A DNA stretch of 64,000 bases. Source: Chiloscyllium plagiosum. Lineage: Eukaryota. The notes beneath the pieces were generated by a model. The model was not told the origin of the DNA, did not search any database, and worked only from the letters and a program-made list of their open reading frames with translations. Of the stretch, positions 1-64,000 are shown one piece after another. The stretch is taken from assembly GCF_004010195.1 (NCBI RefSeq), contig NC_057756.1, positions 839,805 through 903,804 on the forward strand, read 5' to 3'. Made by a program: the position numbers and the translations under genes. Position 1 is the stretch's first letter. The number at the start of each line of letters is the position of its first letter.

Positions 1-1106
1 AAAGACATGCATTTTTGTTTTGTAGGAAATAGTTCTTTACTAGAATTGCTGTCAAGATTGTGAGATGTCAAAAAGTAACATTGAAACGTTTAATAGAACA
101 ACTAAAACAAAACAAAGAAGGAAATAACAAATGTTTGATCAGAAACAAAAAAAGTCACTGTTGAGATTAGCTTGAGCAATAGTATTGAATAATATGTGTG
201 GCTCGATAGGCTGAGGTATGATCCTTATGACTGTCATTAATCTACATTTCATCAGCTCAACTTCATTGCTTCATGTAGTTGCTTATCTTCATAAAATGCG
301 TATCTGAATTAGTTTCATGATGTTGGTAACTTGGCTTAAATGTTCAGGAAGGTGGCCTTTATTTTTCTTAAAACAAGTCTAAGCCAGCAACAAAAGATTA
401 TTTTGTCAGCAATACATGCACTCCATAAATGAATGACTAAGAATAACAGAAACACCTGAGAAATCTCATCGACTCCTGAAAATTTCACTAGCTTTCATGT
501 TTTACATTCTCATTCACAATTTACTGAATCTCCAGTTTTATTGAGCTAGTAATCATTTCATGCATGTACATAAAGAACAATTAAGGTCGGATGTTTTTTC
601 CACTCGTTGATAATCACATTGTAGAAGTAGTGTCATCTTCTTTTTATTGTGGCATTAGCAGGTTAACGACAAATCAGCAGTTGTCTTTAAGTTTCCAACG
701 ATATTTAATTTCATGATGTCCAAAGCAATGAAGTATAACTGTCATGTTCACAGCTCCAGATAATCCTAGGATTACTGTATGTGATGAGCTTAGATATCTT
801 GCTGGAATGTTGAAATGCCGTGATGCTAATATTACTAACGCAGTGAGTTTGAAGCAAACGCCCTAAGCTTAACTGTCACTTTGTGTCTGGATAGTAGATG
901 ATATAAATAGCAGACAATAACATTAATTCTAAACGTTCGTCTTAAGAAGTGTTGCTTGGGCTCTTTCTCAAAGTGTTTCACATTCTGAATGCGTTGTAAA
1001 TTAATGCTAATATGCATGTTTTGTTAGAACAATAGGACAAGGTTTGTGCTCTTCTCAAACTCTGTTACACGCTATTAAATTTTGTTACTTTCAATTCTGA
1101 TTGCAG

Positions 1107-1121
1107 AAGAAGCTAAAAAGG
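1107..1121 (+). CDS. Micro-exon 1 (15 nt, phase 1-1) of unnamed coiled-coil gene: (E)EAKK
   Basis: ttactttcaattctgattgcag|AAGAAGCTAAAAAGG|gtaagt: pyrimidine tract, AG and a perfect donor. Same size and similar sequence to the 15-nt exon at 44876. Confidence 0.75.
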
Positions 1122-1315
1122 GTAAGTGTATGTCTGCTGTGTAGTTTCTGCACGTAAGTTAAGGTAAGAATTCAAGTTGAAATTGTAAAATGCAAAAAAT
1201 TACAGTGTATTCTAACTGTTATTTCTTATGAAGTTGTAAATTGTTTCTCCAGTAACAGTTCCGAATTCTTTGTAATTGCAATTCTTTGGTGACTCAGAAT
1301 TGTTCATCAAGCACT

Positions 1316-1364
1316 ATTCCACATAACAACCAAATCCTAAATTCCACATAACAACCAAATCCTA
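1316..1364. repeat. Exact tandem duplication of 24 bp (attccacataacaaccaaatccta, period 25)
   Basis: Read directly at 1316-1339 and 1341-1364. Confidence 0.95.
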
Positions 1365-1809
1365 TTTCTTGAATTGAAGTGTTGTGCCTATTGTATGGTT
1401 AGTGATATTTCATCATTTCACTGCATTTTATTGAACATTCGACTGATCTATACAATAATGGAATATTTGAAGAATGCATGTGCCATGTCATGCGTTCATG
1501 TGGTGGCAACAACTGCAAATGAAAAAAAAACAACTCATGTTATACCAGTTCAGAATTAGATTGAGTCAGTTAGGTTCACATGCTTAGAGATGCACATTGC
1601 CTTGAGATACTTCACCACTGCTGACTAATTTATTATCGACAACGCTACTCAGTTTTGAAGCTGATGATTACAGGCTCAATCGTACACAAGCAACATAAAC
1701 AGGGAGCTATGTATTAGTCGAGTTGCCATTGGAATTCAGAAAAAAAAGATTGACTGGACTGTATGTGTCAAGTTTGTCTGGAGAAAATAAATCATTCGGG
1801 CTGCACTTG

Positions 1810-2106
1810 GTCGGCGTGGTGGCTGAGTGGTTAGCACTTCTCCAACACATATGCAAGGGATCTGAGTTTTATTCCACGCTTAGGCGATTGCTCAACTATG
1901 GTTTCCACTTTCTGCCTATGTCTGCGTGGGTTTGTGTCGGGTCATGTGGTTTGCTTCCACTGTTCAAAGGTGTGCAGCGGAAATGAATTAGCTAGAGATT
2001 TTCAGGGTAAGTATATTGTTCATTGTAAGTACTGTGGCGGGGTAAATGTTCTTTCAAAGGTACTTGAAGTTTCAATGGGACGTATGGCCTCAGCATGTTG
2101 TAGCGA
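1810..2106 (+). mobile_element. Degenerate HE1-like tRNA-derived SINE
   Basis: A-box-like head ggcgtggtggctgagtggttagcact and central tgtctgcgtgggttt...ccactgttcaaaggtgtgcag, similar to the copy at 16794. Confidence 0.75.
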
Positions 2107-2149
2107 TGGTACACAGACATATAAATATGCAAACTCTTTGACTGACCAG

Positions 2150-2538
2150 TGAAAATTGGCTTGCCGTGAACAGTAATAATCTTCTTGTTAGCGCATATCG
2201 GAAATATCCGGTCAAACAGTGGGTGATCAACAAAATGTATGCCGAGGTTGATTGGGTTGTGAAAAAGGTGTATAGCAAGTTTACTGTTATTGGTAGAGGA
2301 TTGAATTTCGGAGCCAGGAGATCATGTTGCAGCTGTACAAAACTCTGCTGCGGCAGCACCTGGAGTATTCTGTACAGTTCTGTTCACTGCATTACATAAA
2401 TGATGTGGAAATTTTGGAAAGGGTTCAAAGACGATTTACTTGCGTGTTGCCTTGTATGAAGGGAATATCTCATGGGGAAAGACTGAGAGACTTGAGGCTG
2501 TTTTCATTAGAGAGAAGAGGGTTGGGAGGTGGCTTAAT
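2150..2538 (+). mobile_element. CR1 LINE ORF2 C-terminal fragment (left part of a split host copy)
   Basis: ORF 2324-2557 LQLYKTLLRQHLEYSVQF...ERVQRRFT...LRLFSLERRGLGGGLI is a typical CR1 post-RT region. Confidence 0.85.
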
Positions 2539-4007
2539 CATCAATAGTCAGAAGTGAGATGCCAGAAGACTGAAGATTGGCTAACGTGGTACCATTATTT
2601 AAGAAAGGTGATAAGGACAAGCCAGGGAACTACAGACCAGTGAGCCTGATGTCAGTGGTGGGCAGGTGGTTGGAGGGAATCTTGAAGGACAGGATTTACA
2701 CATACTTGAAAAGGCAAAGATTGATTAAGGATAGTGAACATGACTTTGTGCCTGGGAAATCATGTCTCACGAACTTGATTGATTTTTTTTTTGAAAAGCT
2801 AACGAAGTAGTTTGATGAGGGCAGAGCAGTGGACATAATCTATATGGACTTCAGTAAGACATTCAACAAGATTCCCCATGCGAGATTGGTTACCAAGGTT
2901 AGATCTTATGGAATACATGGAGAATTAGCTCTGTATTTGGATACTGAACTGGCTCGAAGGTAGAAGACAGAGGGTGGTGGTGGAGGGTTGTTTGCCGTAC
3001 TGGAGACCTGTGACCAGTGGTGTGTCAGGGAACGATGCTGGGTCTACTACTATTCATCATTTATATAATTGATTTGGATATGAACATAGGTGGTATCATT
3101 AGTAAAAGTTTGCAGATGACACTAAATTTGGAAGTTAGTGGACAATTACCTCAGATTTCAATGGGAAATTGATCAGATAGACCAATGGACTAAGGAGTGT
3201 CAGATGGAATTTAATCTAGATAAACAGGAGGTGCTGCATTTTGGGAAAGAACATCTTAGCAGTACTTATACACTTAATGGTAAGGTCCTGTAGAGTGTTG
3301 CTGAACAAAGAGATCTCGGAATGCAGGCCCCAACTCCTTGAAAGTAGAGTAACAGGTAGATAGAATAGTGATGAAGACATTTGGTATGCTACCTTTATTG
3401 GTCACTGCATTGAGTATCAGAGTTGGCAGATCATGATGCGGCTATACAGGTCGTTGTTTCGTCCAGTTTTGGAATACTGTATGTAATTCTGGTTTCCTTC
3501 CTACTGGAAGGATGTTGTGAAACTTGTAACAGTTCAGAAAAGATTTACAAGGATGTTGCCGGGGTTAGAGGGAGAGGCTGAATAGGCTGGGACTGTTTTC
3601 CCTGGAGTATCAAAGGCTGAGGAGTGACCTCATATAGGTTTATAAAATCATGAGGTGCATGGATAGCATAAATAGAGTAGGTCTTTTCCCTAGGGCGGGG
3701 GAGTCCAGAACTAGAGGGCATTGGTTTTGGGTGAGAGCAGAAAGATAAAAAAAGGGAGCTGAGGGGCAACCTTTTCACATAGAGAGTGGTGCATGTACAG
3801 AATGAGTTGTCAAAGGAACTGTTGGAGGCTGGTACAACTGCAACATTTAAAATACATCTGGTTAGGGTATATGAATAGGAAGGATTTGGAGGGATATAGG
3901 CCAAGTGCTGGCAAATGGGACTAGATCAGGTTGGGATGTCTGTTTGGCATGGACTAGTTGGACCGACGGGTCTGTTTCCGTGCTATGCATCTCTATGACT
4001 CTATGAC
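2539..4007 (+). mobile_element. 5'-truncated CR1 LINE (RT to 3' tail) nested inside another CR1
   Basis: ANVVPLFKKGDKDKPGNYRPVSL...GKSCLTNLIDFFEKLT, FADD-coding sequence near 3110, and a 3' tail ctctatgactctatgac. Confidence 0.9.
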
Positions 4008-4009
4008 AG

Positions 4010-4340
4010 TAATTGAGATATATAAGCTAATGAGCGGGTGAGATAGGGTGGAACCCTTTTCCTCGGATGGTGATGACTAGCTCGAAGAGACGTAGCTTTA
4101 AATTGAGGGGTGATAGACATAGGGCAGATGTCAGAGGTAGTATTTTTTTACTCAGAATGTGGAACACCCTGCCTGCACCAGTAGTAGATTCACCAACTTT
4201 AAAGACAGTTATATGGTTATTGCATAAACATATGGATGAAAATGGAAGAGTATTGGATAGACAGGTTTCAGATTGGTTCAGCAGGTCGGAGCAGCATCGA
4301 GTGCCAAAGGACCTGTACTGCACTCTAATGTTCTACGTCA
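4010..4340 (+). mobile_element. CR1 3' end (right part of the host copy split at 2538)
   Basis: Resumes with taattgagatatataag (LIEIYK), then ...RMWNTLPAPVV..., and ends in an atgttcta-type tail. Confidence 0.8.
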
Positions 4341-6273
4341 ACTTGGCATTAACCCAGGTCAGTTGTGTTAAGATAGAGACGATTTGTTTTTTTTCCATAA
4401 ATTTGAAAATTTAAATGTAGCAAATGTGATCAGGGCATAACATATTTTGCAGGATATTGACACGAAGTGTTAGCCAATTGCAGATGTGTTTGTTATGGAG
4501 ATAAGGAAATACTATCTAAAACATGAAAGATTATCTGTTCTGGCACGTGTGGTACCACTGCAGATGAAAAATAAAGGAAAGGTATAAGATCAAAGACCAG
4601 TCCTCCAGTCAAAACAGAATCTGGAAATTGTTTCTCTTTAAATTGCCATTACATTGTGATGACAAACAAATGCCTATGACTTATTAGCGCAACTTCAAGT
4701 TGAAATAATTAAAATGTCAACTGAACCTCTGAGGCAATGCTATGTCAGCAAAATGTCAAACAGACTGATTTTTTCCAGGAAGACTATGAAATGTCATTCA
4801 ATGCTCTTTTGTTTCAATGAGAAACTTTTCCTGACAGATTGCAATGGTATATTTAACTAGATGGTGAAATCATAGAGCTGAGTATACGGCTTACAGAATG
4901 TTATTTTGCTGCTAACTGCACCATGACAATTTATCGTGGTTTACAGGGTAAAAGACAATGGGCTACTTTCATGTTTAGAAAAGATATTACCTAACTTGCC
5001 TTTAAGCTCTCCTTCCTTTATGTGCATGTTGAATAATCCAATAAAAGTTCTTATGAATTACTGTCTACTACATTTTTTTTCTTCATTTCTGGCTGTAAAT
5101 GTGGGGATTCGAGAAAGTCTACATGCTTTAATATTGGTGTGAAGATGTATAGCTTTAATGTCGACATTAATTTAAGTATAGCAATTGAATTCGCATATTT
5201 AGGCTTGGGAAATAACCAACTGCTTAGTATTTTCAATATAATCTTCAACATCTGCAAATTTGTAATCCATACCAATCAATCTGGAAGAGAATTCCAAACA
5301 GTGTGTTTTCAATGCTGTACAATTATCCTTTTACATTTCTCCTTCTGAGTCTTTCTACATGTTAAACACATTTTTGTTATGGCTAACTGCATGTACCAAA
5401 TTTATAACAGTTTCTGATTGGCTTCTTTAATGTCCAGCTCACCAGTTTCTTACCGAGAATTCAAATCGTAAAACAAAAACCCTGTCTAAAATGGAAGCAA
5501 GCAGTAAAAAAAAAAGTATGGCTAATTGCAGCTCTTTCACAATCGGTAACTAATCACTTATCAGCATTGTAATGGTTGAATTCTTAAAAACACTAACTGT
5601 TGTGGATCTGTTATGTTCCAAGCAACTGAAAAGAGTTCTTAGCATGTGTAGCTCACATAAATTCCAACAATAGCTTCAACTTTATGATAGAACAAAACTC
5701 TTGTAGAACATTTTAATTGCTATTGTATGGCTCCTTTCTCATCCCTAATGGCCACATGACTTTAAGTTGCATTATTCAAAAACATTAAGTTCAAATTTGC
5801 ACTCATATGCTTAAATTCCTCTTAGCAAGTTATATCCTACAGCAATTATTGGTTGCACCTTTTTCTGATGATTCATGTCCACCTCCTATCAAGTGTTCCT
5901 TTATCATATGCTCAAATGCATTGTAACCTTTTAGATGTACTATTGCTGAGAAACGGCTGATTGCCAAATATGTCATTGCAAGTTACTATTTTTCTTCTCG
6001 TGTCTTTAGGTACCATGTTATTCACATTGATCTTGACAACATTCTGTATTACTTCATAGGAAACAACGATCACTTTGCACAAAGTATGATTGCTGTTACT
6101 TAATTTGCACTTGTACAACTGATCGTTGTTTTATTGCTTTTCTTCCCTTAAATCTTTCATTCACGTGACTGAACTGAATGCTATTTCATTGGACAGTTTA
6201 CTCTGACAATCGTCTATGAATAGGGCGGAGTGATTTGATTTTCTGGTTGTCTTGCATCATCCCTCTATTTAAG

Positions 6274-6300
6274 AGCTTGAACTACAGAACGACAAAAAAG
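6274..6300 (+). CDS. Candidate micro-exon (27 nt, phase 1-1): ELELQNDKK; non-canonical GC donor
   Basis: catccctctatttaag|AGCTTGAACTACAGAACGACAAAAAAG|gcatta. Size, phase, position after a 15-nt exon and the ELE start match exon 46141, but the AAG acceptor and GC donor are weak. Confidence 0.35.
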
Positions 6301-6629
6301 GCATTATGCTGATGCCAATGAAGAAAGCAGCTGTCCATTCCAATCAGAAATTCGCACAACAGATTTGCATTCTTGTAAGATAAAGCAATTCAGCTGCATA
6401 TCAGTTTCGTTTTTAAAGCAGTTTCAATTCCTCATGCAAAAATATAAACTGAGCATTGGACGCCATTTTCCCACAATCATCTGGGAATAATATTTCCTCA
6501 GACTTCCTGTAATCAGTCAAGCAATTACAATCAGTTACACTAAACGGACAGAGTGTATTGACAGGTTTAGCAATCAAACTTCAAGTACACTAGACATATG
6601 AATGACAAGGAGAAGAGGGACAATTACTG

Positions 6630-9147
6630 TAGGACTGGAAGCGTTATATCTGAACACAGTATAAGGAATAAGTTAAATGAGCTTGTGGCACAGATCAAAA
6701 TTGACGTGGTGGGATCACAGAGACGTCGTAGCAGGGGGCTTAGGATTGGGATCTGAATAATCAAGGATGTACATCCTTTTGAAAAGATAGGCAAGTGGGA
6801 AGAAGGGTTGGGTTTGCTACATTAATAAGCAATAAAATTAAATCAATAGTAAAAAATAAACTAGGGTCAGATGGTATAGAATCTGTGTGGGTAAAATTGA
6901 GGGAAGGAAAAAGTAAAACAACATTGGAGTTACGTACAGGTATTCAAATAATAGTCAGGAGCTGGGATGCAAGATACAAGAGGACGTAGAGAAGATGTAA
7001 AGGGAAGTTAAAGATGCAGTGATCTTGGGGGATTTAAAAGTGCAAGTGGACTGAGAAAATCAGATTGGTAGTGGATTGCAGGAAAAGGAATTCGTGGAGT
7101 GTCTTCGAGATGGCTTTCTGGAGCATTTTGTGGTGGACTACACTAGGGAACAGGCAATACTGGATTTAGTGTTGTGCAATGAGGCAGACTTGCCAAGGGA
7201 CTTTAAGGTGAAGGAACCCGTAGGAGGCAGTGATCATCATATGATTGAACTTGCTCTGCAATTTGAGAGCGAGATGATAAAATCAGAGGTAATGGCATTA
7301 CAGCTGAAAAAATGCAACTACAGAGGCATGTGGGGGCCCTGGATAGATTGACTGGGAGAGGAGCCCATCAGGAAAAACAATGGAACAGCAATGGCAGGTG
7401 TTACTGGGAACAATTCAGGAGGCACAGCAGGGATTCATCCGGATGAATAATAAGCATGGTAAAGGGAGGATGAGGCAACCATGGCTGACTTGGGTATCAG
7501 AGACAGCTCGAAAGCAAAAGAGACAATATATTTTGTGGCAAAGAGCAGTGGGAAGCCAGTGGATTGGGAATCTTACAAAGACCAACAGAAGGCAACAAAA
7601 ACACACACAAAGAGAGAGAAGATTAAAATGAGGTTATGCTAGCCAGTAAAAGACAGGAAGACTGTAAGAATTTCTTTCAAAAGCGAGGCAAAAATGGTCA
7701 TTAGGCCATTGGAGAATAACGCTGGAGAAATAGTAGTGGAGAACAAGGAAATGGCTGAGGAACTGAATAATTGATTCGCATCTGTCTTCACAGTGCAAGA
7801 CATGAGAAATATTGCAAAAATTCAAGAGTTTGAGGGGGAAGAACCAAATATGATGGCCATCACGAAGGGGACGTTGCTAGAAAATCTGGATGTACTGAAG
7901 GTGGATAATCTCCTGGACAAGATGGACTACACTCCAGAGTTCTAAGGAGATATCTGAAGGTATAGTGGAGGTTTTAGTGGTGATCTTGCAGGAATGGCCA
8001 TAATCATGGAGGGTCCCAGAGGACAGGAAAATCACTAATGGGTCAATCCTTTTTAAAAAGGGAGCGAGTCAAAAGACAAGAAATTACAGACCAATTAGCT
8101 TAACGTTCACAATGGGTAAGAACCTGGAATCATTTGTGAAGTATGAGATTTTTGAATACTTGTACGTGCATGTATGGTAAAATTGGGCAAAATCAGCATA
8201 GTTTCATTAATGGGAAGTCATGTGTGGCAAATCTGATAGAATTATTTGTGGAAGTAACGAGCAGATTATACCAAGGAGAGTCAAAGCATGTTATCTACCT
8301 GGACATCAAGAATGACTTGACAAGGTGCTGTACAGGAGGCTACTGAGTAATGTAGGTCCATGATGTCAGAGCAAGGGGCTAGCATAGATGGAAGCTTGGC
8401 TGTCTGGCAGAACGCAGAGAGTGGGGACAAAAGGTTCCTTCTCAGGGCAGCAGCTGATGACAAGTGATGTTCAGCAAGACTCATTGTTTAGAACGCAATT
8501 TTCATTTTAAAAGTAACCGTATAGGTGAAGGAACTGAGTGAATTCTGGTTACTTTTGCAGACGATGAAAAGATAAGGAGAGGACAGGTAGCATTAAGGAA
8601 GTTATGTGGCTGCAAAATAATTTGGACAGGTTAGAAAAGTAGACGAAGAAGGGGTAGATGGAGCACAATGCAGGTAACTATGAGGTCATGCAGTTTCGTA
8701 GGGAGAGTAGAGGCAAGGACTGTTTTCCAAATGGAGAGAAAATTCCGAATCCTGTAATTCAAAGAGACTTTGGATTTCGAGTTCTGGATTTTTCTCAAGG
8801 CAAACTTGCAGGTTGAGTCAGTCGTTAGGAAGGCAAATGCAATGATGATATTTGTTTTGAGAGGCCTTGAATACAAAAGCAAGGATATACTCTGGTCAGC
8901 CAACATTTGGAGTATTGTGCGCAGTCTTGGGACCATATCTCAAAAAGGATGCGTTGGCTCTGGAGTGTATTCAGAGGGCATTCACAAAAATGATCCTAGC
9001 AATGGAAAGATAACATATGAGAAATGTTTGAAAACTCTGGTTTTCTACCTGATGGAGTTTTGAAGGATGAGGGGAGATGTAATTGAAACATACAGAATAT
9101 GGAATGGCCTGAACAGCGTAGATTTTGGGAAGATGTTTCTATTTTCA
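6630..9147 (+). mobile_element. Decayed CR1 ORF2 (APE endonuclease through RT)
   Basis: Fragments SIRNKLNELVAQI, ESVWVKLR, TREQAILDLVLCN...GGSDHHMIE, QHSFINGKSCVANLIELF and VRKANAM, with many stops and frameshifts. Confidence 0.9.
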
Positions 9148-9149
9148 GC

Positions 9150-9335
9150 ATATGGTCCGGTTTCCTCCCAAAGTCTAAACGTTTGCAGGTTACGTGGGTT
9201 AACCATGTTCAATTTCTGCACAGTATGCTAAAATTTGCAACTTATTTAGATTAATCAGTTATGCCTCAAAGGGTCTGTGCAGACTCAGTAGGCAAAATGG
9301 CCTCCATATGTGTTGTAGGGATTCCATAATTCTAG
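9150..9335 (+). mobile_element. HE1-like SINE, 3' half
   Basis: tccggtttcctcccaaagtctaaacgtttgcaggtta...tgcagactcagtaggcaaaatggcctcc...tgtagggattcc. Confidence 0.7.
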
Positions 9336-10673
9336 GTCTAACCGTGTGTCACATGTTCAAGCTTTTCAGATTAAAGTATTCCAAGAATGTCGTTGTTCGA
9401 CGAGACTTTAAATTATTGGCACCTGACGAACATTTATGCCTACCCACTTATCATTTTCATCCTCTTACTTCAACATTCAATTTCACAGCAATCATAAAAA
9501 AGGGACAGATTGTCACCTTTGATGTATTGATTCATTATATTCCATCTTTTTCCATTTTTTTTTTCTCAGCGAAAACATTGCAAGCTGCTTCAATCTTTCT
9601 TACATTCGTGTTGGTAACGACTGCTGGCTCTTTGTTCTCCTCTCATTGAATCACATTGACTTCGTGACATCCGAACTCTTGCATGGAATGTATCATCTTG
9701 GATTGATGTTTCCGATTGCAGATACGTCTGGCTTTTCCAGGAATTCAAGATCCTACCGCATGTTTGGTTTGCACTTCTCGTATTGTTTGCCCAACATTTC
9801 AGGACGGTTTGAGGCCACAAAGCAATGGTCACTATTCTTCATGTTGATTGCAATTTAAGAAGCAGATACACAAAGGATTTTCCTGAATGATTTGCTTAAC
9901 TCCCATTGACTGTATGACTGTCACTTCTTCCAACACAGTATGCAGGGGAATAAACATCATCAAACTTCAACTGTGCGTGAAATTCTCAACATCACACCTC
10001 CAAGAAATATGAAGCGATTTCGAGCTGTAAAAAGTATTAGTTTATGGAACTTTAATTCCCTTTAAATTTAGTTCAAGTTCAAAGTTTGTTAGTTCAAGTT
10101 TCTTCTTCTTATGTCTCCTATTTCATTTATTGACAATTGTAGCATGTTTTAGGGTTATCATTCTTTTATGTCATATCCTTGGACATTCTTTATAGATTTC
10201 ATCACTATTTGCAACTTTCAAAGGAATTATCGAGTTAGATTTAGCTGATTGGTTATTAATTGCACAGGACTTATTAAGCAGTTCAATAATTTCAGCAAGT
10301 GGCATGCATGACGTTTTCTTCCATTGTATCTCACTGTTATATCACAGACTTTCACCTTTCTTTTTCTACAACCCAAATTTGTGTTGTTTATTTGTTCCTG
10401 CTGCCGTTTGTCGTGCTACTTTATAATGACTCTTTCTTTCTCAGACTCTGAGATTTACTTACCTGCCATAGCAAATTCTAGGCGTTCAGGCACTATTGTT
10501 CTAAAGTTCTCTGGCCAGCTGTGCTTTGCTGCTTGATCTCCAAGGATCATCAAAACACATTTCCTAGATTTAATGAACAGAGTTTGGAAGTCCACATAAT
10601 GGAGAATTAATAAAGCATACTGGGGGGTGTTGAATAGGAAGTACTGACATTGTGTCACCTTTTTATGTTTCAG

Positions 10674-10709
10674 AATTAAGTGACTGCCAAGATAAAGTAA
10701 AAGATCTAG
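10674..10709 (+). CDS. Micro-exon (36 nt, phase 1-1): ELSDCQDKVKDL
   Basis: Branch-like tactgac, then tgtcacctttttatgtttcag|AATTAAGTGACTGCCAAGATAAAGTAAAAGATCTAG|gtgggc. The donor is identical to that of exon 34018. Confidence 0.85.
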
Positions 10710-11139
10710 GTGGGCAATTACTTCGCATCCACAAGCAGATTTTCACGGACAAATACTATTCCAGCTCAACCCATTCCTAAGCAGATTCAACGATCATTCA
10801 GAAAATATAAAGCAATATTCAGTACTGAGTGATGAACATTGCTTTATATATGCGGTAGGTCTTTAAATTTCATTCGTAAACTGAAGTGATAACAGTGGCT
10901 AAGAAAACCTGAATATATTTTAAAAATCACCACGCGATCCTTGATGCTTAACTAATCGCTGTGGGCCAGCCACACATTGAGCACTTCGATGAATCTAATT
11001 TGAATCTTCATTGTCTAAAGAGAACTACCACAATTTATGGCAAATTATTATTAAGAATCGTAAGTTTCTCATGCCAGTGAATAGTTGCAGTTTGCAGTTT
11101 TTCCCATTGTCTAACAACCTCTGTTATTCATACACTAAT

Positions 11140-12600
11140 ATATTGAACATGCCGGAAATAGTCCTGAAAATGTGTGCTCAAGAACTTGCCGCTCCCCTAG
11201 CCAAGCTCTTTCAGTACATTTACAACACTGGCATCTACTGACAATGTGGAACATTGCCCAGGTATATCTGCACACAAAAGGCAGGACAAATCAAATTCAG
11301 CCAATTACCACCCAATCAGTCTACTATCCAGCATCAGTGAGTGATGGAAGGGATCATCAATAGTGCTATCAATTAGCACCTGCTCAGCAACAACTTGCTC
11401 AGTGACACCCAGATTGGGTTTCGCCAGAGTCACTCAGCTCCAGATCTCATGACAACCTTTGTTCAAAAATAGACAAAAGAGCTGAATTCCAGAAGTGAGG
11501 TGAAAGTGACAGCCCTTGATATCAAGGCAACATTTGACTGAGTAATGTATTAAGGAGTCCGGGCAAAACTGGAATCAATGGATATCAGGGGGGAAACACT
11601 CCACTGTTTAGAGTTATATCTGACACAAAGGAAAATGGTTGTGGTTTTGGAGGGTCAGTCATCTCAACTGCAGGACTGTAAGAGTTCATCAGGGTAGTGT
11701 CCTCGGCCCTGTAATCTTCAGCTGCTTCAGCAATGACCTAAGGTCAGAATTGGGGCTGTTTGCTTATATTGCACAGTGTTCAGCATCATTTGTCACTCCT
11801 CAGTTACTGAAATAGTTCATGATCAAGTGCAACAAGATCTGGACATTATCCACGCTTGGGCCGACAAATAGAAATAAACATTTGTGCCACAGAAATGCCA
11901 GACAATGATCTTCACAAATAAGAGGTACTCTAACAAAGCTCTTTGCATTCAATGTTGTTACCATCACTGAATCCCCCACTATCATCATCCTTGTGGTTAT
12001 CATTCACCAGAAACTCAACTGAATTCATCACATAAACACAATGGCTACAAGAGACTAGGGATACTGTCACGAGTAACTGACCTCCTAACACCACAAAATC
12101 TACCAACCATCTACAAAGCACAAGTCAGGAGTGTGATAGAATACTCTCCACTTGCCTGGATGGGTGCATCTCAATCAAAACTCAAGAGGCTTGACACCAT
12201 CCAAGACAAAGCAACCTGGTTGATTGGCTCCACATATAAAACATTCAATCCCTCCATCACCGGCGCTCACTATCTACTAGATTCACTGCAGAAATTCGCC
12301 AAAGATCCCAGATAGTACCTTCCAAACCCACGAACGCTTCCATCTAGAAGGGCAAGGGCAGCAGGTACTTCGGAACACCAAGCCACTCACGACATTTTCT
12401 TGAAAATATATCGCCGTTCCTTCATAGTCATTGGGTAAAAATCCTGGAATTCCCTTGTTACCAGCATTGTGGATCAACCCACAGCAAGTGGACTGCAGAA
12501 ATTCAAGAAGGAATCTCTCCACCATCTTCTCAAGGGCAAATAAGGACGGGTTATCAATGCTGGCCAACGAGAGACGCTTAAGTCTCACAAAAGAATTTTA
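11140..12600 (+). mobile_element. CR1/L2-group LINE (distinct subfamily): RT and 3' end, decayed
   Basis: VLKMCAQELAAPLAKLFQY, ALDIKATFD and IEYSPLAWMGASQSKLKRLDTIQDKA; 3' end ggactgcagaaattcaagaagg...cttctcaagggcaa. Confidence 0.85.
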
Positions 12601-12720
12601 AAGAATCATCTTTATAAGCACTATAATAACCACATGGAATTACATGGAGACTTCATCCTTTTAATAATACCCTTTACAATTTTATTTAAAAAAGATGCTT
12701 TGTCTATTCTATGTTCATAG

Positions 12721-12747
12721 AGTCAAAGATAAAAGAAAAACAGACAG
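12721..12747 (+). CDS. Micro-exon (27 nt, phase 1-1): ESKIKEKQT
   Basis: ctttgtctattctatgttcatag|AGTCAAAGATAAAAGAAAAACAGACAG|gttgtt. It keeps the heptad register between the 36-nt exons on either side. Confidence 0.8.
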
Positions 12748-15218
12748 GTTGTTACTTCACATTTAACTTTGTGTGAATGAGTGACACACTTAATGTGATA
12801 ACTGATACATCCTGCATTTGCAGTTCAATTTATGTTAGTCCATATTAATGGTTTCGTTGAAACAACAAAAAAGAGGTGACAAGCGATATGCATACGAGAT
12901 GTGTCCGTATTGTTTAATATAAGTTATATGTAAATTTCCAGATATAGCGATGTTGGCATTTTTGAAGATTGGCGTCTTGCATTCCAATTTACATGGCAAT
13001 AAATGAGAGGTTATAACAATGAAAACTTTTGTCTAATGCAATTTATGAATAGCTGGGAAAGTGATGGCGGTTTTCCCATCAATATAAAAAAGTCTTACTT
13101 GTCCTGATGCGTCCATCAGTGAAAAATGGCAAGAAATATACTCATCACTGTGCGGATCACAGTCTGTATTATCTGACTCTTGCTACCATATTGGAAGAGT
13201 TAAATTGTTTAAAAGTCCCAGAACAAATTTGATCAGAACTAAGAAAAGGTGTGTGCACAAGGTAAGTGAAGTAATAATGAGCAGCCAGATGATGGTGAAA
13301 GGGTGACAGTTGGTGACGTAAGTAGAGTGACAACTCCATGAGCATTCAATGGTAGGTAAGTGCATCAGTGCACAAAATAGACCGGATTAAAACATGTGCA
13401 AAGATCCAATCTGATACATGGATATCAGTCATTTTTTTTCCCGATCAGTCATTCCCACCATCCTCACACCCCCTGTCACCCACCACCTGTCAGCCAATAA
13501 GCAGTGTGGATTTTGGGGCTTGTGTTAAGCATTAATTTGATACCAATGTATCAGTATGTATTAGTTAATTGCTGAAAGAAATTATGCAACCCTAACAATT
13601 GGGAATTATTCACTGATATGAGAGAACATCAGGGTGTCCACATGGGATGATTTAACCTCTCTACATTGGTAGGGATCGTATCCTTCTCCCTAATCAACGT
13701 GTTAAAATACTAGTCCCTTGATCTTCCTCCTCTGCTTCTTCTGATCTCTCTTCCATCTGCCTATTTAGGCCTGTTCAATGTGTACTCTTCTCTGCAGTCT
13801 GCCCGATTCGAAGCACAGATTACTAAGTCTATTTAATAAGAATTTAGCAGAAAGAATTCCTTCCTGCCCACCATCACTGATTGTTTCATCACATTGCTAA
13901 ACCAGGTCATTTTCTCTGTGCCAAAGAAAAAAATGCCTGAACTATTTTGGTCAGTGGCCTAATTGTGACAGTCACTCATGAGTCTGGACGACAGTTGTAA
14001 TCTCTTCTCCCTTCAAATGAGAGAGAGATTTTGTTTTCTTTAAGACAAAACCTTGTAACTTTTGAAACCAATCTACTGATAGTAAGGTGCATTCAATGCC
14101 AGTAAAACTGTTGACACCAGCTCAAAGTATATCACAAATTCCATATTTCTTGGATTTCTTCATTTTGTTCCAATGCAATAGAATTGCACAAACCCAATTT
14201 CTCCTACAATGTTCGTTAAATACAATCTCAAGCTACACTGTAAATATCGAAAATCTCAGGTTTTATGTATCGAATCTTCAACAACTGAATACAGTAAAAT
14301 CACTTTTAGTTCCCTGATATAGCTTTTTCATAAATTAATAAAAAGAAAAGGTCCCAAAAGCAGGTGATGCGGAGTTTCAAATTCCCCTGGGAACCAACTG
14401 CATCTTGCAATCTACATGGTTCATACAAAAAAAAATGTAATCCAAGTTTCATGAAATACGAACTGAGAATTCGAACATCTGCCTCATTATTTAACCACAT
14501 GAATTTATCATCAAATCCACGAACTTCAGCTCACGCAATTGTCTATAAGACATAGTTATGGAAATATGTCAAAATGTGCAAGGAACCGACGTATGAGTAA
14601 ATTACGTACAATTGTATCACGTTTAGATGTTCCAGAAAATGTCATGTGGTGCTAATGATCGATACTCATTTAGAAACACCGTATGAGGCTAACTCTACCT
14701 TAATTCGTGTAACTTTCTTCCTCAAGACAACATTGCCATACTTGCACGGGGAAAATCGGCCCAGATGACATATGCACTGACTATTCCTAATCATTTGAAA
14801 TGTTTGGACAAGTTTTATCCTGTCTTTGGAAATTAGAGGTTTCAGTCTGATAAATGTATTTAAAAATGCAACTTTGTTGATATTGTAGTTTAAGATCAAT
14901 ATGAATTAATGCAGATTTCGAGGACATGTGTACAATAGAGAATGCAGGATATGAATTGTCGCAAGAGCATGGAGAATGTCCAACTTACTCCAAAGCATTT
15001 GCTGTGCACGTCACTCATAACGAAAGCCAAAGGAAAAAATATCAGGGATCGAGTTGGATTTAAGCTATAGCCACAGAATTAATAGAGCAAGATGGAAGGA
15101 AAAGGATAGTGTGGATCAGATAATATTTCGGATGGCTTTTGATGTTTTAACAATTGGGGGAGATGACAATTCATTTCGTTAAAACATAAATATTTAACAC
15201 GGCTTCACAATATTGCAG

Positions 15219-15254
15219 AACTGGAGAAATGCCAAGAAGCTTTGAAAGAAGCAG
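15219..15254 (+). CDS. Micro-exon (36 nt, phase 1-1): ELEKCQEALKEA
   Basis: cttcacaatattgcag|AACTGGAGAAATGCCAAGAAGCTTTGAAAGAAGCAG|gtgagt (perfect donor). Confidence 0.88.
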
Positions 15255-15280
15255 GTGAGTATCTCCATTGCTATCTATTG

Positions 15281-15728
15281 AGATTGAAAGACTGGAGCGA
15301 CTGGGCTTGTATACCCTTGAGCTTAGAAGACTGAGAGGGGATCTGATTGAGACATATAAGATTATTAAAGGACTGGACACTCTGGAGGCAGGAAACATGT
15401 TTCCACTGATGGGTGAGTGCCGAACAAGAGGACACAGCTTACAAATATGGGGTAGATCATTTAGGACAGAGATGAGGAGAAACGTCTTCACCAAGAGAGT
15501 GGTGGCTGTGTGGAATGCTCTGCCCCAGAGGGCAGTGGAGGCCCAGTCTCTGGATTTATTTAAGAAAGAGTTGGATAGGCCTCTCAAGGATAGTGGAATC
15601 AAGGGTTATGGAGATAAGGCAGGAACAGGATACTGATTGAGGATGATCAGCCATGATCATATTGAATGGTGGTGTAAGCTCGAAGGGCAGAATGGCCTAC
15701 TCCTGCACCTATTGTCTATTGTCTATTG
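15281..15728 (+). mobile_element. Young-looking 5'-truncated CR1 3' end
   Basis: Uninterrupted frame ERLERLGLYTLELRRLRGDLIETYKI...WNALP...FKKELD, then a 3' UTR and a ctattgt-repeat tail. Confidence 0.92.
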
Positions 15729-15817
15729 TTGTTGCAACAGCTGAAAAGTTAAGTTTATAATATCAAGCCTGAACAATACAATAAGGAACCAGACTTCCAT
15801 TTAAAAAAAAATGATAG

Positions 15818-16793
15818 AAATCACGCAAAACGAGGTTATAATCCAACAGATTTATTTTAGAGGCACTAGTTTTCGAATCGCTGCTTCTTCATCAAGTTGT
15901 TGTGGAGCAGAATCATAAGACACAGGAGTTGTAGCAACAAGATTGCAGGGTAATGGAATGTAATGCTAAACAAATTTAGATTACGTCTTTCATCTTTTAG
16001 AAAGATAATTTCAGTTTTGGTTCTTTCATGTGTAAATCCCAGAACTTTCTTAAAGTTACATTCTCAAGATATCTTTAACACCAGGTGCCATCACAGCTTA
16101 GATAATCCATTGAAGGTGTGAACTAAAGGTCCGTCTGTGTCCTGGTGTACAGAACCTTACATGGATTTATGCAGTTTTGAAGCAAAATAAAATGTAATTC
16201 TGCAAGTACAAATTCACCACATAAACCTATGTGTTTATGCATGCAGGTTAGACCGAGAATGTGTGTGCACATGAGGCTGTGAGCGCCTGGGAGGGTGTGT
16301 TTCCAGGTGTACGTGTGTGAATGTAATCGGGTAGAAGTCTGTGAGAGGGTGCGTGTGTGGGTGTGAGTGTGGGGAATGCATGCATGAGCCTATGAGAGAC
16401 AGCTTGTGTATGAGAGAGGGTCTGCGTGAATGTGTGGGTCTGTAGGAGTGTGTGTGTGCGAGAGACAGAGAGCGAGAGAGCGAGTGCATAATGCAGTGGG
16501 GTCACCTGTAGTTTGACGTGAATCCAAGGTCCCAGTTATGGCCATCCCCATGGGTACCAAACTTGGTTATCAGCCTCTGCTCGGCCATATTGCATTGTTG
16601 CCTGTCCCGAAGCCGACCTTGGAGGATTGTCCCCAAAGGACCAAAGCCAAATGTCCCGGACTAGGAGGGATCACTCCAGGCTGGTGATTGCTTTGTGGTG
16701 TTCATTCATCCATGACCAGAGCCTCTGCCTAGTCTCGCCAATGTACCATGCTTCTGGTCATCCTTGTCTGCAGTGTATGCGATAGGAAACGTT
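15818..16793 (-). mobile_element. Penelope-like element 3' part: GIY-YIG endonuclease, CA/CT-rich tract and terminal repeat
   Basis: The minus strand near 16735-16796 reads ANVSYRIHCRQG*PEAWYIGET (GIY-YIG). The terminal repeat at 15818-15900 matches those at 44381 and 50075. Confidence 0.8.
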
Positions 16794-16947
16794 GGCGGCA
16801 CGGGGGCTCAGTGGTTCGCACTGCTGCCTCACTATACCAGGTCCCCAGGTTCAATTCCAGCCTCGGGCGACTGTCTGAGTGGAGTTCGCACATTTTCCCT
16901 CTATGTGTATGGGTATCATTTGGTTGCTCCGATTTCCTCCCACAGTC
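16794..16947 (+). mobile_element. HE1-like SINE, 5' half
   Basis: ggcggcacgggggctcagtggttcgcactgctgcctcac...ggttcaattccagcctcgggcgactgtctg with Pol III A and B boxes. Confidence 0.85.
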
Positions 16948-16969
16948 GATTTTGGCCAACATTGTCTAG

Positions 16970-17075
16970 AAAAGCTTTGACAAAGGGCCAGTTAGACTCG
17001 AAACGTCAGCTCTTTTCTCTCCTTACAGAAGCTGCCAGACCTGTTGAGATTTTCCAGCATTTTCTCTTTTGGTTC
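16970..17075 (+). repeat. Short Penelope-terminal-type repeat with decayed hammerhead motif
   Basis: ttgacaaagggccagttagactcgaaacgtcagc...gctgccagacctgttgagattttccagca. Confidence 0.65.
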
Positions 17076-17139
17076 TAGAAAAGGATGCTTGCCTGCAATT
17101 TAAATCCTATGACCATAAGGATGACTGTCAAATCAGTTA

Positions 17140-17530
17140 TGTGTTAGTGACAGTTTGCCGTCTAAAGTGGCCAAGTCAGGCATGCAGTGGATTTGTTTGG
17201 ATGATTACACATCCACCAGCACTCAAAAAGCATAGCATAATCCATGGAAAACCAACCTGTTTATTACCGTTACATAAACAATCTGTCATTCCTGCCATTG
17301 AAACTGCATAATCGAAGCAGCAGCCTCTGGACTTCAACTGCAATTCTGACGTGGAGCTATATTGCCATACCTTCCCAAATACAGTGCAAGGAACCCGTTT
17401 CCTACCAGCATACATCGGTGAAATGGACGGCAACTATTCTGAAATGCACTTAACTGCTGCTTTTTCAAGGAAAATTGGGAACAGATAAAAAACGTTGGCC
17501 CAGGTACCGAATCTCAGAATCCAGTATGAT
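17140..17530 (+). mobile_element. Highly decayed 3' part of the same LINE family as 11140-12600
   Basis: ggatgattacacatccaccagcactcaaaaagc... and ttttcaaggaaaattgggaacagataaaaaacgttggcc parallel 12158-12570. Confidence 0.5.
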
Positions 17531-17747
17531 TTTTGTTAGTTTTATAAAATGAATTTTGAGTCACTGTTCCCGCTTCTTGCACCATGAAACGGTTGCACCA
17601 ATTTCCACAGACCATCTCTATGTTTCCAAAGAGCATCGTTATAGCAGCAATCCGGCACCGGTTTTAAAGACACCAAATGGTATCTAGTGATCCCATTTGC
17701 AGTCAAATTACAACACATTGTGGATTCCTGGCATACAACGAGATCGA

Positions 17748-17878
17748 GGGATAGTGAGGACTGCAGATGTTGAAAAGTCAGAGTCGATAAAGGGTACAGT
17801 TAGAAAAAGTACAGCAGGTCAAGCGACATCGGGGGAGCAGAGAAGTTAGCGTTTCAGGTCTGTATCTTTCATCAGGGC
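17748..17878 (-). repeat. Short Penelope-terminal-type repeat (hammerhead-like)
   Basis: The minus strand reads ctgatgaaagatacagacctgaaacgcta...ctgcagtcctcact, the same family as 24800-24919. Confidence 0.65.
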
Positions 17879-18256
17879 TCAATCAACAAGAGATCTATCA
17901 TCTCATCTCATGTATCCGACCTTGTTGCATTGGCAGTTCAAATATTTTCTCTTTTAAGGTCATATTGTTGAAACTTGCATTCTAAAATCTTTCAAATATT
18001 GATGTTGAATTTCTAAAATCCAGCCTTCACTCGGCTGTTCTGCAAATGACAATAATTCACAGTACAACCAACATTTCTTATGGCCCATGTGCTTGTTTTG
18101 GCAATCACGGAAAGTTATACATTTTGTGTACCATTCTTTTCCACAGCACAATGACTTTAGTATGCACACACACAAACAAGCACATATGTGATTTTTTTGG
18201 AAAAAAAAACTGTCAGCACGTTAGGCAGTATCTGTGGAGAGAAGCAGGGTTGATGT

Positions 18257-18995
18257 TGTTACGATACTGCGGTGAACTCATCTGTTAGTGAAACCAAACA
18301 CTCCGAAAATCTCACATCGGATCGTAATCTGAGTGACAGAGAACTCCCAAAATCCTGTGTTGAAAGAAAATAATATAAACGTATTCTTAAATTATAACGT
18401 GAACATTAAGCAACAACTCTAAGCCCCCTTTCTCTTAACTACTTATTATCTGCCTTCAACTCTGTAAGTATTTTACTGTTCCAGGAAAACACTTATTAAA
18501 ATTACATGAAATTAATTTCAAAACCATACAGTAACTGTCTTTCTTCTTCCAGCTAAAGAACTCCCTGGGTCGTCTTCTGTCTTTTTACTGTGAAGATGTC
18601 TCAATTGAAAACGTATCTTTGATAGAGAGTGTTTCAATGGCAGTTACTTTCTTCATGGCAGTTACACTGCCTAACATTCAAACTGCCAGCTTTTTTATCG
18701 GCCAGCATTGGATCTCCCTAACATTGCTTCGAGGTTAGCCAAACAATGAATTCAATTTCGACTGGGTTTTAGTATCCTAAGGCATAATTGAAACTGATTA
18801 GTTAAATTCGAATTATTGTCGAAACAGTGACAGACTCAGGTATGTATTTCACACCTAAATGTTATGTATTTTCAATTTTTTTCCGTACACTCTGAGACTA
18901 CCAATTATTCATATGCCAGGTGCTTGTAAACTTTTAGTTCAGAACAGCATTTACTCTCTCTTAATCGTACAGTCCACGCCTTCCACTTCATGACA
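18257..18995 (-). repeat. 3' LTR of the Gmr1-type element
   Basis: Colinear with 23673-25241 (shared blocks aaattaatttcaaaacca, tgtctttcttcttccagct, ttcagaacagcatttactctctct); PPT at 18996-19005. Confidence 0.88.
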
Positions 18996-21900
18996 CCTCC
19001 CCCTTAATAAAACAAACTATCTTAGCAAAAAGATGGATTCTTTTCTTCTAATTCTTAATCACATTACAATAAATTACACTGGTCATTAATATAAGTTCAT
19101 GTTAATTTCGCCACACACACATTTATATATTAAATATATTATATAAGATATATACATATATAGCATTTGCATCTATTCAATCTAATCTATACTTTATCCT
19201 TTAAATCCTCAATAACACATCTGCTATCACATTCTTACAAACAACATGTACAATTTGAACATTAAGATTCTGTAACATAAGACTCAAATGAAATAGTCTC
19301 ATATACTTGGCTAAGATCATTTTAAGAAGTTAAGAGGTTTGTGATCTTTGCACATCAAATAAACATTAAAATGTTGCAAGGCCAATAACAAACTCAATAA
19401 TTCATTTTCGATAGTAGAGTATTTTCTCGAGTGGGTGTTGAGTTTCTTTGAAATGAAGAAAAATTGCTGTTCAATTCCATCACCAACTTTCTGGAGCAGT
19501 ACAGGTCAAACTCCTATATCGCTAGTATCAATTGCATCTTTGAAGACTTTCAAAAAGATTGGTGTTGGTAAAACTGGTGCGATAGTTAACACTGCGTTAA
19601 CATTCTCAAATGCCCCCTGGCATTTCTCTATCGACTTACACTTTGTGTTCTTTTTCAGTATATCTGTTAGCCATGCCACCAAGCTGCTGAATTTTGCAAC
19701 AAACTTCTGCTAGAATCCCTTTTGTATCAAAAATGGAAACATCACTTTCTGAAAGGATGGCCATGGAAACTCTTCGATGACCTTCGTCTTGGTTTTCCTT
19801 GGTGTTAATCTTTCATGAACGACGTTATTTCACAATAGCTTATCCACTACCTTTGTGCATTCTGTTTCCTTTAAGTTTATTATGTGTTTCACTTCTCATA
19901 ATTGTTCAGAGAGTTCTACCAACTCTCATGTGATCTTTTCACAACTCGCTGAAGATCACTACATCACTAAACTGCACAATTTGTTTATCAAAAGACCGGC
20001 CTGTTCATGAGTCTTTGGCATGCGGCTAGTTCGTTCTTCATTCCAAAGGGCATCACTTTGAATTAATATAGATCATTTGTGGTTACTAATGCAAAAACTC
20101 ATTTCTCCTTCTCTGATAAAGGTACCTGCCTATAACCATACATTAAGTCCAACTTTGTGATGCACGTGGCTTGTCCAAATTCCTTTATACAGTCCTCCAA
20201 TCTTGCTGTTGGGCATGGGTCCGATTTTGATGCAGCATTGACCTTACAATAGTCCACACAAAATCGGTGAGTCCAGTCAGGTTTGGATACTAACATGGGC
20301 GGTGAACTCCACTCACTCTGACTCGGTTCAGTGATACGTTCTTTCAACATTACTTCCTTCTGGACCTGTGTGGCTTTGAAAGGATTAAGACTGTAGTGGT
20401 ATTGTTTTCTCAGAAAAGCACTCCCTACTTCCACCTCATGCACAACCATATTATTTCTCATCACCTTATTCCTGCATATGTCCTCATACTACTGCAACAA
20501 ACCTTTCAACTGGATTATTTGTTCTTGAGACAAGTAGTTCACGAACCTGTCCAAATACTCAAGGACTTCCTCATTGCTAACGTATTTTGAGGTACATCAA
20601 ACCTCAAAACAATTGGATTTGATTTCTAACTCTGCGGAGCAGTAACTAGATCATTTACATGACTCAACTTTTTCTCAATTTAAAGGCACTACTAAACCTG
20701 GCTTTGACGGAATCTCCAACCACTAGTAACAAAACTAATTCACCACCCCCAGGAAAACGTCTGAATTTCAGAGGATTTTCTTTCATCTTGCACCTGCTTC
20801 GATCTATGCTGTGCCCTTTTCAGCTGCTGTTCAGCTAACTCACCTATCGATTAAATCTCTCCCTCACCTCAGGTACATAATCTAACTGTGAGATCTTCGA
20901 AATTTGTTCTTCAATTCCTCTTCATTAATTTTAAAGGCCCTCTCACTTCACATCCGAATATTAACTCAAAGGGAGTAAACCAAGTGGATTCGTTTGGGGC
21001 ATCTCAAATGGTGAACATTATGAATGGCATACTTTAATCCTAATTATTCGGGTCATCCTGACGGTACACTCTTAACATGGTCTTCAGGTTCTGATACCAC
21101 CTTTCTAAAGCTATGTGCGATTCAGGACGATATGCACTTGATTTAAAATGCTGTGTGCCTAAGCTATCCATGACTTATCTAAATAGCCCACCAGTAAAAT
21201 TAGACCCTTGGTCTCACTGAATCTCACTGTGTAGCTGATACCACATAAAGAAAGCTACTAACACCACTATTACCCTTTTTGCTGGTAGTGGAATTGCCTC
21301 TGGAAATCTGGTGGACTCACCCATTATGTTGAGCAAGTGCTGGTTTCCACATTTAATTTTACATAGGGAACCTACAAAATCGATCATAAATCGCGCGAGA
21401 GGTTCTTCGAATGCAGAAATTGGCAACAAAGACGCTGGGTTTATTAGTGCCTTTGGTGTACCTATCATTTGGCATGCATGACTTGTACGGCAAAAGTTAA
21501 CCACACCCTGGTGCAGTCCAGTCAAATAGAAATAATTTTGAAGCTTTGCCTGACTCTTTGTTACACCGAGTGACCGGCTACCGGAAATTCGGGTGCTACC
21601 CATCACATCCCTGATTGTATGCGACAAGCAACACAATCTGAAGGGCATCTGCCTATTTCTTCTCTGCACTAGCCTACTGCGGTCTGTATTTCTTAGGATC
21701 CTATATTTAAGATAATAACCCTCAGGAATACATTCTGATTCCTTTTCTGAGTTTGCATTAATCTACATATATCATTATTGTCTCGTCTTTCTGTTGTGAT
21801 CCATTCACCTTTCAGGATTAAACACTTCTGCCTAACCTTTTCCTGCTCAGGTTTTTCGTGCATTATTAAACAGGGTGCCCGTTAACTGAAGCTCAAATCC

Positions 21901-23672
21901 TTTGTCTTTCTCTTTAGTTTTTGCTTCGTGCTGTGACATACGGTCTTGAATCTTATTACTACACTGTCTGGAAATATTTTAGGGTATTTTTCTTTTAACT
22001 CTTCAGTTCCCTGGTCTTCCTATGGCTTCTCCACAGCAAGGGGCGTCACTCCCACCTTGGATCCTGCTAAAACGTTCCCAAGAGCAAACTATGTTCCTGG
22101 AAATGTAACTCTATCAATTACTCCCACTTTTACTTCTCCAGTCTTGAGTTGGCACTCCAACCGGATCTTACCAGTAGAACGCTAAATCTCTGACCATCTG
22201 TCTCACAAATTGCCACTCACCGATAACAGCTCAGAAAGAGTACAAATATGTTAAACACTTACTATTAGAAACTAATTACATCCCGTATATCTCAAAATTA
22301 TAATCTATACCCCATCTTCCCCATTCTTTCTTAGTAAAGTGTACCTACAGGGGTGAAGTCGTGATAGAGATCAGGCACTAACTCCATACCCGGGCTCTGC
22401 CGAGGCCGTGCACTCCCTGGCAGCTCCTCGACTTTTCTTCGGGCTTCCTTTACCACTTTCACTTATGGCACTGGCTTAGCCTATTTTACCTGAGCGTATT
22501 CCATAGTGTGTTTCTTTAACAACAGGCACCGTGACTTTACGTGTCCCACATTAAAACAGTGGAAACAACCATGAGGACCTTCATTTACTTTTCACCCTTT
22601 TAGGCTTCTTCTTGAACCCGTGGTAAACTACTGCCAGTGTGCTTTAGTCTTTTGTTTTAGTCCCAACTTCTATTCCTCACAGGATGAAATTCTTGCCAGA
22701 AGCTGATATTTGCTTTATGAACTATTGCATATCCATCTGACGCCTCTGCTATTTTTCTCACTTCTTGAAGTTTTTGTTCAGCCACATGGGTTCTTATCAC
22801 CTCTGTAAGAGAGATTTTAAACTCATCCAGCAGAATCATCTTTCTTAGAGCCTCACAGATCTTACCTATTTTTAGGGCCTGCACGCATTTCTCAAATGAC
22901 TGTGTTTAATTCTTTTGAACATAACACACGTCTGACCTCATTCCTTCTTTATGTTTCTGAACAGGTGTCTATACAATTCTAGTACTAGTTCATATGCACT
23001 CAAAATGCCTTGTGTGACAGCTGCATAACCGTTTCACCCATCATATGACAACGCTGAAAATATCTCCCTATTTCTGTCTACCAGTTTAATCTGATCTAGC
23101 ATTACGCACAAGTTCTCTAAACACCCCATATACCTAGCCAATTTTACAAATGCAATAAAGAAGGCTTCAACATCTTTCTCATCAAATTGTGGCAATATTT
23201 TAACATATTTGTATACATCACTGCCTTCTCTCTTCATCTCCATCGTGTTAACTTCATTTCCTGACTAATGCACAACTTCTGGAGTTCAAATGCTTCCTCC
23301 CTTTCTCTTTCTCCATCCTCTCTCTTTCGCTTTGCTCAGCTAAGAACCTTCTCTCTTTTTCTTCTCTCAATCTTACTCTTTCTTCTCTGTCTTTCTCTCT
23401 CTCTTTCATTCTCTCTCTTTCTTGCTCTCCTTTTTTCTCTCTCCGCTTTCTCTCTGTCTTTCTTCTCTTGTGGCGCTATTTTTCCCTTTCTTTATATTCT
23501 TACTCCATTTGCCTCAAGTATAATTTACGTTTTTTAGTAAAGTTGTAGAACACTAATCGGCAAGTGCTTAAATCTGCTGGGATATATCGTACCCGAAATC
23601 TGTACAAATCTGTCCAAATCTCTAACTGGATCTGTCTACATCTGTCCAAACAACGGACATGAGTCACCATGC

Positions 23673-25241
23673 TGCTACGGCATGGCAGTGAACCCCAAAG
23701 TTAATTATACCAAACAATATACTGTTCCAATAAAGCTGTCATTGAAATTACATCAAATTAATTTCAAAACCATGCACTGGCCGTCTTCGTTGGTGTCTTT
23801 CTTCTTCCAGCTGTGGATTTTCCTGGGTCGTCTTCTTTCTTTGTACTATGAAGATGTTTCGTATTAAAACGTACCTTTGATAAGAGAGTATTTCTTTGGC
23901 GATTACTTTCTCAACGACAGTTACTGTTGCTGACTTTCAAAATCAAAGAATGTGGTGCTGAAAAAGCAAACCCGGTCAGGCAACATCCAAGGAGCAGGGC
24001 AGTCAACATTTTTAACATAAGCGTTTTATCAGGAATGAGTGGGTGGCCCAAGAGAGCTGAGAGATAAACTGGAGGTGGTGTTGGGCTGAGGGGAATGCAC
24101 CTGGGAAAGCAATAGGCAGATGAAAGTGGGGTTGAAGCTGATAGGTCTGAGAGGAGGGTGGAGTGGGCAAGTGGGAAGAAAGACGGCTAAGTAGGACATT
24201 TCAAGAGAGCGGTTCTAAGTGGGAAGGTTAGGTCTGGAATTAGGTGGGGTAGGGGAAATGAGGACACTGGTGAAATCCTCATTGCTCCTATATGTTTGAA
24301 GGGTCCCAATACTGAAGAGGAGGCATTCTTCCACCTGACACCTGGTGACTCGAGTTTGGCATTGGTGGAGACACTGGACTTGCATGCCCTTGGTGGAGTT
24401 GGAGGGTGAGTCAAAAGGCAGTTGGCTTGCTTAGTGCGTGTGTTGTAGAGATGTTCAAGACATCTCAGACCTGGAGGAAGAATGCCTCATCTCCACCTTG
24501 AGACTCGATACTTGGAGGAAGAATGCTTCATCTTCTGCCTTGGGACCCTCAAATCACACGGGATCAATGCGGATTTCAAATGTCGCCTCATTTCCTCTCT
24601 CCCCCTTATCCTAGATCCAACCTTCCAAATCAGCAGAGCCCTTTTGAACTGTCCATCTTTCTTCCCACCTATCCACTCCACCCTCCTCTCCGATGTATCA
24701 CCTTTACCCCTACCTTCATCCACCTATCACATTTTCAGCTACCTTTGCCCCATCCACAACCTCCTCCCATTTATCTCTCAGCCCCCTTGGACCACACGAT
24801 CATTCCCGATGAATAGCTAATGCTCGAAACATCGACTCTCCAGGACCTCAGATGCTTCCTGACAGGTGTTCTTTTCCAGTTTGAATCTGATCTCCAGCAC
24901 CTGCAGTCCTCACTTTTTCCTGACTTTCAAAATGCCTGCCTTGTTAATACACCCAGCATGTGACGGTCTCGTTGTGTCAAGATTGACAAAACAATAAATC
25001 CATTTCTAATTTTTATTATCCTGAGGTATAATTTAAGCTGATTGATTACATTTGAATTGTTGTCAAAACAACAACCAACTAAGATATGCATTTCACAGAT
25101 ACATGTTATTAATTTTTAATTTTCCTATTCACCATGAGACTGCTAGTTAGTTATAGGACAGCTGCTTGTAAACTCTCATTTCAGAACAGCATTTACTCTC
25201 TCTCGCTTCAAGGTACAGTACACGCCTTCACACTCATAACA
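23673..25241 (-). repeat. 5' LTR of the Gmr1-type element, interrupted by a Penelope insertion
   Basis: Homologous to 18257-18995 apart from the 23944-24919 insert and a deletion. A decayed PBS (tggtgactcatgtccg) follows it on the minus strand. Confidence 0.85.
23944..24919. mobile_element. Penelope-like insertion with two oppositely oriented 3' fragments and a 14-bp TSD
   Basis: ctgactttcaaaat occurs at 23930-23943 and 24920-24933. The + half encodes RYLEEECFIFCLGTLKSHGINADF (Penelope C-terminus), and terminal repeats point outward at both ends. Confidence 0.85.
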
Positions 25242-25399
25242 ATGCTGCGAGTGCAGTTACTCATCTTCAGAACTTCTTCAGACCTGTATTCAGGTTAACT
25301 AGATCAGTAACATTAACTCTATATTCTCACACCAAATGCAGCCAGACTTGCCTACTTTTGTTTTCCTAAAATGTATGCTTTGCCACAGAAGACTGCTGC

Positions 25400-25670
25400 A
25401 TTACCTGCCTACCTTCCTACAATTCCTGGGGTTAACCCATCTACCTGACTGCATCTGACGCTTTCCCACCTCCTTATAGCTGCCATCAATCACACCCCTA
25501 CCTCTTGTAAATTCCTTACTGCCCCAACGGTCGTTCCAACCGATCCACGTGATCACAATCAAACGGATTTACTGCAGACATAATCATCAGCAACATGGAA
25601 ACTCTCCTTTAACTCCCACATCCGACAGGAAGAGCATATCACTCCATAAATGGCCGTCTTTGCTCCTTCA
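25400..25670 (-). mobile_element. CR1 ORF1 N-terminal fragment
   Basis: The minus strand near 25612-25645 reads GVICSSCRMWE (CR1 ORF1 Cys motif). Confidence 0.6.
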
Positions 25671-25680
25671 GAATCTACAT

Positions 25681-26235
25681 TGTTTAGGCCACTTTTGGAT
25701 ATGCGTGGAATTCTGACTTGCTTTTTTTTATCAGAAGGAGGTTGTGAAGCTTGATAGGGTTCAGAAACGATTTACAAGGATGTTGCCAGAGTTGGAAGAT
25801 TTTGGCTCGAGGTAGAGGCTGAATAGGTTGGGACTGTTTTCCCTAGAGTATCCGAGGTTGAGGGGTGATCTTATAGAGTTTTGTAAAATGATGAAAGACA
25901 TGGATAGAATAAACAGTGAAGATCTTTTACCTGGGATGGGGGAGAAACCAGAACTAGAAGGCATAGGTTCAGGATGACAGGAGAAAAATATAAAAGGGAC
26001 CTAATGGGTAACATTTTCACGTTGAGTGTGGTGTGTGTTTGGAACGAGCTTCGAGAAGAAGTAGTAGAGGCTAGTACAAAAACAAAATTTAAAAGGCATC
26101 TGGGTGGACATATGAATAGCAAGCGTTTGGATGGATATGAACCAAGTGCTGGCAAATGGGACTTGATTGGTTTGGGATATCTGGTCGGCATGGATGGGTT
26201 GGACTGAAGGGCTGTATATCTCTATGACCTTATGT
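25681..26235 (+). mobile_element. CR1 3' fragment (same subfamily as 2539-4007)
   Basis: RVQKRFTRMLP, LRGDLIE and VWNELREEVVEA motifs; tail ctctatgacct. Confidence 0.88.
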
Positions 26236-26867
26236 CTTTATGCTTTGGTTTTGATTTTGAGCATACACTGCTCTTTCAGTTATTTTGTGTCATCCATCAG
26301 TTTCCACGCATGACCTCATTCTATCGTTAGAAGAATAATTGGAATTTGTTTTGTTTCTCTGAATGCATTCACTTCATTTTCAATGCATTCTCGAAAGCAA
26401 TAATTTTCACTGTTGTCGAAGCATCACAACGCCGATGAGGATATCTTATGCTCACTTGTCACAGTGCACCTGAATATGTTTAACCAGTGCCTTATTAAAG
26501 TGAAATTACTGTGCTAAATGGCTGTGCTAAATGAACAACATTGAATGGGAACCGAATACGTTTCAAGACCAAAATACAAGCTGTAATGAACCGACTAAGA
26601 TCAAAGATCACATTGTATTCAAAGCTATGTGTAAGACTGAACAGTGAATGCATCACAAAATTTGAAGATATACAAACTGAAGAGAAAACGTTTCAGTCCG
26701 TATGTCATAATCTTTACAGGCTTCAGCATTTTTTGTGTTAATCCTTTGCAATTATGTCTTTTGGTGTTTTACTGCCTTTAGCATGACTTTTTGCAAGATC
26801 TACCAATATAACATCAAATATTTTAAATTACTTCCAACTTGATTGCCGAATTCTTACTCCTTAACAG

Positions 26868-26894
26868 AAGAGAAGCTGAAAAATAACGTGAAAG
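26868..26894 (+). CDS. Micro-exon (27 nt, phase 1-1): EEKLKNNVK
   Basis: ttcttactccttaacag|AAGAGAAGCTGAAAAATAACGTGAAAG|gtagtt; resembles exon 57323 (EERLKQKDK). Confidence 0.82.
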
Positions 26895-27549
26895 GTAGTT
26901 TATTTAGAAATTCATTGCTTCAAAAAGCTCAATAATCAGGATTTCCATTTTGCAACTCTTTTCTCAGCAAGAATTTTAGATGCTGTTAGCACGGGCTAAA
27001 TTCCACTTTGGTTTCAAACTCGTGGAACTAAAGAGAATATTATGATTTGGAGGAATGATTAAACTAGTTTCCACATGTATATTATTGCCACAAATATGTT
27101 CCATAATCAGCGGCACGCTTTGAGTATAGGCAAATGGTCATAGTAATTGGCTGACAATCCAGAGATGTTGAATAATAATCTGCAGGGAGTAATGCACATC
27201 TGACCAAACCAATGTCAGAAGCTTCGCCAATCGAAGGAAAATTCACAGTTGTTAAAAAATTGCCAGATTGTGTAAAAGAAAATAAACTGGCTCCAGACAT
27301 TTTCGCCACTGAATATGTGCAAATTCAAGCTGACATATTAACTCTGTTTTTGTACTTCTGAAAATGATGCTTCATGGGTGTCAAATTCTCATTCACTTAT
27401 AATTATGGCTTTCTCATACATGCCAGCGGTGACTAGGATATTCATATGCACTGAATGAAAAGAAACACAATCAAATTTTTACCTTATAAATTAATAGAAT
27501 ATTGACCTTGTCAGCCAAAGATTTTAATTTGATGGTGAAAAGTATAATT

Positions 27550-27830
27550 TGTGCAGAAATGCAGCAGGTCTGGCAGCATCTGTGGTGAGAACATAAGTTT
27601 CTCTCGGCTCGCGAAATGTTTAGCCTGTTTTGTTTTCACAGGTGCTATCAGATCTGCTGCATTGCTACACAAATTATAGTTTCACTATCAAATAAAGTCT
27701 CATCTGTGGTTAGAACATAAGTCTCTCTCTACGCGAATTGTATAGCCTTTTTTTTCAGATATCAGATCTGCTGCGTTTTTTCCTGAAAATTTTGTTCATG
27801 TCTCAGATTTTTACAATCCACAGGTTTTTT
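27550..27830. repeat. Penelope-terminal-type short repeats with a local ~125-bp tandem duplication
   Basis: catctgtggt(g/t)agaacataagt...tatcagatctgctgc occurs twice, at about 27577 and 27701. Confidence 0.55.
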
Positions 27831-28588
27831 TTTGTTTTAGTTGAATGGATCTAAAATCACATGACGACCAAACCCACGAAGGACAGAAATGGGATTTCAC
27901 AACAGTTAGTCATTTTAAAATATCATTTATTACTTAGTATTCCAGGTGACGAGTTGCACTTTCATTCCACAACTTGCCGTGTATGGCTTTGAGTCTAGGC
28001 CTCTACTGAATTGCCCTGACTCTCTTAGTTAAAACTAAAAAGAAGTTAACTCAATGCCAAAGTCTATTATTTGATTATTTGAAAGAACCATGCTCATTAA
28101 GACAAATTCTAATTCGGCAATGTTGTTATTAAATTTATTGTAATCGTTTAACCACTGATCATCAACAGCCTCGTTGTCATATTCAGTAACTAAGTATTTG
28201 TCACATTTCCTCAAGAGGAAAGTTTCAAGTTTAGAAATGCGTGGCCCTTAAATGTCTCTTAATTAGAAGATATACATTTAATAGTTATGCGAGAACTATC
28301 CACTTGCCTCTAAGTCTCCAAGTCTATAAATGCTCAGAACGTTTAAAAATATTCCCTAGCAGGAATTTCTAGCAAACTCCCGCTTACCAGTGATGTTAAG
28401 TTGAATCACTCCCACCAGATCCACACTGCAATTAGAGTATGGCAATATTGCAGGTGCATTGAAGTCACTCATCCAATCTCAATTCGACAGTTTCTCAACT
28501 CTTTTGTCTGGAAGAACGATGCATATACCACTTTCTGAATTTCAAATTAAGTCTTGTCCCATCTTTAGTGGTAGACATATCTTCTTCC

Positions 28589-28765
28589 CTGGCAGCATCT
28601 GTGAAGAGAAATCAGAGTTAACTTTTCAGGTCCTGTGATCTTTGCGCCAGACCAGAAACGGTAACTGAGATTCCTCTTCACAGATGCTGCTAGACCTGCT
28701 GAGTTATTCCAGCAACTTCTGTTTTTGTTTCTGATTTGCAACATCTGCAGTTCTTTCGGTTTTTA
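28589..28765. repeat. Hairpin-forming short element (inverted Penelope-terminal-type repeats)
   Basis: ctggcagcatctgtgaagagaaatcagagttaac pairs with gtaactgagattcctcttcacagatgctgctag. Confidence 0.7.
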
Positions 28766-29282
28766 TCTATTCACTGTTGTTGCGTCAAAATCATGGAATT
28801 GTCCTCTTTACAATCTATGAATAAAGTCAAATTATCTGAACTCTTTTTTTGTTTGTCGGCCTAAAACTATCACCCGATATCAGGCAGTTTGCTGGCAATG
28901 AAATCAAAACAGCAGCTTTTTCTTTTCCTTCTCAGTTTGTTAATTCAAAAAACAAATCATGAAGGGCATTGCATTTGAGGGAAACGAAGTATGGCAAATC
29001 ACACCTATGACAAAAATATTGATAAAGCTAATATTGTTTTGGAACAAAATATACGACTACCGAAAGCCAATGTATTGTAATTTAAATGCAAAAAACCCAG
29101 TTATTTACTGCATTACAATCTCAAGCATCAAATCATGGGAAAAAGGTAGGCATTCTGTTTTTACAAGAAATATTAATTCAAGTCTGTAACACATGTTTAA
29201 GACTAACAATTAAACTCGATCATTCAATCATGTTTGATTCTTGAATTTGTGAAGCTTATATTTTGCCTTGATTTTCATCCAG

Positions 29283-29309
29283 AATTTCAGGAGTACAAGG
29301 AAACTTGCA
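29283..29309 (+). CDS. Micro-exon (27 nt, phase 1-1): EFQEYKETC
   Basis: ttttgccttgattttcatccag|AATTTCAGGAGTACAAGGAAACTTGCA|gtaagt. Confidence 0.8.
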
Positions 29310-30504
29310 GTAAGTAGGAGAAAACTTTGCAGCTGTTTGGGTGTAACTTTCTGAATGCTTATTTGTGAAAGTATTGGTTTTGCACTTTGTTGTCTTAATA
29401 ATGGATCAAATCAATGCTGGACAGAAGTTTTAGAATAAGTAAAAATGATAAAAGCTTAGATTTCCAATAGCCGATTTTTGTTTCTGAGTTTCAGTTCGTT
29501 GTCTTAATAATGTATTTGATAAGTTTTTTTTCATTTGTATATTCCTGTTCTTTATGTGCCTTTGTTGGACCGAAATTGTTGAGCTGAGCACATAAGCAAT
29601 CTTAGCTTGAATAAAATAGAAAATACCGGAAGTATTCACCATTCAATTCAGTGGTCAAAAATAGGGTGACAGTATTAATGTTGAAGGTCAATGATCGTTC
29701 ATGATATGTCGAAAGGCAGTGACATGTGAAATGAACCCTTTCTTTCACACTTGATGTACTAATTATTTTCATCACTTTCAATTTTCTTCACATATTTGCA
29801 GCCCATATATATGACTTTGTGAAGGATATTACATTAGTATACCAGATGAAGCCGCACTCTCTAATTCAGAATCTTTGGATTAAAATGTTAGTTCTGGATT
29901 CCTCTGCATTTGCTATGTGTGCAGGACTCAGCTTACCATGTCAAACATCAATCTGTAAATTCTGTCAACATGGCAGTCTGCAAACATGACAGATATTCCA
30001 GTTTTACTTTGAAATGGAACGAGTTTTGTCCCTTCTATCAACAGGATCAAAAGAATCCAGCCATCACAATGCATGTATATGACTTTTCTCACATCAATCC
30101 ACCGTTCTTGTAAAAACAATTAGATCAGCTGTTCGTGGATCAGATTGCTACCAATGTCACAACTTGAAATCCTTGTTCTCTTTGGGAATCATTCAAAATT
30201 TCCCTTCACATACAATTCCCGGAAGGGTTATGAAATTCACAGTTAAACCAGCCTCAAGGCAGAGATCTCAAGATGACAAGGGAAGAAAGAAGATTATATG
30301 TTCTCTCCAGATATGGAAGATTTTACTTTAAAGGCATTTCTTCATTTTTCTTCTTCTTTAGATTAGCTGTGGTTGAAAGGGGAAGTAATTCATTAGATAA
30401 TTCGTGCAGTAAAAAAAAGATGGCAAGTTCATAAACAAATCATTAACTCGGTTTTTCTCTTCTGACATGTTTTTCTGAACATTACTTTGAGAAATTAATT
30501 AGAG

Positions 30505-32545
30505 AACAGGCCATTGTAAACTCAGTATCATGTGATGAGAAATAAATATTTGGTGATGTAGTTGGGAGAGGTCCCTCAAAGTGGAAAAACGATAATATAC
30601 GAGAATTCTTCATCAAGCTGGGGAATTAGGTAGTAGATTCTGAAGCTAGATTCTTGAACCTAAATAGAGGAAGTTGTAGTGATATGTAGTGCGAGTTGCC
30701 CATGATGAAATACACAACTTTATTAAAAGGGAAAGACAGCAAAACGGCAATGGTCAAAATACCGTCAGCACATCAATGAATTGCAACAAATGTCCATTTA
30801 TATCTCGCACAAAAACAAAATGGGAAGAGTGATTCAATCATGAGCTGAAAGGGAAATTGGAGACAGAATTTATGCAGGAAAGAGGCAGACAAATTGCCAA
30901 ATGGAAAAGAAAACAACTGCGAGTGGGAATATTTTCAAATTCAGCAAGGGAGGATGATTGGATGAAAGCAGGGAAAATAAAGTGCGCGAGTATTCTTTAG
31001 CCAACATGAAATCTATCTGTAAAAGTTCCAGACACGTGTGAAGGGAAAACAAATGATTCTCTTATATGTCTCATAGTCATAAATTATATGTCTCTTCTAT
31101 ACGTCGAGAAAATTTATGTGACTAACGGCTGAAGTAATACCCATGGCATAATGATCTATATCCCAGAGTAAATCAAGAAGTGCCTACAGAAATACTGGAA
31201 ATACTTGTGGTTAACCTTGAAAGACTCTGTAGACCGTGGACAGATCAGAGGGTAGCAAACGTAAGCCCTCTATTTAAAGGATCATTTAGAGAAAAAAATC
31301 AGGAATTATAGACCAGTCAACCATCAGTAGTAGTGAAAATGCTTAAAACCAAAAATAATTAATTAATTATTCACACAGTCATCATGGGTTCACAAAAGGA
31401 CAATCGTGCTTGACAAATTGACAGGAATTGTTTGAGGGCGTAACCAGAGGAGGACATCAGGTGTTTAATTCCAACTTAAGTGATCAGCGTCGAAAAATAT
31501 AGCACATGGGATTTTGGATAGTGCATTGCAATGAATGTGCATTACAATGTTTCCTTTCTGGCTTGCAGAAAGGAAACAAAGCGTAACAATCAATAGCTTT
31601 TTTTTCCCTGAATGGCAGACAATGAGTTTTCAGATGCCACAATATGAGTGCTAAAATCACAACTATTCATAATATATTGTAATAATTCTGTTAAAATTAC
31701 TAAACCTTATATTTCAAAATCTGCAGATGAAATAAAGCTCAAACTTGACGTCAGCTGTGAGGAAACTTTGGAGTGCGAGAGGATGATTTGCATAAACTGC
31801 GTGCACAGAGAAATGTGCTGGAAGTTCATTATGACGGGAATTGATGTGAGGTTACCCATTGTGGCAGCAAAACAGGGAAGCAGATTAATATGTGAACGAC
31901 TATAACGTGAACAAATGCAATATGTATTGAGATCTGGGTGCATTCATGCATCAGTTGATCGAGGTAAGCATGTATATGCAGCAGACATGAATTGGGCAAT
32001 TGGCATTTTGACCATAATATCGAGGGAATTTGCGTGCATAATCAGGAATGTCTTGCTGCAACCACCTTAGGCCTCCATTCGATCACATCTGGAATATTGT
32101 GACTTGTCATCCAAGAAAGAATGTCCTTGCTCTCCTGGCAGAGAAGTGACGTTTCCCCAGATTGATTCAGGGGATGACAGTACTGAAACATGAGAAGAGT
32201 TTGAATATGTTGGGATTATATTCCTTGTAGTACTGAAGAATGAAGAGACACCTTATAAAACCCTAGAAATCTGTAACAGATTAGAAAGGGTAGATGCAGG
32301 TCAGACACTACGATGGCGGTGAAGTCAAGAACCAAGGTGGAGAGACGAAGCACATGGTGAACTATATTTTTCTAAACTGAAGTGGAATTTATTCACCCAG
32401 AGGGTTGCTTAGCCTGTGGAATTCGATGTCAGAGAAAGTAGTCGATGCTATTATTGTGCGTTTTCAAGAAGGTGGTGAGCATAACACTTGGGGCTGAAGG
32501 AATCTTAGGAGTTGGTGCAAAAGCAGGACTGTGTTATTTAGTTGT
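30505..32545 (+). mobile_element. Old, heavily decayed CR1 ORF2 and 3' end
   Basis: Remnants gcaaacgtaagccctctatttaa, ggaattatagaccagtc, catgggttcacaaaaggacaatcgtgcttgacaa, aaatctgcagatga and ctgtggaattc. Confidence 0.75.
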
Positions 32546-32607
32546 GGAGTCACTCCTACTTATATTTTCTATATTTCCATGCTACTGTCTTTTCCTTTCT
32601 CCTGCAG

Positions 32608-32634
32608 AAACTGATCTGGAACAAAAAGATTCAG
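32608..32634 (+). CDS. Micro-exon (27 nt, phase 1-1): (K/E)TDLEQKDS
   Basis: ctgtcttttcctttctcctgcag|AAACTGATCTGGAACAAAAAGATTCAG|gttttt: strong acceptor; the 3' end AAAAAGAYTCAG is shared with exon 46732. Confidence 0.82.
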
Positions 32635-33155
32635 GTTTTTTCTCCTTTTAAAACATTACTTTAATAATATATTTTATTCATTATGCAAGAGGTAGCAGTC
32701 TCGATGACCTATTCTATCAAATAGAAAAAATAATCGATTATTTCTGTAAGCACAGTAGAAATGACAATGACATTCCGTGTTAATACATCCAGAGACTTTC
32801 ATACGCTCCTGATATTAGATTTCCCTTTTTTCCAGTGTGAATCCAGCAACGTGAACATGAAACATAGGATGATAATCTCATCTCCAGTCATGAATAGATT
32901 CCAAATAACTACGTGAACGTTAGCTATTTTCAATTAGCAATATTCTTATGTGAATGTGTAAAATGTCGAGGAAACAATTTTGAAGAAAACATCGATAGAG
33001 CATCTTTGTGTACTGTGCTCACACATGCCCACAAGCCAGTCACTGTTTTAGCATATCTTAAAGTTTAGTAATTGTTGCTACATTGGCTAATTGACATTAT
33101 ATAAAGCTACCCTTAAATTATAATGCCAACCTAGTTATGCTGATTAATGAATTTG

Positions 33156-33655
33156 NNNNNNNNNNNNNNNNNNNNNNNNNNNNNNNNNNNNNNNNNNNNN
33201 NNNNNNNNNNNNNNNNNNNNNNNNNNNNNNNNNNNNNNNNNNNNNNNNNNNNNNNNNNNNNNNNNNNNNNNNNNNNNNNNNNNNNNNNNNNNNNNNNNNN
33301 NNNNNNNNNNNNNNNNNNNNNNNNNNNNNNNNNNNNNNNNNNNNNNNNNNNNNNNNNNNNNNNNNNNNNNNNNNNNNNNNNNNNNNNNNNNNNNNNNNNN
33401 NNNNNNNNNNNNNNNNNNNNNNNNNNNNNNNNNNNNNNNNNNNNNNNNNNNNNNNNNNNNNNNNNNNNNNNNNNNNNNNNNNNNNNNNNNNNNNNNNNNN
33501 NNNNNNNNNNNNNNNNNNNNNNNNNNNNNNNNNNNNNNNNNNNNNNNNNNNNNNNNNNNNNNNNNNNNNNNNNNNNNNNNNNNNNNNNNNNNNNNNNNNN
33601 NNNNNNNNNNNNNNNNNNNNNNNNNNNNNNNNNNNNNNNNNNNNNNNNNNNNNNN
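33156..33655. other. Assembly gap (500 N; probably a fixed-size scaffolding spacer)
   Basis: Run of exactly 500 n. Confidence 0.99.
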
Positions 33656-33788
33656 GTAGGTCAGATAACATCCAAGCAGCAGGAAAATCGAAGTTTCAGG
33701 CAAAATTCCTTTCTATGGAATTCCTGATGATTTTCCTGCTCCTCGGATGCTGCCTGACCTGCTGTGCTTTTCCAGCACCACACTCTCA
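33656..33788. repeat. Inverted Penelope-terminal-type repeat at the gap edge
   Basis: ggtcagataacatccaagcagcaggaaaatc pairs with gattttcctgctcctcggatgctgcctgacc. Confidence 0.65.
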
Positions 33789-34017
33789 TATTCATGTTTC
33801 TGTTAAACTGTTTTGAATATTTTCATCTTCAACTTTTATGAAGCTGTGGAGATCTAGAACAGCCTGTTGCAGAGTGTCCAATTTAAATGTCAGTACGAAC
33901 AGATAGTTGCTGTTATTCATAGTTTTAAGCATGAAGAAAACTATTGACATTTAGGTATTGAGAATAGAACCTGAATTCGCCGGTTAAAAGCACTTATTAT
34001 TCCTTTACTCTTTTCAG

Positions 34018-34053
34018 AAATAGAAAATTTAAATAACAAGATTCAAGAATTAG
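34018..34053 (+). CDS. Micro-exon (36 nt, phase 1-1): EIENLNNKIQEL
   Basis: ttattcctttactcttttcag|AAATAGAAAATTTAAATAACAAGATTCAAGAATTAG|gtgggc; 25/36 nt identical to exon 48289. Confidence 0.88.
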
Positions 34054-34758
34054 GTGGGCAAAATAATTTGTTTTCTGGAAGCATTTTAATGCGATTGAAT
34101 ATATATGAAACTCTTTAATGCGTAGTTTGAGACCTCACAAGAATAATTATTATTGTTCCTGAAAAAAAACGAGTTGTTAACTTCGACGTGCATCTCAAGG
34201 TTTGAAAAAAACCCAGACTTAATTTACCAATTGGCCAGTATTTTAATTTTCTTTAACACGTAAATTTGATAGAGTTTGGGAAAGATACCTGGATGAAGAC
34301 ACTTCTAATGGACTGAGATTTGATGTACTTAACCTTGATTATGAATGCTATCAAAAATCGATTAGATCTGGAATTCTCAATGTCGTGTATGTTAAAAGAA
34401 ATGGGATGTTAGTATAGAGCAAGAATGGTGCATAGATCATAGCACTGTTGAGACAGCTTATCGGATTTTTATTATTAATGAGGTATATTTATGTACGAGG
34501 TGAAACATGTCTTAATTCAGAACACTCAAGATTGAACTCAATTATTGGTGAGAACGTTTAAGATAAAGCAGATCGCGTAGCTAGTCGTCTGTACAGGTGA
34601 AAATCGTCTATTTGTGACTTACAATATGATGATGATCAGGGCAGACTTGCCTGTGAACGCAATTGATGTGTTCCCTTTTTGTGAGGTTAATCTTTTCTTA
34701 AGGTTATAATTGAAGTTTTCTTTTTATCTGAGCTCCTATTACAGGTGAGATTCGGCAT

Positions 34759-35911
34759 TGTGAGATCGATTGTGTTTCTGATCATGAATGTGCACTACTA
34801 TATGAAACTGAAAGATTTTACCCAGAGAAAATACGCAACACTTTAATTCAGATATACTATTTATAACAGACAAAATGCAGGGAGTACACTCAGATTCTAA
34901 TTCACAAAATCTTCTTTATTTAACACTTTAGGTACCAAGGCTCAAGATAAAACTTGGATTCATTTACTCATTCTAACTTTAACTCTCACTTCATTTAACT
35001 TCACTTTGCCTTACTTTTAAATTAGTACACATCCTACCCTAACTATAACGTTAACTCCGTAAGTTTGGCTTGAAGCAAATGACACTCCGTTTTGCTGCCA
35101 AATGTTTCTCTTGATGTAGACCTTGCCTCGTTTTTCTTTGTCTCGCTGAAGCCAAGGCACGTATTTCTCAAATGGTTGGTATCGACTTTCACTCCTTCAA
35201 AATCGTTTTGGCCTGGTAACTTTTCCAACAGAGTTCGTTCATTTTCGAAGAACGTCTCTGGCTTTCAAACAATGAATTGAGAAAACCTGATGAGAATATT
35301 TGATTACATTACATTTGGGTTTACTGGTAAACAACTCCCAAATGTTTATTTCAAGTGTAAAATGTCACATGCCATACTCTGTATAATGTAACACTTGTGT
35401 CAATATGTCATTCTGAGCACCGTGGCATCTCCCTTTTTTGGTCGACATAGGAAACTTCAGGCCATAGCTAACAGGACAATTCACAACACGTCCTGGCTGT
35501 TATTTCAATTTAGGCCAGAGCTTAAACCAGCTTGATGAAAGTTCCCTGCGTGCTTGATTGAAGCTCTTAAGCAGTGTCCTCGCCATTTCACTTGGTGGCC
35601 ACCTGACCACTGTCTTTTGTCTTAATCGTGGACCTCCAACCGAAATAGATCACAAACCATGACCAGATATCAGTTTGATTGTTAACGGTGTGTCATTTCC
35701 CTTTTTCGATGAAAAATTTAATTACAGGAAAGAAATTCAAAATATGGAAATACATCATGTTATTGACATTGCAAGACATAACATAAGATAACCCAATGGT
35801 GAATCTGCATATTAGTGCCCCAATGCCATCAATCATTCCACCAGTTTGATAGTTTGATAGCTTTACTATTCCTTTTAAACTGTTCAGTCCTTTGGACTAC
35901 GTTAGTGACCT
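34759..35911 (-). mobile_element. Possible ERV-like 3' remnant: env-like Trp-rich segment, PPT and LTR
   Basis: Minus strand: ...KAIKLSNWWND*WHWGTNMQIHHWVILCYVL (about 35762-35911), PPT aaaaaagggaga (35428-35439) directly followed by TG, and AATAAA at 34915-34920. The distal LTR end is uncertain. Confidence 0.4.
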
Positions 35912-36838
35912 TAAGAGACGTTAGCTAATCCTGTCTTTAATTGCATCAGAATTTCGGAGAAAAGTTCGATTGTAGTTTGTTTATTTCTCAAACTTGTCAT
36001 ACAACATCACTTTTAATGTATACGTAACGTTAAGAGATGCTTACTGTTTCAAATGTATAAAAATTAACCTGTTCTCACTCGTATTTGTGGTTTAAAGCAA
36101 AAACAAATTATGTTGTTATTATTACATATTAATATTCCCAGTAAAACTATTACAATACGGTAGTAACGTAGTATTCTTCCTCACTTTTTCAACATATTTG
36201 TGTAATATCTCTTTCAAGATTCTTAGATTTTAATGCATAATTTAGATTCAAATCACCTTTCTCAACTGCGTATCTGCCATGCTAAGCAATATCCTGTTTA
36301 CACGTTTAAAACCACTTTTTGACATCTTAAAGTTTAAATTTTTTACATAAAATTCAAAATTGTCCCAAAACTAAGCTGGAGGACAAAATAAATTTGAAGT
36401 GAAGAATCATCACACAAATTGATATGCACACCCGATAATTATTCATGCATTAAATCTCCATCTTCAAAATATCCCGCACTTCATAGAGTGAACTACAGAT
36501 TTTTCATGAGACCTACCATGTAGTTGTCTCGAAACATCATTTGTAACGATTCAATGCTAAGTTTTATTTTCAGAAATGATTAATAAACAATCTTTAGTGG
36601 TATATGGCGATATTAATAGCAATTTTCTGATACTTATGAAGAATGGGAATGGTGATGAGTGGCATTGGGATAAACGTATCCCGAATGGCACTAGAAAATT
36701 TACTGGATGAATAGACGTTAAACTAAACTCTTTGAAGACTAAACTTCGTAGAAGAATATATGTTTGTGTATACAAACACAATATCAAACTATTCAATCGT
36801 GGAGATCTACATACCGAAAGTATGTCTAAACTCATAAG

Positions 36839-37190
36839 TGCCATGGATCAAGTCAGACCCCTCTGAAAACATTTCAAGAAGGTAACCCGGACCCTAACTT
36901 ATCCAGTTGTTTTAAGGCGGTGTCGTATGGAAATGCCAGGAGTGATGCAGCCAGCCCAATCACTCAGTTTTAAATAAAACAGAATTTATTTGCACAGAAA
37001 CAAAAGAAAACCCAATGTAGAATAAGATAAGTATTTGAAAACCCAACACACATGAGAAAACAATTCAACAAAAGTCCTTGCAACATCCTATAACACACCC
37101 CTTGGCAAAAAGCTCAAACACAGGTTCTTACAGGGGAGATGTCAGTGAGAGATAGAAACCGCATGGAGCTGTTTCTTTGACCAGGAGCCT
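36839..37190 (-). mobile_element. Partial solo LTR of the same family as the 58874-59536 LTR, in opposite orientation
   Basis: catttcaagaa, ccaggagtgatgcag, cactcagttttaaa(t/c)aaaa(c/t)agaatttat and aacacacccc(t/g)tggcaaaaag match the reverse complement of 59240-59536. Confidence 0.8.
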
Positions 37191-38502
37191 CAAAAACACA
37201 TTTTACGAAGATGTTCCATGTGGAAGTGTTTTGCTGTACAGTATTCCTATCTCCTTTTTTGTAAAGTACGATTCATCATGTCTATCATTCAACTTGAGTG
37301 AGGATGAGACTCAACATGGGACCTTTAACTGATCCCATATGAGTTTATAACATCTTGCAAAGCTTGAGCAGTAAAATTAATCTCAATTTCTCATTTTGCT
37401 TCAGATTTACAGCATCCACAGTTCTTTTCGTTTTTTTTGCCCAGTGAAAAGAAGTTGCCTTGATCTGATTCATTACTGGGTACCCCAACCTTGTAAACAC
37501 AAGTTGTACCAGGACATTAGCTGTCTTTTTAATCATATTATTTTTGATAGCAAATGCAGCAACACGTTAATTGAATGTATCAATTATCATTAAGACAAAT
37601 CCTCCCTAACATGATGACAAATGCCCAACATAATCTATCACCATATTAGCACATGGGATTTGGACTCTTCTCGTGAGTCTCATTTCCAATTTACTCACAT
37701 ATTTTGAGCAGTGACTAAATAATTTCCCAGATAGTGTTTCACAAATGTATCCAGAATAAGCCCATCAACATTGCCCTTAAATTTGATTTCTGCTCCCAAT
37801 TACCTTGAACACTGGAAAATTGATAGGTGATTTTATTTCAGTCTCGGCTTAGCGCAACATATCGTCCATAATAATCAAAATGGTCCATCTTGGAGTTGTA
37901 ATATCACATCCCAACCATCCTAGAAAGCAGGATATGCTCAATCTTATAAATGTTTTAAGTCATTACCAGTATAATGAGACTTCTGAAATCGGAAATTTTA
38001 ACCCAATGAATGGTAACAACACCTATTTTTCACACTTCTGGTGCTGTCATGGTTCTCCTCTTGATCGTTCTGTTTTGCCTACACATCTCCATGATAATTC
38101 TCAAGGAGGAGGATATTTGATTTGTGTTAACCTTCGTAATCGTATACTTCCTTCATTCCGCATTTTTATAGATTTACTTGAACAAGGCTGCAGAGTGACA
38201 GAGTGAATCCATCTGCTGAAACATAAATATTCACTTCTCATTTAACATATGTGTGCTTATGTCCTATCGGGGTGATGAGCTACATAAGTCGGAGCTGCCA
38301 ACTCAAGTATTCGAGTAGTTATCTTCAAGGTTATTAAGAACTAATTTAATAAAATGTGTACTTTGATGAATCTCTGTACATATTCCACATCAAGCCTTTC
38401 CAATGACTTTCTGCATTGTGGAGGTTCCATTAATTAAAAATGTCAAAATCCATGTTGTTAATTCTCCCTGTTCTGGTTGTGTCAAATATACATCGAGATA
38501 TA

Positions 38503-38536
38503 TATACATCTGGATGTATATACATCCAGATGTATA
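38503..38536. repeat. Perfect 34-bp palindrome
   Basis: tatacatctggatgtat|atacatccagatgtata. Confidence 0.9.
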
Positions 38537-40944
38537 CTTCAATGGACTTACCTCTGCTTGTTTTGGAACAGATAGTCCCTTGGAGTCATTTATTTCAATA
38601 GTCCGACACTCATGTGGCGTCACTATTATAGTTCTTAATTTTGTCCGTTTAACTGAGATATCATGACTTTTCAGTTTTGTAGCTTTAATTGCGCCCATCT
38701 GCCACGATTTGAATAGGCGCATGTTTTGTAAGGATACTTATGGGATTAAGCCCAATGAACTGAATTATATACAAAAATAACTGCACTTCCCAAAGAATTG
38801 CCAGAAGACATCTTTCACATATTTCAAATCTTTGCACGACAGGAGCTCAAAACCTACAGGCCTAAGCCATTCTCTTGAGGTGTCCCTGCAGAAGTACTGC
38901 AGCAAGTGTTAGGTGTTTTGCAGCGACTTCGAATGCAAAAGGGAAATCTGGGTCTCGACCTTGCTAATGTCAATTTGATTTCGGAAACAGTCTCTGTATT
39001 GTTTCGTTCACTGCCTTGGAACATTTTTCTTCAAATGAAGATGGTTTGGTCGCAATACAAAAACCACTAATCCCAAAAACAAAAATCGAAGAAATTTTAC
39101 ATCTTTATGGAAGGACAACTGCATAATGGATTGAATGATTTTCTTTTCAGTTTCACACTTTCTGTGGGTTACCTCAGTGTCTAAGTACACCACCTGAGAC
39201 TTATCATTCTGCAGCTTTTTTTCCTGATTAAGTTCGAACGAAGTGAGGAGGTTAGTGGTTCATCATATGATTGGAGTGTTCAACTGTAGTTTCAATCTGG
39301 AGAAGAAAATCATCTGCACACTGGTTTAAGCAATCTGGTCGTGAAACAATGCAACCTTTCAGCCAATCTGCGATAGAAGATGGATGGACAGTTGTGGAAT
39401 ACTTGCAATAAATAAGTCCATGTATATTTCTGATATTAAAATGTCAAAGCAAATTTATGTTGACTTTGTTGATTTAAAGGAGTAAATGAAAACATATTAT
39501 TACTTTCGTGAAAAGTAAAATATTTCTCATTTGGAACTTGCTGTCCTCACTGTCCTAAGTTTAGTTGCGACTGTTGAATCCAATTAACAGTTTTTCAAAG
39601 AAAAATACTTCTCAATAATCGATCATCAGTTGAGAAAATAAAAACATATTTTGTCCAAATGGCCAAATGGCAGAATTATTTCTCGAAGCTACACATCGAA
39701 AAACTCCCTGTTGTAGTGGACTTGAAATTACCTTTCCACTCAGCTTGTAGAAATTACATCTCCCTCAGCTTGTTTATGGAAATACAGCTACTTTTGAAGT
39801 TTTGTGTCAGTGCCTTCTTACAATTACTTTATCTGACATTCGATGACAGTCGCTTTTGTGCATTGCAAGTACACGTGCATATTTAGTAATATTCTCGCAA
39901 ATGATTAAATGATTGGGTATGGGTTTTAGCCAGCATTCCTCGAATGCTAAGACGTTATCTGCATAGGTACCACTGCATATCTCTGATCATGCTTCATTTG
40001 CATTTGGCAGCCGCTAGGTGAAACAATTTTTCCAATCAAAATACAATTTACATCCACACATATGTTTGGATCTCAAAATATTCTGCGTTATTCGTTGACG
40101 TTGTACTACTGTGGTTGGATGATAACAAACCACATCAACCAACTTACTCTCAATCGTCTCCCTTCCAAATCCCTTTCGTTAATGTCTGGCAAACCCACTC
40201 AGTATTGTTGTCCTTTCCTTTCACCAAGATAAGCAAATATCTCTGCACGTGTTCAGGCTAGTATGGGAATGCCTTGCATCCATTGGAATTCGATGAAGTG
40301 GCCTCCTGCCTTGTCTTCTACAACGTGTTTCCCAACATTATCCCACCCTGTTTGTTACTCACCCACAGTGGAGATGCTAGCAATATTATAGCCTCGGATT
40401 TGCATCCAATAACGATGGATAACGAGAAGCAGATTCCTCCACTCTCTTTCTGAAGCCTATTACACTAGTTTCTATGATGGTAGAGCTCCTTACCCTGCTC
40501 GGATTCCTGTCCATGTGCTTGTTTCTGCCCCATCGTTATGCTTGTCCATGTCCATGTAAGCACTGGCAAGTTGCTCTGCAATGCTGAGTGAAGAGACGCC
40601 ATTGACTGCAGTTAAAGCACTACACGTTAGGTCGAGAATTGCCTTACCGTTGTCCTCTACCTCTATCCACAGGGACTCTATTTCGAGGCAGGAAATCCCG
40701 AGGATTAGCACCACCAACTTTTCCACTACGTCCTTCATTTCTCCAAAACAGAAAAACAATAGGACGGTTTTCAGGAAATATTTTCCTGCTCCTCACCCTT
40801 TTACCATTATCTCCCTCTTGGATTTCGTTCTCCTATGTTCAAATTACTCTCCTTACTACCCATAGTGCGTTATGCATATTATCATTACGAGGTGTGGGTA
40901 GTAAGGCGAATGATTTTCCTCGTTAGGAAGGAAAAACAAGTGGC

Positions 40945-41930
40945 AAAAAAAGCTTTAGCATCTTCCTTGATCCTATCTGCCAACAACACCTCATGTCCCC
41001 TCCCAACTCTTCTTAGCTGTCTCTTTAGGTCTTTCGTGGCTAACCTGTAAATCTCAAGCACTCGAGCTGAGCCTTCATGACTCATCCTAACATAACCTTC
41101 TTCTGCGCCTTGACAAGAGATTCAACTTCTTTAATAACCAAGGCTTCCTCGGTCAATCTCCTCCTCCCTGCCCGACAGGTACATACTTATCAAGGACACA
41201 CAGTAGCTGTTCCTTGAATAAGCTCCACATATTAATTGTGACAATTCCCTGGAGTTTCCTTCTCCGTCCTATGCATCCTAAATCTTGCCCAATCTCATTA
41301 TAATTATCTTGCCTTGCTGTATATAACTGCCTCCTTCCATCACTAAAGTAAACACAACCGAATTGTGGACATGATCACAAAAGTTCTCACCTAACTCCAA
41401 ATATAACACCTGGCCAGGTTTATTACCCAATCACAAACCCAAACCCTTTTTTGGCCTGTCTACAAACTGTGTCAGGAAATCATCCTGCACACTTTGGACA
41501 AAAACTTACCCATCTGCAGTACTCGAACTATTGTATTTGCATTTAATATTTGGACAGTTAAAGTCTCCCATAACAACTACCCTTTAATACTCGCTTCTAT
41601 CCAAAATTATCTTTGCGAGCTTTTCCTCTACATCTTTGGAACTATTCAGAGGGTGTAGAAAACTCCCAACAGGATGACCTCTCATTACTAGTGTCTTTGA
41701 CTAACAATGCCACACATCCCCCTCTTTTACCGTCTTCTCTGTTCTTTCTGAAGCATCTATATCGTGGAGTCTGCAACAATGATACCCGTCCCTGCTCTAT
41801 CGATGTCTCCGAGATGCCATAACATCAAAGTTCCAGGTGCCAACCCATGCTATGAGTCGACCCACCTTAATCTAGATGTCGTGGCATTGAATTAGACACC
41901 TCATAACAACTTTCTGCTTCCAGTGACTCC
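40945..41930 (-). mobile_element. CR1 ORF2 endonuclease/linker fragment
   Basis: YRLATKDLKRQLRRVGRGHEVLLADRIKEDAKAF and a VVVMGDFN-coding stretch near 41560-41580. Confidence 0.85.
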
Positions 41931-42002
41931 TGCGACCTTGAAATCTCAAGTTAGTGAGTAGTTGGCACAGTGTGTCTGTCGATTGGTGTGTTACTATGAT
42001 TC

Positions 42003-43015
42003 CCAGTGGTCATAGGAGTCTGGTTTTCATTTCTGATATATTTTTGATACAGGGTAGCGTGACCAATCAATCAGGTCATGCAGTGTCCAACTTTCGTTGT
42101 CTATTTGTTAGTCATTCGTGGACAAAACTGTTGGGGCATACTTTGTTTCTGGAAATCGTGTGTACGTGTACTTCCTCATTTATCTATAGTTCTGGTGTTC
42201 ACAAACAGAGCTATGTCAGGGCACTATTTACACGTGATATAACACACAGCAACACTCGAGAACTACATAAACATGGGGAATAATGGCTACGCAAATTCTT
42301 CAAAAACAAAGCATACCCCAACATATTCGTCTGCAGATGCCTATTGCAACGACAGCATCAAGAGGGCACTGCAAGTCCTGATTCACTGATCACCCTTCCC
42401 TGTATCAAGAACTTATCAGAAATGACAACAAGAATTCTCCAGCCACTGAAAATCATGGTAGCATACCAATCCATGGTCACACACCACTAACTAATCACAG
42501 AGACGAAAGAAATCATATCCACAACATGCAGGACCAATACAATATACTCTATAAACACTACATAGGACAGACTTCAAGAGAATTAGCAATCCTTATCTAT
42601 GAACTCCAACTAATAGAAAAACGGCACGACCAACTGTCTCTCATCTCAATAAATGCAGACAAGGTGGGCCATCAATTTGACACGGCTAACATAACCATCT
42701 TACAACAAGCTAATCAGAGAAATGCATGTAAATTCATCGAGGACTGGATTTCAACCCGAAGTACCATCAACAAGAATGTCAATGTAGATCCGTATAGAAA
42801 TCATTGCAGAAAAAGAAACGAAATGACAACAGCTTCATTGATAGACCAGATCATATAAATATCAAGCAGAGTAGAACAACAACTCTTCATAGAAGTTACA
42901 CTGGTGATGTCAATTGTCATGGTGACGAAACGTCTGAATGATACTCCATCATCTCCAGGAGCAAACCAAAGATCGAATCCACAATTCGAGCTACAAATCT
43001 TCAAGAAAAGCTTAA
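42003..43015 (+). mobile_element. Penelope-like element (RT C-terminus, GIY-YIG, terminal hammerhead motif) with an inverted 5' segment
   Basis: HKQSYVRALF and YNILYKHYIGQTSRELAI; 42003-42200 is an inverted homolog of about 42250-42450; ctggtgatgtca...tgacgaaacgtc at 42901-42934. Confidence 0.82.
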
Positions 43016-43949
43016 AAAGATTTGAGATCATATTATATTTTCGTTCTCTAAAACTGTGCTGACACCTTCGATGAATTAACCACATACATCTCAAGTCACT
43101 CTGCTCGAGTGTACTCTTTTCAAATCTGCTGTCAGATTAGCTATCTCCGTACCTTCTGCAAGTTAAATCAATTAGCCATTCCATCCATTACATTTCAAAG
43201 ATCATTTAATAACTCATTACACAGACCCTCAGTTGTATTTTGATCTCATGAACTTTTTTGCTCTGATCGTCAATGATTTTGTTTTGTATTAGATCACTTT
43301 CTGAAAGTGCAACTGTACGTCATGTTTATTAATTTTTATTAGAGAGAATGTGTTACCAATCATATTTATAGAAACTAAACTATAAACCTTTTCTGATCTT
43401 TCTTTAACAAAGCAAACCTTCAGCATAAAATATTTGTCTTTGAATACAACAGAATTTGAATCTCTTGTTCCTTTTTTTTTGCCTGAGCGATGATATTCTT
43501 CAGATATCTACTCCACAGTGCTTTATGACATTTTTAACTGTGCTTATTCGATAAACACCACATTATTTAAATCAACCATCTCTGTAATAAAGCTAGTTAC
43601 ATCTGATTCTAACTTAAGTGATTAAACCAGAGTTTCCAAAGTTACTCAGTTTTGTCATGAATGATCATCTCTAAAATGTTTTCCTATATCAGGTTAATCA
43701 CACTTGTCTTGAGTTTTTTACATTTGCAACGTCTTTTAAGAAAACTCTGCAGCATATGGCAACGCATCTAAGTTAAAAAAAGGAACGAAATCTTTGTCTG
43801 AACATTTGCAATTTATGTTCTTAATTTATTGTATTTCATTGGAGACCCGTGATCAGTTCCTGGTTCTTCCTGAAGGACATATCACCTCTTCATGATATGC
43901 AAAATCTTCAAATGTCTGAATCATCATCTTCTTACATTAGTGGAGAAAA

Positions 43950-44290
43950 TGTAAAGTTTTGGCAGCATCTGTGCAGAGGAATGCGTTAATGTAAAGTCCC
44001 ATGAACCCACTTGGTTTTCTTTCCATTTATGTTGCTAAGCTTACTCAATTTCTCAATCTCTGAGGAGCAGGAGAGTTGACATTTTGGACATAACCACTTT
44101 ATTGGGCTATTGCCCGAAATTTCAAATCACCTGCGACTGGGATGCTGCCTCACCTGCTGTTCTGTTCCAGCACCAAACTTTGTGACTCGAATTTCTTGCA
44201 TCTTCAGTCCTCACTTTCCCTCAGTTTCTCAGTCTGCTGAATTTCTCTAGCAATTTCTATTTTTTGTTGGTCTCCAGTATTCGTAGTTCT
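43950..44290. repeat. Cluster of nested, decayed Penelope-terminal-type short repeats
   Basis: ggcagcatctgtgcagag, gaggagcaggagagttgaca and gatgctgcctcacctgctg...ttccagcacc...cagtcctcact. Confidence 0.55.
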
Positions 44291-44420
44291 TTGATTCATT
44301 AATTTAGTGCCTCAGGCATACCTGCTGCTTCGACATTTAAAGTGTTATTTTAGAAACCACGAATCTGCCATTCGCTTCCTCACACACCAGGTTATAGTCC
44401 AATAGGTTTAATTGGAAGCA

Positions 44421-44455
44421 TACTAGCTTTCGGAGCACCGCTCCTTCATCAGGTG
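44421..44455 (-). ncRNA. Minimal type-I hammerhead ribozyme motif with intact core, inside a Penelope terminal repeat (44381-44462)
   Basis: Minus strand cac-CTGATGA-A-GGAGC-ggt-GCTCC-GAAA-GC-TA-gta: CUGAUGA, a 5-bp stem II, GAAA, a palindromic AGCU mini-stem III and a CUA site. Stem I is short. Confidence 0.6.
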
Positions 44456-44875
44456 GTTGTGTATCGTATATCTGATTTAGTATAGAACAAATTTATCTGT
44501 TAATCCTGAATGTCAGTCCGTTCTCATATCTCCATTTGCTTGATGTGTTTAAATTTCTGTCAAGATGTTAATTTAACTTTGATTTTTTTCAACCAAAAAA
44601 TCGATTATTCCGCAAACATGGAGAATATATTTGTTGAGTAAAAGACCTGATCTCCTTTTCTATTTGTGTTGGGAAGAGATGTAACAGGAGGGACATGAAT
44701 TTAATTCGAAATATAGCATTAATTTCTTCCTCATTTTCTATTTGCCTACTTATTAAATATAATTGACGTCCTTTGTCTTTTGCATGTTATTTGAAATTAA
44801 ATGATGGCAATGACTGACTATGTACAATGTCGCCTACAAATGCACTTTTGACTTTACTCTCCAAATTTTCCACAG

Positions 44876-44890
44876 AAAAAAGAAAGAAAG
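44876..44890 (+). CDS. Micro-exon (15 nt, phase 1-1): EKRKK
   Basis: ctttactctccaaattttccacag|AAAAAAGAAAGAAAG|gtacgg. Confidence 0.75.
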
Positions 44891-45069
44891 GTACGGAAAT
44901 ATGCCTGGAAGAAGAAGCTTGATTTCATTCTATTAGAATAGGACTTTGAGGTAGAAAGGACTTTCAAGTGGTGGAACATTAGCTGCAAATTATAAACTGA
45001 TTGGCATCTATTTAATTTATATTGGGCTTCTGCTATCCCAGTTGGTTAGACTATTAGTATGCAAACAGA

Positions 45070-45240
45070 TTAATGCTAACAACTTGGATTAAATTCTCAC
45101 ACCAGTTGAGGTGCCATGAGGGCTATCCTTCTCAACTTCTTCCCTCACCTGAGGCGTGGTGTCCCTCAGGTTCAACCAGTATCATTCGTTTCTGTTTTTA
45201 TGTAAGAACAGCCATATGGTCTAGTCCTATGACAACTTAC
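45070..45240 (+). mobile_element. Short SINE-like interspersed repeat
   Basis: ccttctcaacttcttccctcacctgaggcgtggtgtccctcaggtt hairpin and an agccatatggtc...ctatgacaactt tail; family assigned from memory of shark repeats only. Confidence 0.4.
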
Positions 45241-46140
45241 AAGTGTAATGTGTTAAACCATAAATGAAATGTACAATAGGAGTTTCAAAAAAAATATCAA
45301 TTTAGCACTTACAGCTGAGGTAAGGTTCTACTGATCCTACTTTTATACCATGATGGTATGGTCCCGAGATCCGGCTTTAACACCTACCTGCTCGTCGGTA
45401 TGTCATAACATTCTGAACAGCTCTATTACAATACCTTTCGTAAGTTTCAGCTACACTGGTGGATCTTTCGACTGTTGCATTTTCTTTTTTGCTAGGTTCC
45501 TCATTTGCACAAAACGGAAACGACTCATTATCCCTTCCCTTCTAAATTTCCTGTTCGTAGAAATTAAATAAAAATTTCAAAAGACGTTACTCGACAGTGT
45601 TAACGTACTTAAATTCAGCCTTCAACCTTCCTTTAGAACCAACAGCTCCTTGATTTCAATGTTAAATGCGTTCATCACAACTTAGTATTTTCTAGCGGAT
45701 GTTTTTGTTTATTTTAAGAAAGAAACGTGTCCATAACTCAGCTTCATAATTTCCTACATTTTGTACTCAGAACTGTCCGCTCAGGAGTACATACAAGTTC
45801 CCAATATTAAACTAACTCAGCGTAAATTTAACTGCATATCTTTGCACTTCGTAGATGCTGCTAGGAGTAATAATGGAACTTCCAACATCCAGTAACAAGC
45901 ATAGTTGACGATGGTTGATGTATGCTTGTTCAGCATGAATTTTTTAAAAAGTATGTTATTGAGTAGTGAATATTGAACCTGATTTTTATCGCGAACAAAC
46001 TGAATGATTGATTTTTTAAAAATCTGTACATCGATAATGTATATTAATAAGATGTATTATATGATTCTGCTGAAGCACGCTATTGAAGATACAACCAGTG
46101 TGAAAATGTTTACTTTCAAATTGTTCCCACGATTATTCAG

Positions 46141-46167
46141 AATTGGAAGCAAAGGAGAAACTTGATG
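46141..46167 (+). CDS. Micro-exon (27 nt, phase 1-1): ELEAKEKLD
   Basis: ttgttcccacgattattcag|AATTGGAAGCAAAGGAGAAACTTGATG|gtaaga. Confidence 0.82.
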
Positions 46168-46731
46168 GTAAGAAGATATATTGTCCAATGAAATGTATCA
46201 ATTTCTGTAGAATATTGACTTGCAAATAAATTATCATTGATGTGATGCCTCATTGATCTTTTTGTTAATCTTGGCTATTCTTCTATAGTACAGTCTACGT
46301 GTTCTGGCTCATCCATAATAAACAAAAGACAAGACAAACTTGTCTCATTTATAGATGCTGTTGAAGTTGTATGCTATTACATCATTATTAAATGTGCACC
46401 TTGTAATTAATTGACGTTGCGATGAATAGAATACATATTGGGGGGCTACACATAGACTGATGCACAATAGGCTCTAAAACCAAGTAATATACTTGATTAT
46501 TTCTTTTGACGTTTCTGATGGTGATCTACATTATGATCCAGTGTGGGCACACGTTAATTTTACGTTACTCATCTTTGCCTATTCTTTGCAACATGAGTAC
46601 ACAGCATTTTTCTATGAGGTCTTTGTTTCTGTGAATCTGCCTAATGTGTCTCCCATTCATATGATGCAATCATCAGAAGGCATGCCGTTAAATATTCCAC
46701 TTCATCTCATTTATAATTTATTAAATTTTAG

Positions 46732-46758
46732 ACGAAGAAACTCGGGAAAAAGACTCAG
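46732..46758 (+). CDS. Micro-exon (27 nt, phase 1-1): DEETREKDS
   Basis: tttataatttattaaattttag|ACGAAGAAACTCGGGAAAAAGACTCAG|gtaaca. Confidence 0.82.
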
Positions 46759-48288
46759 GTAACATATTGAAAAAAGTGCCTCTACTTTTTGAAAATGTAG
46801 TTTCTATCTCTTCATTGCCTCAAATCATTAGAAGAGATCAAACAACATGATTGCTTATATTTTAAAAATAAATGCTTTAAAAACAAGATCTCAGGCAATC
46901 ACATGCAAAAAAAAGCAGTAATCTTGCACTGTTGGGAAACTTGGAGGAAAGATCCTAGTGAACTTTTCTAGGGGCTGTCCTGACCTAATGGCAATGAGAC
47001 TGGGCTTGTAATGCAGAACCAAAGGCTAATACTGCCAAAATGCTACCATTAAAATAAATGAAATAAAGTCCATTGTATTGAATCTGATTAGGAAATATCT
47101 TTTAGAGAAATGAATTTACTATCCTTACATTTGCTCGGGTAAACGTGTGGATTAAATGTTGTTCTGACCTGAATTGCACGCCCCATGAACATCAATAAAG
47201 AGAAAAGAAAATTGAAATCCACGAAATCGCAGGAGCATCTGTGATGCTGTGCGATATAAGCTGGCTATGGGGCAATTCACACCTACACAAGAGAGGACCT
47301 TAAAACATCAGGGTCATTGCCTAAACGAAAACACTAAATGGGCTTACCCCACCATAGCAGAATTAACACACCCGTTTTTGATACCGTGGTCACATTTGAT
47401 AATATGTATTGACAGTGTTCGAAAATGGAGGATAAATTAAGTACAGTCCCTACCATCAGGTAATCCTCATATTACCCCAGGAAAGGTTCCAAGTTAAATG
47501 GAGCAGGGCGAGCAGGATGGAGGTCCAATAGCACTTCGATTATTCTTTCCTGTCATCATATTTTGGACAATTATTTAGAGGGTAACACTTGCACTAGGAG
47601 CTCTATAGCCTTGGTAGCCAAAAAAAGTGATAATTTAAGATACACAGAAGCATTCCATAGGCAGTCACATTACTCAAAGCCGGATAATGCAAACTTGTTC
47701 TCTTGCCACCTGAATGAAGTGTAATCTTTCCTCGGTTGAAAGTAGTCTGAAAAACAAGGGGAATAAGTAAAACTGTTCGGAATATTGACAATTTCACCCA
47801 TATATTAAATTCTTATTTATTGTCGTTCCTTCGACTAGTTAATGCTATTACCTCCATTACTTACGTGCCTAAAGTGTTCAAGCATTAATCTCCACCGAAG
47901 TTCCTTATGCAAGGTTGGCAATTCCCACTATCAAGGCTCTCAGGACTTAAGTTCTGCCTTTTTGCAAAAAGTCTCAGGATTATCAGTGACTGCAGGCAGT
48001 TCTACTTGGTTTGGGGCTGAATCCAAATATATGTTTGAGGTAGTGCAGGATTTGAATTAAGTGTAATACCCTACTTCTTTGTCCTAGGTACAGGGTGAAC
48101 ACTTATCGTACTGTTAAATTGTCTCGATGCATCAAGTTGCTGAACCACGTTGCTAATGTGTTCAAGAGTTGCATGTCTCACCTTCCAATGACTTCTATGG
48201 TATATTAAGTCAGGATCAGCAGAATGCATTTCTTTTTTTCTGTAGAATTGGAAACAATGAGCGCTTTTGTTTTCTGTATTCCCTACAG

Positions 48289-48324
48289 AAATAGCTGCTT
48301 TAAATAAAGAATTACAAGATTCAG
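48289..48324 (+). CDS. Micro-exon (36 nt, phase 1-1): EIAALNKELQDS
   Basis: ttttgttttctgtattccctacag|AAATAGCTGCTTTAAATAAAGAATTACAAGATTCAG|gtgagc. Confidence 0.9.
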
Positions 48325-48887
48325 GTGAGCAAGAGAAGCAAACTGAACGCCGGTACTCACATGACTGTTTAGTCCCAACAGTTAATCTGACATGCTACAT
48401 CGTCACAGTCAATCTGTGCCAAACGATTTTATTTTTGCCTGTCCTTCAAACATATCACTTCAAATAACAAAATAAATCAAACATACATTGAAAGTGAATG
48501 CGAAAGTCACAGAATAATTCCCAGTTTACAAAAAAAGGTAATAGGTTAAATAAAAAAATATTTTTCCAAAATCGATTGAAATTTTAGAATCTGACCAAAA
48601 ATACTCTCCACGACGTTAGAGGAAACGATAAGATCGAAACAGGGTTCCATTTTCAGTTGGCGATGGGCCTAAAAAAAGGTAAATGAAGTAAAATTAAGTA
48701 TCAGACTGCAAAGCGTTGTAGTTTGCCGACAATTAAAAAAACTGTTGCTTGTGTGAACTGCGGGAACTTCTCTGACAGTGCTATTTGGTTCTGATTGATT
48801 TTAAATTTTGTAGTAATTTTAAAAAATATATATAATGAAGACACATCTCTTTCTTTGTCTTAGCAGTTCGCATAGCGAACAGATGAG

Positions 48888-49240
48888 TATAGAATTCATA
48901 CAGTGCTGCAAGTGACGATTTGGCTGAAGAGACAGCAGCGGCACTCTGGAGAGCTCCCCAACACCCCAGACCCATACTACACCTTATATCGAAAATCCCA
49001 CTTTAACCATGCTAATTTACCTAGCGTAGACATTTAAGGATATAACGAGCAACTTTGCATGGCTAATGCAAATAACCTGCACATTTTTGAATATGGGATA
49101 AAGTTCGAACACTTGGCAGAAACCCTTGCAGACATGCACAGACCATGAAAACTCAACACAGAATGTGACCCACTTTTATAATAGAACCCGTGTCCTTGGT
49201 AGTGTGAGGCAAGAGTGCCAATCATTGTGCTACCACTGCT
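48888..49240 (-). mobile_element. HE1-like SINE, near full length, decayed
   Basis: Reverse complement of the head (gtgtgaggcaagagtgccaatcattgtgctacc) and the body (gcatggctaatgcaaataacctgcacat, gaaacccttgcagaca). Confidence 0.75.
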
Positions 49241-49974
49241 AGCAATTACTGGAATTATCGATACTCGTGAAAAAGGTAAAACATTGGAGAAAGAAGCCAG
49301 ATGCTGTGTATAACCAATAATTAAATCTCGATTTCTTTTTTTTTCCGGGGTAGGTCGCGGTGGCTGTGGTGGAAAGAGTTGAACTACATCGAAACCACAC
49401 TCCTTCCTTATCATTTTTCACCTGTGCAGGCTTCTGCTTGACACACACTGTTCACCGTCATGTCCACCTCCCCATTCATCTGTATTTTATATCCCTCCAG
49501 TCCAAAACCTACGTGCTCATTTCTGTCTGCTTAATTTTCATTTTGCTTTCCTTGTATCTCGCTCCCTTATCTTCCATTAATTACTTCCCACATGATCTTG
49601 ATGACTGTCCATTTTTCTCTTTTTCATCTCCATCTCCCTTATGATGGATTTGATGGAAGCTTTTTTTTAAGAAAAAAAGAACAAATGAAAGACATATCTA
49701 TAGCCAATTTTTCAGCAACTGAAATTACACACGTGAGATGTCTGTTAGGTCACAAGCAGCAAAATGAGAAGATATATTAAGGATCTCACAAGCTTTCGAG
49801 TCCAGTTTAAGCTGTATGCAATCATTTCACCCACTGAAATTGCGGCACATCCAAGAAAAATGTCATTGTGCGGTATGAGCAGTATAACGATATAAAGTTT
49901 GGGAAATCCGACCTACAATATAGACATGGATCTTAAATCATAACCTGTAACTCCAGGTCATTATTACAATCAAA

Positions 49975-50390
49975 AGGTTGAGGGGCGACCTAATAGACTT
50001 TTTCAAGATTGTGAATAGCATTGGTAGAGTGAAAAATATAAGCCTCCTTTCCCAAGGTGGTGTGGTTAATTGCTATGATTTGGAGATGCCGGTGTTGGAC
50101 TGGGGTGTACAAAGTTAAAAATCACACAACACCAGGTTGTAGTCCAACAGGTTTAATTGGAAGCACACTAGCTTTCCTAGCGGTGCTCCTTCATCACCTG
50201 AAATCAGTGTGTGATTTTTAACTTGGTTAATTACTCGGGGACACAAGTTCAATTTGGGAGGGAGGAAGTTTAAAAGAGATGTGAGAGTCTCATTTTCCAC
50301 ACAAAGGGTAGTGAGAGCCTACTATGAACGGCTAGAGGAGGTGATGGAAGCAGCCACAACAGCAGCATTCGAGAAGCATCTGGAGTAGTC
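49975..50390 (+). mobile_element. CR1 3' fragment split by a short Penelope-type insertion
   Basis: RLRGDLID-coding start; continues after 50223 with ggacacaagttcaa...ttttccacacaaagggtagtg. Confidence 0.7.
50075..50223 (-). mobile_element. 149-bp Penelope terminal-repeat insertion with an inverted tip and a 12-bp TSD
   Basis: tggttaattgct (50063-50074) and tggttaattact (50224-50235); gttaaaaatcacac is inverted as gtgtgatttttaac at the right end. Confidence 0.8.
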
Positions 50391-51599
50391 ATGCGTTTGA
50401 AAAATCCTTCGAAATCGTCCAGTCAATGTCAAAATATCCTTCCTTTTTTTTCAAAAACAAGGTCCCTTATCTATTCATTCCCATGTTTATACCCCAAAAG
50501 TTGTCAAGAAATTATTTTTCCATTGTAAGCAATTTATTATCATTTGAATACATTTCGAGATGTTCCTGACCTGACAGCCAAAAGGCAACATACTACTCTG
50601 CACACACATGCCAAAGAAATGTTCCTATTGTCAATTATTATTTTCATTCTCAGTAATAACACATTAATCCTTATATTCATTTCTTTGTAAATCTTTATGC
50701 ACAAGACCATGTCGTAAAAAAAAATTGGTTTATCGTCGCGAATCCATCCATCCTATCTTCCTGGTTTGTCAGCAAGATTTCCCTGCTGATATTTAGCAAT
50801 TTTCAAACCTTTATGACCTGTACCTCACATTCTGACAAGTTATTTTACCTCATCGGGTGCAGCAATATAGTTCTGATGCTTAACCTATTTTTATTTTATG
50901 TACATTTTTCAGAGTGAAATGTACAGAATCTCCAACTCCTCCATTGTCAGACCCAATTGGGAGCAGTATTCCGTTATTGCAGATTAGTACAAAAGTCAGG
51001 AAATTACTTTTTTTTGCATTATTGGCTCGGCTGCAGCATCCTGGGTAATATGCTTTAGTGTGGTCTCAATACCCCTGTGTCATTCAAGAGCATGTTCATC
51101 AAAAATAGATATCCAGACAGGAATAATGGGGTGGTGGTGGTGGTGGGGGGGGGGGGAGTGGGGAGTGGGGAGGGGGGTTGGGAATGCCAACAATAACTAC
51201 CCTGTGACAAATATTCAAATGGAGAGTTTCAATTCAAACTGTAACAGTCTTGGTCAAGTCATGATCTCGAATCAAATAATCTCTTCAACTGGTTACCCAA
51301 TGCCATGGCTCTTATGCAAATTACAAAAAACTAATTTCAATGCCACTACTAACAATGCGTACCCTTCTATAGTGTACAGGATGAAATAATCAACTTACAT
51401 CTCCTCACTGTTAAGATTCTGTTCTATTCTCTCAGTTTTTCTGGTTAGGTTCCATCTACTTTTTTAAGATGCCATCTTCTGCTGAGGGACCTCGTAAATA
51501 TACTGCTTTTTCTACAACCGAGGATTTTCCAATACTTTGGTTCAGCGGGCTTTTATTCGTGTATGATCCATTTCCTGAATTTCAGCCCCGATTTACTTC

Positions 51600-52570
51600 T
51601 CTTCCCACTCACAACACTGATATTGTCATCGTGGTATTCTCTTCTCACCCCACAAGTATTCGCATTCAAAGGATCATACTTTGCCATTTTCGCCACCTTC
51701 AATGGAATGCCATTACGAAATATATACTTGCTCTCCTTCCTCTTTGTAACATTTTGCAGGGACAGTTCCCCAATGGCCGCTCCTAATCGTCTCCTATCTC
51801 ATACGCACATACTTACAGCACCCTAACATGCAGTCACAGAGATGTACTACCTATCAGTTCACACTTTCCCTCTTACTATTGAAGGCACTAGACACAACTT
51901 CCAATTTATTTTCGATTTTCCCGTTCTTCCCTTCAACTTACCTACTGGATTTTCTGTCCTCGGTGCCAACTGCTTTGCACTTGGAGTACGAAATGCAGAA
52001 GCAAGAACGACCTGAATTTCCAGTTCCCTGGTACTTCAACACATAATTGGTTTGGTTGCCAACCTTTATATCTCAAGCTTATTGCAGCACTCCAGACAGG
52101 CCCAGGACAAGCCAGAAGAACAGCATCCTATTTTCAGCTTCGGGAGCCTGCAGCCTCAGGGCTCATATACCAGTTTAATAATTTTGAAGCGTGAACACCT
52201 TCTTCTATATAGTTTCCCCAACCCCTTACTCGTGGCCATCTCGTGACTTAGGCTGCTTTAAGTGTGATCAACCCATCTCCATTTGCTCTTGGTGCTCATT
52301 ATCAACTCCTTTTTTTCCTTTTTTTTCCTCTGTTGCCGTTTTCATTCTTGTTTCTTGGCTTAACTGTGCTTTTTCGCACTCTGGATTCCATCTCCACCTA
52401 TTTGTTCACGTCTTCCATGCACAATGACACCCGTCTTTAACATACATAACCACACTTTCCTCACTCCAATGGTAACATGAACAATGGTCCCTGGGCATTT
52501 CATCTGTTTCCTCTCCGCAGCTGCCACTCAGCCTGCATAAAGTCTGTAACAGTTACGTTTTTATTTCAAG
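51600..52570 (+). mobile_element. Decayed Penelope-like element 3' region
   Basis: HPTSIRIQRIILCHFRHLQ and EEQHPIFSFGSLQPQG motifs, followed by a pyrimidine-rich tail and a terminal-repeat remnant. Confidence 0.7.
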
Positions 52571-52712
52571 TATCAACCAGCTGATGTGCTTCCTTTCATT
52601 TACCTCAAACAGTTGATCCTCACTTCCTTGCGCCCCATGCTTTTGACATTGATGGACTATTACTTCAAATTAATTTCATTCTCCCTGCACACTGCTCTAT
52701 GTTGCCAATGCA

Positions 52713-55700
52713 AAGAACATAGAAAATTTACAGCCCACGAACAGGCCATTCGGCCATTCAAGCCTGAGTCGATACAAATCCACCGTCTAAACTTGTCACC
52801 CAATTCCTAAGCATCTGTATCACTCTGCTTCCCACCTACCCATGCATCTATCCAGACACATCCTAAATGAATCTACCGTACTTGCTCTACTACCTCTGCT
52901 GGCAACGCATTCCAGGTACCTACCACCCTTCATGTAAAGGACTTGCCGCATATATCACCCTTAAACCTTTCACGTCTCACTGTGAAAGCGTGACCTCTCA
53001 TTATTGAATCCTTCACCCTTGTAAAAATGCTTATCTCTATCAACCCTGTCTATACTCTGCATGATCTTGTAGACCCCAAACAGGTCCCCCCTCAATCTCC
53101 TTTTTCTAATGAAAACAAACCTAATCTACTCTGTTCAAAGGTAGCACCGTCCATGCCAGGCAACATCCTCATAAACCTTCTCTGCATCCTCTCCAAAGCG
53201 TCCACATTCTTTTGGTAATGTGACGACCAGAATTGTACACAGTATTCTAAATGTGGTCGAACCAATGTCGTGTACAATTTTAATATGACCTTCCAGCTCT
53301 TACACTCAATATCCTGTCCGATGAAGGCAAACATATCAATGCCTTCTTGACCACTCCATCCACCTGTGCAGCAACGTGCAGGGTAAAATGGACATGAACT
53401 TCCACATCTCTCTGCTCATCATTTTTTCCAATGCTCTTCCAATTACTGTAAAAGTCACTCTAGAGTTAGACTTCCCAAAATGCATCGCCTCACATTTGCC
53501 TGTATTGAAGTCCATCTGCCACTTCTCTGCCCAACTCTCCAGTCTATCTATATTCTCCTGTATTCTTTGATTGCCCCCTATGCTTTCGGCTACTCCACCA
53601 ATCTTCGTGCCATCTGCATACTTACTGATCATATCAACAATGCCCTCTTCCAGATCATGCATGTATATCACAAGCAACAGTGGCCCCAGCAGTGATTCCT
53701 GTGGAACAACACTGGTCACCTTTCTCCATTTCGAGAAATTCCCTTCAGCTACTGTCTCATGTTGCTCAACCAGTTTTTTATCCACCTAGCTAGAACACCC
53801 TGCACACCATATGACTTCACCTTCTCCATTAGTTTACCATGGGGAACCTTATTAGACACCTTACTAAAGCCTATGTATATGACATCTACAGCCCTTCCTT
53901 CATTTCTCAACTTGGTCATTTCCTCAAAGACCTCTATTAAGTTGGTATGGCACGATCTCCCCCACACACAACCGTGTTGCCTAGCACTGATACGCTCATT
54001 CTTTTCCAAACATAAATACCTTCTTCAGCAATTTTCGCACCACTGAAGTCAGGCTCGCTGGTCTGTAGTTACCCGGAATATCCCTACTACACTTCTTGTT
54101 CAGTGGGACAACATGAGCAACCCTCCAGTCCTCCAGCACCTCATCTGTGGTTAAGGATGCTACAAAGATATCTGTCAGGGTCACAGCTATTTCCTCCATC
54201 CCCCCTCCGCCTCAGCAACCTGAGATCGATCCCATCTGGTCCTGGGAAGGTGCCCACCTTTATAACCTCAACCTACCCAACACATCTTCCCTACTTATGT
54301 CAACGTGATCCACAGTAATCAAACTTCTAACTCTAATCTCAACATTCTTTATGTCCCTATCCTCAGTGAACACTTATGCAAAGTAATCATTCAGAATCGC
54401 ATCCATTCTCTCAGGTTTGACACACAGCCTTCCTTCATTATCCTTTAGTGGACCAATCCTTTCGCTAGTTACCCACTTGCTTCTTATATAAGAATAAAAG
54501 ACTTTTGGATTCTCCTTAATTCTGTTCGCTAAAGCTATTTCATGACCTCTTTTTATCCCGCCTGATTTCTCACTGAAGACTGGTCCTACTCTTCTGATAT
54601 TCCTCCAAGGTCAGTTCTGTTTTTAGCTGCCTGGCCTTTATGTATGCTTCTCTTTTCCTCTTGGGTAGTCAAACGATTTCTTCTGACATCCATGGTTCAC
54701 TAATCTTGCTTTTCCGATCCGTTGCTTTCAACGGGACATGCCTATCCTGCACTATCTTGAACCTATCTTTGAAAGCCGCCCACATATCAAATGTGCACTT
54801 CCTTTCAAATAGCTGTGTCCAATCCACATTTCCCATCTCCTGCCTAATTTTGATATAATTGGCCATGGCCCAGTTTAGTATTCGTCCCTTAGGACTACGC
54901 TAATCTTCGTCTACCAATATTTCAAAACTTAAGAATTGTTGTCACTGTTCCCAAAGAAATCCCCCACCACAACTTCTACCACCTTGCCTGCCTCATTCCC
55001 CAACACCAGGTCCAATATGACGACTTCCCTTGTCAAACTATTGACATAATGCTCTAGAAAACTTTCCTGGATGCCTCTTACAAATTCTGCACCACCCAGA
55101 CCGCACACACTAAGTGTATCCCAGTCAATGTTGCGAAAATTAAAATATCCCATCACCACCACCCTGTTGCCTCTACATCTTTCCATAATCTGCTTACTCA
55201 TTTGTTCTTCTACCTCATGCTGTCTATTGGGAGGGCTGTAATAGATCCCCAGCAATGTAACTGTACCCTTCTTATTTCTCAGCTCCACCCATAATGCCTC
55301 ACTACAAGCCCTCCATAGTGTCCTCCTTTAGCACAGCCGTGATATCATCCCTGACCAGCAATGCAACTCCTCCTCCCTTCTTTTACTTCCCTCACTGTCT
55401 TGTCTGAAGCGTCTAAATCCTGGAACATTTAGTTGCCAATCATGCCCTTCCTTCAACCAAGACTCTGTGATTGCAATGACGTCATACTCCCAGGCACCAA
55501 TCAAAGCCCTAAGTTCATCAGCCTTACCCAATATAGTCCTTGCATTAAAGTATGTGCATTTCATGCCATCAGTCCTTTTGCATTCATCTGTCCTTTGCTA
55601 ACTGTTCCCCTAATTAATGATATATTCATGATTCTTATAGTCTCCAGTTTCCACCACGCTGTCTACTTGTCTTCTCTTCTGGTTCACAGCCACCTGCCAC

Positions 55701-56930
55701 ATTAGTTTAAAACCTCCACAACAACCGTAGCAAAAACTCTACCAAGGGCATTAGTTCCAGTCTGGTTCACATATAGGCCATCCAACTTGTAATAGTCCCA
55801 CCTTCACCAGAACTGGTCCCAATGTCTACCAAATCTGAACTTCTCCCTCCTAAGCATCCCTCAAGCCACGTATTCACTTTGCCTATTTTTTTTTTCATTT
55901 CTACACTGGCTAGCACGTAGCACTGGTAGTAACCCTGAGACCACTACCTTTGAGTCCCTCTTTTTTAACTTCTCTCCTAGCTCCATGAATTCTGCTTTCA
56001 GGACCTCATCTCGTTTTTTACTTACATCGTTGGTACCTATATGCACCAAGACAACTGGGTATACATCGTCCCATTTTAGAATGCTCTGCAGTCGATCGGT
56101 GACATCCCCACCCGAGGACCTGGGCGGCAACATGACATTCGGGAGTCCCGTTTTCGTCCACAGAACCGCCTATCTACTCCACTTACAATAGAATCCTCCA
56201 TGACTATGGCCCTACGAGTCTTTTCCCCGCCCTTCAGAACAACAGTGCTCGCCACATTGCCATGATCCTGGCAACTGCAGCCCTCCGTGGTGAGCCATCT
56301 CCCTCAGTAGTATCCAAAATGGTATACCTGTTTTGGAGGGAGATGACCGCAGGGGACACCTGCACTGCCTTCCTACTCGTTTTCTGCCTTTTGGTCATCC
56401 ATTCACTGTCACCCTCAGCAATTCCACACTGCGGTGTGACCAGTTCACTAAACATACTATCCATGACCTCCTCAGCATCGTGGATGCTCCATGTGGTCAT
56501 ACAAGAGCTGCAGCTGGACACACTTCTTGCAAGTCTAAGAGTCAGGACAGTCAGCCACGTTCCTGAGCTTCCACATCAAGCAAGAGGCACATGCTACGGC
56601 TCTGAGGACCCCTGCCATTATAAGCCTTAGCTTTATAATAATACACTAAAACCAAACAATGCACTTAAATATATGAAAGTAAAGGAAGAGAAGAAGTAAA
56701 AATCTTACCTTATAGTCTTTTTCTTTTGGTTAGAGGAGGGGGTGGTGGTAAGGCGATACTACACGTGCAGTATCTCTGGTTTAGCCTATGCCCAACTATA
56801 TACTAAGTCCTTTTCTTCCCGGCAACCCCCTGGTCTCTACATCACCTCTGATCTGTCTCTGCTGCTCCCACACAGGAAAAAGAATATCATATGTCCTGGC
56901 ACCAGAGAGAAAAAAAACAGGCATGGTCTT
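52713..56930 (-). mobile_element. Near full-length CR1 LINE (5' UTR, ORF1 with SGNH esterase, ORF2 APE-RT, 3' tail), inactivated
   Basis: ORF1 VVLVHIGTNDV...KVVVSGLLPV; EN KCTYFNARTILGKADEL...IAITESWL and GNSDNN; RT GNYRPASLTSVV, VPQESLLGPLL, SKYADGTK and VRPHLEYCVQFW. The 5' boundary is approximate. Confidence 0.93.
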
Positions 56931-57322
56931 TAAAAAAAACATTTTTCTGTCACTTTAATTCTAATTCTGTCTTCATATAATTATTCCTCAGTTCACTTAT
57001 TTGAAATGGCCATTTTCATAAATTCCTCAGCATTCCCAAAATGATCAGGCGAGAAACTATAAGGTCTGTTTCATCATGCATTAAGTAAATATTCTTTATG
57101 ATCTAAGTTAGCCTCTCAGAAACGGTAACGAAACGAAAGGGGATGAGGATGGAAGTGAGTGATTTAAAAAAGAATGTTTTTCTGATGTAGAAACAACAAT
57201 GTTTTTTTTAATCAGTTGAACTGTAAGGGAAGAAAATGGATCCACGACCTATGTGATAGGATTCGACCAGCTATTTTTTTTAATGAACACATCTTGTTTA
57301 TTCTTTGTCTGAAAAAAAACAG

Positions 57323-57349
57323 AAGAAAGATTGAAACAGAAAGATAAAG
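57323..57349 (+). CDS. Micro-exon (27 nt, phase 1-1): EERLKQKDK
   Basis: tgtttattctttgtctgaaaaaaaacag|AAGAAAGATTGAAACAGAAAGATAAAG|gtaagt: perfect donor; an A-run separates the pyrimidine tract from the AG. Confidence 0.8.
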
Positions 57350-57611
57350 GTAAGTTCTCTGAATATTTTTTAAACAACATCAGAATTAAGTTGCTTTCAT
57401 TTCCCTCCAAGGCTCTTAATTGGCATGTTCACAAGTTTAACTAATTGCATTTTCTTTCAGATATCTTGTAGATTGATGCATGTTTTTATGGGCGGATGCC
57501 AATACTGAACAAAAATGTGATGAAGTGCTATCCTTACAAAGGTTGGGGGGTGCGGGGGAGGTGGGTTGGCATGCAAAAAATCAAATACGACTTGCACAGA
57601 TTCGTTCTCGG

Positions 57612-57720
57612 ATGGAGCTGATGAAGGTTACTGGTCTCAAAACATTAACGCTGATTTCTCTCCATATACGCTGCCAGGCCCGCTGAGCTTTTTCCAGCAT
57701 TCTGTGTGTTTTATTGAGAT
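57612..57720 (+). repeat. Penelope-terminal-type short repeat with decayed hammerhead motif
   Basis: ctgatgaaggttactggtctcaaaacattaac...gctgccaggcccgctgagctttttccagca. Confidence 0.6.
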
Positions 57721-58548
57721 TTTATAGTTTCTGTTTGAATACTTTGCCCAAACTGATGACCACTTCAGTTGGCTGGCTGGATCAATGCATCATTGAATAG
57801 TTCAACAATTCTGCTGAGTAATATGAGCATTCTTTAAACAAAACATATATTATGGAATTTTTCACCACCTGTATCAAGCGAAATTACAGTGCAAATTTCC
57901 CATTTTCTATATTATTTAATCTAAGCAAAACGAGCTGGTTACATATGCTCAAAAATGACACTGAAGAAATGGCTTTATTGAAATGTGGAAAATAATGATA
58001 AATATTGTCATTATGAATACACACCATCATGAAATTAGTAGTCTGCAGATAGATAATGACGTGGACTCTTCATATTGTTTTCATTGTGTTGATGGTCAGG
58101 AAACTCTGTCATTCTCATCTCTTGGGATTGCCATGTGCTGACATGATTGCTATTAACATTCAAACAGTTTGTCTGGGTAATAGACATACATTTTCTGCAC
58201 CATCAATTCCTGAGTTTGAAAATTGGAAAATAACTTTAGAAGGCCAGAGAAAGCCATGTGTGTGCTCTAATTTCAAGAGTAATCTATATCTGTTAACCAA
58301 ATGCTTAGTAACATGGAACATGGATTGCAAATCATTACAAAATGAAACTTATAAAACTAGTAAAGATTTCATTTTTCATCCAGATTTGATGTGGAGCTCC
58401 AAAAAACTATACGTAAAGGCAGCGAAACAAACACAATTTTCGCAGTTTCAATAGATTACTTTAGTTTGCAATAGCATAAGACATTTTTTGAATGCGTAAT
58501 AGACAAATGACTCATCTCACTTGATAACATGTATTATTCACTTGTCAG

Positions 58549-58584
58549 AGTTAGAAAAGTTGAAAACTCGTCTTGCTGATGTTG
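58549..58584 (+). CDS. Micro-exon (36 nt, phase 1-1): ELEKLKTRLADV
   Basis: gtattattcacttgtcag|AGTTAGAAAAGTTGAAAACTCGTCTTGCTGATGTTG|gtaaga; the ELEK start is shared with exon 15219. Confidence 0.85.
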
Positions 58585-58873
58585 GTAAGAAAATAACACA
58601 AGCCAGGGTAATGTGTTTTTTAAATTCAGATTATATTAATGTGTTTGAAATGATAAACGTTAAGCAGAAATGCTTGTGCAAGGGAAATGTTAAAATAAGA
58701 AGCTATGAAATATTTTGAAAATGTAATCATACATAACATTTAGAAACAGGTCATCCGAATGTAAACTGTACAAACTGTGTATGCAATGTCGGATTTTACA
58801 TTTGTCTGATTAGTTAATTTATCCTGGAGAATAATGTCAACAGCATGAAGTTAATTTCTGCACCAGCCGGAGC

Positions 58874-61696
58874 TATCATGAAGGATGCTCCTTTTCAATC
58901 TTTCCTATCAGCTGAGGTGTGGTGACACTCGAGTCGCCTGTCACTAAAAAGACAGTACGAGAATGGCAACGTTTCATTATGTACCACCCGCAGTCACATG
59001 GAAGGACCAGGTGAAAAGTCATAACATAGAATCTGACAAAATAGATGAGAAGTATGGAGTAGTTAGCCAGTGAATGCAAACACTTGCACAATGAAAGGGA
59101 TTTGCCCGTTCTCCCAGATCAGGGATTTTTCTAGTTTGTTTCAGTTTTGAGCTGGAGGTCAAGAGAAACAGATGCTAGGAAAAGTGGTTTCATGCTGACT
59201 AACTCTCTGACATCTCTTTGTAAGACCCTGCGTTTAAGTGCGCCTTTTTGCCACGGGGTGTGTTTATATGGATGTTGTAGGAAATCAGAACAACATCATT
59301 AATTTCTGATAGAGTCAGATGGCTTTCAAATGATTGTTGTTCTATATTCTGTTTTCTTTTGCTTGTGTTTCATTCAGTTGTCTGTATATAAATTCTATTT
59401 TGTTTAAAACTGAGTGGTTTGAGAATCTGCATCACTCCTGGAATATCCACCTTGCACCAGCTTGGAATAACTAGAAAATTTACAGTCTGGGCTACTTTCT
59501 TGAAATGGATTAAAGGGTCTGGTCTGGCCAATAACAGATTGAGGGCCCGTCCAGGATTCAATCTATAGTTCCAAATTGGGATTAGGTTTGAATGACTGAA
59601 TAGCAGCGAATCGTAGTTGTTGGTGTATTTTGTTCTGGGTGTTGAAATCGTTTGTTTAAGCAGTGCTCGTGTAGTGGTGGTTCATTCATTTTCCATGACT
59701 TTTCTGGGGCTGGAAGAAGTGACTTTGGCGCTTTTATAAAAGGTAAACAAAGCAATACTGCTGGGATTGACAATCAAGATAGAGGTGGAGCTGCCTACTT
59801 TGGTGAGGAAAGCAGAGACAATTATAATAATAGGTCACAATTTTAATTTGCTGGAAACTCCATCAGACTATTTGGAGATGGCTAAAATACAATTGAAAAT
59901 TATATAGCTTTAATTGGAGATAAAATACACAGAAAGAGACGATGACATAAATCTGTTGAATGATTGAAAGCAGAGGAAATACAAAAAGAAAGAGAAAGAG
60001 AGAACAGAAAGACAGATAGAGAAGGAAGTCAAACGAGAGAAATGCAGAGAAGAGAGAGAAGAAATGTAAAAAGAGATCGTTTGAACTTTACAAATTGACA
60101 CTTAGACAGGAACGACATCTTAAAAGGATGACGATAAAGGCCGAAAACATCTTATTGCAGAAGGAGTGAGAGCAAATGTCAAGGACAGACAATTACAACG
60201 GCAAGATTAGAAGCTGAAATGTTTGATGAATGTGAGTTGGTTCATTAATCGAAGTGCTGCCTACTGTAGTTGAAACGTGAGTGGAAAATCAGGCAGTTGA
60301 GGTATTACAGAAAACATATCTTATTTTCCTGTCTGTGTGGGAAAGAAGTCACAAAGCCGCCAGTTGACACAAGAGGGATCAAAGAGTACAGATAAGGGTT
60401 TGAAGGTGAATTACCAGAAATCATGTTTGATCAGAAGATTGAGACAAAACAGGAGCAGATAGATGACACAATAGACATGTTTAGCTTAGGGAAATTAACA
60501 GACTTAAAACAGGATGATGCGAAACTAAAACAATTACGTTAAAATGCCTACATGGAAGAAGTATTTAGACGTATCTCTCAATGTTACTATATCAAAACTG
60601 AAGTCTTAATAAGGAGATGGAGACCATCACATATTCAGACAGAAATGGGCAGAAATTCATCAATTCATATTACCAGTTGGCAAAAGAAAGGAGATATTGC
60701 AGATGGCGCAAAAAATACCAGCAGGAGGTCACTTAGGGTTAAGAAAATCTCAAGGTAAAATAGAAAAAAAGATACTGGCATAGACAGCACAAGGATGCAG
60801 TTAATATTTGCCAAACATGCCACACATGTCAAGTAATTGGGGAACCAAGGACAGTAACAAAACGAGGTACTTTAATACCAATCTGCATTTGGTGGACCTT
60901 TTAGAAGAGTCTTAACTGATTATGTGGCACCCAACCTAAAACAAAAAGGTATGGATAAGTATTTATTAACAATAATGGATGTGACCACTAGCTTTGCAGA
61001 GGCGATTCCATTACTCTATATAACAGCTAAAAGAATTGTCGAGGAGTTACTCAAACATTTCAATAAACGTAAACTACTGAGAGAGTTACAATCAGATCAG
61101 GGTTCAAAGTTGACATCAAACTTATTCAAAGAAATTATGCATAGCTTAGTAAAAACTCAAGTCAAATCTGCTGCACAAAATCTAGATTCGCAGCGAGCGC
61201 TAGAAATATGACGTTAAACATTAAAGATGATGATACAGATGATTGAGATAAATGAATTCCAATTATGCTTTTTCCCATCAGAGCTGCACCAAATGAACCA
61301 ACCAAATTCAGTCAATTTGTATTAGTTATTGGGCATGAAGTGAGCCGATCACTAAAAAGAGGAATTGTTAAGTCATAATTTAGAGATCAGGTAGTTGGAC
61401 TATGTGTCAAAGTTTAGAGAATGATTAAATAGGGTTGGAGCGTTGGCTAGACTGCATTTAAAAGTATCACAGCATACAATGAAAGAGAAAGCAGACAAGA
61501 AATCAAAAATTTGCATTGTGCTTTCGGAGATAAAGTGTTCGTGTTACTTCCAGTGATCGGTAAACCTTTTAAAGCAAGGCTTACTGGACCATCTCAAGTT
61601 GACAGGAAGTTGAGTGTGGTAAAGTATTTAATCAGGACTCCGGACAGAAAGAAATCTCACAGGGTATGCCATGTGAAAATGCTGAAAGAGTATTTT
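58874..61696 (+). mobile_element. Second Gmr1-like Gypsy element: 5' LTR, PBS, deleted gag and integrase; truncated after INT
   Basis: LTR 58874-59536 ends taaca; PBS tgagggcccgtccaggat (59540-59557) is close to the tRNA-Pro complement TGGGGGCTCGTCCGGGAT; INT YLLTIMDVTTSFAEAIPL...LQSDQGS and GPY/F-type FGDKVFVLLP...LTGP...HVKMLK. Confidence 0.85.
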
Positions 61697-61741
61697 GGTG
61701 CTGTGAGGCAGCAGTGCTAACCACTGTGCCAACGTGCCACC
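61697..61741 (-). mobile_element. HE1-like SINE 5' head fragment at the Gypsy truncation point
   Basis: ggtgctgtgaggcagcagtgctaaccactgtgccaacgtgcca is the reverse complement of the SINE head. Confidence 0.75.
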
Positions 61742-62204
61742 ACATTATTGAGGTATTTCACATCAGCACACTTTAGTCTGTATTCAACTATCGCAGGTGA
61801 AGTCTATAGTCAAGTGGAGACATCCCTGAGGGAAGGCATAAATGTGTGAGCATGATTAGGCAGCTTGAAATCTAGAATCTTCATTACCATCTTATATGGT
61901 CATGGATAATCACGAAAATCAATAACCTATTGCGAATTTCACGCTGTGCACTTTGATCCTTTTAAGTCTAAGGAGTATATCTAAATTCTGCAGCATAAAA
62001 TAGCAGCGTTTTCACCTGAAATGGTTACTGGTGAGGAAATTTCTAAAGGATCACTGCTTTTTTGGTGGTTTTTCCATGCTTATTTCATTCATAAATGGAC
62101 AAACCCATATCCTGTCCAGTTGCAGCAAAAAGTATTTGCTCTTATAATCAACACTTGTCAATCTGAAGTCTATATATAATTTGGAAAAAAGCATTATGGA
62201 ACTC

Positions 62205-62740
62205 ATATCTGGTCAGGCAACATCAGTTGAGAGCGAGGAAGCTAACGTTTCTCATCTCGACGGCTCCATCAGAGCTAATGTGAAGTGTGGAGGGCGTGGT
62301 ATTGATGCAATAGTGTCGTCGAGGAGTGCTCAGGAAGAAAGGGTGCTGGTACTGCAGATTAAGTGATTGGAATGTGAGAATGGCAGAACAATTGTGTGCC
62401 TGACTGCCAAACTGTAAAGAACAGATCATCCCCCTGGAGCGCTGGAGGGAACAGAAATCGTGGTGTCAGAAAACGCAACAAATAAAGAAAAAGAAAGGGG
62501 AGAAGTAGAAGTAAGTTCTCAATCTTACGGTGTTGAAATCAATATAAAATCCAAAAGATTGCAGCGTGCCTAGTCTGACATTTATTCGCAAGTACAAGCT
62601 TTCGTATTACTGCTCCTTCATTCTTCACTGGCTATCTGATGAAGGAGCAGTGCTCCAAAAGCTTGCACTCCAAATAAACCTGTGAATTTAATCTGCTTTA
62701 TGTGATCTCTGACTTTGACCACTCCACCAGCACCTTCACA
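62205..62740. mobile_element. Decayed Penelope-like fragments with terminal hammerhead-like repeats
   Basis: Minus-strand ctgatggagccgtc...gaaacgttagc near 62240-62275; plus-strand ctgatgaaggagcagtgctccaaaagc at 62636, with an inverted copy at about 62595-62620. Confidence 0.55.
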
Positions 62741-63419
62741 TTGTAACCTGAGGATAAGATGATAACATGTTGCTCCTCCAGTTTTCGTTGTGATTCGCTT
62801 TAATACTAAAGTGTACTATTGCCACACTCCTGCGAATATTCCGATCTGTTGTTCCTGTCTGTAAAACAGCTCCCAATCTAGGAAAACATGTTACTCTCAA
62901 TAGCACACACAGTAATTGTACATGCGAAGCTCTGATGAGAGATTTCATGAAAAGACACCTAAAAGTCTAAATAAAACCGCAACCAATACACACCTTAACT
63001 CCACCTCCACCCCCCACCCCCCACCTTACTATCTCTGCTAGCTATATCTTTGAAATGTTCAGTAGATTTATCAAGCATGATTTTCATTCCTAAATTTTAG
63101 GACAAAGGGATAGTTTGAACTTGTATCAAATTCAACGCTTAAAGAAAATCGAAGCAGTCGTTGTGGAAATTATTTGTAAGCAGTGCAGCATAAATCCACC
63201 AATTCCTGCTTCCACGTCATGCTTTAAAGAACGTTATGAGGTCGAGTCACATCCAAATCTCAGTCGCAGCTTCCAAGTATACTCTGAATTAGCGCTTCCA
63301 TTCCTTTATGGTGAAGATTTCCAAAGATCCAGAAATCTCAGTATGAAGGCATTGATCTTCAACAACGTCAGAAATTGCATAATTCTTGTTCAGAGAATTT
63401 GGGATTTACTTCTTGACTG

Positions 63420-63812
63420 CACTTGACTGAACAAAGAAGGCGCGATAATACTTCAGAGAGATTAGACACACCTTTTTTAAGATCACAAAAACACAACAGA
63501 TTGATGAAAGGATCAGAGGCCATAGACCTGAGGGATACTTCACAAAATGTTTGGAGGAGATGATTGGAAAACATTTTTTTTAAATCACCCACAGGATAAT
63601 GAGAGTCTAGAATTCACTGCCTATCAGATCAGTCAGTGTATTTACACTTCATAACATTTGCAAATTATTTATATGCGAACTTGCAATATGAAGGCAGATA
63701 ATTCTGTGAGCCAAGTGCTAGGAAATCGGTCTAATATCGTTGGATGTTGTTGACTGCAGTAGACATGATGATCTTAATGGCCCTTTTCTGTGCCATGAAT
63801 CTCTATGACGAT
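63420..63812 (+). mobile_element. Old CR1 3' fragment
   Basis: cagaggccatag, agaattcactgcct, aatggcccttttctgtgc and a ctctatgac tail. Confidence 0.6.
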
Positions 63813-64000
63813 AATTCCACATGTCGGGGAATCATGATGGGTAATCTAATGATGAGCTCCATATTCTTCTATGTTTCTTCTGAAAGGCAGCAAACAGATG
63901 CCCATTCTGCACAGTCTTATAAAAATGATTACATATGCCAATGATCACTCTAGTAAAGTTTAATTGAACTCCCTGTATCCCAAATGCTCATTGTTTATGA

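Follow-up and report, generated by a model that had tools for sequence, protein, structure and literature searches.

A predicted micro-exon gene spanning the window

The window, by which we mean the whole 64-kb stretch of DNA analysed here, lies wholly inside a predicted gene of ~537 kb on the plus strand. The gene runs past both ends of the window, from -382,240 to +155,235 in window coordinates (adding 839804 gives the position on NC_057756.1). Within the window we located, on the plus strand, all 14 segments claimed in the original prediction, each bounded by AG and GT, in phase 1-1 and 15, 27 or 36 nt long. Exons of 15 nt lie at 1107-1121 and 44876-44890, those of 36 nt at 10674-10709, 15219-15254, 34018-34053, 48289-48324 and 58549-58584, and those of 27 nt at 12721-12747, 26868-26894, 29283-29309, 32608-32634, 46141-46167, 46732-46758 and 57323-57349. 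The exon at 10674-10709 places Leu, Cys, Val and Leu at its positions 2, 5, 9 and 12. All 14 open with the base A and 13 close with G, the exception being 29283-29309, which ends in A and in a Cys and is one of six such exons in the gene. None overlaps a repeat, although repeat matches cover 41% of the 64-kb window. Joined, the exons make 399 nt without a stop (384 nt counted from exon 10674), as had been foreseen. The hydrophobic positions claimed for the joined peptide agree with ours, except that position 33 is Ala and that positions 41, 55 and 85 had been omitted.

Splice scores are poor for the donors of exons 12721 (GTTGTT) and 32608 (GTTTTT, behind a strong acceptor), and for the A-rich acceptor of 57323, which is paired with a strong donor. 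The exon at 12721 fell under the threshold of our trained scan and was added by hand. An assembly gap of 500 N (33156-33655), within the intron between 32608 and 34018, could conceal one exon.

Shuffled controls had been named as a way to test the array. With a fixed filter and an untrained splice score, 13 segments pass on the plus strand against 0.95±0.98 (maximum 4) in 100 block-wise Markov resamples, a comparison that is post hoc because the filter was derived from the observation itself. The same filter passes three segments on the minus strand and two at six other sizes. Taken in genomic order, the window exons have a 3.5-residue periodicity of 6.87 against 2.42±1.29 for shuffled orders, and 8 of 2000 shuffles equal it.

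The array is confirmed, with a correction of its extent: it continues past the window, from about -382,240 to +152,200, and by our reading the 14 window exons are only about a tenth of the predicted gene's micro-exons. Curation gave 149 of these (82 of 27 nt, 54 of 36, six of 15, five of 21, and one each of 24 and 33), an approximate count, given that 8 of 156 scan matches were discarded as repeat-derived or off-pattern and one was added by hand. Introns have a median of 2.5 kb and reach 18.7 kb; with ~150 exons shorter than 40 nt, coding density is 0.9%. Across the gene the scan finds 144 sense and 8 antisense micro-exons, a contrast that is partly circular because the scan model was trained on the same gene. 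Phase-0 and phase-2 counts from the scan were set aside, as they are no independent controls.

The first micro-exon found, at -382,240 on the plus strand, holds an in-frame ATG in the context AAAATGG and is a candidate start. Three candidate exons near or ahead of it (-399,481, -382,714 and -380,802) were unconvincing or ambiguous. A 7TM gene on the same strand ends ~29 kb ahead of the first micro-exon, and the upstream region contains assembly gaps. Neighbouring DNA had been suggested as the place to look for a downstream B30.2 domain, and one is present: a terminal B30.2/SPRY exon of 172 codons on the plus strand at +154,715 to +155,235, 91 kb beyond the window (Pfam SPRY, E 1.7e-16). It is the only SPRY exon in the 824 kb examined around the gene. 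The 149 micro-exons and this last exon translate to 1,642 residues with no internal stop, of which the rod part takes 1,469. Junction codons restore Glu at 105 of 148 joints and Asp at 22.

We compared sequencing runs with the region that begins at the third-last micro-exon, includes the B30.2 exon and extends 4.4 kb beyond it. In the probable DNA run X1 the B30.2 exon is intact, with three substitutions among the rows listed (two synonymous, one Thr to Ala) and no stop. The RNA or probable-RNA runs X5 (~2% read), X6 and X7, thinly sampled and of unspecified tissue, gave no reads on the B30.2 exon; their reads are confined to a few bins resembling repeats, a result that weighs neither for nor against expression.

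Heptad register and exon-size code

Several features can be read from the DNA sequence itself: the exons with their sizes, the open frame, the heptad register and the B30.2 exon at the end. The main size code of the gene is a 36-nt exon paired with a 27-nt exon, which together encode 21 residues, or three heptads. The rod has a Fourier peak at 3.515 residues, and its local heptad power is 5.72 against 2.08±0.29 when exon order is shuffled, with none of 500 shuffles as high. In the 36-nt exons, positions 2, 5 and 9 are hydrophobic in 91-93% of cases, and positions 4, 6, 7, 8, 10 and 11 in at most 6%. Of 53 successive 36-nt exons, 31 keep exact heptad phase, whereas 10 show steps of +5 or +2, which suggest exons that were missed or are surplus. 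Ile and Val fall mainly at 'a' positions, which is the dimer pattern of coiled coils. The original proposal of a hidden micro-exon gene for a long coiled coil of a shark protein is supported.

Cysteine has its own distribution. Of 49 rod cysteines, 38 occupy exon positions that we read as 'd' and two occupy 'a', counts that lack independence since the exons are copies of one another. Cysteine recurs at position 5 of the 12-residue unit in 7 of 20 exons of one paralogue (G2) and in 10 modules of a chimaera protein; three other paralogues (G3, G4 and G5) have few core cysteines, so the feature is not family-wide. So many cysteines at 'd' count against placing the protein in the cytoplasm and might mean that disulfides cross-link it elsewhere than in the cytosol.

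A cartilaginous-fish family and searches upstream

Four paralogues in C. plagiosum (G2 to G5) share this design, so that all five genes have rods of 27- and 36-nt phase-1 exons. A model trained only on the window gene finds 46 sense versus 2 antisense exons in one paralogue and 50 versus 0 in another at a threshold of 10, and none in 169 kb and 88 kb of flanking DNA; at a threshold of 8 the two further paralogues give 83 versus 4 and 28 versus 2. The window gene (G1) is collinear with G2 across 44 same-size exon pairs (score 539 versus 308±21). These pairs have a dN of 0.35, lowered because they were picked by protein similarity, and a dS of 1.67, and their intron flanks are 33-34% identical. 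Collinearity of G1 with G3 was rejected, as its score of 284 does not exceed the G1-G2 shuffles. For G4, 61 of 73 micro-exons chain in order with the catshark protein XP_038671249 (P0188), scoring 1202 against 393±28 (maximum 459) in 30 shuffles, and ~30 additional candidate exons lie upstream of the modelled start of P0188. Two paralogues share a contig with a large B30.2 cluster.

Predicted proteins of the same family include XP_042192744 (chimaera, 'nuclear-pore anchor-like'), XP_038671249 and XP_038672308 (catshark), XP_055510696 (skate), XP_069775385 (electric ray) and XP_078422387 (basking shark). These six annotated relatives have the B30.2 subfamily of the window gene and its 12- and 9-residue rod modules. 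They differ in carrying automatic names taken from TRIM ligases or unrelated coiled-coil proteins, and at least one is 5'-truncated. SPRY is the sole Pfam family above cut-off in all six, with no Ig family among them. The chimaera relative (1,697 aa) and Atlas clusters of 1,277-1,802 aa consist of rod and SPRY, without V-set or RING. Blocks of 6, 9 or 18 residues distinguish the annotated isoforms of the relatives; between two chimaera models the blocks are mostly 9 or 12 residues long. A 1,541-aa stingray match (P0001) proved to be three fused TRIM models and no relative. The window gene belongs to an unnamed cartilaginous-fish family of micro-exon rod plus B30.2. Titles and abstracts yielded no literature description of it; supplementary gene tables of shark genomes could list its loci.

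The B30.2 domains give a consistent grouping. In a quick tree of 58 hand-picked rows, covering the cartilaginous-fish family with sampled TRIMs and butyrophilins and leaving out mammalian sequences, 14 rows including the window gene fall on one side of a branch with an SH-aLRT of 100, apart from the sampled TRIMs and from nine sampled fish butyrophilin domains. Among PDB sequences the domain matches BTN3A1 best (E 3e-22), and our searches found no protein more than 51% identical to the exon.

The original prediction had suggested a possibly BG- or butyrophilin-like protein. This assignment is not supported: between the 7TM gene and the first micro-exon there is no Ig-V, Ig-C, transmembrane or signal exon to be found, and the B30.2 groups with an Ig-less, RING-less cartilaginous-fish family instead of the sampled butyrophilins. 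Searches by tblastn found no Ig exon upstream as far as -580 kb, and Pfam found none in 97 of 100 frames of at least 65 aa, the other three of which begin upstream of the 7TM frame. A fish butyrophilin profile had no Ig match in 49,294 frames from 1.95 Mb around the five family genes (best E 0.096); the same profile recovers butyrophilin-type proteins of sharks and rays that had been held out, with E below 1e-33. Upstream of G5 no Ig was seen in the 98 frames scanned out of 114. RING and B-box likewise gave no match in the 49,294 frames (best E 0.01, in another region, with a profile that had no positive control), and upstream of the window gene neither tblastn with TRIMs nor Pfam detected them. 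Between -432 kb and -355 kb, around the candidate first exon, we saw no convincing transmembrane or signal-peptide exon. Since the upstream searches yielded neither Ig nor transmembrane, signal or RING exons, we do not file the gene as BG, butyrophilin or TRIM.

The relatives' N-termini are an uncertain guide. RefSeq relatives are predicted models that can begin at internal Met codons and so cannot confirm an N-terminus. In the chimaera model a hydrophobic stretch of 15 residues comes first and basic residues come next, an opening that a membrane anchor could have. This opening is unmatched in the C. plagiosum genome and in other proteins apart from its own older model, and may be a modelling artefact. 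An N-terminus shared by the ray and catshark models was rejected, since both paralogues have exons upstream of the modelled start. We also set aside a secreted protein with a furin site, as suggested by the chimaera and skate models: the apparent site is an ordinary 12-residue module like those of the window gene's upstream exons, and the skate leader may be intron read-through.

Interpretation and known systems

On balance we lean towards a single gene of ~537 kb encoding a protein of 1,640 residues, a coiled-coil rod of ~220 nm that ends in an immune-type B30.2 binding domain and probably serves as an intracellular two-chain tether or scaffold. All ~150 exons would be joined in one transcript. 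Their basic unit, a 36-nt plus a 27-nt exon, would have been amplified by duplication, setting Leu, Ile or Val at 'a' and Leu, Cys or Lys at 'd', and stutters and stammers would come from the 15-nt exons and from 27-nt exons in succession. The two chains would pair in parallel, so that both B30.2 heads lie together, distant from the N-terminal end. Given that the searches found neither signal nor transmembrane, Ig or RING exons, we would place the protein in the cytoplasm and expect it not to act as a ubiquitin ligase by itself. All exon lengths are divisible by three, so that skipping any one of them preserves the frame, and rod length could differ between isoforms in this way. A bolder proposal, which we regard as speculative and rather unlikely, is that the ~150 frame-neutral micro-exons are interchangeable spacer modules of an adjustable molecular ruler. 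Splicing would set the distance, up to ~220 nm, from the pair of B30.2 heads to the far end of a disulfide-lockable rod. Such genes, about half a megabase long, would form an undescribed class in cartilaginous fishes, neither butyrophilin, BG nor TRIM, and largely missed by gene finders.

Other readings deserve weight. The rod could be the hugely expanded cytoplasmic tail of a membrane-anchored butyrophilin- or BG-like protein. Its exons for signal peptide, Ig and transmembrane segment would then be located farther upstream or in a gap, or would have diverged too far to be seen. Butyrophilin tails are laid out as heptad repeats followed by B30.2 (PMC8813856), and BG tails are described in PMC4046983 as built from 13-36 exons, each 21 or 24 nt long. 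The match to BTN3A1, the hydrophobic and basic opening of the chimaera model and the assembly gaps upstream of the array point the same way. Counter to this, three kinds of Ig search came back empty, as did the frames scanned for Ig upstream of G5, and no convincing transmembrane exon was seen. The 7TM gene on the same strand ends ~29 kb ahead of the array, the B30.2 sits in a separate clade, and the six annotated relatives lack an Ig family. We consider a membrane anchor unlikely.

Still less probable, in our view, is a structural fibre, either secreted or cross-linked by oxidation in a maturing cell such as a sperm tail or keratinised tissue, with disulfides at 'd' locking the chains. The 'd' positions of a coiled coil suit interchain disulfides, and the strong bias of rod cysteines to 'd', together with the recurrent position-5 cysteine in G2 and the chimaera modules, argues for it. 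Set against this are the missing signal-peptide exon, the scarcity of core cysteine in G3, G4 and G5, and the origin of the counts in duplicated exons; cysteine is also a common small core residue. It is very improbable that the array comprises several incomplete genes or is a silent relic, with its window exons seldom if ever joined to the B30.2 exon by splicing. A few weak splice sites and a B30.2 exon whose closest protein match does not exceed 51% identity would fit a relic, but exon order keeps heptad phase, the exons are collinear with G2 and conserved over introns, the B30.2 exon is intact with no stop in the DNA run, and there is one terminal exon in 824 kb, with relatives of matching length.

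The tether or scaffold that we favour resembles three known systems in part. TRIM proteins with PRY-SPRY (TRIM21, TRIM39 and the shark 'A33/nuclear factor 7-like' proteins) likewise place a coiled coil before B30.2. Their coiled coil is short, the rod of the window gene being over ten times longer, and forms an antiparallel dimer; in the window gene RING and B-box were not found and the rod is built from micro-exons. The five-member family has been missed, truncated or mislabelled as ubiquitin ligases by annotation, and the named members that we found come only from chimaera, rays and sharks. The gene poses a demanding test for micro-exon splicing and for gene-prediction methods, and it documents cleanly how, in nature, exon duplication can lengthen a coiled coil with the register kept.

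Butyrophilins (BTN1A1, BTN3A1 and the cartilaginous-fish P0002, P0085 and P0190) share with the window gene the order of heptad repeats and terminal B30.2, but they carry IgV and IgC domains and a transmembrane segment, and their heptad region is short (PMC12841164 and PMC8813856). The window gene has a 1,469-residue rod, no ectodomain that we could find and a B30.2 in a separate clade. Chicken BG, including the BG-derived zipper protein, likewise builds a long heptad region, predicted to be a coiled coil, from many tiny exons. According to PMC4046983 and PMC8813856, the 13-36 BG exons measure 21 or 24 nt (one heptad), and BG has an Ig-V and a transmembrane segment and is without B30.2. The window gene has ~150 exons, 136 of 149 being 27 or 36 nt, five 21 nt and one 24 nt, and a terminal B30.2; no transmembrane exon was found, and no Ig-V exon with a search profile built on butyrophilin rather than BG Ig. 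Whether orphan B30.2 domains act with BG tails is left undecided in PMC8813856. Here a BG-type micro-exon rod and a butyrophilin/TRIM-type B30.2 head are joined in one predicted gene.

Micro-exons of the window and extent of the predicted gene

When the window was scanned for AG...GT segments, every one of the 14 micro-exons of the original prediction (15, 27 or 36 nt, + strand, 1107..58584) turned up. Their span, lengths, terminal bases and open phase-1 frame are as claimed. None of the 14 overlaps repeats, versus 41% of the window. Using an untrained splice score and a fixed filter derived from the observation itself, we found 13 passing segments on the + strand versus 3 on the - strand, and 2 when the filter was set to six other sizes; 100 resampled windows gave 0.95±0.98. 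The order of the 14 exons maintains the heptad phase, and only 8 of 2,000 order shuffles do so as well. Splice sites are weak at three places among these exons, and a 500-base assembly gap lies inside one intron of the array. A recurring cassette (a Cys-ending 27-nt exon plus 15-nt exons) occurs once in the window and in repeated copies from -90 kb to +46 kb.

In ~36% of the window, repeat matches number three or more. Exons 15219 and 26868 are separated by an 11.6-kb intron, which holds duplicated-segment pieces (D6, D8, D11; 18,474-18,961 and 23,720-25,203) that are 80-83% alike and spaced 5.25 and 6.24 kb. LINE-type repeat remnants, ~80% alike, lie 22.2 kb apart at 3,507-3,970 and 25,734-26,211.

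The window spans G000:C47:839,805-903,804. Across 824 kb of contiguous DNA examined, the + strand carries exons of this kind, assigned to a predicted gene, G1, between -382,240 and +152,200 (window coordinates). At +154,715 lies a terminal phase-1 exon for a B30.2/SPRY domain (Pfam SPRY, E 1.7e-16), whose predicted structure is mainly beta (pLDDT 75) and whose best PDB match is BTN3A1. An exon model trained on 96 seed exons, without a length term and at threshold 7, yields 156 matches in G1, 135 of them 27 or 36 nt; removing eight that were repeat-derived or off-pattern and adding exon 12721 leaves a curated set of 149. Joined in order, the exons of G1 give 1,642 stop-free residues, a 1,469-residue rod plus the B30.2/SPRY domain, at a coding density of 0.9%.

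Frames for 7TM receptors, which we take to resemble GPR139, lie on both sides of G1, at -411,985 (+; Pfam 7tm_1) and +218,100 (+). A third related frame is at -451,205 (-), and -432,091 is the probable first exon of one flanking 7TM gene. Between G1 and the downstream receptor, an acidic open frame of 286 codons at +190,820 (+) has a strong acceptor at +190,848. Just 5' of the B30.2 exon, in stretch L020, three 21-nt exons (+150,016, +151,015, +152,180) have identical acceptor sequences, and two have near-identical downstream intron frames; to judge from the sequence, this is a recent tandem duplication of a ~1-kb unit.

Rod register and the 5' end

A Glu codon is rebuilt at 105 of the 148 G1 junctions, and the commonest size steps are 36 to 27 (44), 27 to 36 (43) and 27 to 27 (36). 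The 36-nt exons carry hydrophobic residues at positions 2, 5, 9 and 12, and in the 27-nt exon position 4 contributes Leu, while position 7 is mostly Lys. Because of these positions, a 36+27-nt pair makes three heptads, with Leu/Ile/Val at core position 'a' and Leu/Cys/Lys at 'd'. Successive 36-nt exons are in exact phase at 31 of 53 steps; the rest comprise 8 stutters, 3 stammers and 11 shifts of other kinds, to which missed exons probably contributed. The Fourier peak of the rod is 3.515, and its local periodicity was matched by none of 500 exon-order shuffles. A coiled coil rises 0.1485 nm per residue, and from this value we calculate a rod length of ~218 nm.

The original prediction had suggested looking for B30.2 or lectin exons downstream and for Ig-V, transmembrane and signal exons upstream. 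A B30.2 exon was found downstream. Ig, RING and B-box exons were not found by tblastn upstream of G1, by Pfam on 97 upstream frames and by profiles over 1.95 Mb around G1 and its four paralogues, and 77 kb around the first micro-exon held no convincing transmembrane or signal exon. That micro-exon (-382,240) contains an ATG in good context. About 470 bases 5' of it, a strong donor at -382,714 is preceded by a 25-codon open frame from Met; it ends a unique, A-rich, single-copy stretch (L058:6965-7287, window about -383,035 to -382,714), possibly the first exon of G1 and a second candidate start. Annotated relatives cannot fix the N-terminus, because the paralogue G4 extends at least 86 kb 5' of the catshark model's start and the hydrophobic start of the chimaera model has no counterpart in C. 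plagiosum.

Paralogues and relatives

Searches of the genome revealed five B30.2 exons of this subfamily (G1, G2 and G3 on C47; G4 and G5 on C37, a contig carrying a large B30.2 cluster). Scoring with the G1 model picks up a sense-strand array of 27/36-nt exons in each of the five genes, with sense versus antisense counts of 46 versus 2 and 50 versus 0 in two paralogues and 83 versus 4 and 28 versus 2 in two more; 257 kb of G1 flank held none. Exon-by-exon alignment of G1 and G2 gave 44 same-size pairs, selected by protein similarity, in which exons are conserved and introns are not.

One 27-nt exon of G2 with identical splice sites occurs twice (G000:C47:4,420,004 and 4,444,791) with three assembly gaps between, reflecting either very recent duplication or mis-assembly. 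On C37, ~100 TRIM/butyrophilin-type B30.2 exons, several with stops, cluster at about 9-34 Mb, a span that includes G4 and G5. Retrovirus-like remains (env, integrase and RNase H frames; 22.34-22.45 Mb, L194, L208-L213) lie within and 5' of G5; still further 5' are CALHM-like frames.

Among 1.84 billion representatives, the closest single-domain matches, where named, come from chimaera, skate, rays and sharks. All six relatives scanned have SPRY, and none has Ig or RING. A quick tree was built from 58 domains, and one of its branches (SH-aLRT 100) separates the 14 family rows from 25 TRIM, 9 butyrophilin and 10 other rows. Of the 73 G4 exons, predicted from the C. plagiosum genome alone, 61 align in sequence order with the catshark RefSeq protein XP_038671249 (chain score 1202; shuffled 393±28). 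Some annotated isoforms of relatives are set apart by 6, 9 or 18 residues and others by a truncated N-terminus; in two predicted chimaera models the differences are mostly blocks of 9 and 12 residues. SPRY without V-set or RING is also seen in Atlas clusters of 1,277, 1,579 and 1,802 aa, two with isoform-numbered names and together one source of evidence. Coming from predicted models, the catshark match, isoform blocks and clusters are indirect evidence of splicing.

The 5' ends of four RefSeq family models (P0017, P0056, P0157, P0188) look unreliable: in P0017, residues 63-118 correspond to repeat DNA, and P0188 begins at an internal exon. Several models are named after E3 ligases though they lack RING.

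A known design in a new form

The exons, heptad register and terminal domain of G1 are directly observed. G1 is very probably a real coiled-coil plus B30.2 gene. We infer a single transcript across all exons; a silent or split locus seems highly improbable. On balance we lean towards a cytoplasmic product in which two rod chains would pair, presenting a pair of B30.2 heads ~220 nm from the opposite rod end. It may serve as a tether or scaffold, and its frame-neutral exons would permit rod-length variants. Cys occupies positions read as 'd' in 38 of 49 cases in the rod; a disulfide-locked fibre is a rather doubtful reading.

The tails of BG and butyrophilin proteins are constructed in the same manner as G1 (PMC4046983, PMC8813856, PMC12841164). 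The BG/butyrophilin-like identity originally suggested was not borne out, since the Ig exons that either would carry were not found upstream, and a membrane-anchored tail of that kind is unlikely. G1 differs from TRIMs in that neither RING nor B-box exons were found upstream. The literature searched, which left out most subscription journals, contained no description of this family. G1 is a known design in a new form.

What the first reader, a model, noticed from the sequence alone, without database searches (positions are those of the whole stretch)
10674..58584. Exon lengths obey mod-7 arithmetic: a splice-tunable molecular ruler?
Seen: 36-nt (12 aa) and 15-nt (5 aa) exons are both 5 mod 7, and 27-nt (9 aa) exons are 2 mod 7. 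So 36+27 gives 3 heptads and 15+27 gives 2 heptads. The run 36-15-27-27 (34018-46758) is exactly 35 aa and keeps the register (I62 to I97). No single exon is a whole number of heptads, unlike 21-nt BG exons. Inference: any exon can be skipped in frame, but only complementary pairs preserve coiled-coil register. Paired skipping would change rod length, while single skipping would insert a register break.
Basis: inference. Interest (0 to 1): 0.7.

Follow-up and report, generated by a model that had tools for sequence, protein, structure and literature searches.

The report
Two-exon grammar of giant shark rod
The tiny segments are likely exons of a huge, largely unannotated shark gene predicted to encode a roughly 1,400-residue helical rod ending in a B30.2 binding domain, and their length arithmetic likely records gene growth by copying two-exon modules rather than a splicing-controlled ruler.

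Summary
The arithmetic is right: 13 phase-1 segments of 36, 27 or 15 nt lie at 10674-58584, and I62 to I97 is 35 aa. They sit inside a ~525-kb bamboo-shark gene of about 146 predicted mini-exons (1,443-aa coil) ending in a B30.2 exon; four paralogues and a 1,697-aa chimaera protein share the design. The real rule is two alternating exon classes (126 of 145 junctions), not complementary lengths. 36+27 (21 aa) is the common module and was duplicated as a pair in DNA. The 15-nt exon is a shortened 27, followed by a 36 in 5 of 6 cases; 36+15 (17 aa) and 27+27 (18 aa) are built-in register shifts that cancel, one of them inside the window. Four 21-nt exons exist. Single skips would mostly break register (113 of 144), but 17- and 18-aa pairs often rejoin cleanly. 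No RNA covered the exons; predicted isoforms of relatives differ by single 6-, 7- or 9-aa pieces, never 14 or 21. The splice-tuned ruler is unsupported. The scan noted this gene and a paralogue before in neighbouring windows.

The parts
1107..1121 (+). predicted 15-nt mini-exon, class E (upstream of the finding's span); the array continues upstream of the window to about -369,535
   Evidence: score 23.8
10674..10709 (+). predicted 36-nt mini-exon, class G (core residues at 2, 5, 9, 12)
12721..12747 (+). predicted 27-nt mini-exon, class E
15219..15254 (+). predicted 36-nt mini-exon, class G
26868..26894 (+). predicted 27-nt mini-exon, class E
   Evidence: score 26.2
29283..29309 (+). predicted 27-nt mini-exon, class G; its junction to the next exon shifts the register by +4
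32608..32634 (+). predicted 27-nt mini-exon, class E (weak donor); a 500-N assembly gap follows at 33156-33655
44876..44890 (+). predicted 15-nt mini-exon, class E (shortened 27e); junction to the next exon shifts by +3
46141..46167 (+). predicted 27-nt mini-exon, class G; junction to the next exon shifts by +4
46732..46758 (+). predicted 27-nt mini-exon, class E
57323..57349 (+). predicted 27-nt mini-exon, class E (weak acceptor)
58549..58584 (+). predicted 36-nt mini-exon, class G; beyond the window the array continues to three 21-nt exons at +150016..152200 and the B30.2 exon at +154715..155235 (L021:715-1235), counted from the window's first base

Best explanation
The segments are likely exons of one ~525-kb shark gene predicted to encode a ~1,440-residue coiled-coil rod capped by a B30.2 domain, and their mod-7 lengths likely come from tandem copying of two-exon modules in the DNA under selection on the protein, with most exons likely spliced in as a fixed chain. 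The grammar (shown in the predicted catalogue): class G exons (36 nt, or a 27-nt type) put core residues at codons 2, 5, 9 (12); class E exons (27 nt, or 15 or 21 nt) put one at codon 4; G and E alternate. G36+E27 gives three clean heptads. Inferred: the protein dimerises through the rod (about 210 nm if continuous) and holds two B30.2 binding domains at its tip, as a cytoplasmic or membrane-anchored tether or sensor; its length is set mainly by exon number in the genome, as in chicken BG1, with occasional single-exon skipping on top.
For: 146 predicted exons join with the B30.2 exon into 1,616 aa without a stop (135 by threshold, 12 added by a gap search dropped because it made a junction stop). 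Hydrophobic fraction 0.92, 0.91, 0.91, 0.66 at codons 2, 5, 9, 12 of 53 36-nt exons. G/E alternation at 126 of 145 junctions, shuffles mean 73, max 95 of 5,000. Modules: G36+E27 43, G27+E27 12, G36+E15 4, G27+E15 1. DNA duplications that include introns: a 36+27 pair (457 nt, 69%), a 21-nt triplet (about 80%), and a block of 27-nt exons. 13 shifts of +4 and +3 between -90 kb and +46 kb never drift by more than one (p 0.037, chosen after seeing the data). Four paralogues carry the same exon types in differing numbers. The chimaera model XP_042192744.1 (1,697 aa) shows the same 12+9 units joined (28 profile hits, some overlapping, against a shuffled mean of 2.9, max 9). In chicken BG1, tail length varies by a four-exon repeat in DNA rather than by splicing (PMC5043582, passages).
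Against: No RNA read lies on any exon in the runs laid, so splicing is not shown. Gap filling favoured exons that fit, which is partly circular; before it only 28 of 52 distances between 36-nt exons were 0 mod 7. 19 of 145 junctions still show +2, +5 or +6 shifts, so exons are missing, misclassified or the rod has hinges. Most introns have lost detectable likeness, so pair duplication is seen directly only once. One duplicated block (27-nt exons) is not clearly register-neutral, and the chimaera's 40-aa tandem repeats are not. The 5' end was not found. Predicted isoforms in relatives show that some skipping occurs.
Confidence: 0.65

Rival explanations
1. One reading: regulated skipping of complementary exon pairs (36+27, 15+27) tunes rod length in whole heptads, a splice-set molecular ruler.
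For: All exons are phase 1-1 and frame-neutral; 93 of 145 adjacent pairs sum to 0 mod 7 against 4 of 146 single exons; single skips mostly give +2 or +5 breaks, so selection could favour paired skipping. The shark paralogue pC has an extra four-exon block of exactly 35 aa against the ray model P0169, which fits register-neutral gain or loss, though in DNA.
Against: The 4 internal isoform differences seen in two relatives are single pieces of 9, 6, 9 and 7 aa, none 14 or 21 (database predictions, other family members, two of the four in the linker before B30.2). 15+27 in that order occurs once in the gene. Partners are separated by introns of median 2.4 kb, up to 19 kb, with no coupling element looked for or found. 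Genomic duplication already explains the arithmetic.
Confidence: 0.1
2. Exons are skipped often and singly; the transcript pool is a mixture of rods with different lengths and hinges, and register is not protected at the RNA level.
For: Ray isoform X3 lacks one 9-aa piece inside the coil and X2 a 6-aa piece. Several splice sites are weak (32608, 12721, 57323). Chicken BG0 tails show skipped exons and read-throughs in about 26% of sequences (PMC5043582, passage).
Against: The a/d pattern and G/E alternation are strongly kept over 146 exons, which points to selection on the full chain. No transcript of this gene was seen.
Confidence: 0.17
3. The array is not one working gene: it is several genes in tandem, or part of it is dead exon copies that are no longer spliced.
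For: No transcript; the close relative's annotation holds only the 178-aa B30.2 part; the 5' end is unknown; one well-scoring segment would create a stop.
Against: Only one B30.2 exon in 864 kb; no start or terminal exon noticed within the array; one strand, one phase, and A or G at 142 of 146 exon ends; a chimaera model of similar length with the same units exists.
Confidence: 0.08

Closest known systems
Chicken BG genes (butyrophilin family)
   Same: Long predicted coiled coil written in many mini-exons with split first codons; exon number varies by block duplication; some skipping; a conserved cysteine in the rod (PMC5938342 and PMC5043582, passages).
   Different: BG uses mostly 21-nt exons (a few of 18 or 24), 13 to about 38 of them, behind an Ig-V domain and a transmembrane segment, and lacks the B30.2 end of butyrophilins. 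Here: about 146 exons of two alternating classes (36/27 and 27/15), a B30.2 exon, and no Ig-V or transmembrane exon found.
Butyrophilins (BTN) with B30.2
   Same: Heptad stretch followed by one B30.2 domain; the shark domain is 37% identical to Callorhinchus BTN1A1.
   Different: Mammalian BTN tails have only a few heptads (PMC5938342, passage); the Ig domains were not found; the B30.2 falls in a separate clade.
TRIM proteins with PRY-SPRY (RING, B-box, coiled coil)
   Same: Coiled coil followed by B30.2; relatives are auto-named TRIM39-, TRIM58-, TRIM69- or A33-like.
   Different: No RING or B-box found upstream, and no RING motif in the 17 other rows of the clade; the coil is about ten times longer and built of mini-exons.
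Callorhinchus milii XP_042192744.1 ('nuclear-pore anchor-like', predicted, 1,697 aa)
   Same: Same B30.2 clade (long branch), same 12+9 units, similar length.
   Different: An automatic name; it starts with a hydrophobic stretch and basic residues not found in the shark gene, and has 40-aa and 8-aa tandem repeats.

Membership tests
B30.2 (PRY-SPRY) proteins | SPRY domain | tested here: met
   Pfam PF00622, E 1.7e-16, 60.9 bits against a cut-off of 26.3; PRY itself not hit at E 0.001
Chicken BG genes | Tail of many phase-1 mini-exons coding a heptad pattern | tested here: met
   (predicted exons)
Chicken BG genes | Tail exons mostly 21 nt | tested here: not met
   4 of 146 are 21 nt
BG / butyrophilin | Ig-V domain and transmembrane exon upstream | tested here: inconclusive
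   None found by tblastn with Callorhinchus BTN1A1 or by motif in 864 kb, nor by exon and hydrophobicity scans; none in pC or pD; but the 5' end is not located and the region has assembly gaps
BG / butyrophilin | B30.2 groups with butyrophilin B30.2 | tested here: not met
   Own five domains fall in a 22-row clade (100/100) apart from the Ig-bearing rows; 70 of 172 rows used, midpoint root
TRIM (C-IV) | RING and B-box at the N-terminus | tested here: not met
   No tblastn hit with two chondrichthyan TRIMs in 864 kb; no RING motif in the clade's rows, many of which are probably partial models
Coiled-coil dimers | Two-chain coiled coil, orientation | not testable with these tools
   a/d pattern shown; no model of a dimer was obtained
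   No RNA on the exons; 0 of 4 isoform differences in relatives are pairs
   6 of 6 15-nt exons score as 27e-like (log-odds +4.5 to +11.8); followed by 36 in 5 of 6

The most novel reading that the evidence does not exclude
An undescribed family of cartilaginous-fish genes, older than the shark-chimaera split, writes rods of up to about 200 nm in a two-letter exon code in which 17-aa and 18-aa modules place compensating stammers and stutters, and whose length is changed in register-neutral blocks of 21 or 35 residues, in the genome and also by coordinated skipping of exon pairs, giving an adjustable spacer for a B30.2 sensor.
Probability: 0.12. Interest if true: 0.85.

Novelty: new variant of a known kind. 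Interest (0 to 1): 0.45.

Why it matters
The gene family seems to be missed by annotation: the close relative's model holds only the last exon, and I found no paper on it in 8 searches. It is an extreme, natural test bed for how a coiled coil grows exon by exon: exon class maps one to one onto heptad register, so stutters and stammers can be read off the exon order. It also makes a general question cheap to test with one long-read experiment: does splicing of a repeat-exon array respect protein register? The ruler idea itself has no support so far, and the mini-exon tail is known from chicken BG genes.

Tried and rejected
RNA: no RNA holder was listed for window 44000-49000. Laid on the 3' end and on 29000-48999, single-cell run X5 (about 2 in 100 read) covered repeats only, X6 gave no read, and X7 covered repeats only; this is no test of expression. 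Complex prediction for a homodimer of a relative gave no model and no verdict; oligomer state and orientation stay open. P0001 (1,541 aa, top hit) is three TRIMs in tandem, not an orthologue. The LU/Ly6 exons at -482 kb were rejected as the N-terminus because two GPCR genes lie between them and the array. The signal-like start of skate P0163 and the start of catshark P0023 look like intron or LINE sequence read into the model and were not used. Segments at 20873, 30362 and 36574 were rejected (stop in phase 1, or not a multiple of 3). -334153 was dropped (junction stop) and -143287 left out (weak acceptor). A Fourier scan of the whole chain gave no single peak, as expected with register shifts; 10 of 23 windows of 84 aa peaked at 3.48-3.52. 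The second shark-versus-ray block in pC is 30 aa plus an uncertain exon, so it was not counted as 35. ESM Atlas listed long SPRY clusters without RING (1,277 and 1,579 aa) as leads only; one search added nothing. Supplements of the BG papers were not read; they hold the cDNA variant lists that would show whether BG skips are single or paired.

Full report
Observation. The window is repeat-rich vertebrate DNA. On the + strand, 13 short AG...GT segments lie between 10674 and 58584: five of 36 nt, seven of 27 nt and one of 15 nt, all phase 1-1; a further 15-nt segment is at 1107-1121. A generic splice model, run over all lengths from 9 to 60 nt on the 525-kb gene span, gives 31 hits at 27 nt, 34 at 36 nt and 11 at 21 nt on the + strand against 2, 3 and 1 on the - strand; the other 48 lengths average 2.0 (sd 1.4). 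The 15-nt length is not enriched in this test (8 against 7). A model trained on 84 seed exons gave 185 hits at score 18 or more in the gene span against 21 in 864 kb of - strand; the seeds score high by construction.

What it is. The window is G000:C47:839805-903804. Fetching 800 kb around it showed the same segments from about -369.5 kb to +152 kb in window coordinates, followed by a phase-1 exon at +154715..155235 that codes a SPRY domain (Pfam E 1.7e-16). That domain is 98% identical to Chiloscyllium punctatum chiPu_0007878, annotated as a bare 178-aa protein, so the window is likely from a bamboo shark. The catalogue has 146 predicted mini-exons (80 of 27 nt, 54 of 36, 6 of 15, 4 of 21, 1 of 18, 1 of 33): 135 passed thresholds, 12 were added from a gap search and one was dropped because it made a junction stop. 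Joined with the last exon they give 1,616 aa with no stop. Median intron 2.4 kb. No Ig, RING or B-box was found in 864 kb, nor a signal or membrane exon that I could attach. GPCR genes at -451 kb and -432/-412 kb likely bound the 5' end, which remains unlocated.

Family. A search of the genome gave 151 matches, with 150 of 269 candidates scored. The four next-best loci all carry 27/36-nt mini-exons upstream of their B30.2 exon: about 20 in 140 kb, 26 in 130 kb, 28 in 125 kb and 40 in 155 kb, the first, second and fourth probably incomplete. In a tree of 70 of 172 B30.2 rows (the most similar plus named references) the five shark domains and 17 other rows form a clade with 100/100 support; the named rows are from bamboo shark, catshark, skate, electric ray, basking shark and chimaera. 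One member, Callorhinchus XP_042192744.1, is 1,697 aa and holds the same 12+9 units (28 profile hits, some overlapping; shuffles mean 2.9, max 9). Its branch is long and its place in the clade unsure. The design therefore likely predates the shark-chimaera split.

The grammar. In 53 36-nt exons the hydrophobic fraction is 0.92, 0.91, 0.91 and 0.66 at codons 2, 5, 9 and 12, an a-d-a-d pattern; Cys fills codon 5 in 22 of 54. The 27-nt exons are of two kinds: most have the core residue at codon 4 (class E), a minority at 2, 5, 9 like a shortened 36 (class G). G and E alternate at 126 of 145 junctions (shuffles mean 73, max 95). G36+E27 is the main module (43 times). The 15-nt exons are shortened E exons: all 6 score as E27-like in a DNA test that classed 95% of E27 and 9% of G36 exons that way, and 5 of 6 stand before a 36. 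So their equality with 36 mod 7 is a coincidence of number, not of role. Native junction shifts are 0 at 106, +4 at 14, +3 at 6 and other values at 19 of 145; at the +3 and +4 junctions near the window no convincing missing exon was found. Insertions of 4 and 3 residues are the stutter and stammer of coiled coils (definitions recalled; PMC11335187, one passage, says only that they affect oligomer state and orientation). Between -90 kb and +46 kb seven +4 and six +3 shifts alternate so that the imbalance never exceeds one (p 0.037, post hoc, and copies are not independent). It can also be read as continuous heptads with a polar core (K76, E83, D86, K93). The shift at 29283-32608, just before the run, is not closed within it.

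Does splicing use it? All window exons skip in frame without a stop. But a clean junction can follow from removing an adjacent pair of any of the common lengths: 57 of 88 21-aa pairs, 7 of 9 17-aa pairs, 16 of 31 18-aa pairs and 3 of 4 14-aa pairs. Direct evidence is missing: the runs laid gave no exon reads. Indirect evidence goes against pairing: among database-predicted isoforms of two relatives, the four internal differences are single pieces of 9 and 6 aa (electric ray, in the coil) and 9 and 7 aa (chimaera, in the linker). This is a small sample of predictions in other family members. Three DNA samples of one study cover 29000-48999 at about single-copy depth with no exon gain or loss seen; contigs show presence only, and 40 of 87 difference rows were shown.

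How the arithmetic arose. Self-comparison of the gene finds intron-containing duplications of a 36+27 pair (457 nt, 69%), of the 21-nt exon (three copies, about 80%) and of a block of 27-nt exons; other introns have lost likeness. Against the ray model P0169, the shark paralogue pC has an extra four-exon block of 9+9+8+9 = 35 aa with scores above the - strand background; a second extra block is 30 aa plus an uncertain exon, and the ray model may be incomplete. Not all blocks are neutral: the chimaera protein has 40-aa and 8-aa tandem repeats. Growth by copying of modules in DNA, filtered by selection on the coil, explains the lengths without any splicing control. [quoted passage not shown]

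Likely function (inferred). A dimeric rod of about 210 nm (1,443 aa at 0.1485 nm per residue, a recalled value) with B30.2 domains at the tip, acting as a spacer or tether for a binding or sensing domain. The orthologue pair pC and P0169 appears to start directly with mini-exons, which points to a soluble protein, while the chimaera model starts with a hydrophobic stretch and basic residues that could anchor it. No structure model was obtained.

Known or new. Eight searches of the paper library (listings and abstract starts only, apart from the three papers cited) showed no description of this family; most subscription papers are not held. The scan noted the same gene and one paralogue in neighbouring windows; those notes are not independent support. 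It works like a BG or butyrophilin tail but fails the 21-nt test and groups apart from butyrophilins and RING-TRIMs. Verdict: observation confirmed, interpretation partly supported, splice-tuned ruler about 10%. New variant of a known kind; interest 0.45.

Noticed in passing
upstream of the window, window-relative -485841, -481756, -479179 (G000:C47 about 353,960-360,760): Signal-peptide exon plus two phase-1 exons of an LU/Ly6-uPAR three-finger domain (label recalled from the cysteine pattern); likely a separate gene.
   Followed up: partly
window-relative -451 kb (-), -432/-412 kb (+), +218 kb (+), +161 kb (-): GPCR genes about 55% alike flank the array; the copy at +161 kb is fragmented. 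The name GPR139-like is recalled.
   Followed up: partly
window 29292: A>C variant in DNA run X1 inside the 27-nt exon 29283-29309 (Glu to Ala).
   Followed up: no
window 39099-40959: One contig of run X4 lacks 1,859 intronic bases: a likely insertion polymorphism.
   Followed up: no
window about 18290-25200: Decayed LTR retroelement on the - strand in the intron 15254-26868, with terminal repeats about 80% alike (families D6, D8, D10; label recalled).
   Followed up: no
window about 59030-62000 (+) and 52700-56750 (-): A decayed gypsy-like element and a long CR1-type LINE copy in introns (labels recalled).
   Followed up: no
G000:C47:4577504, C47:1296632, C37:22229869, C37:20720070: Four paralogues with the same mini-exon design; two lie on C37, which holds most of the genome's listed B30.2 matches.
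   Followed up: partly
window 36574-36599: Strong acceptor followed by a 26-nt segment that resembles an exon but is out of frame; possibly a dead copy.
   Followed up: no
P0062 (Callorhinchus XP_042192744.1), residues about 905-1010 and 1030-1175: Near-identical 8-aa and 40-aa tandem repeats inside the rod, likely recent exon duplications that do not keep heptad register.
   Followed up: partly
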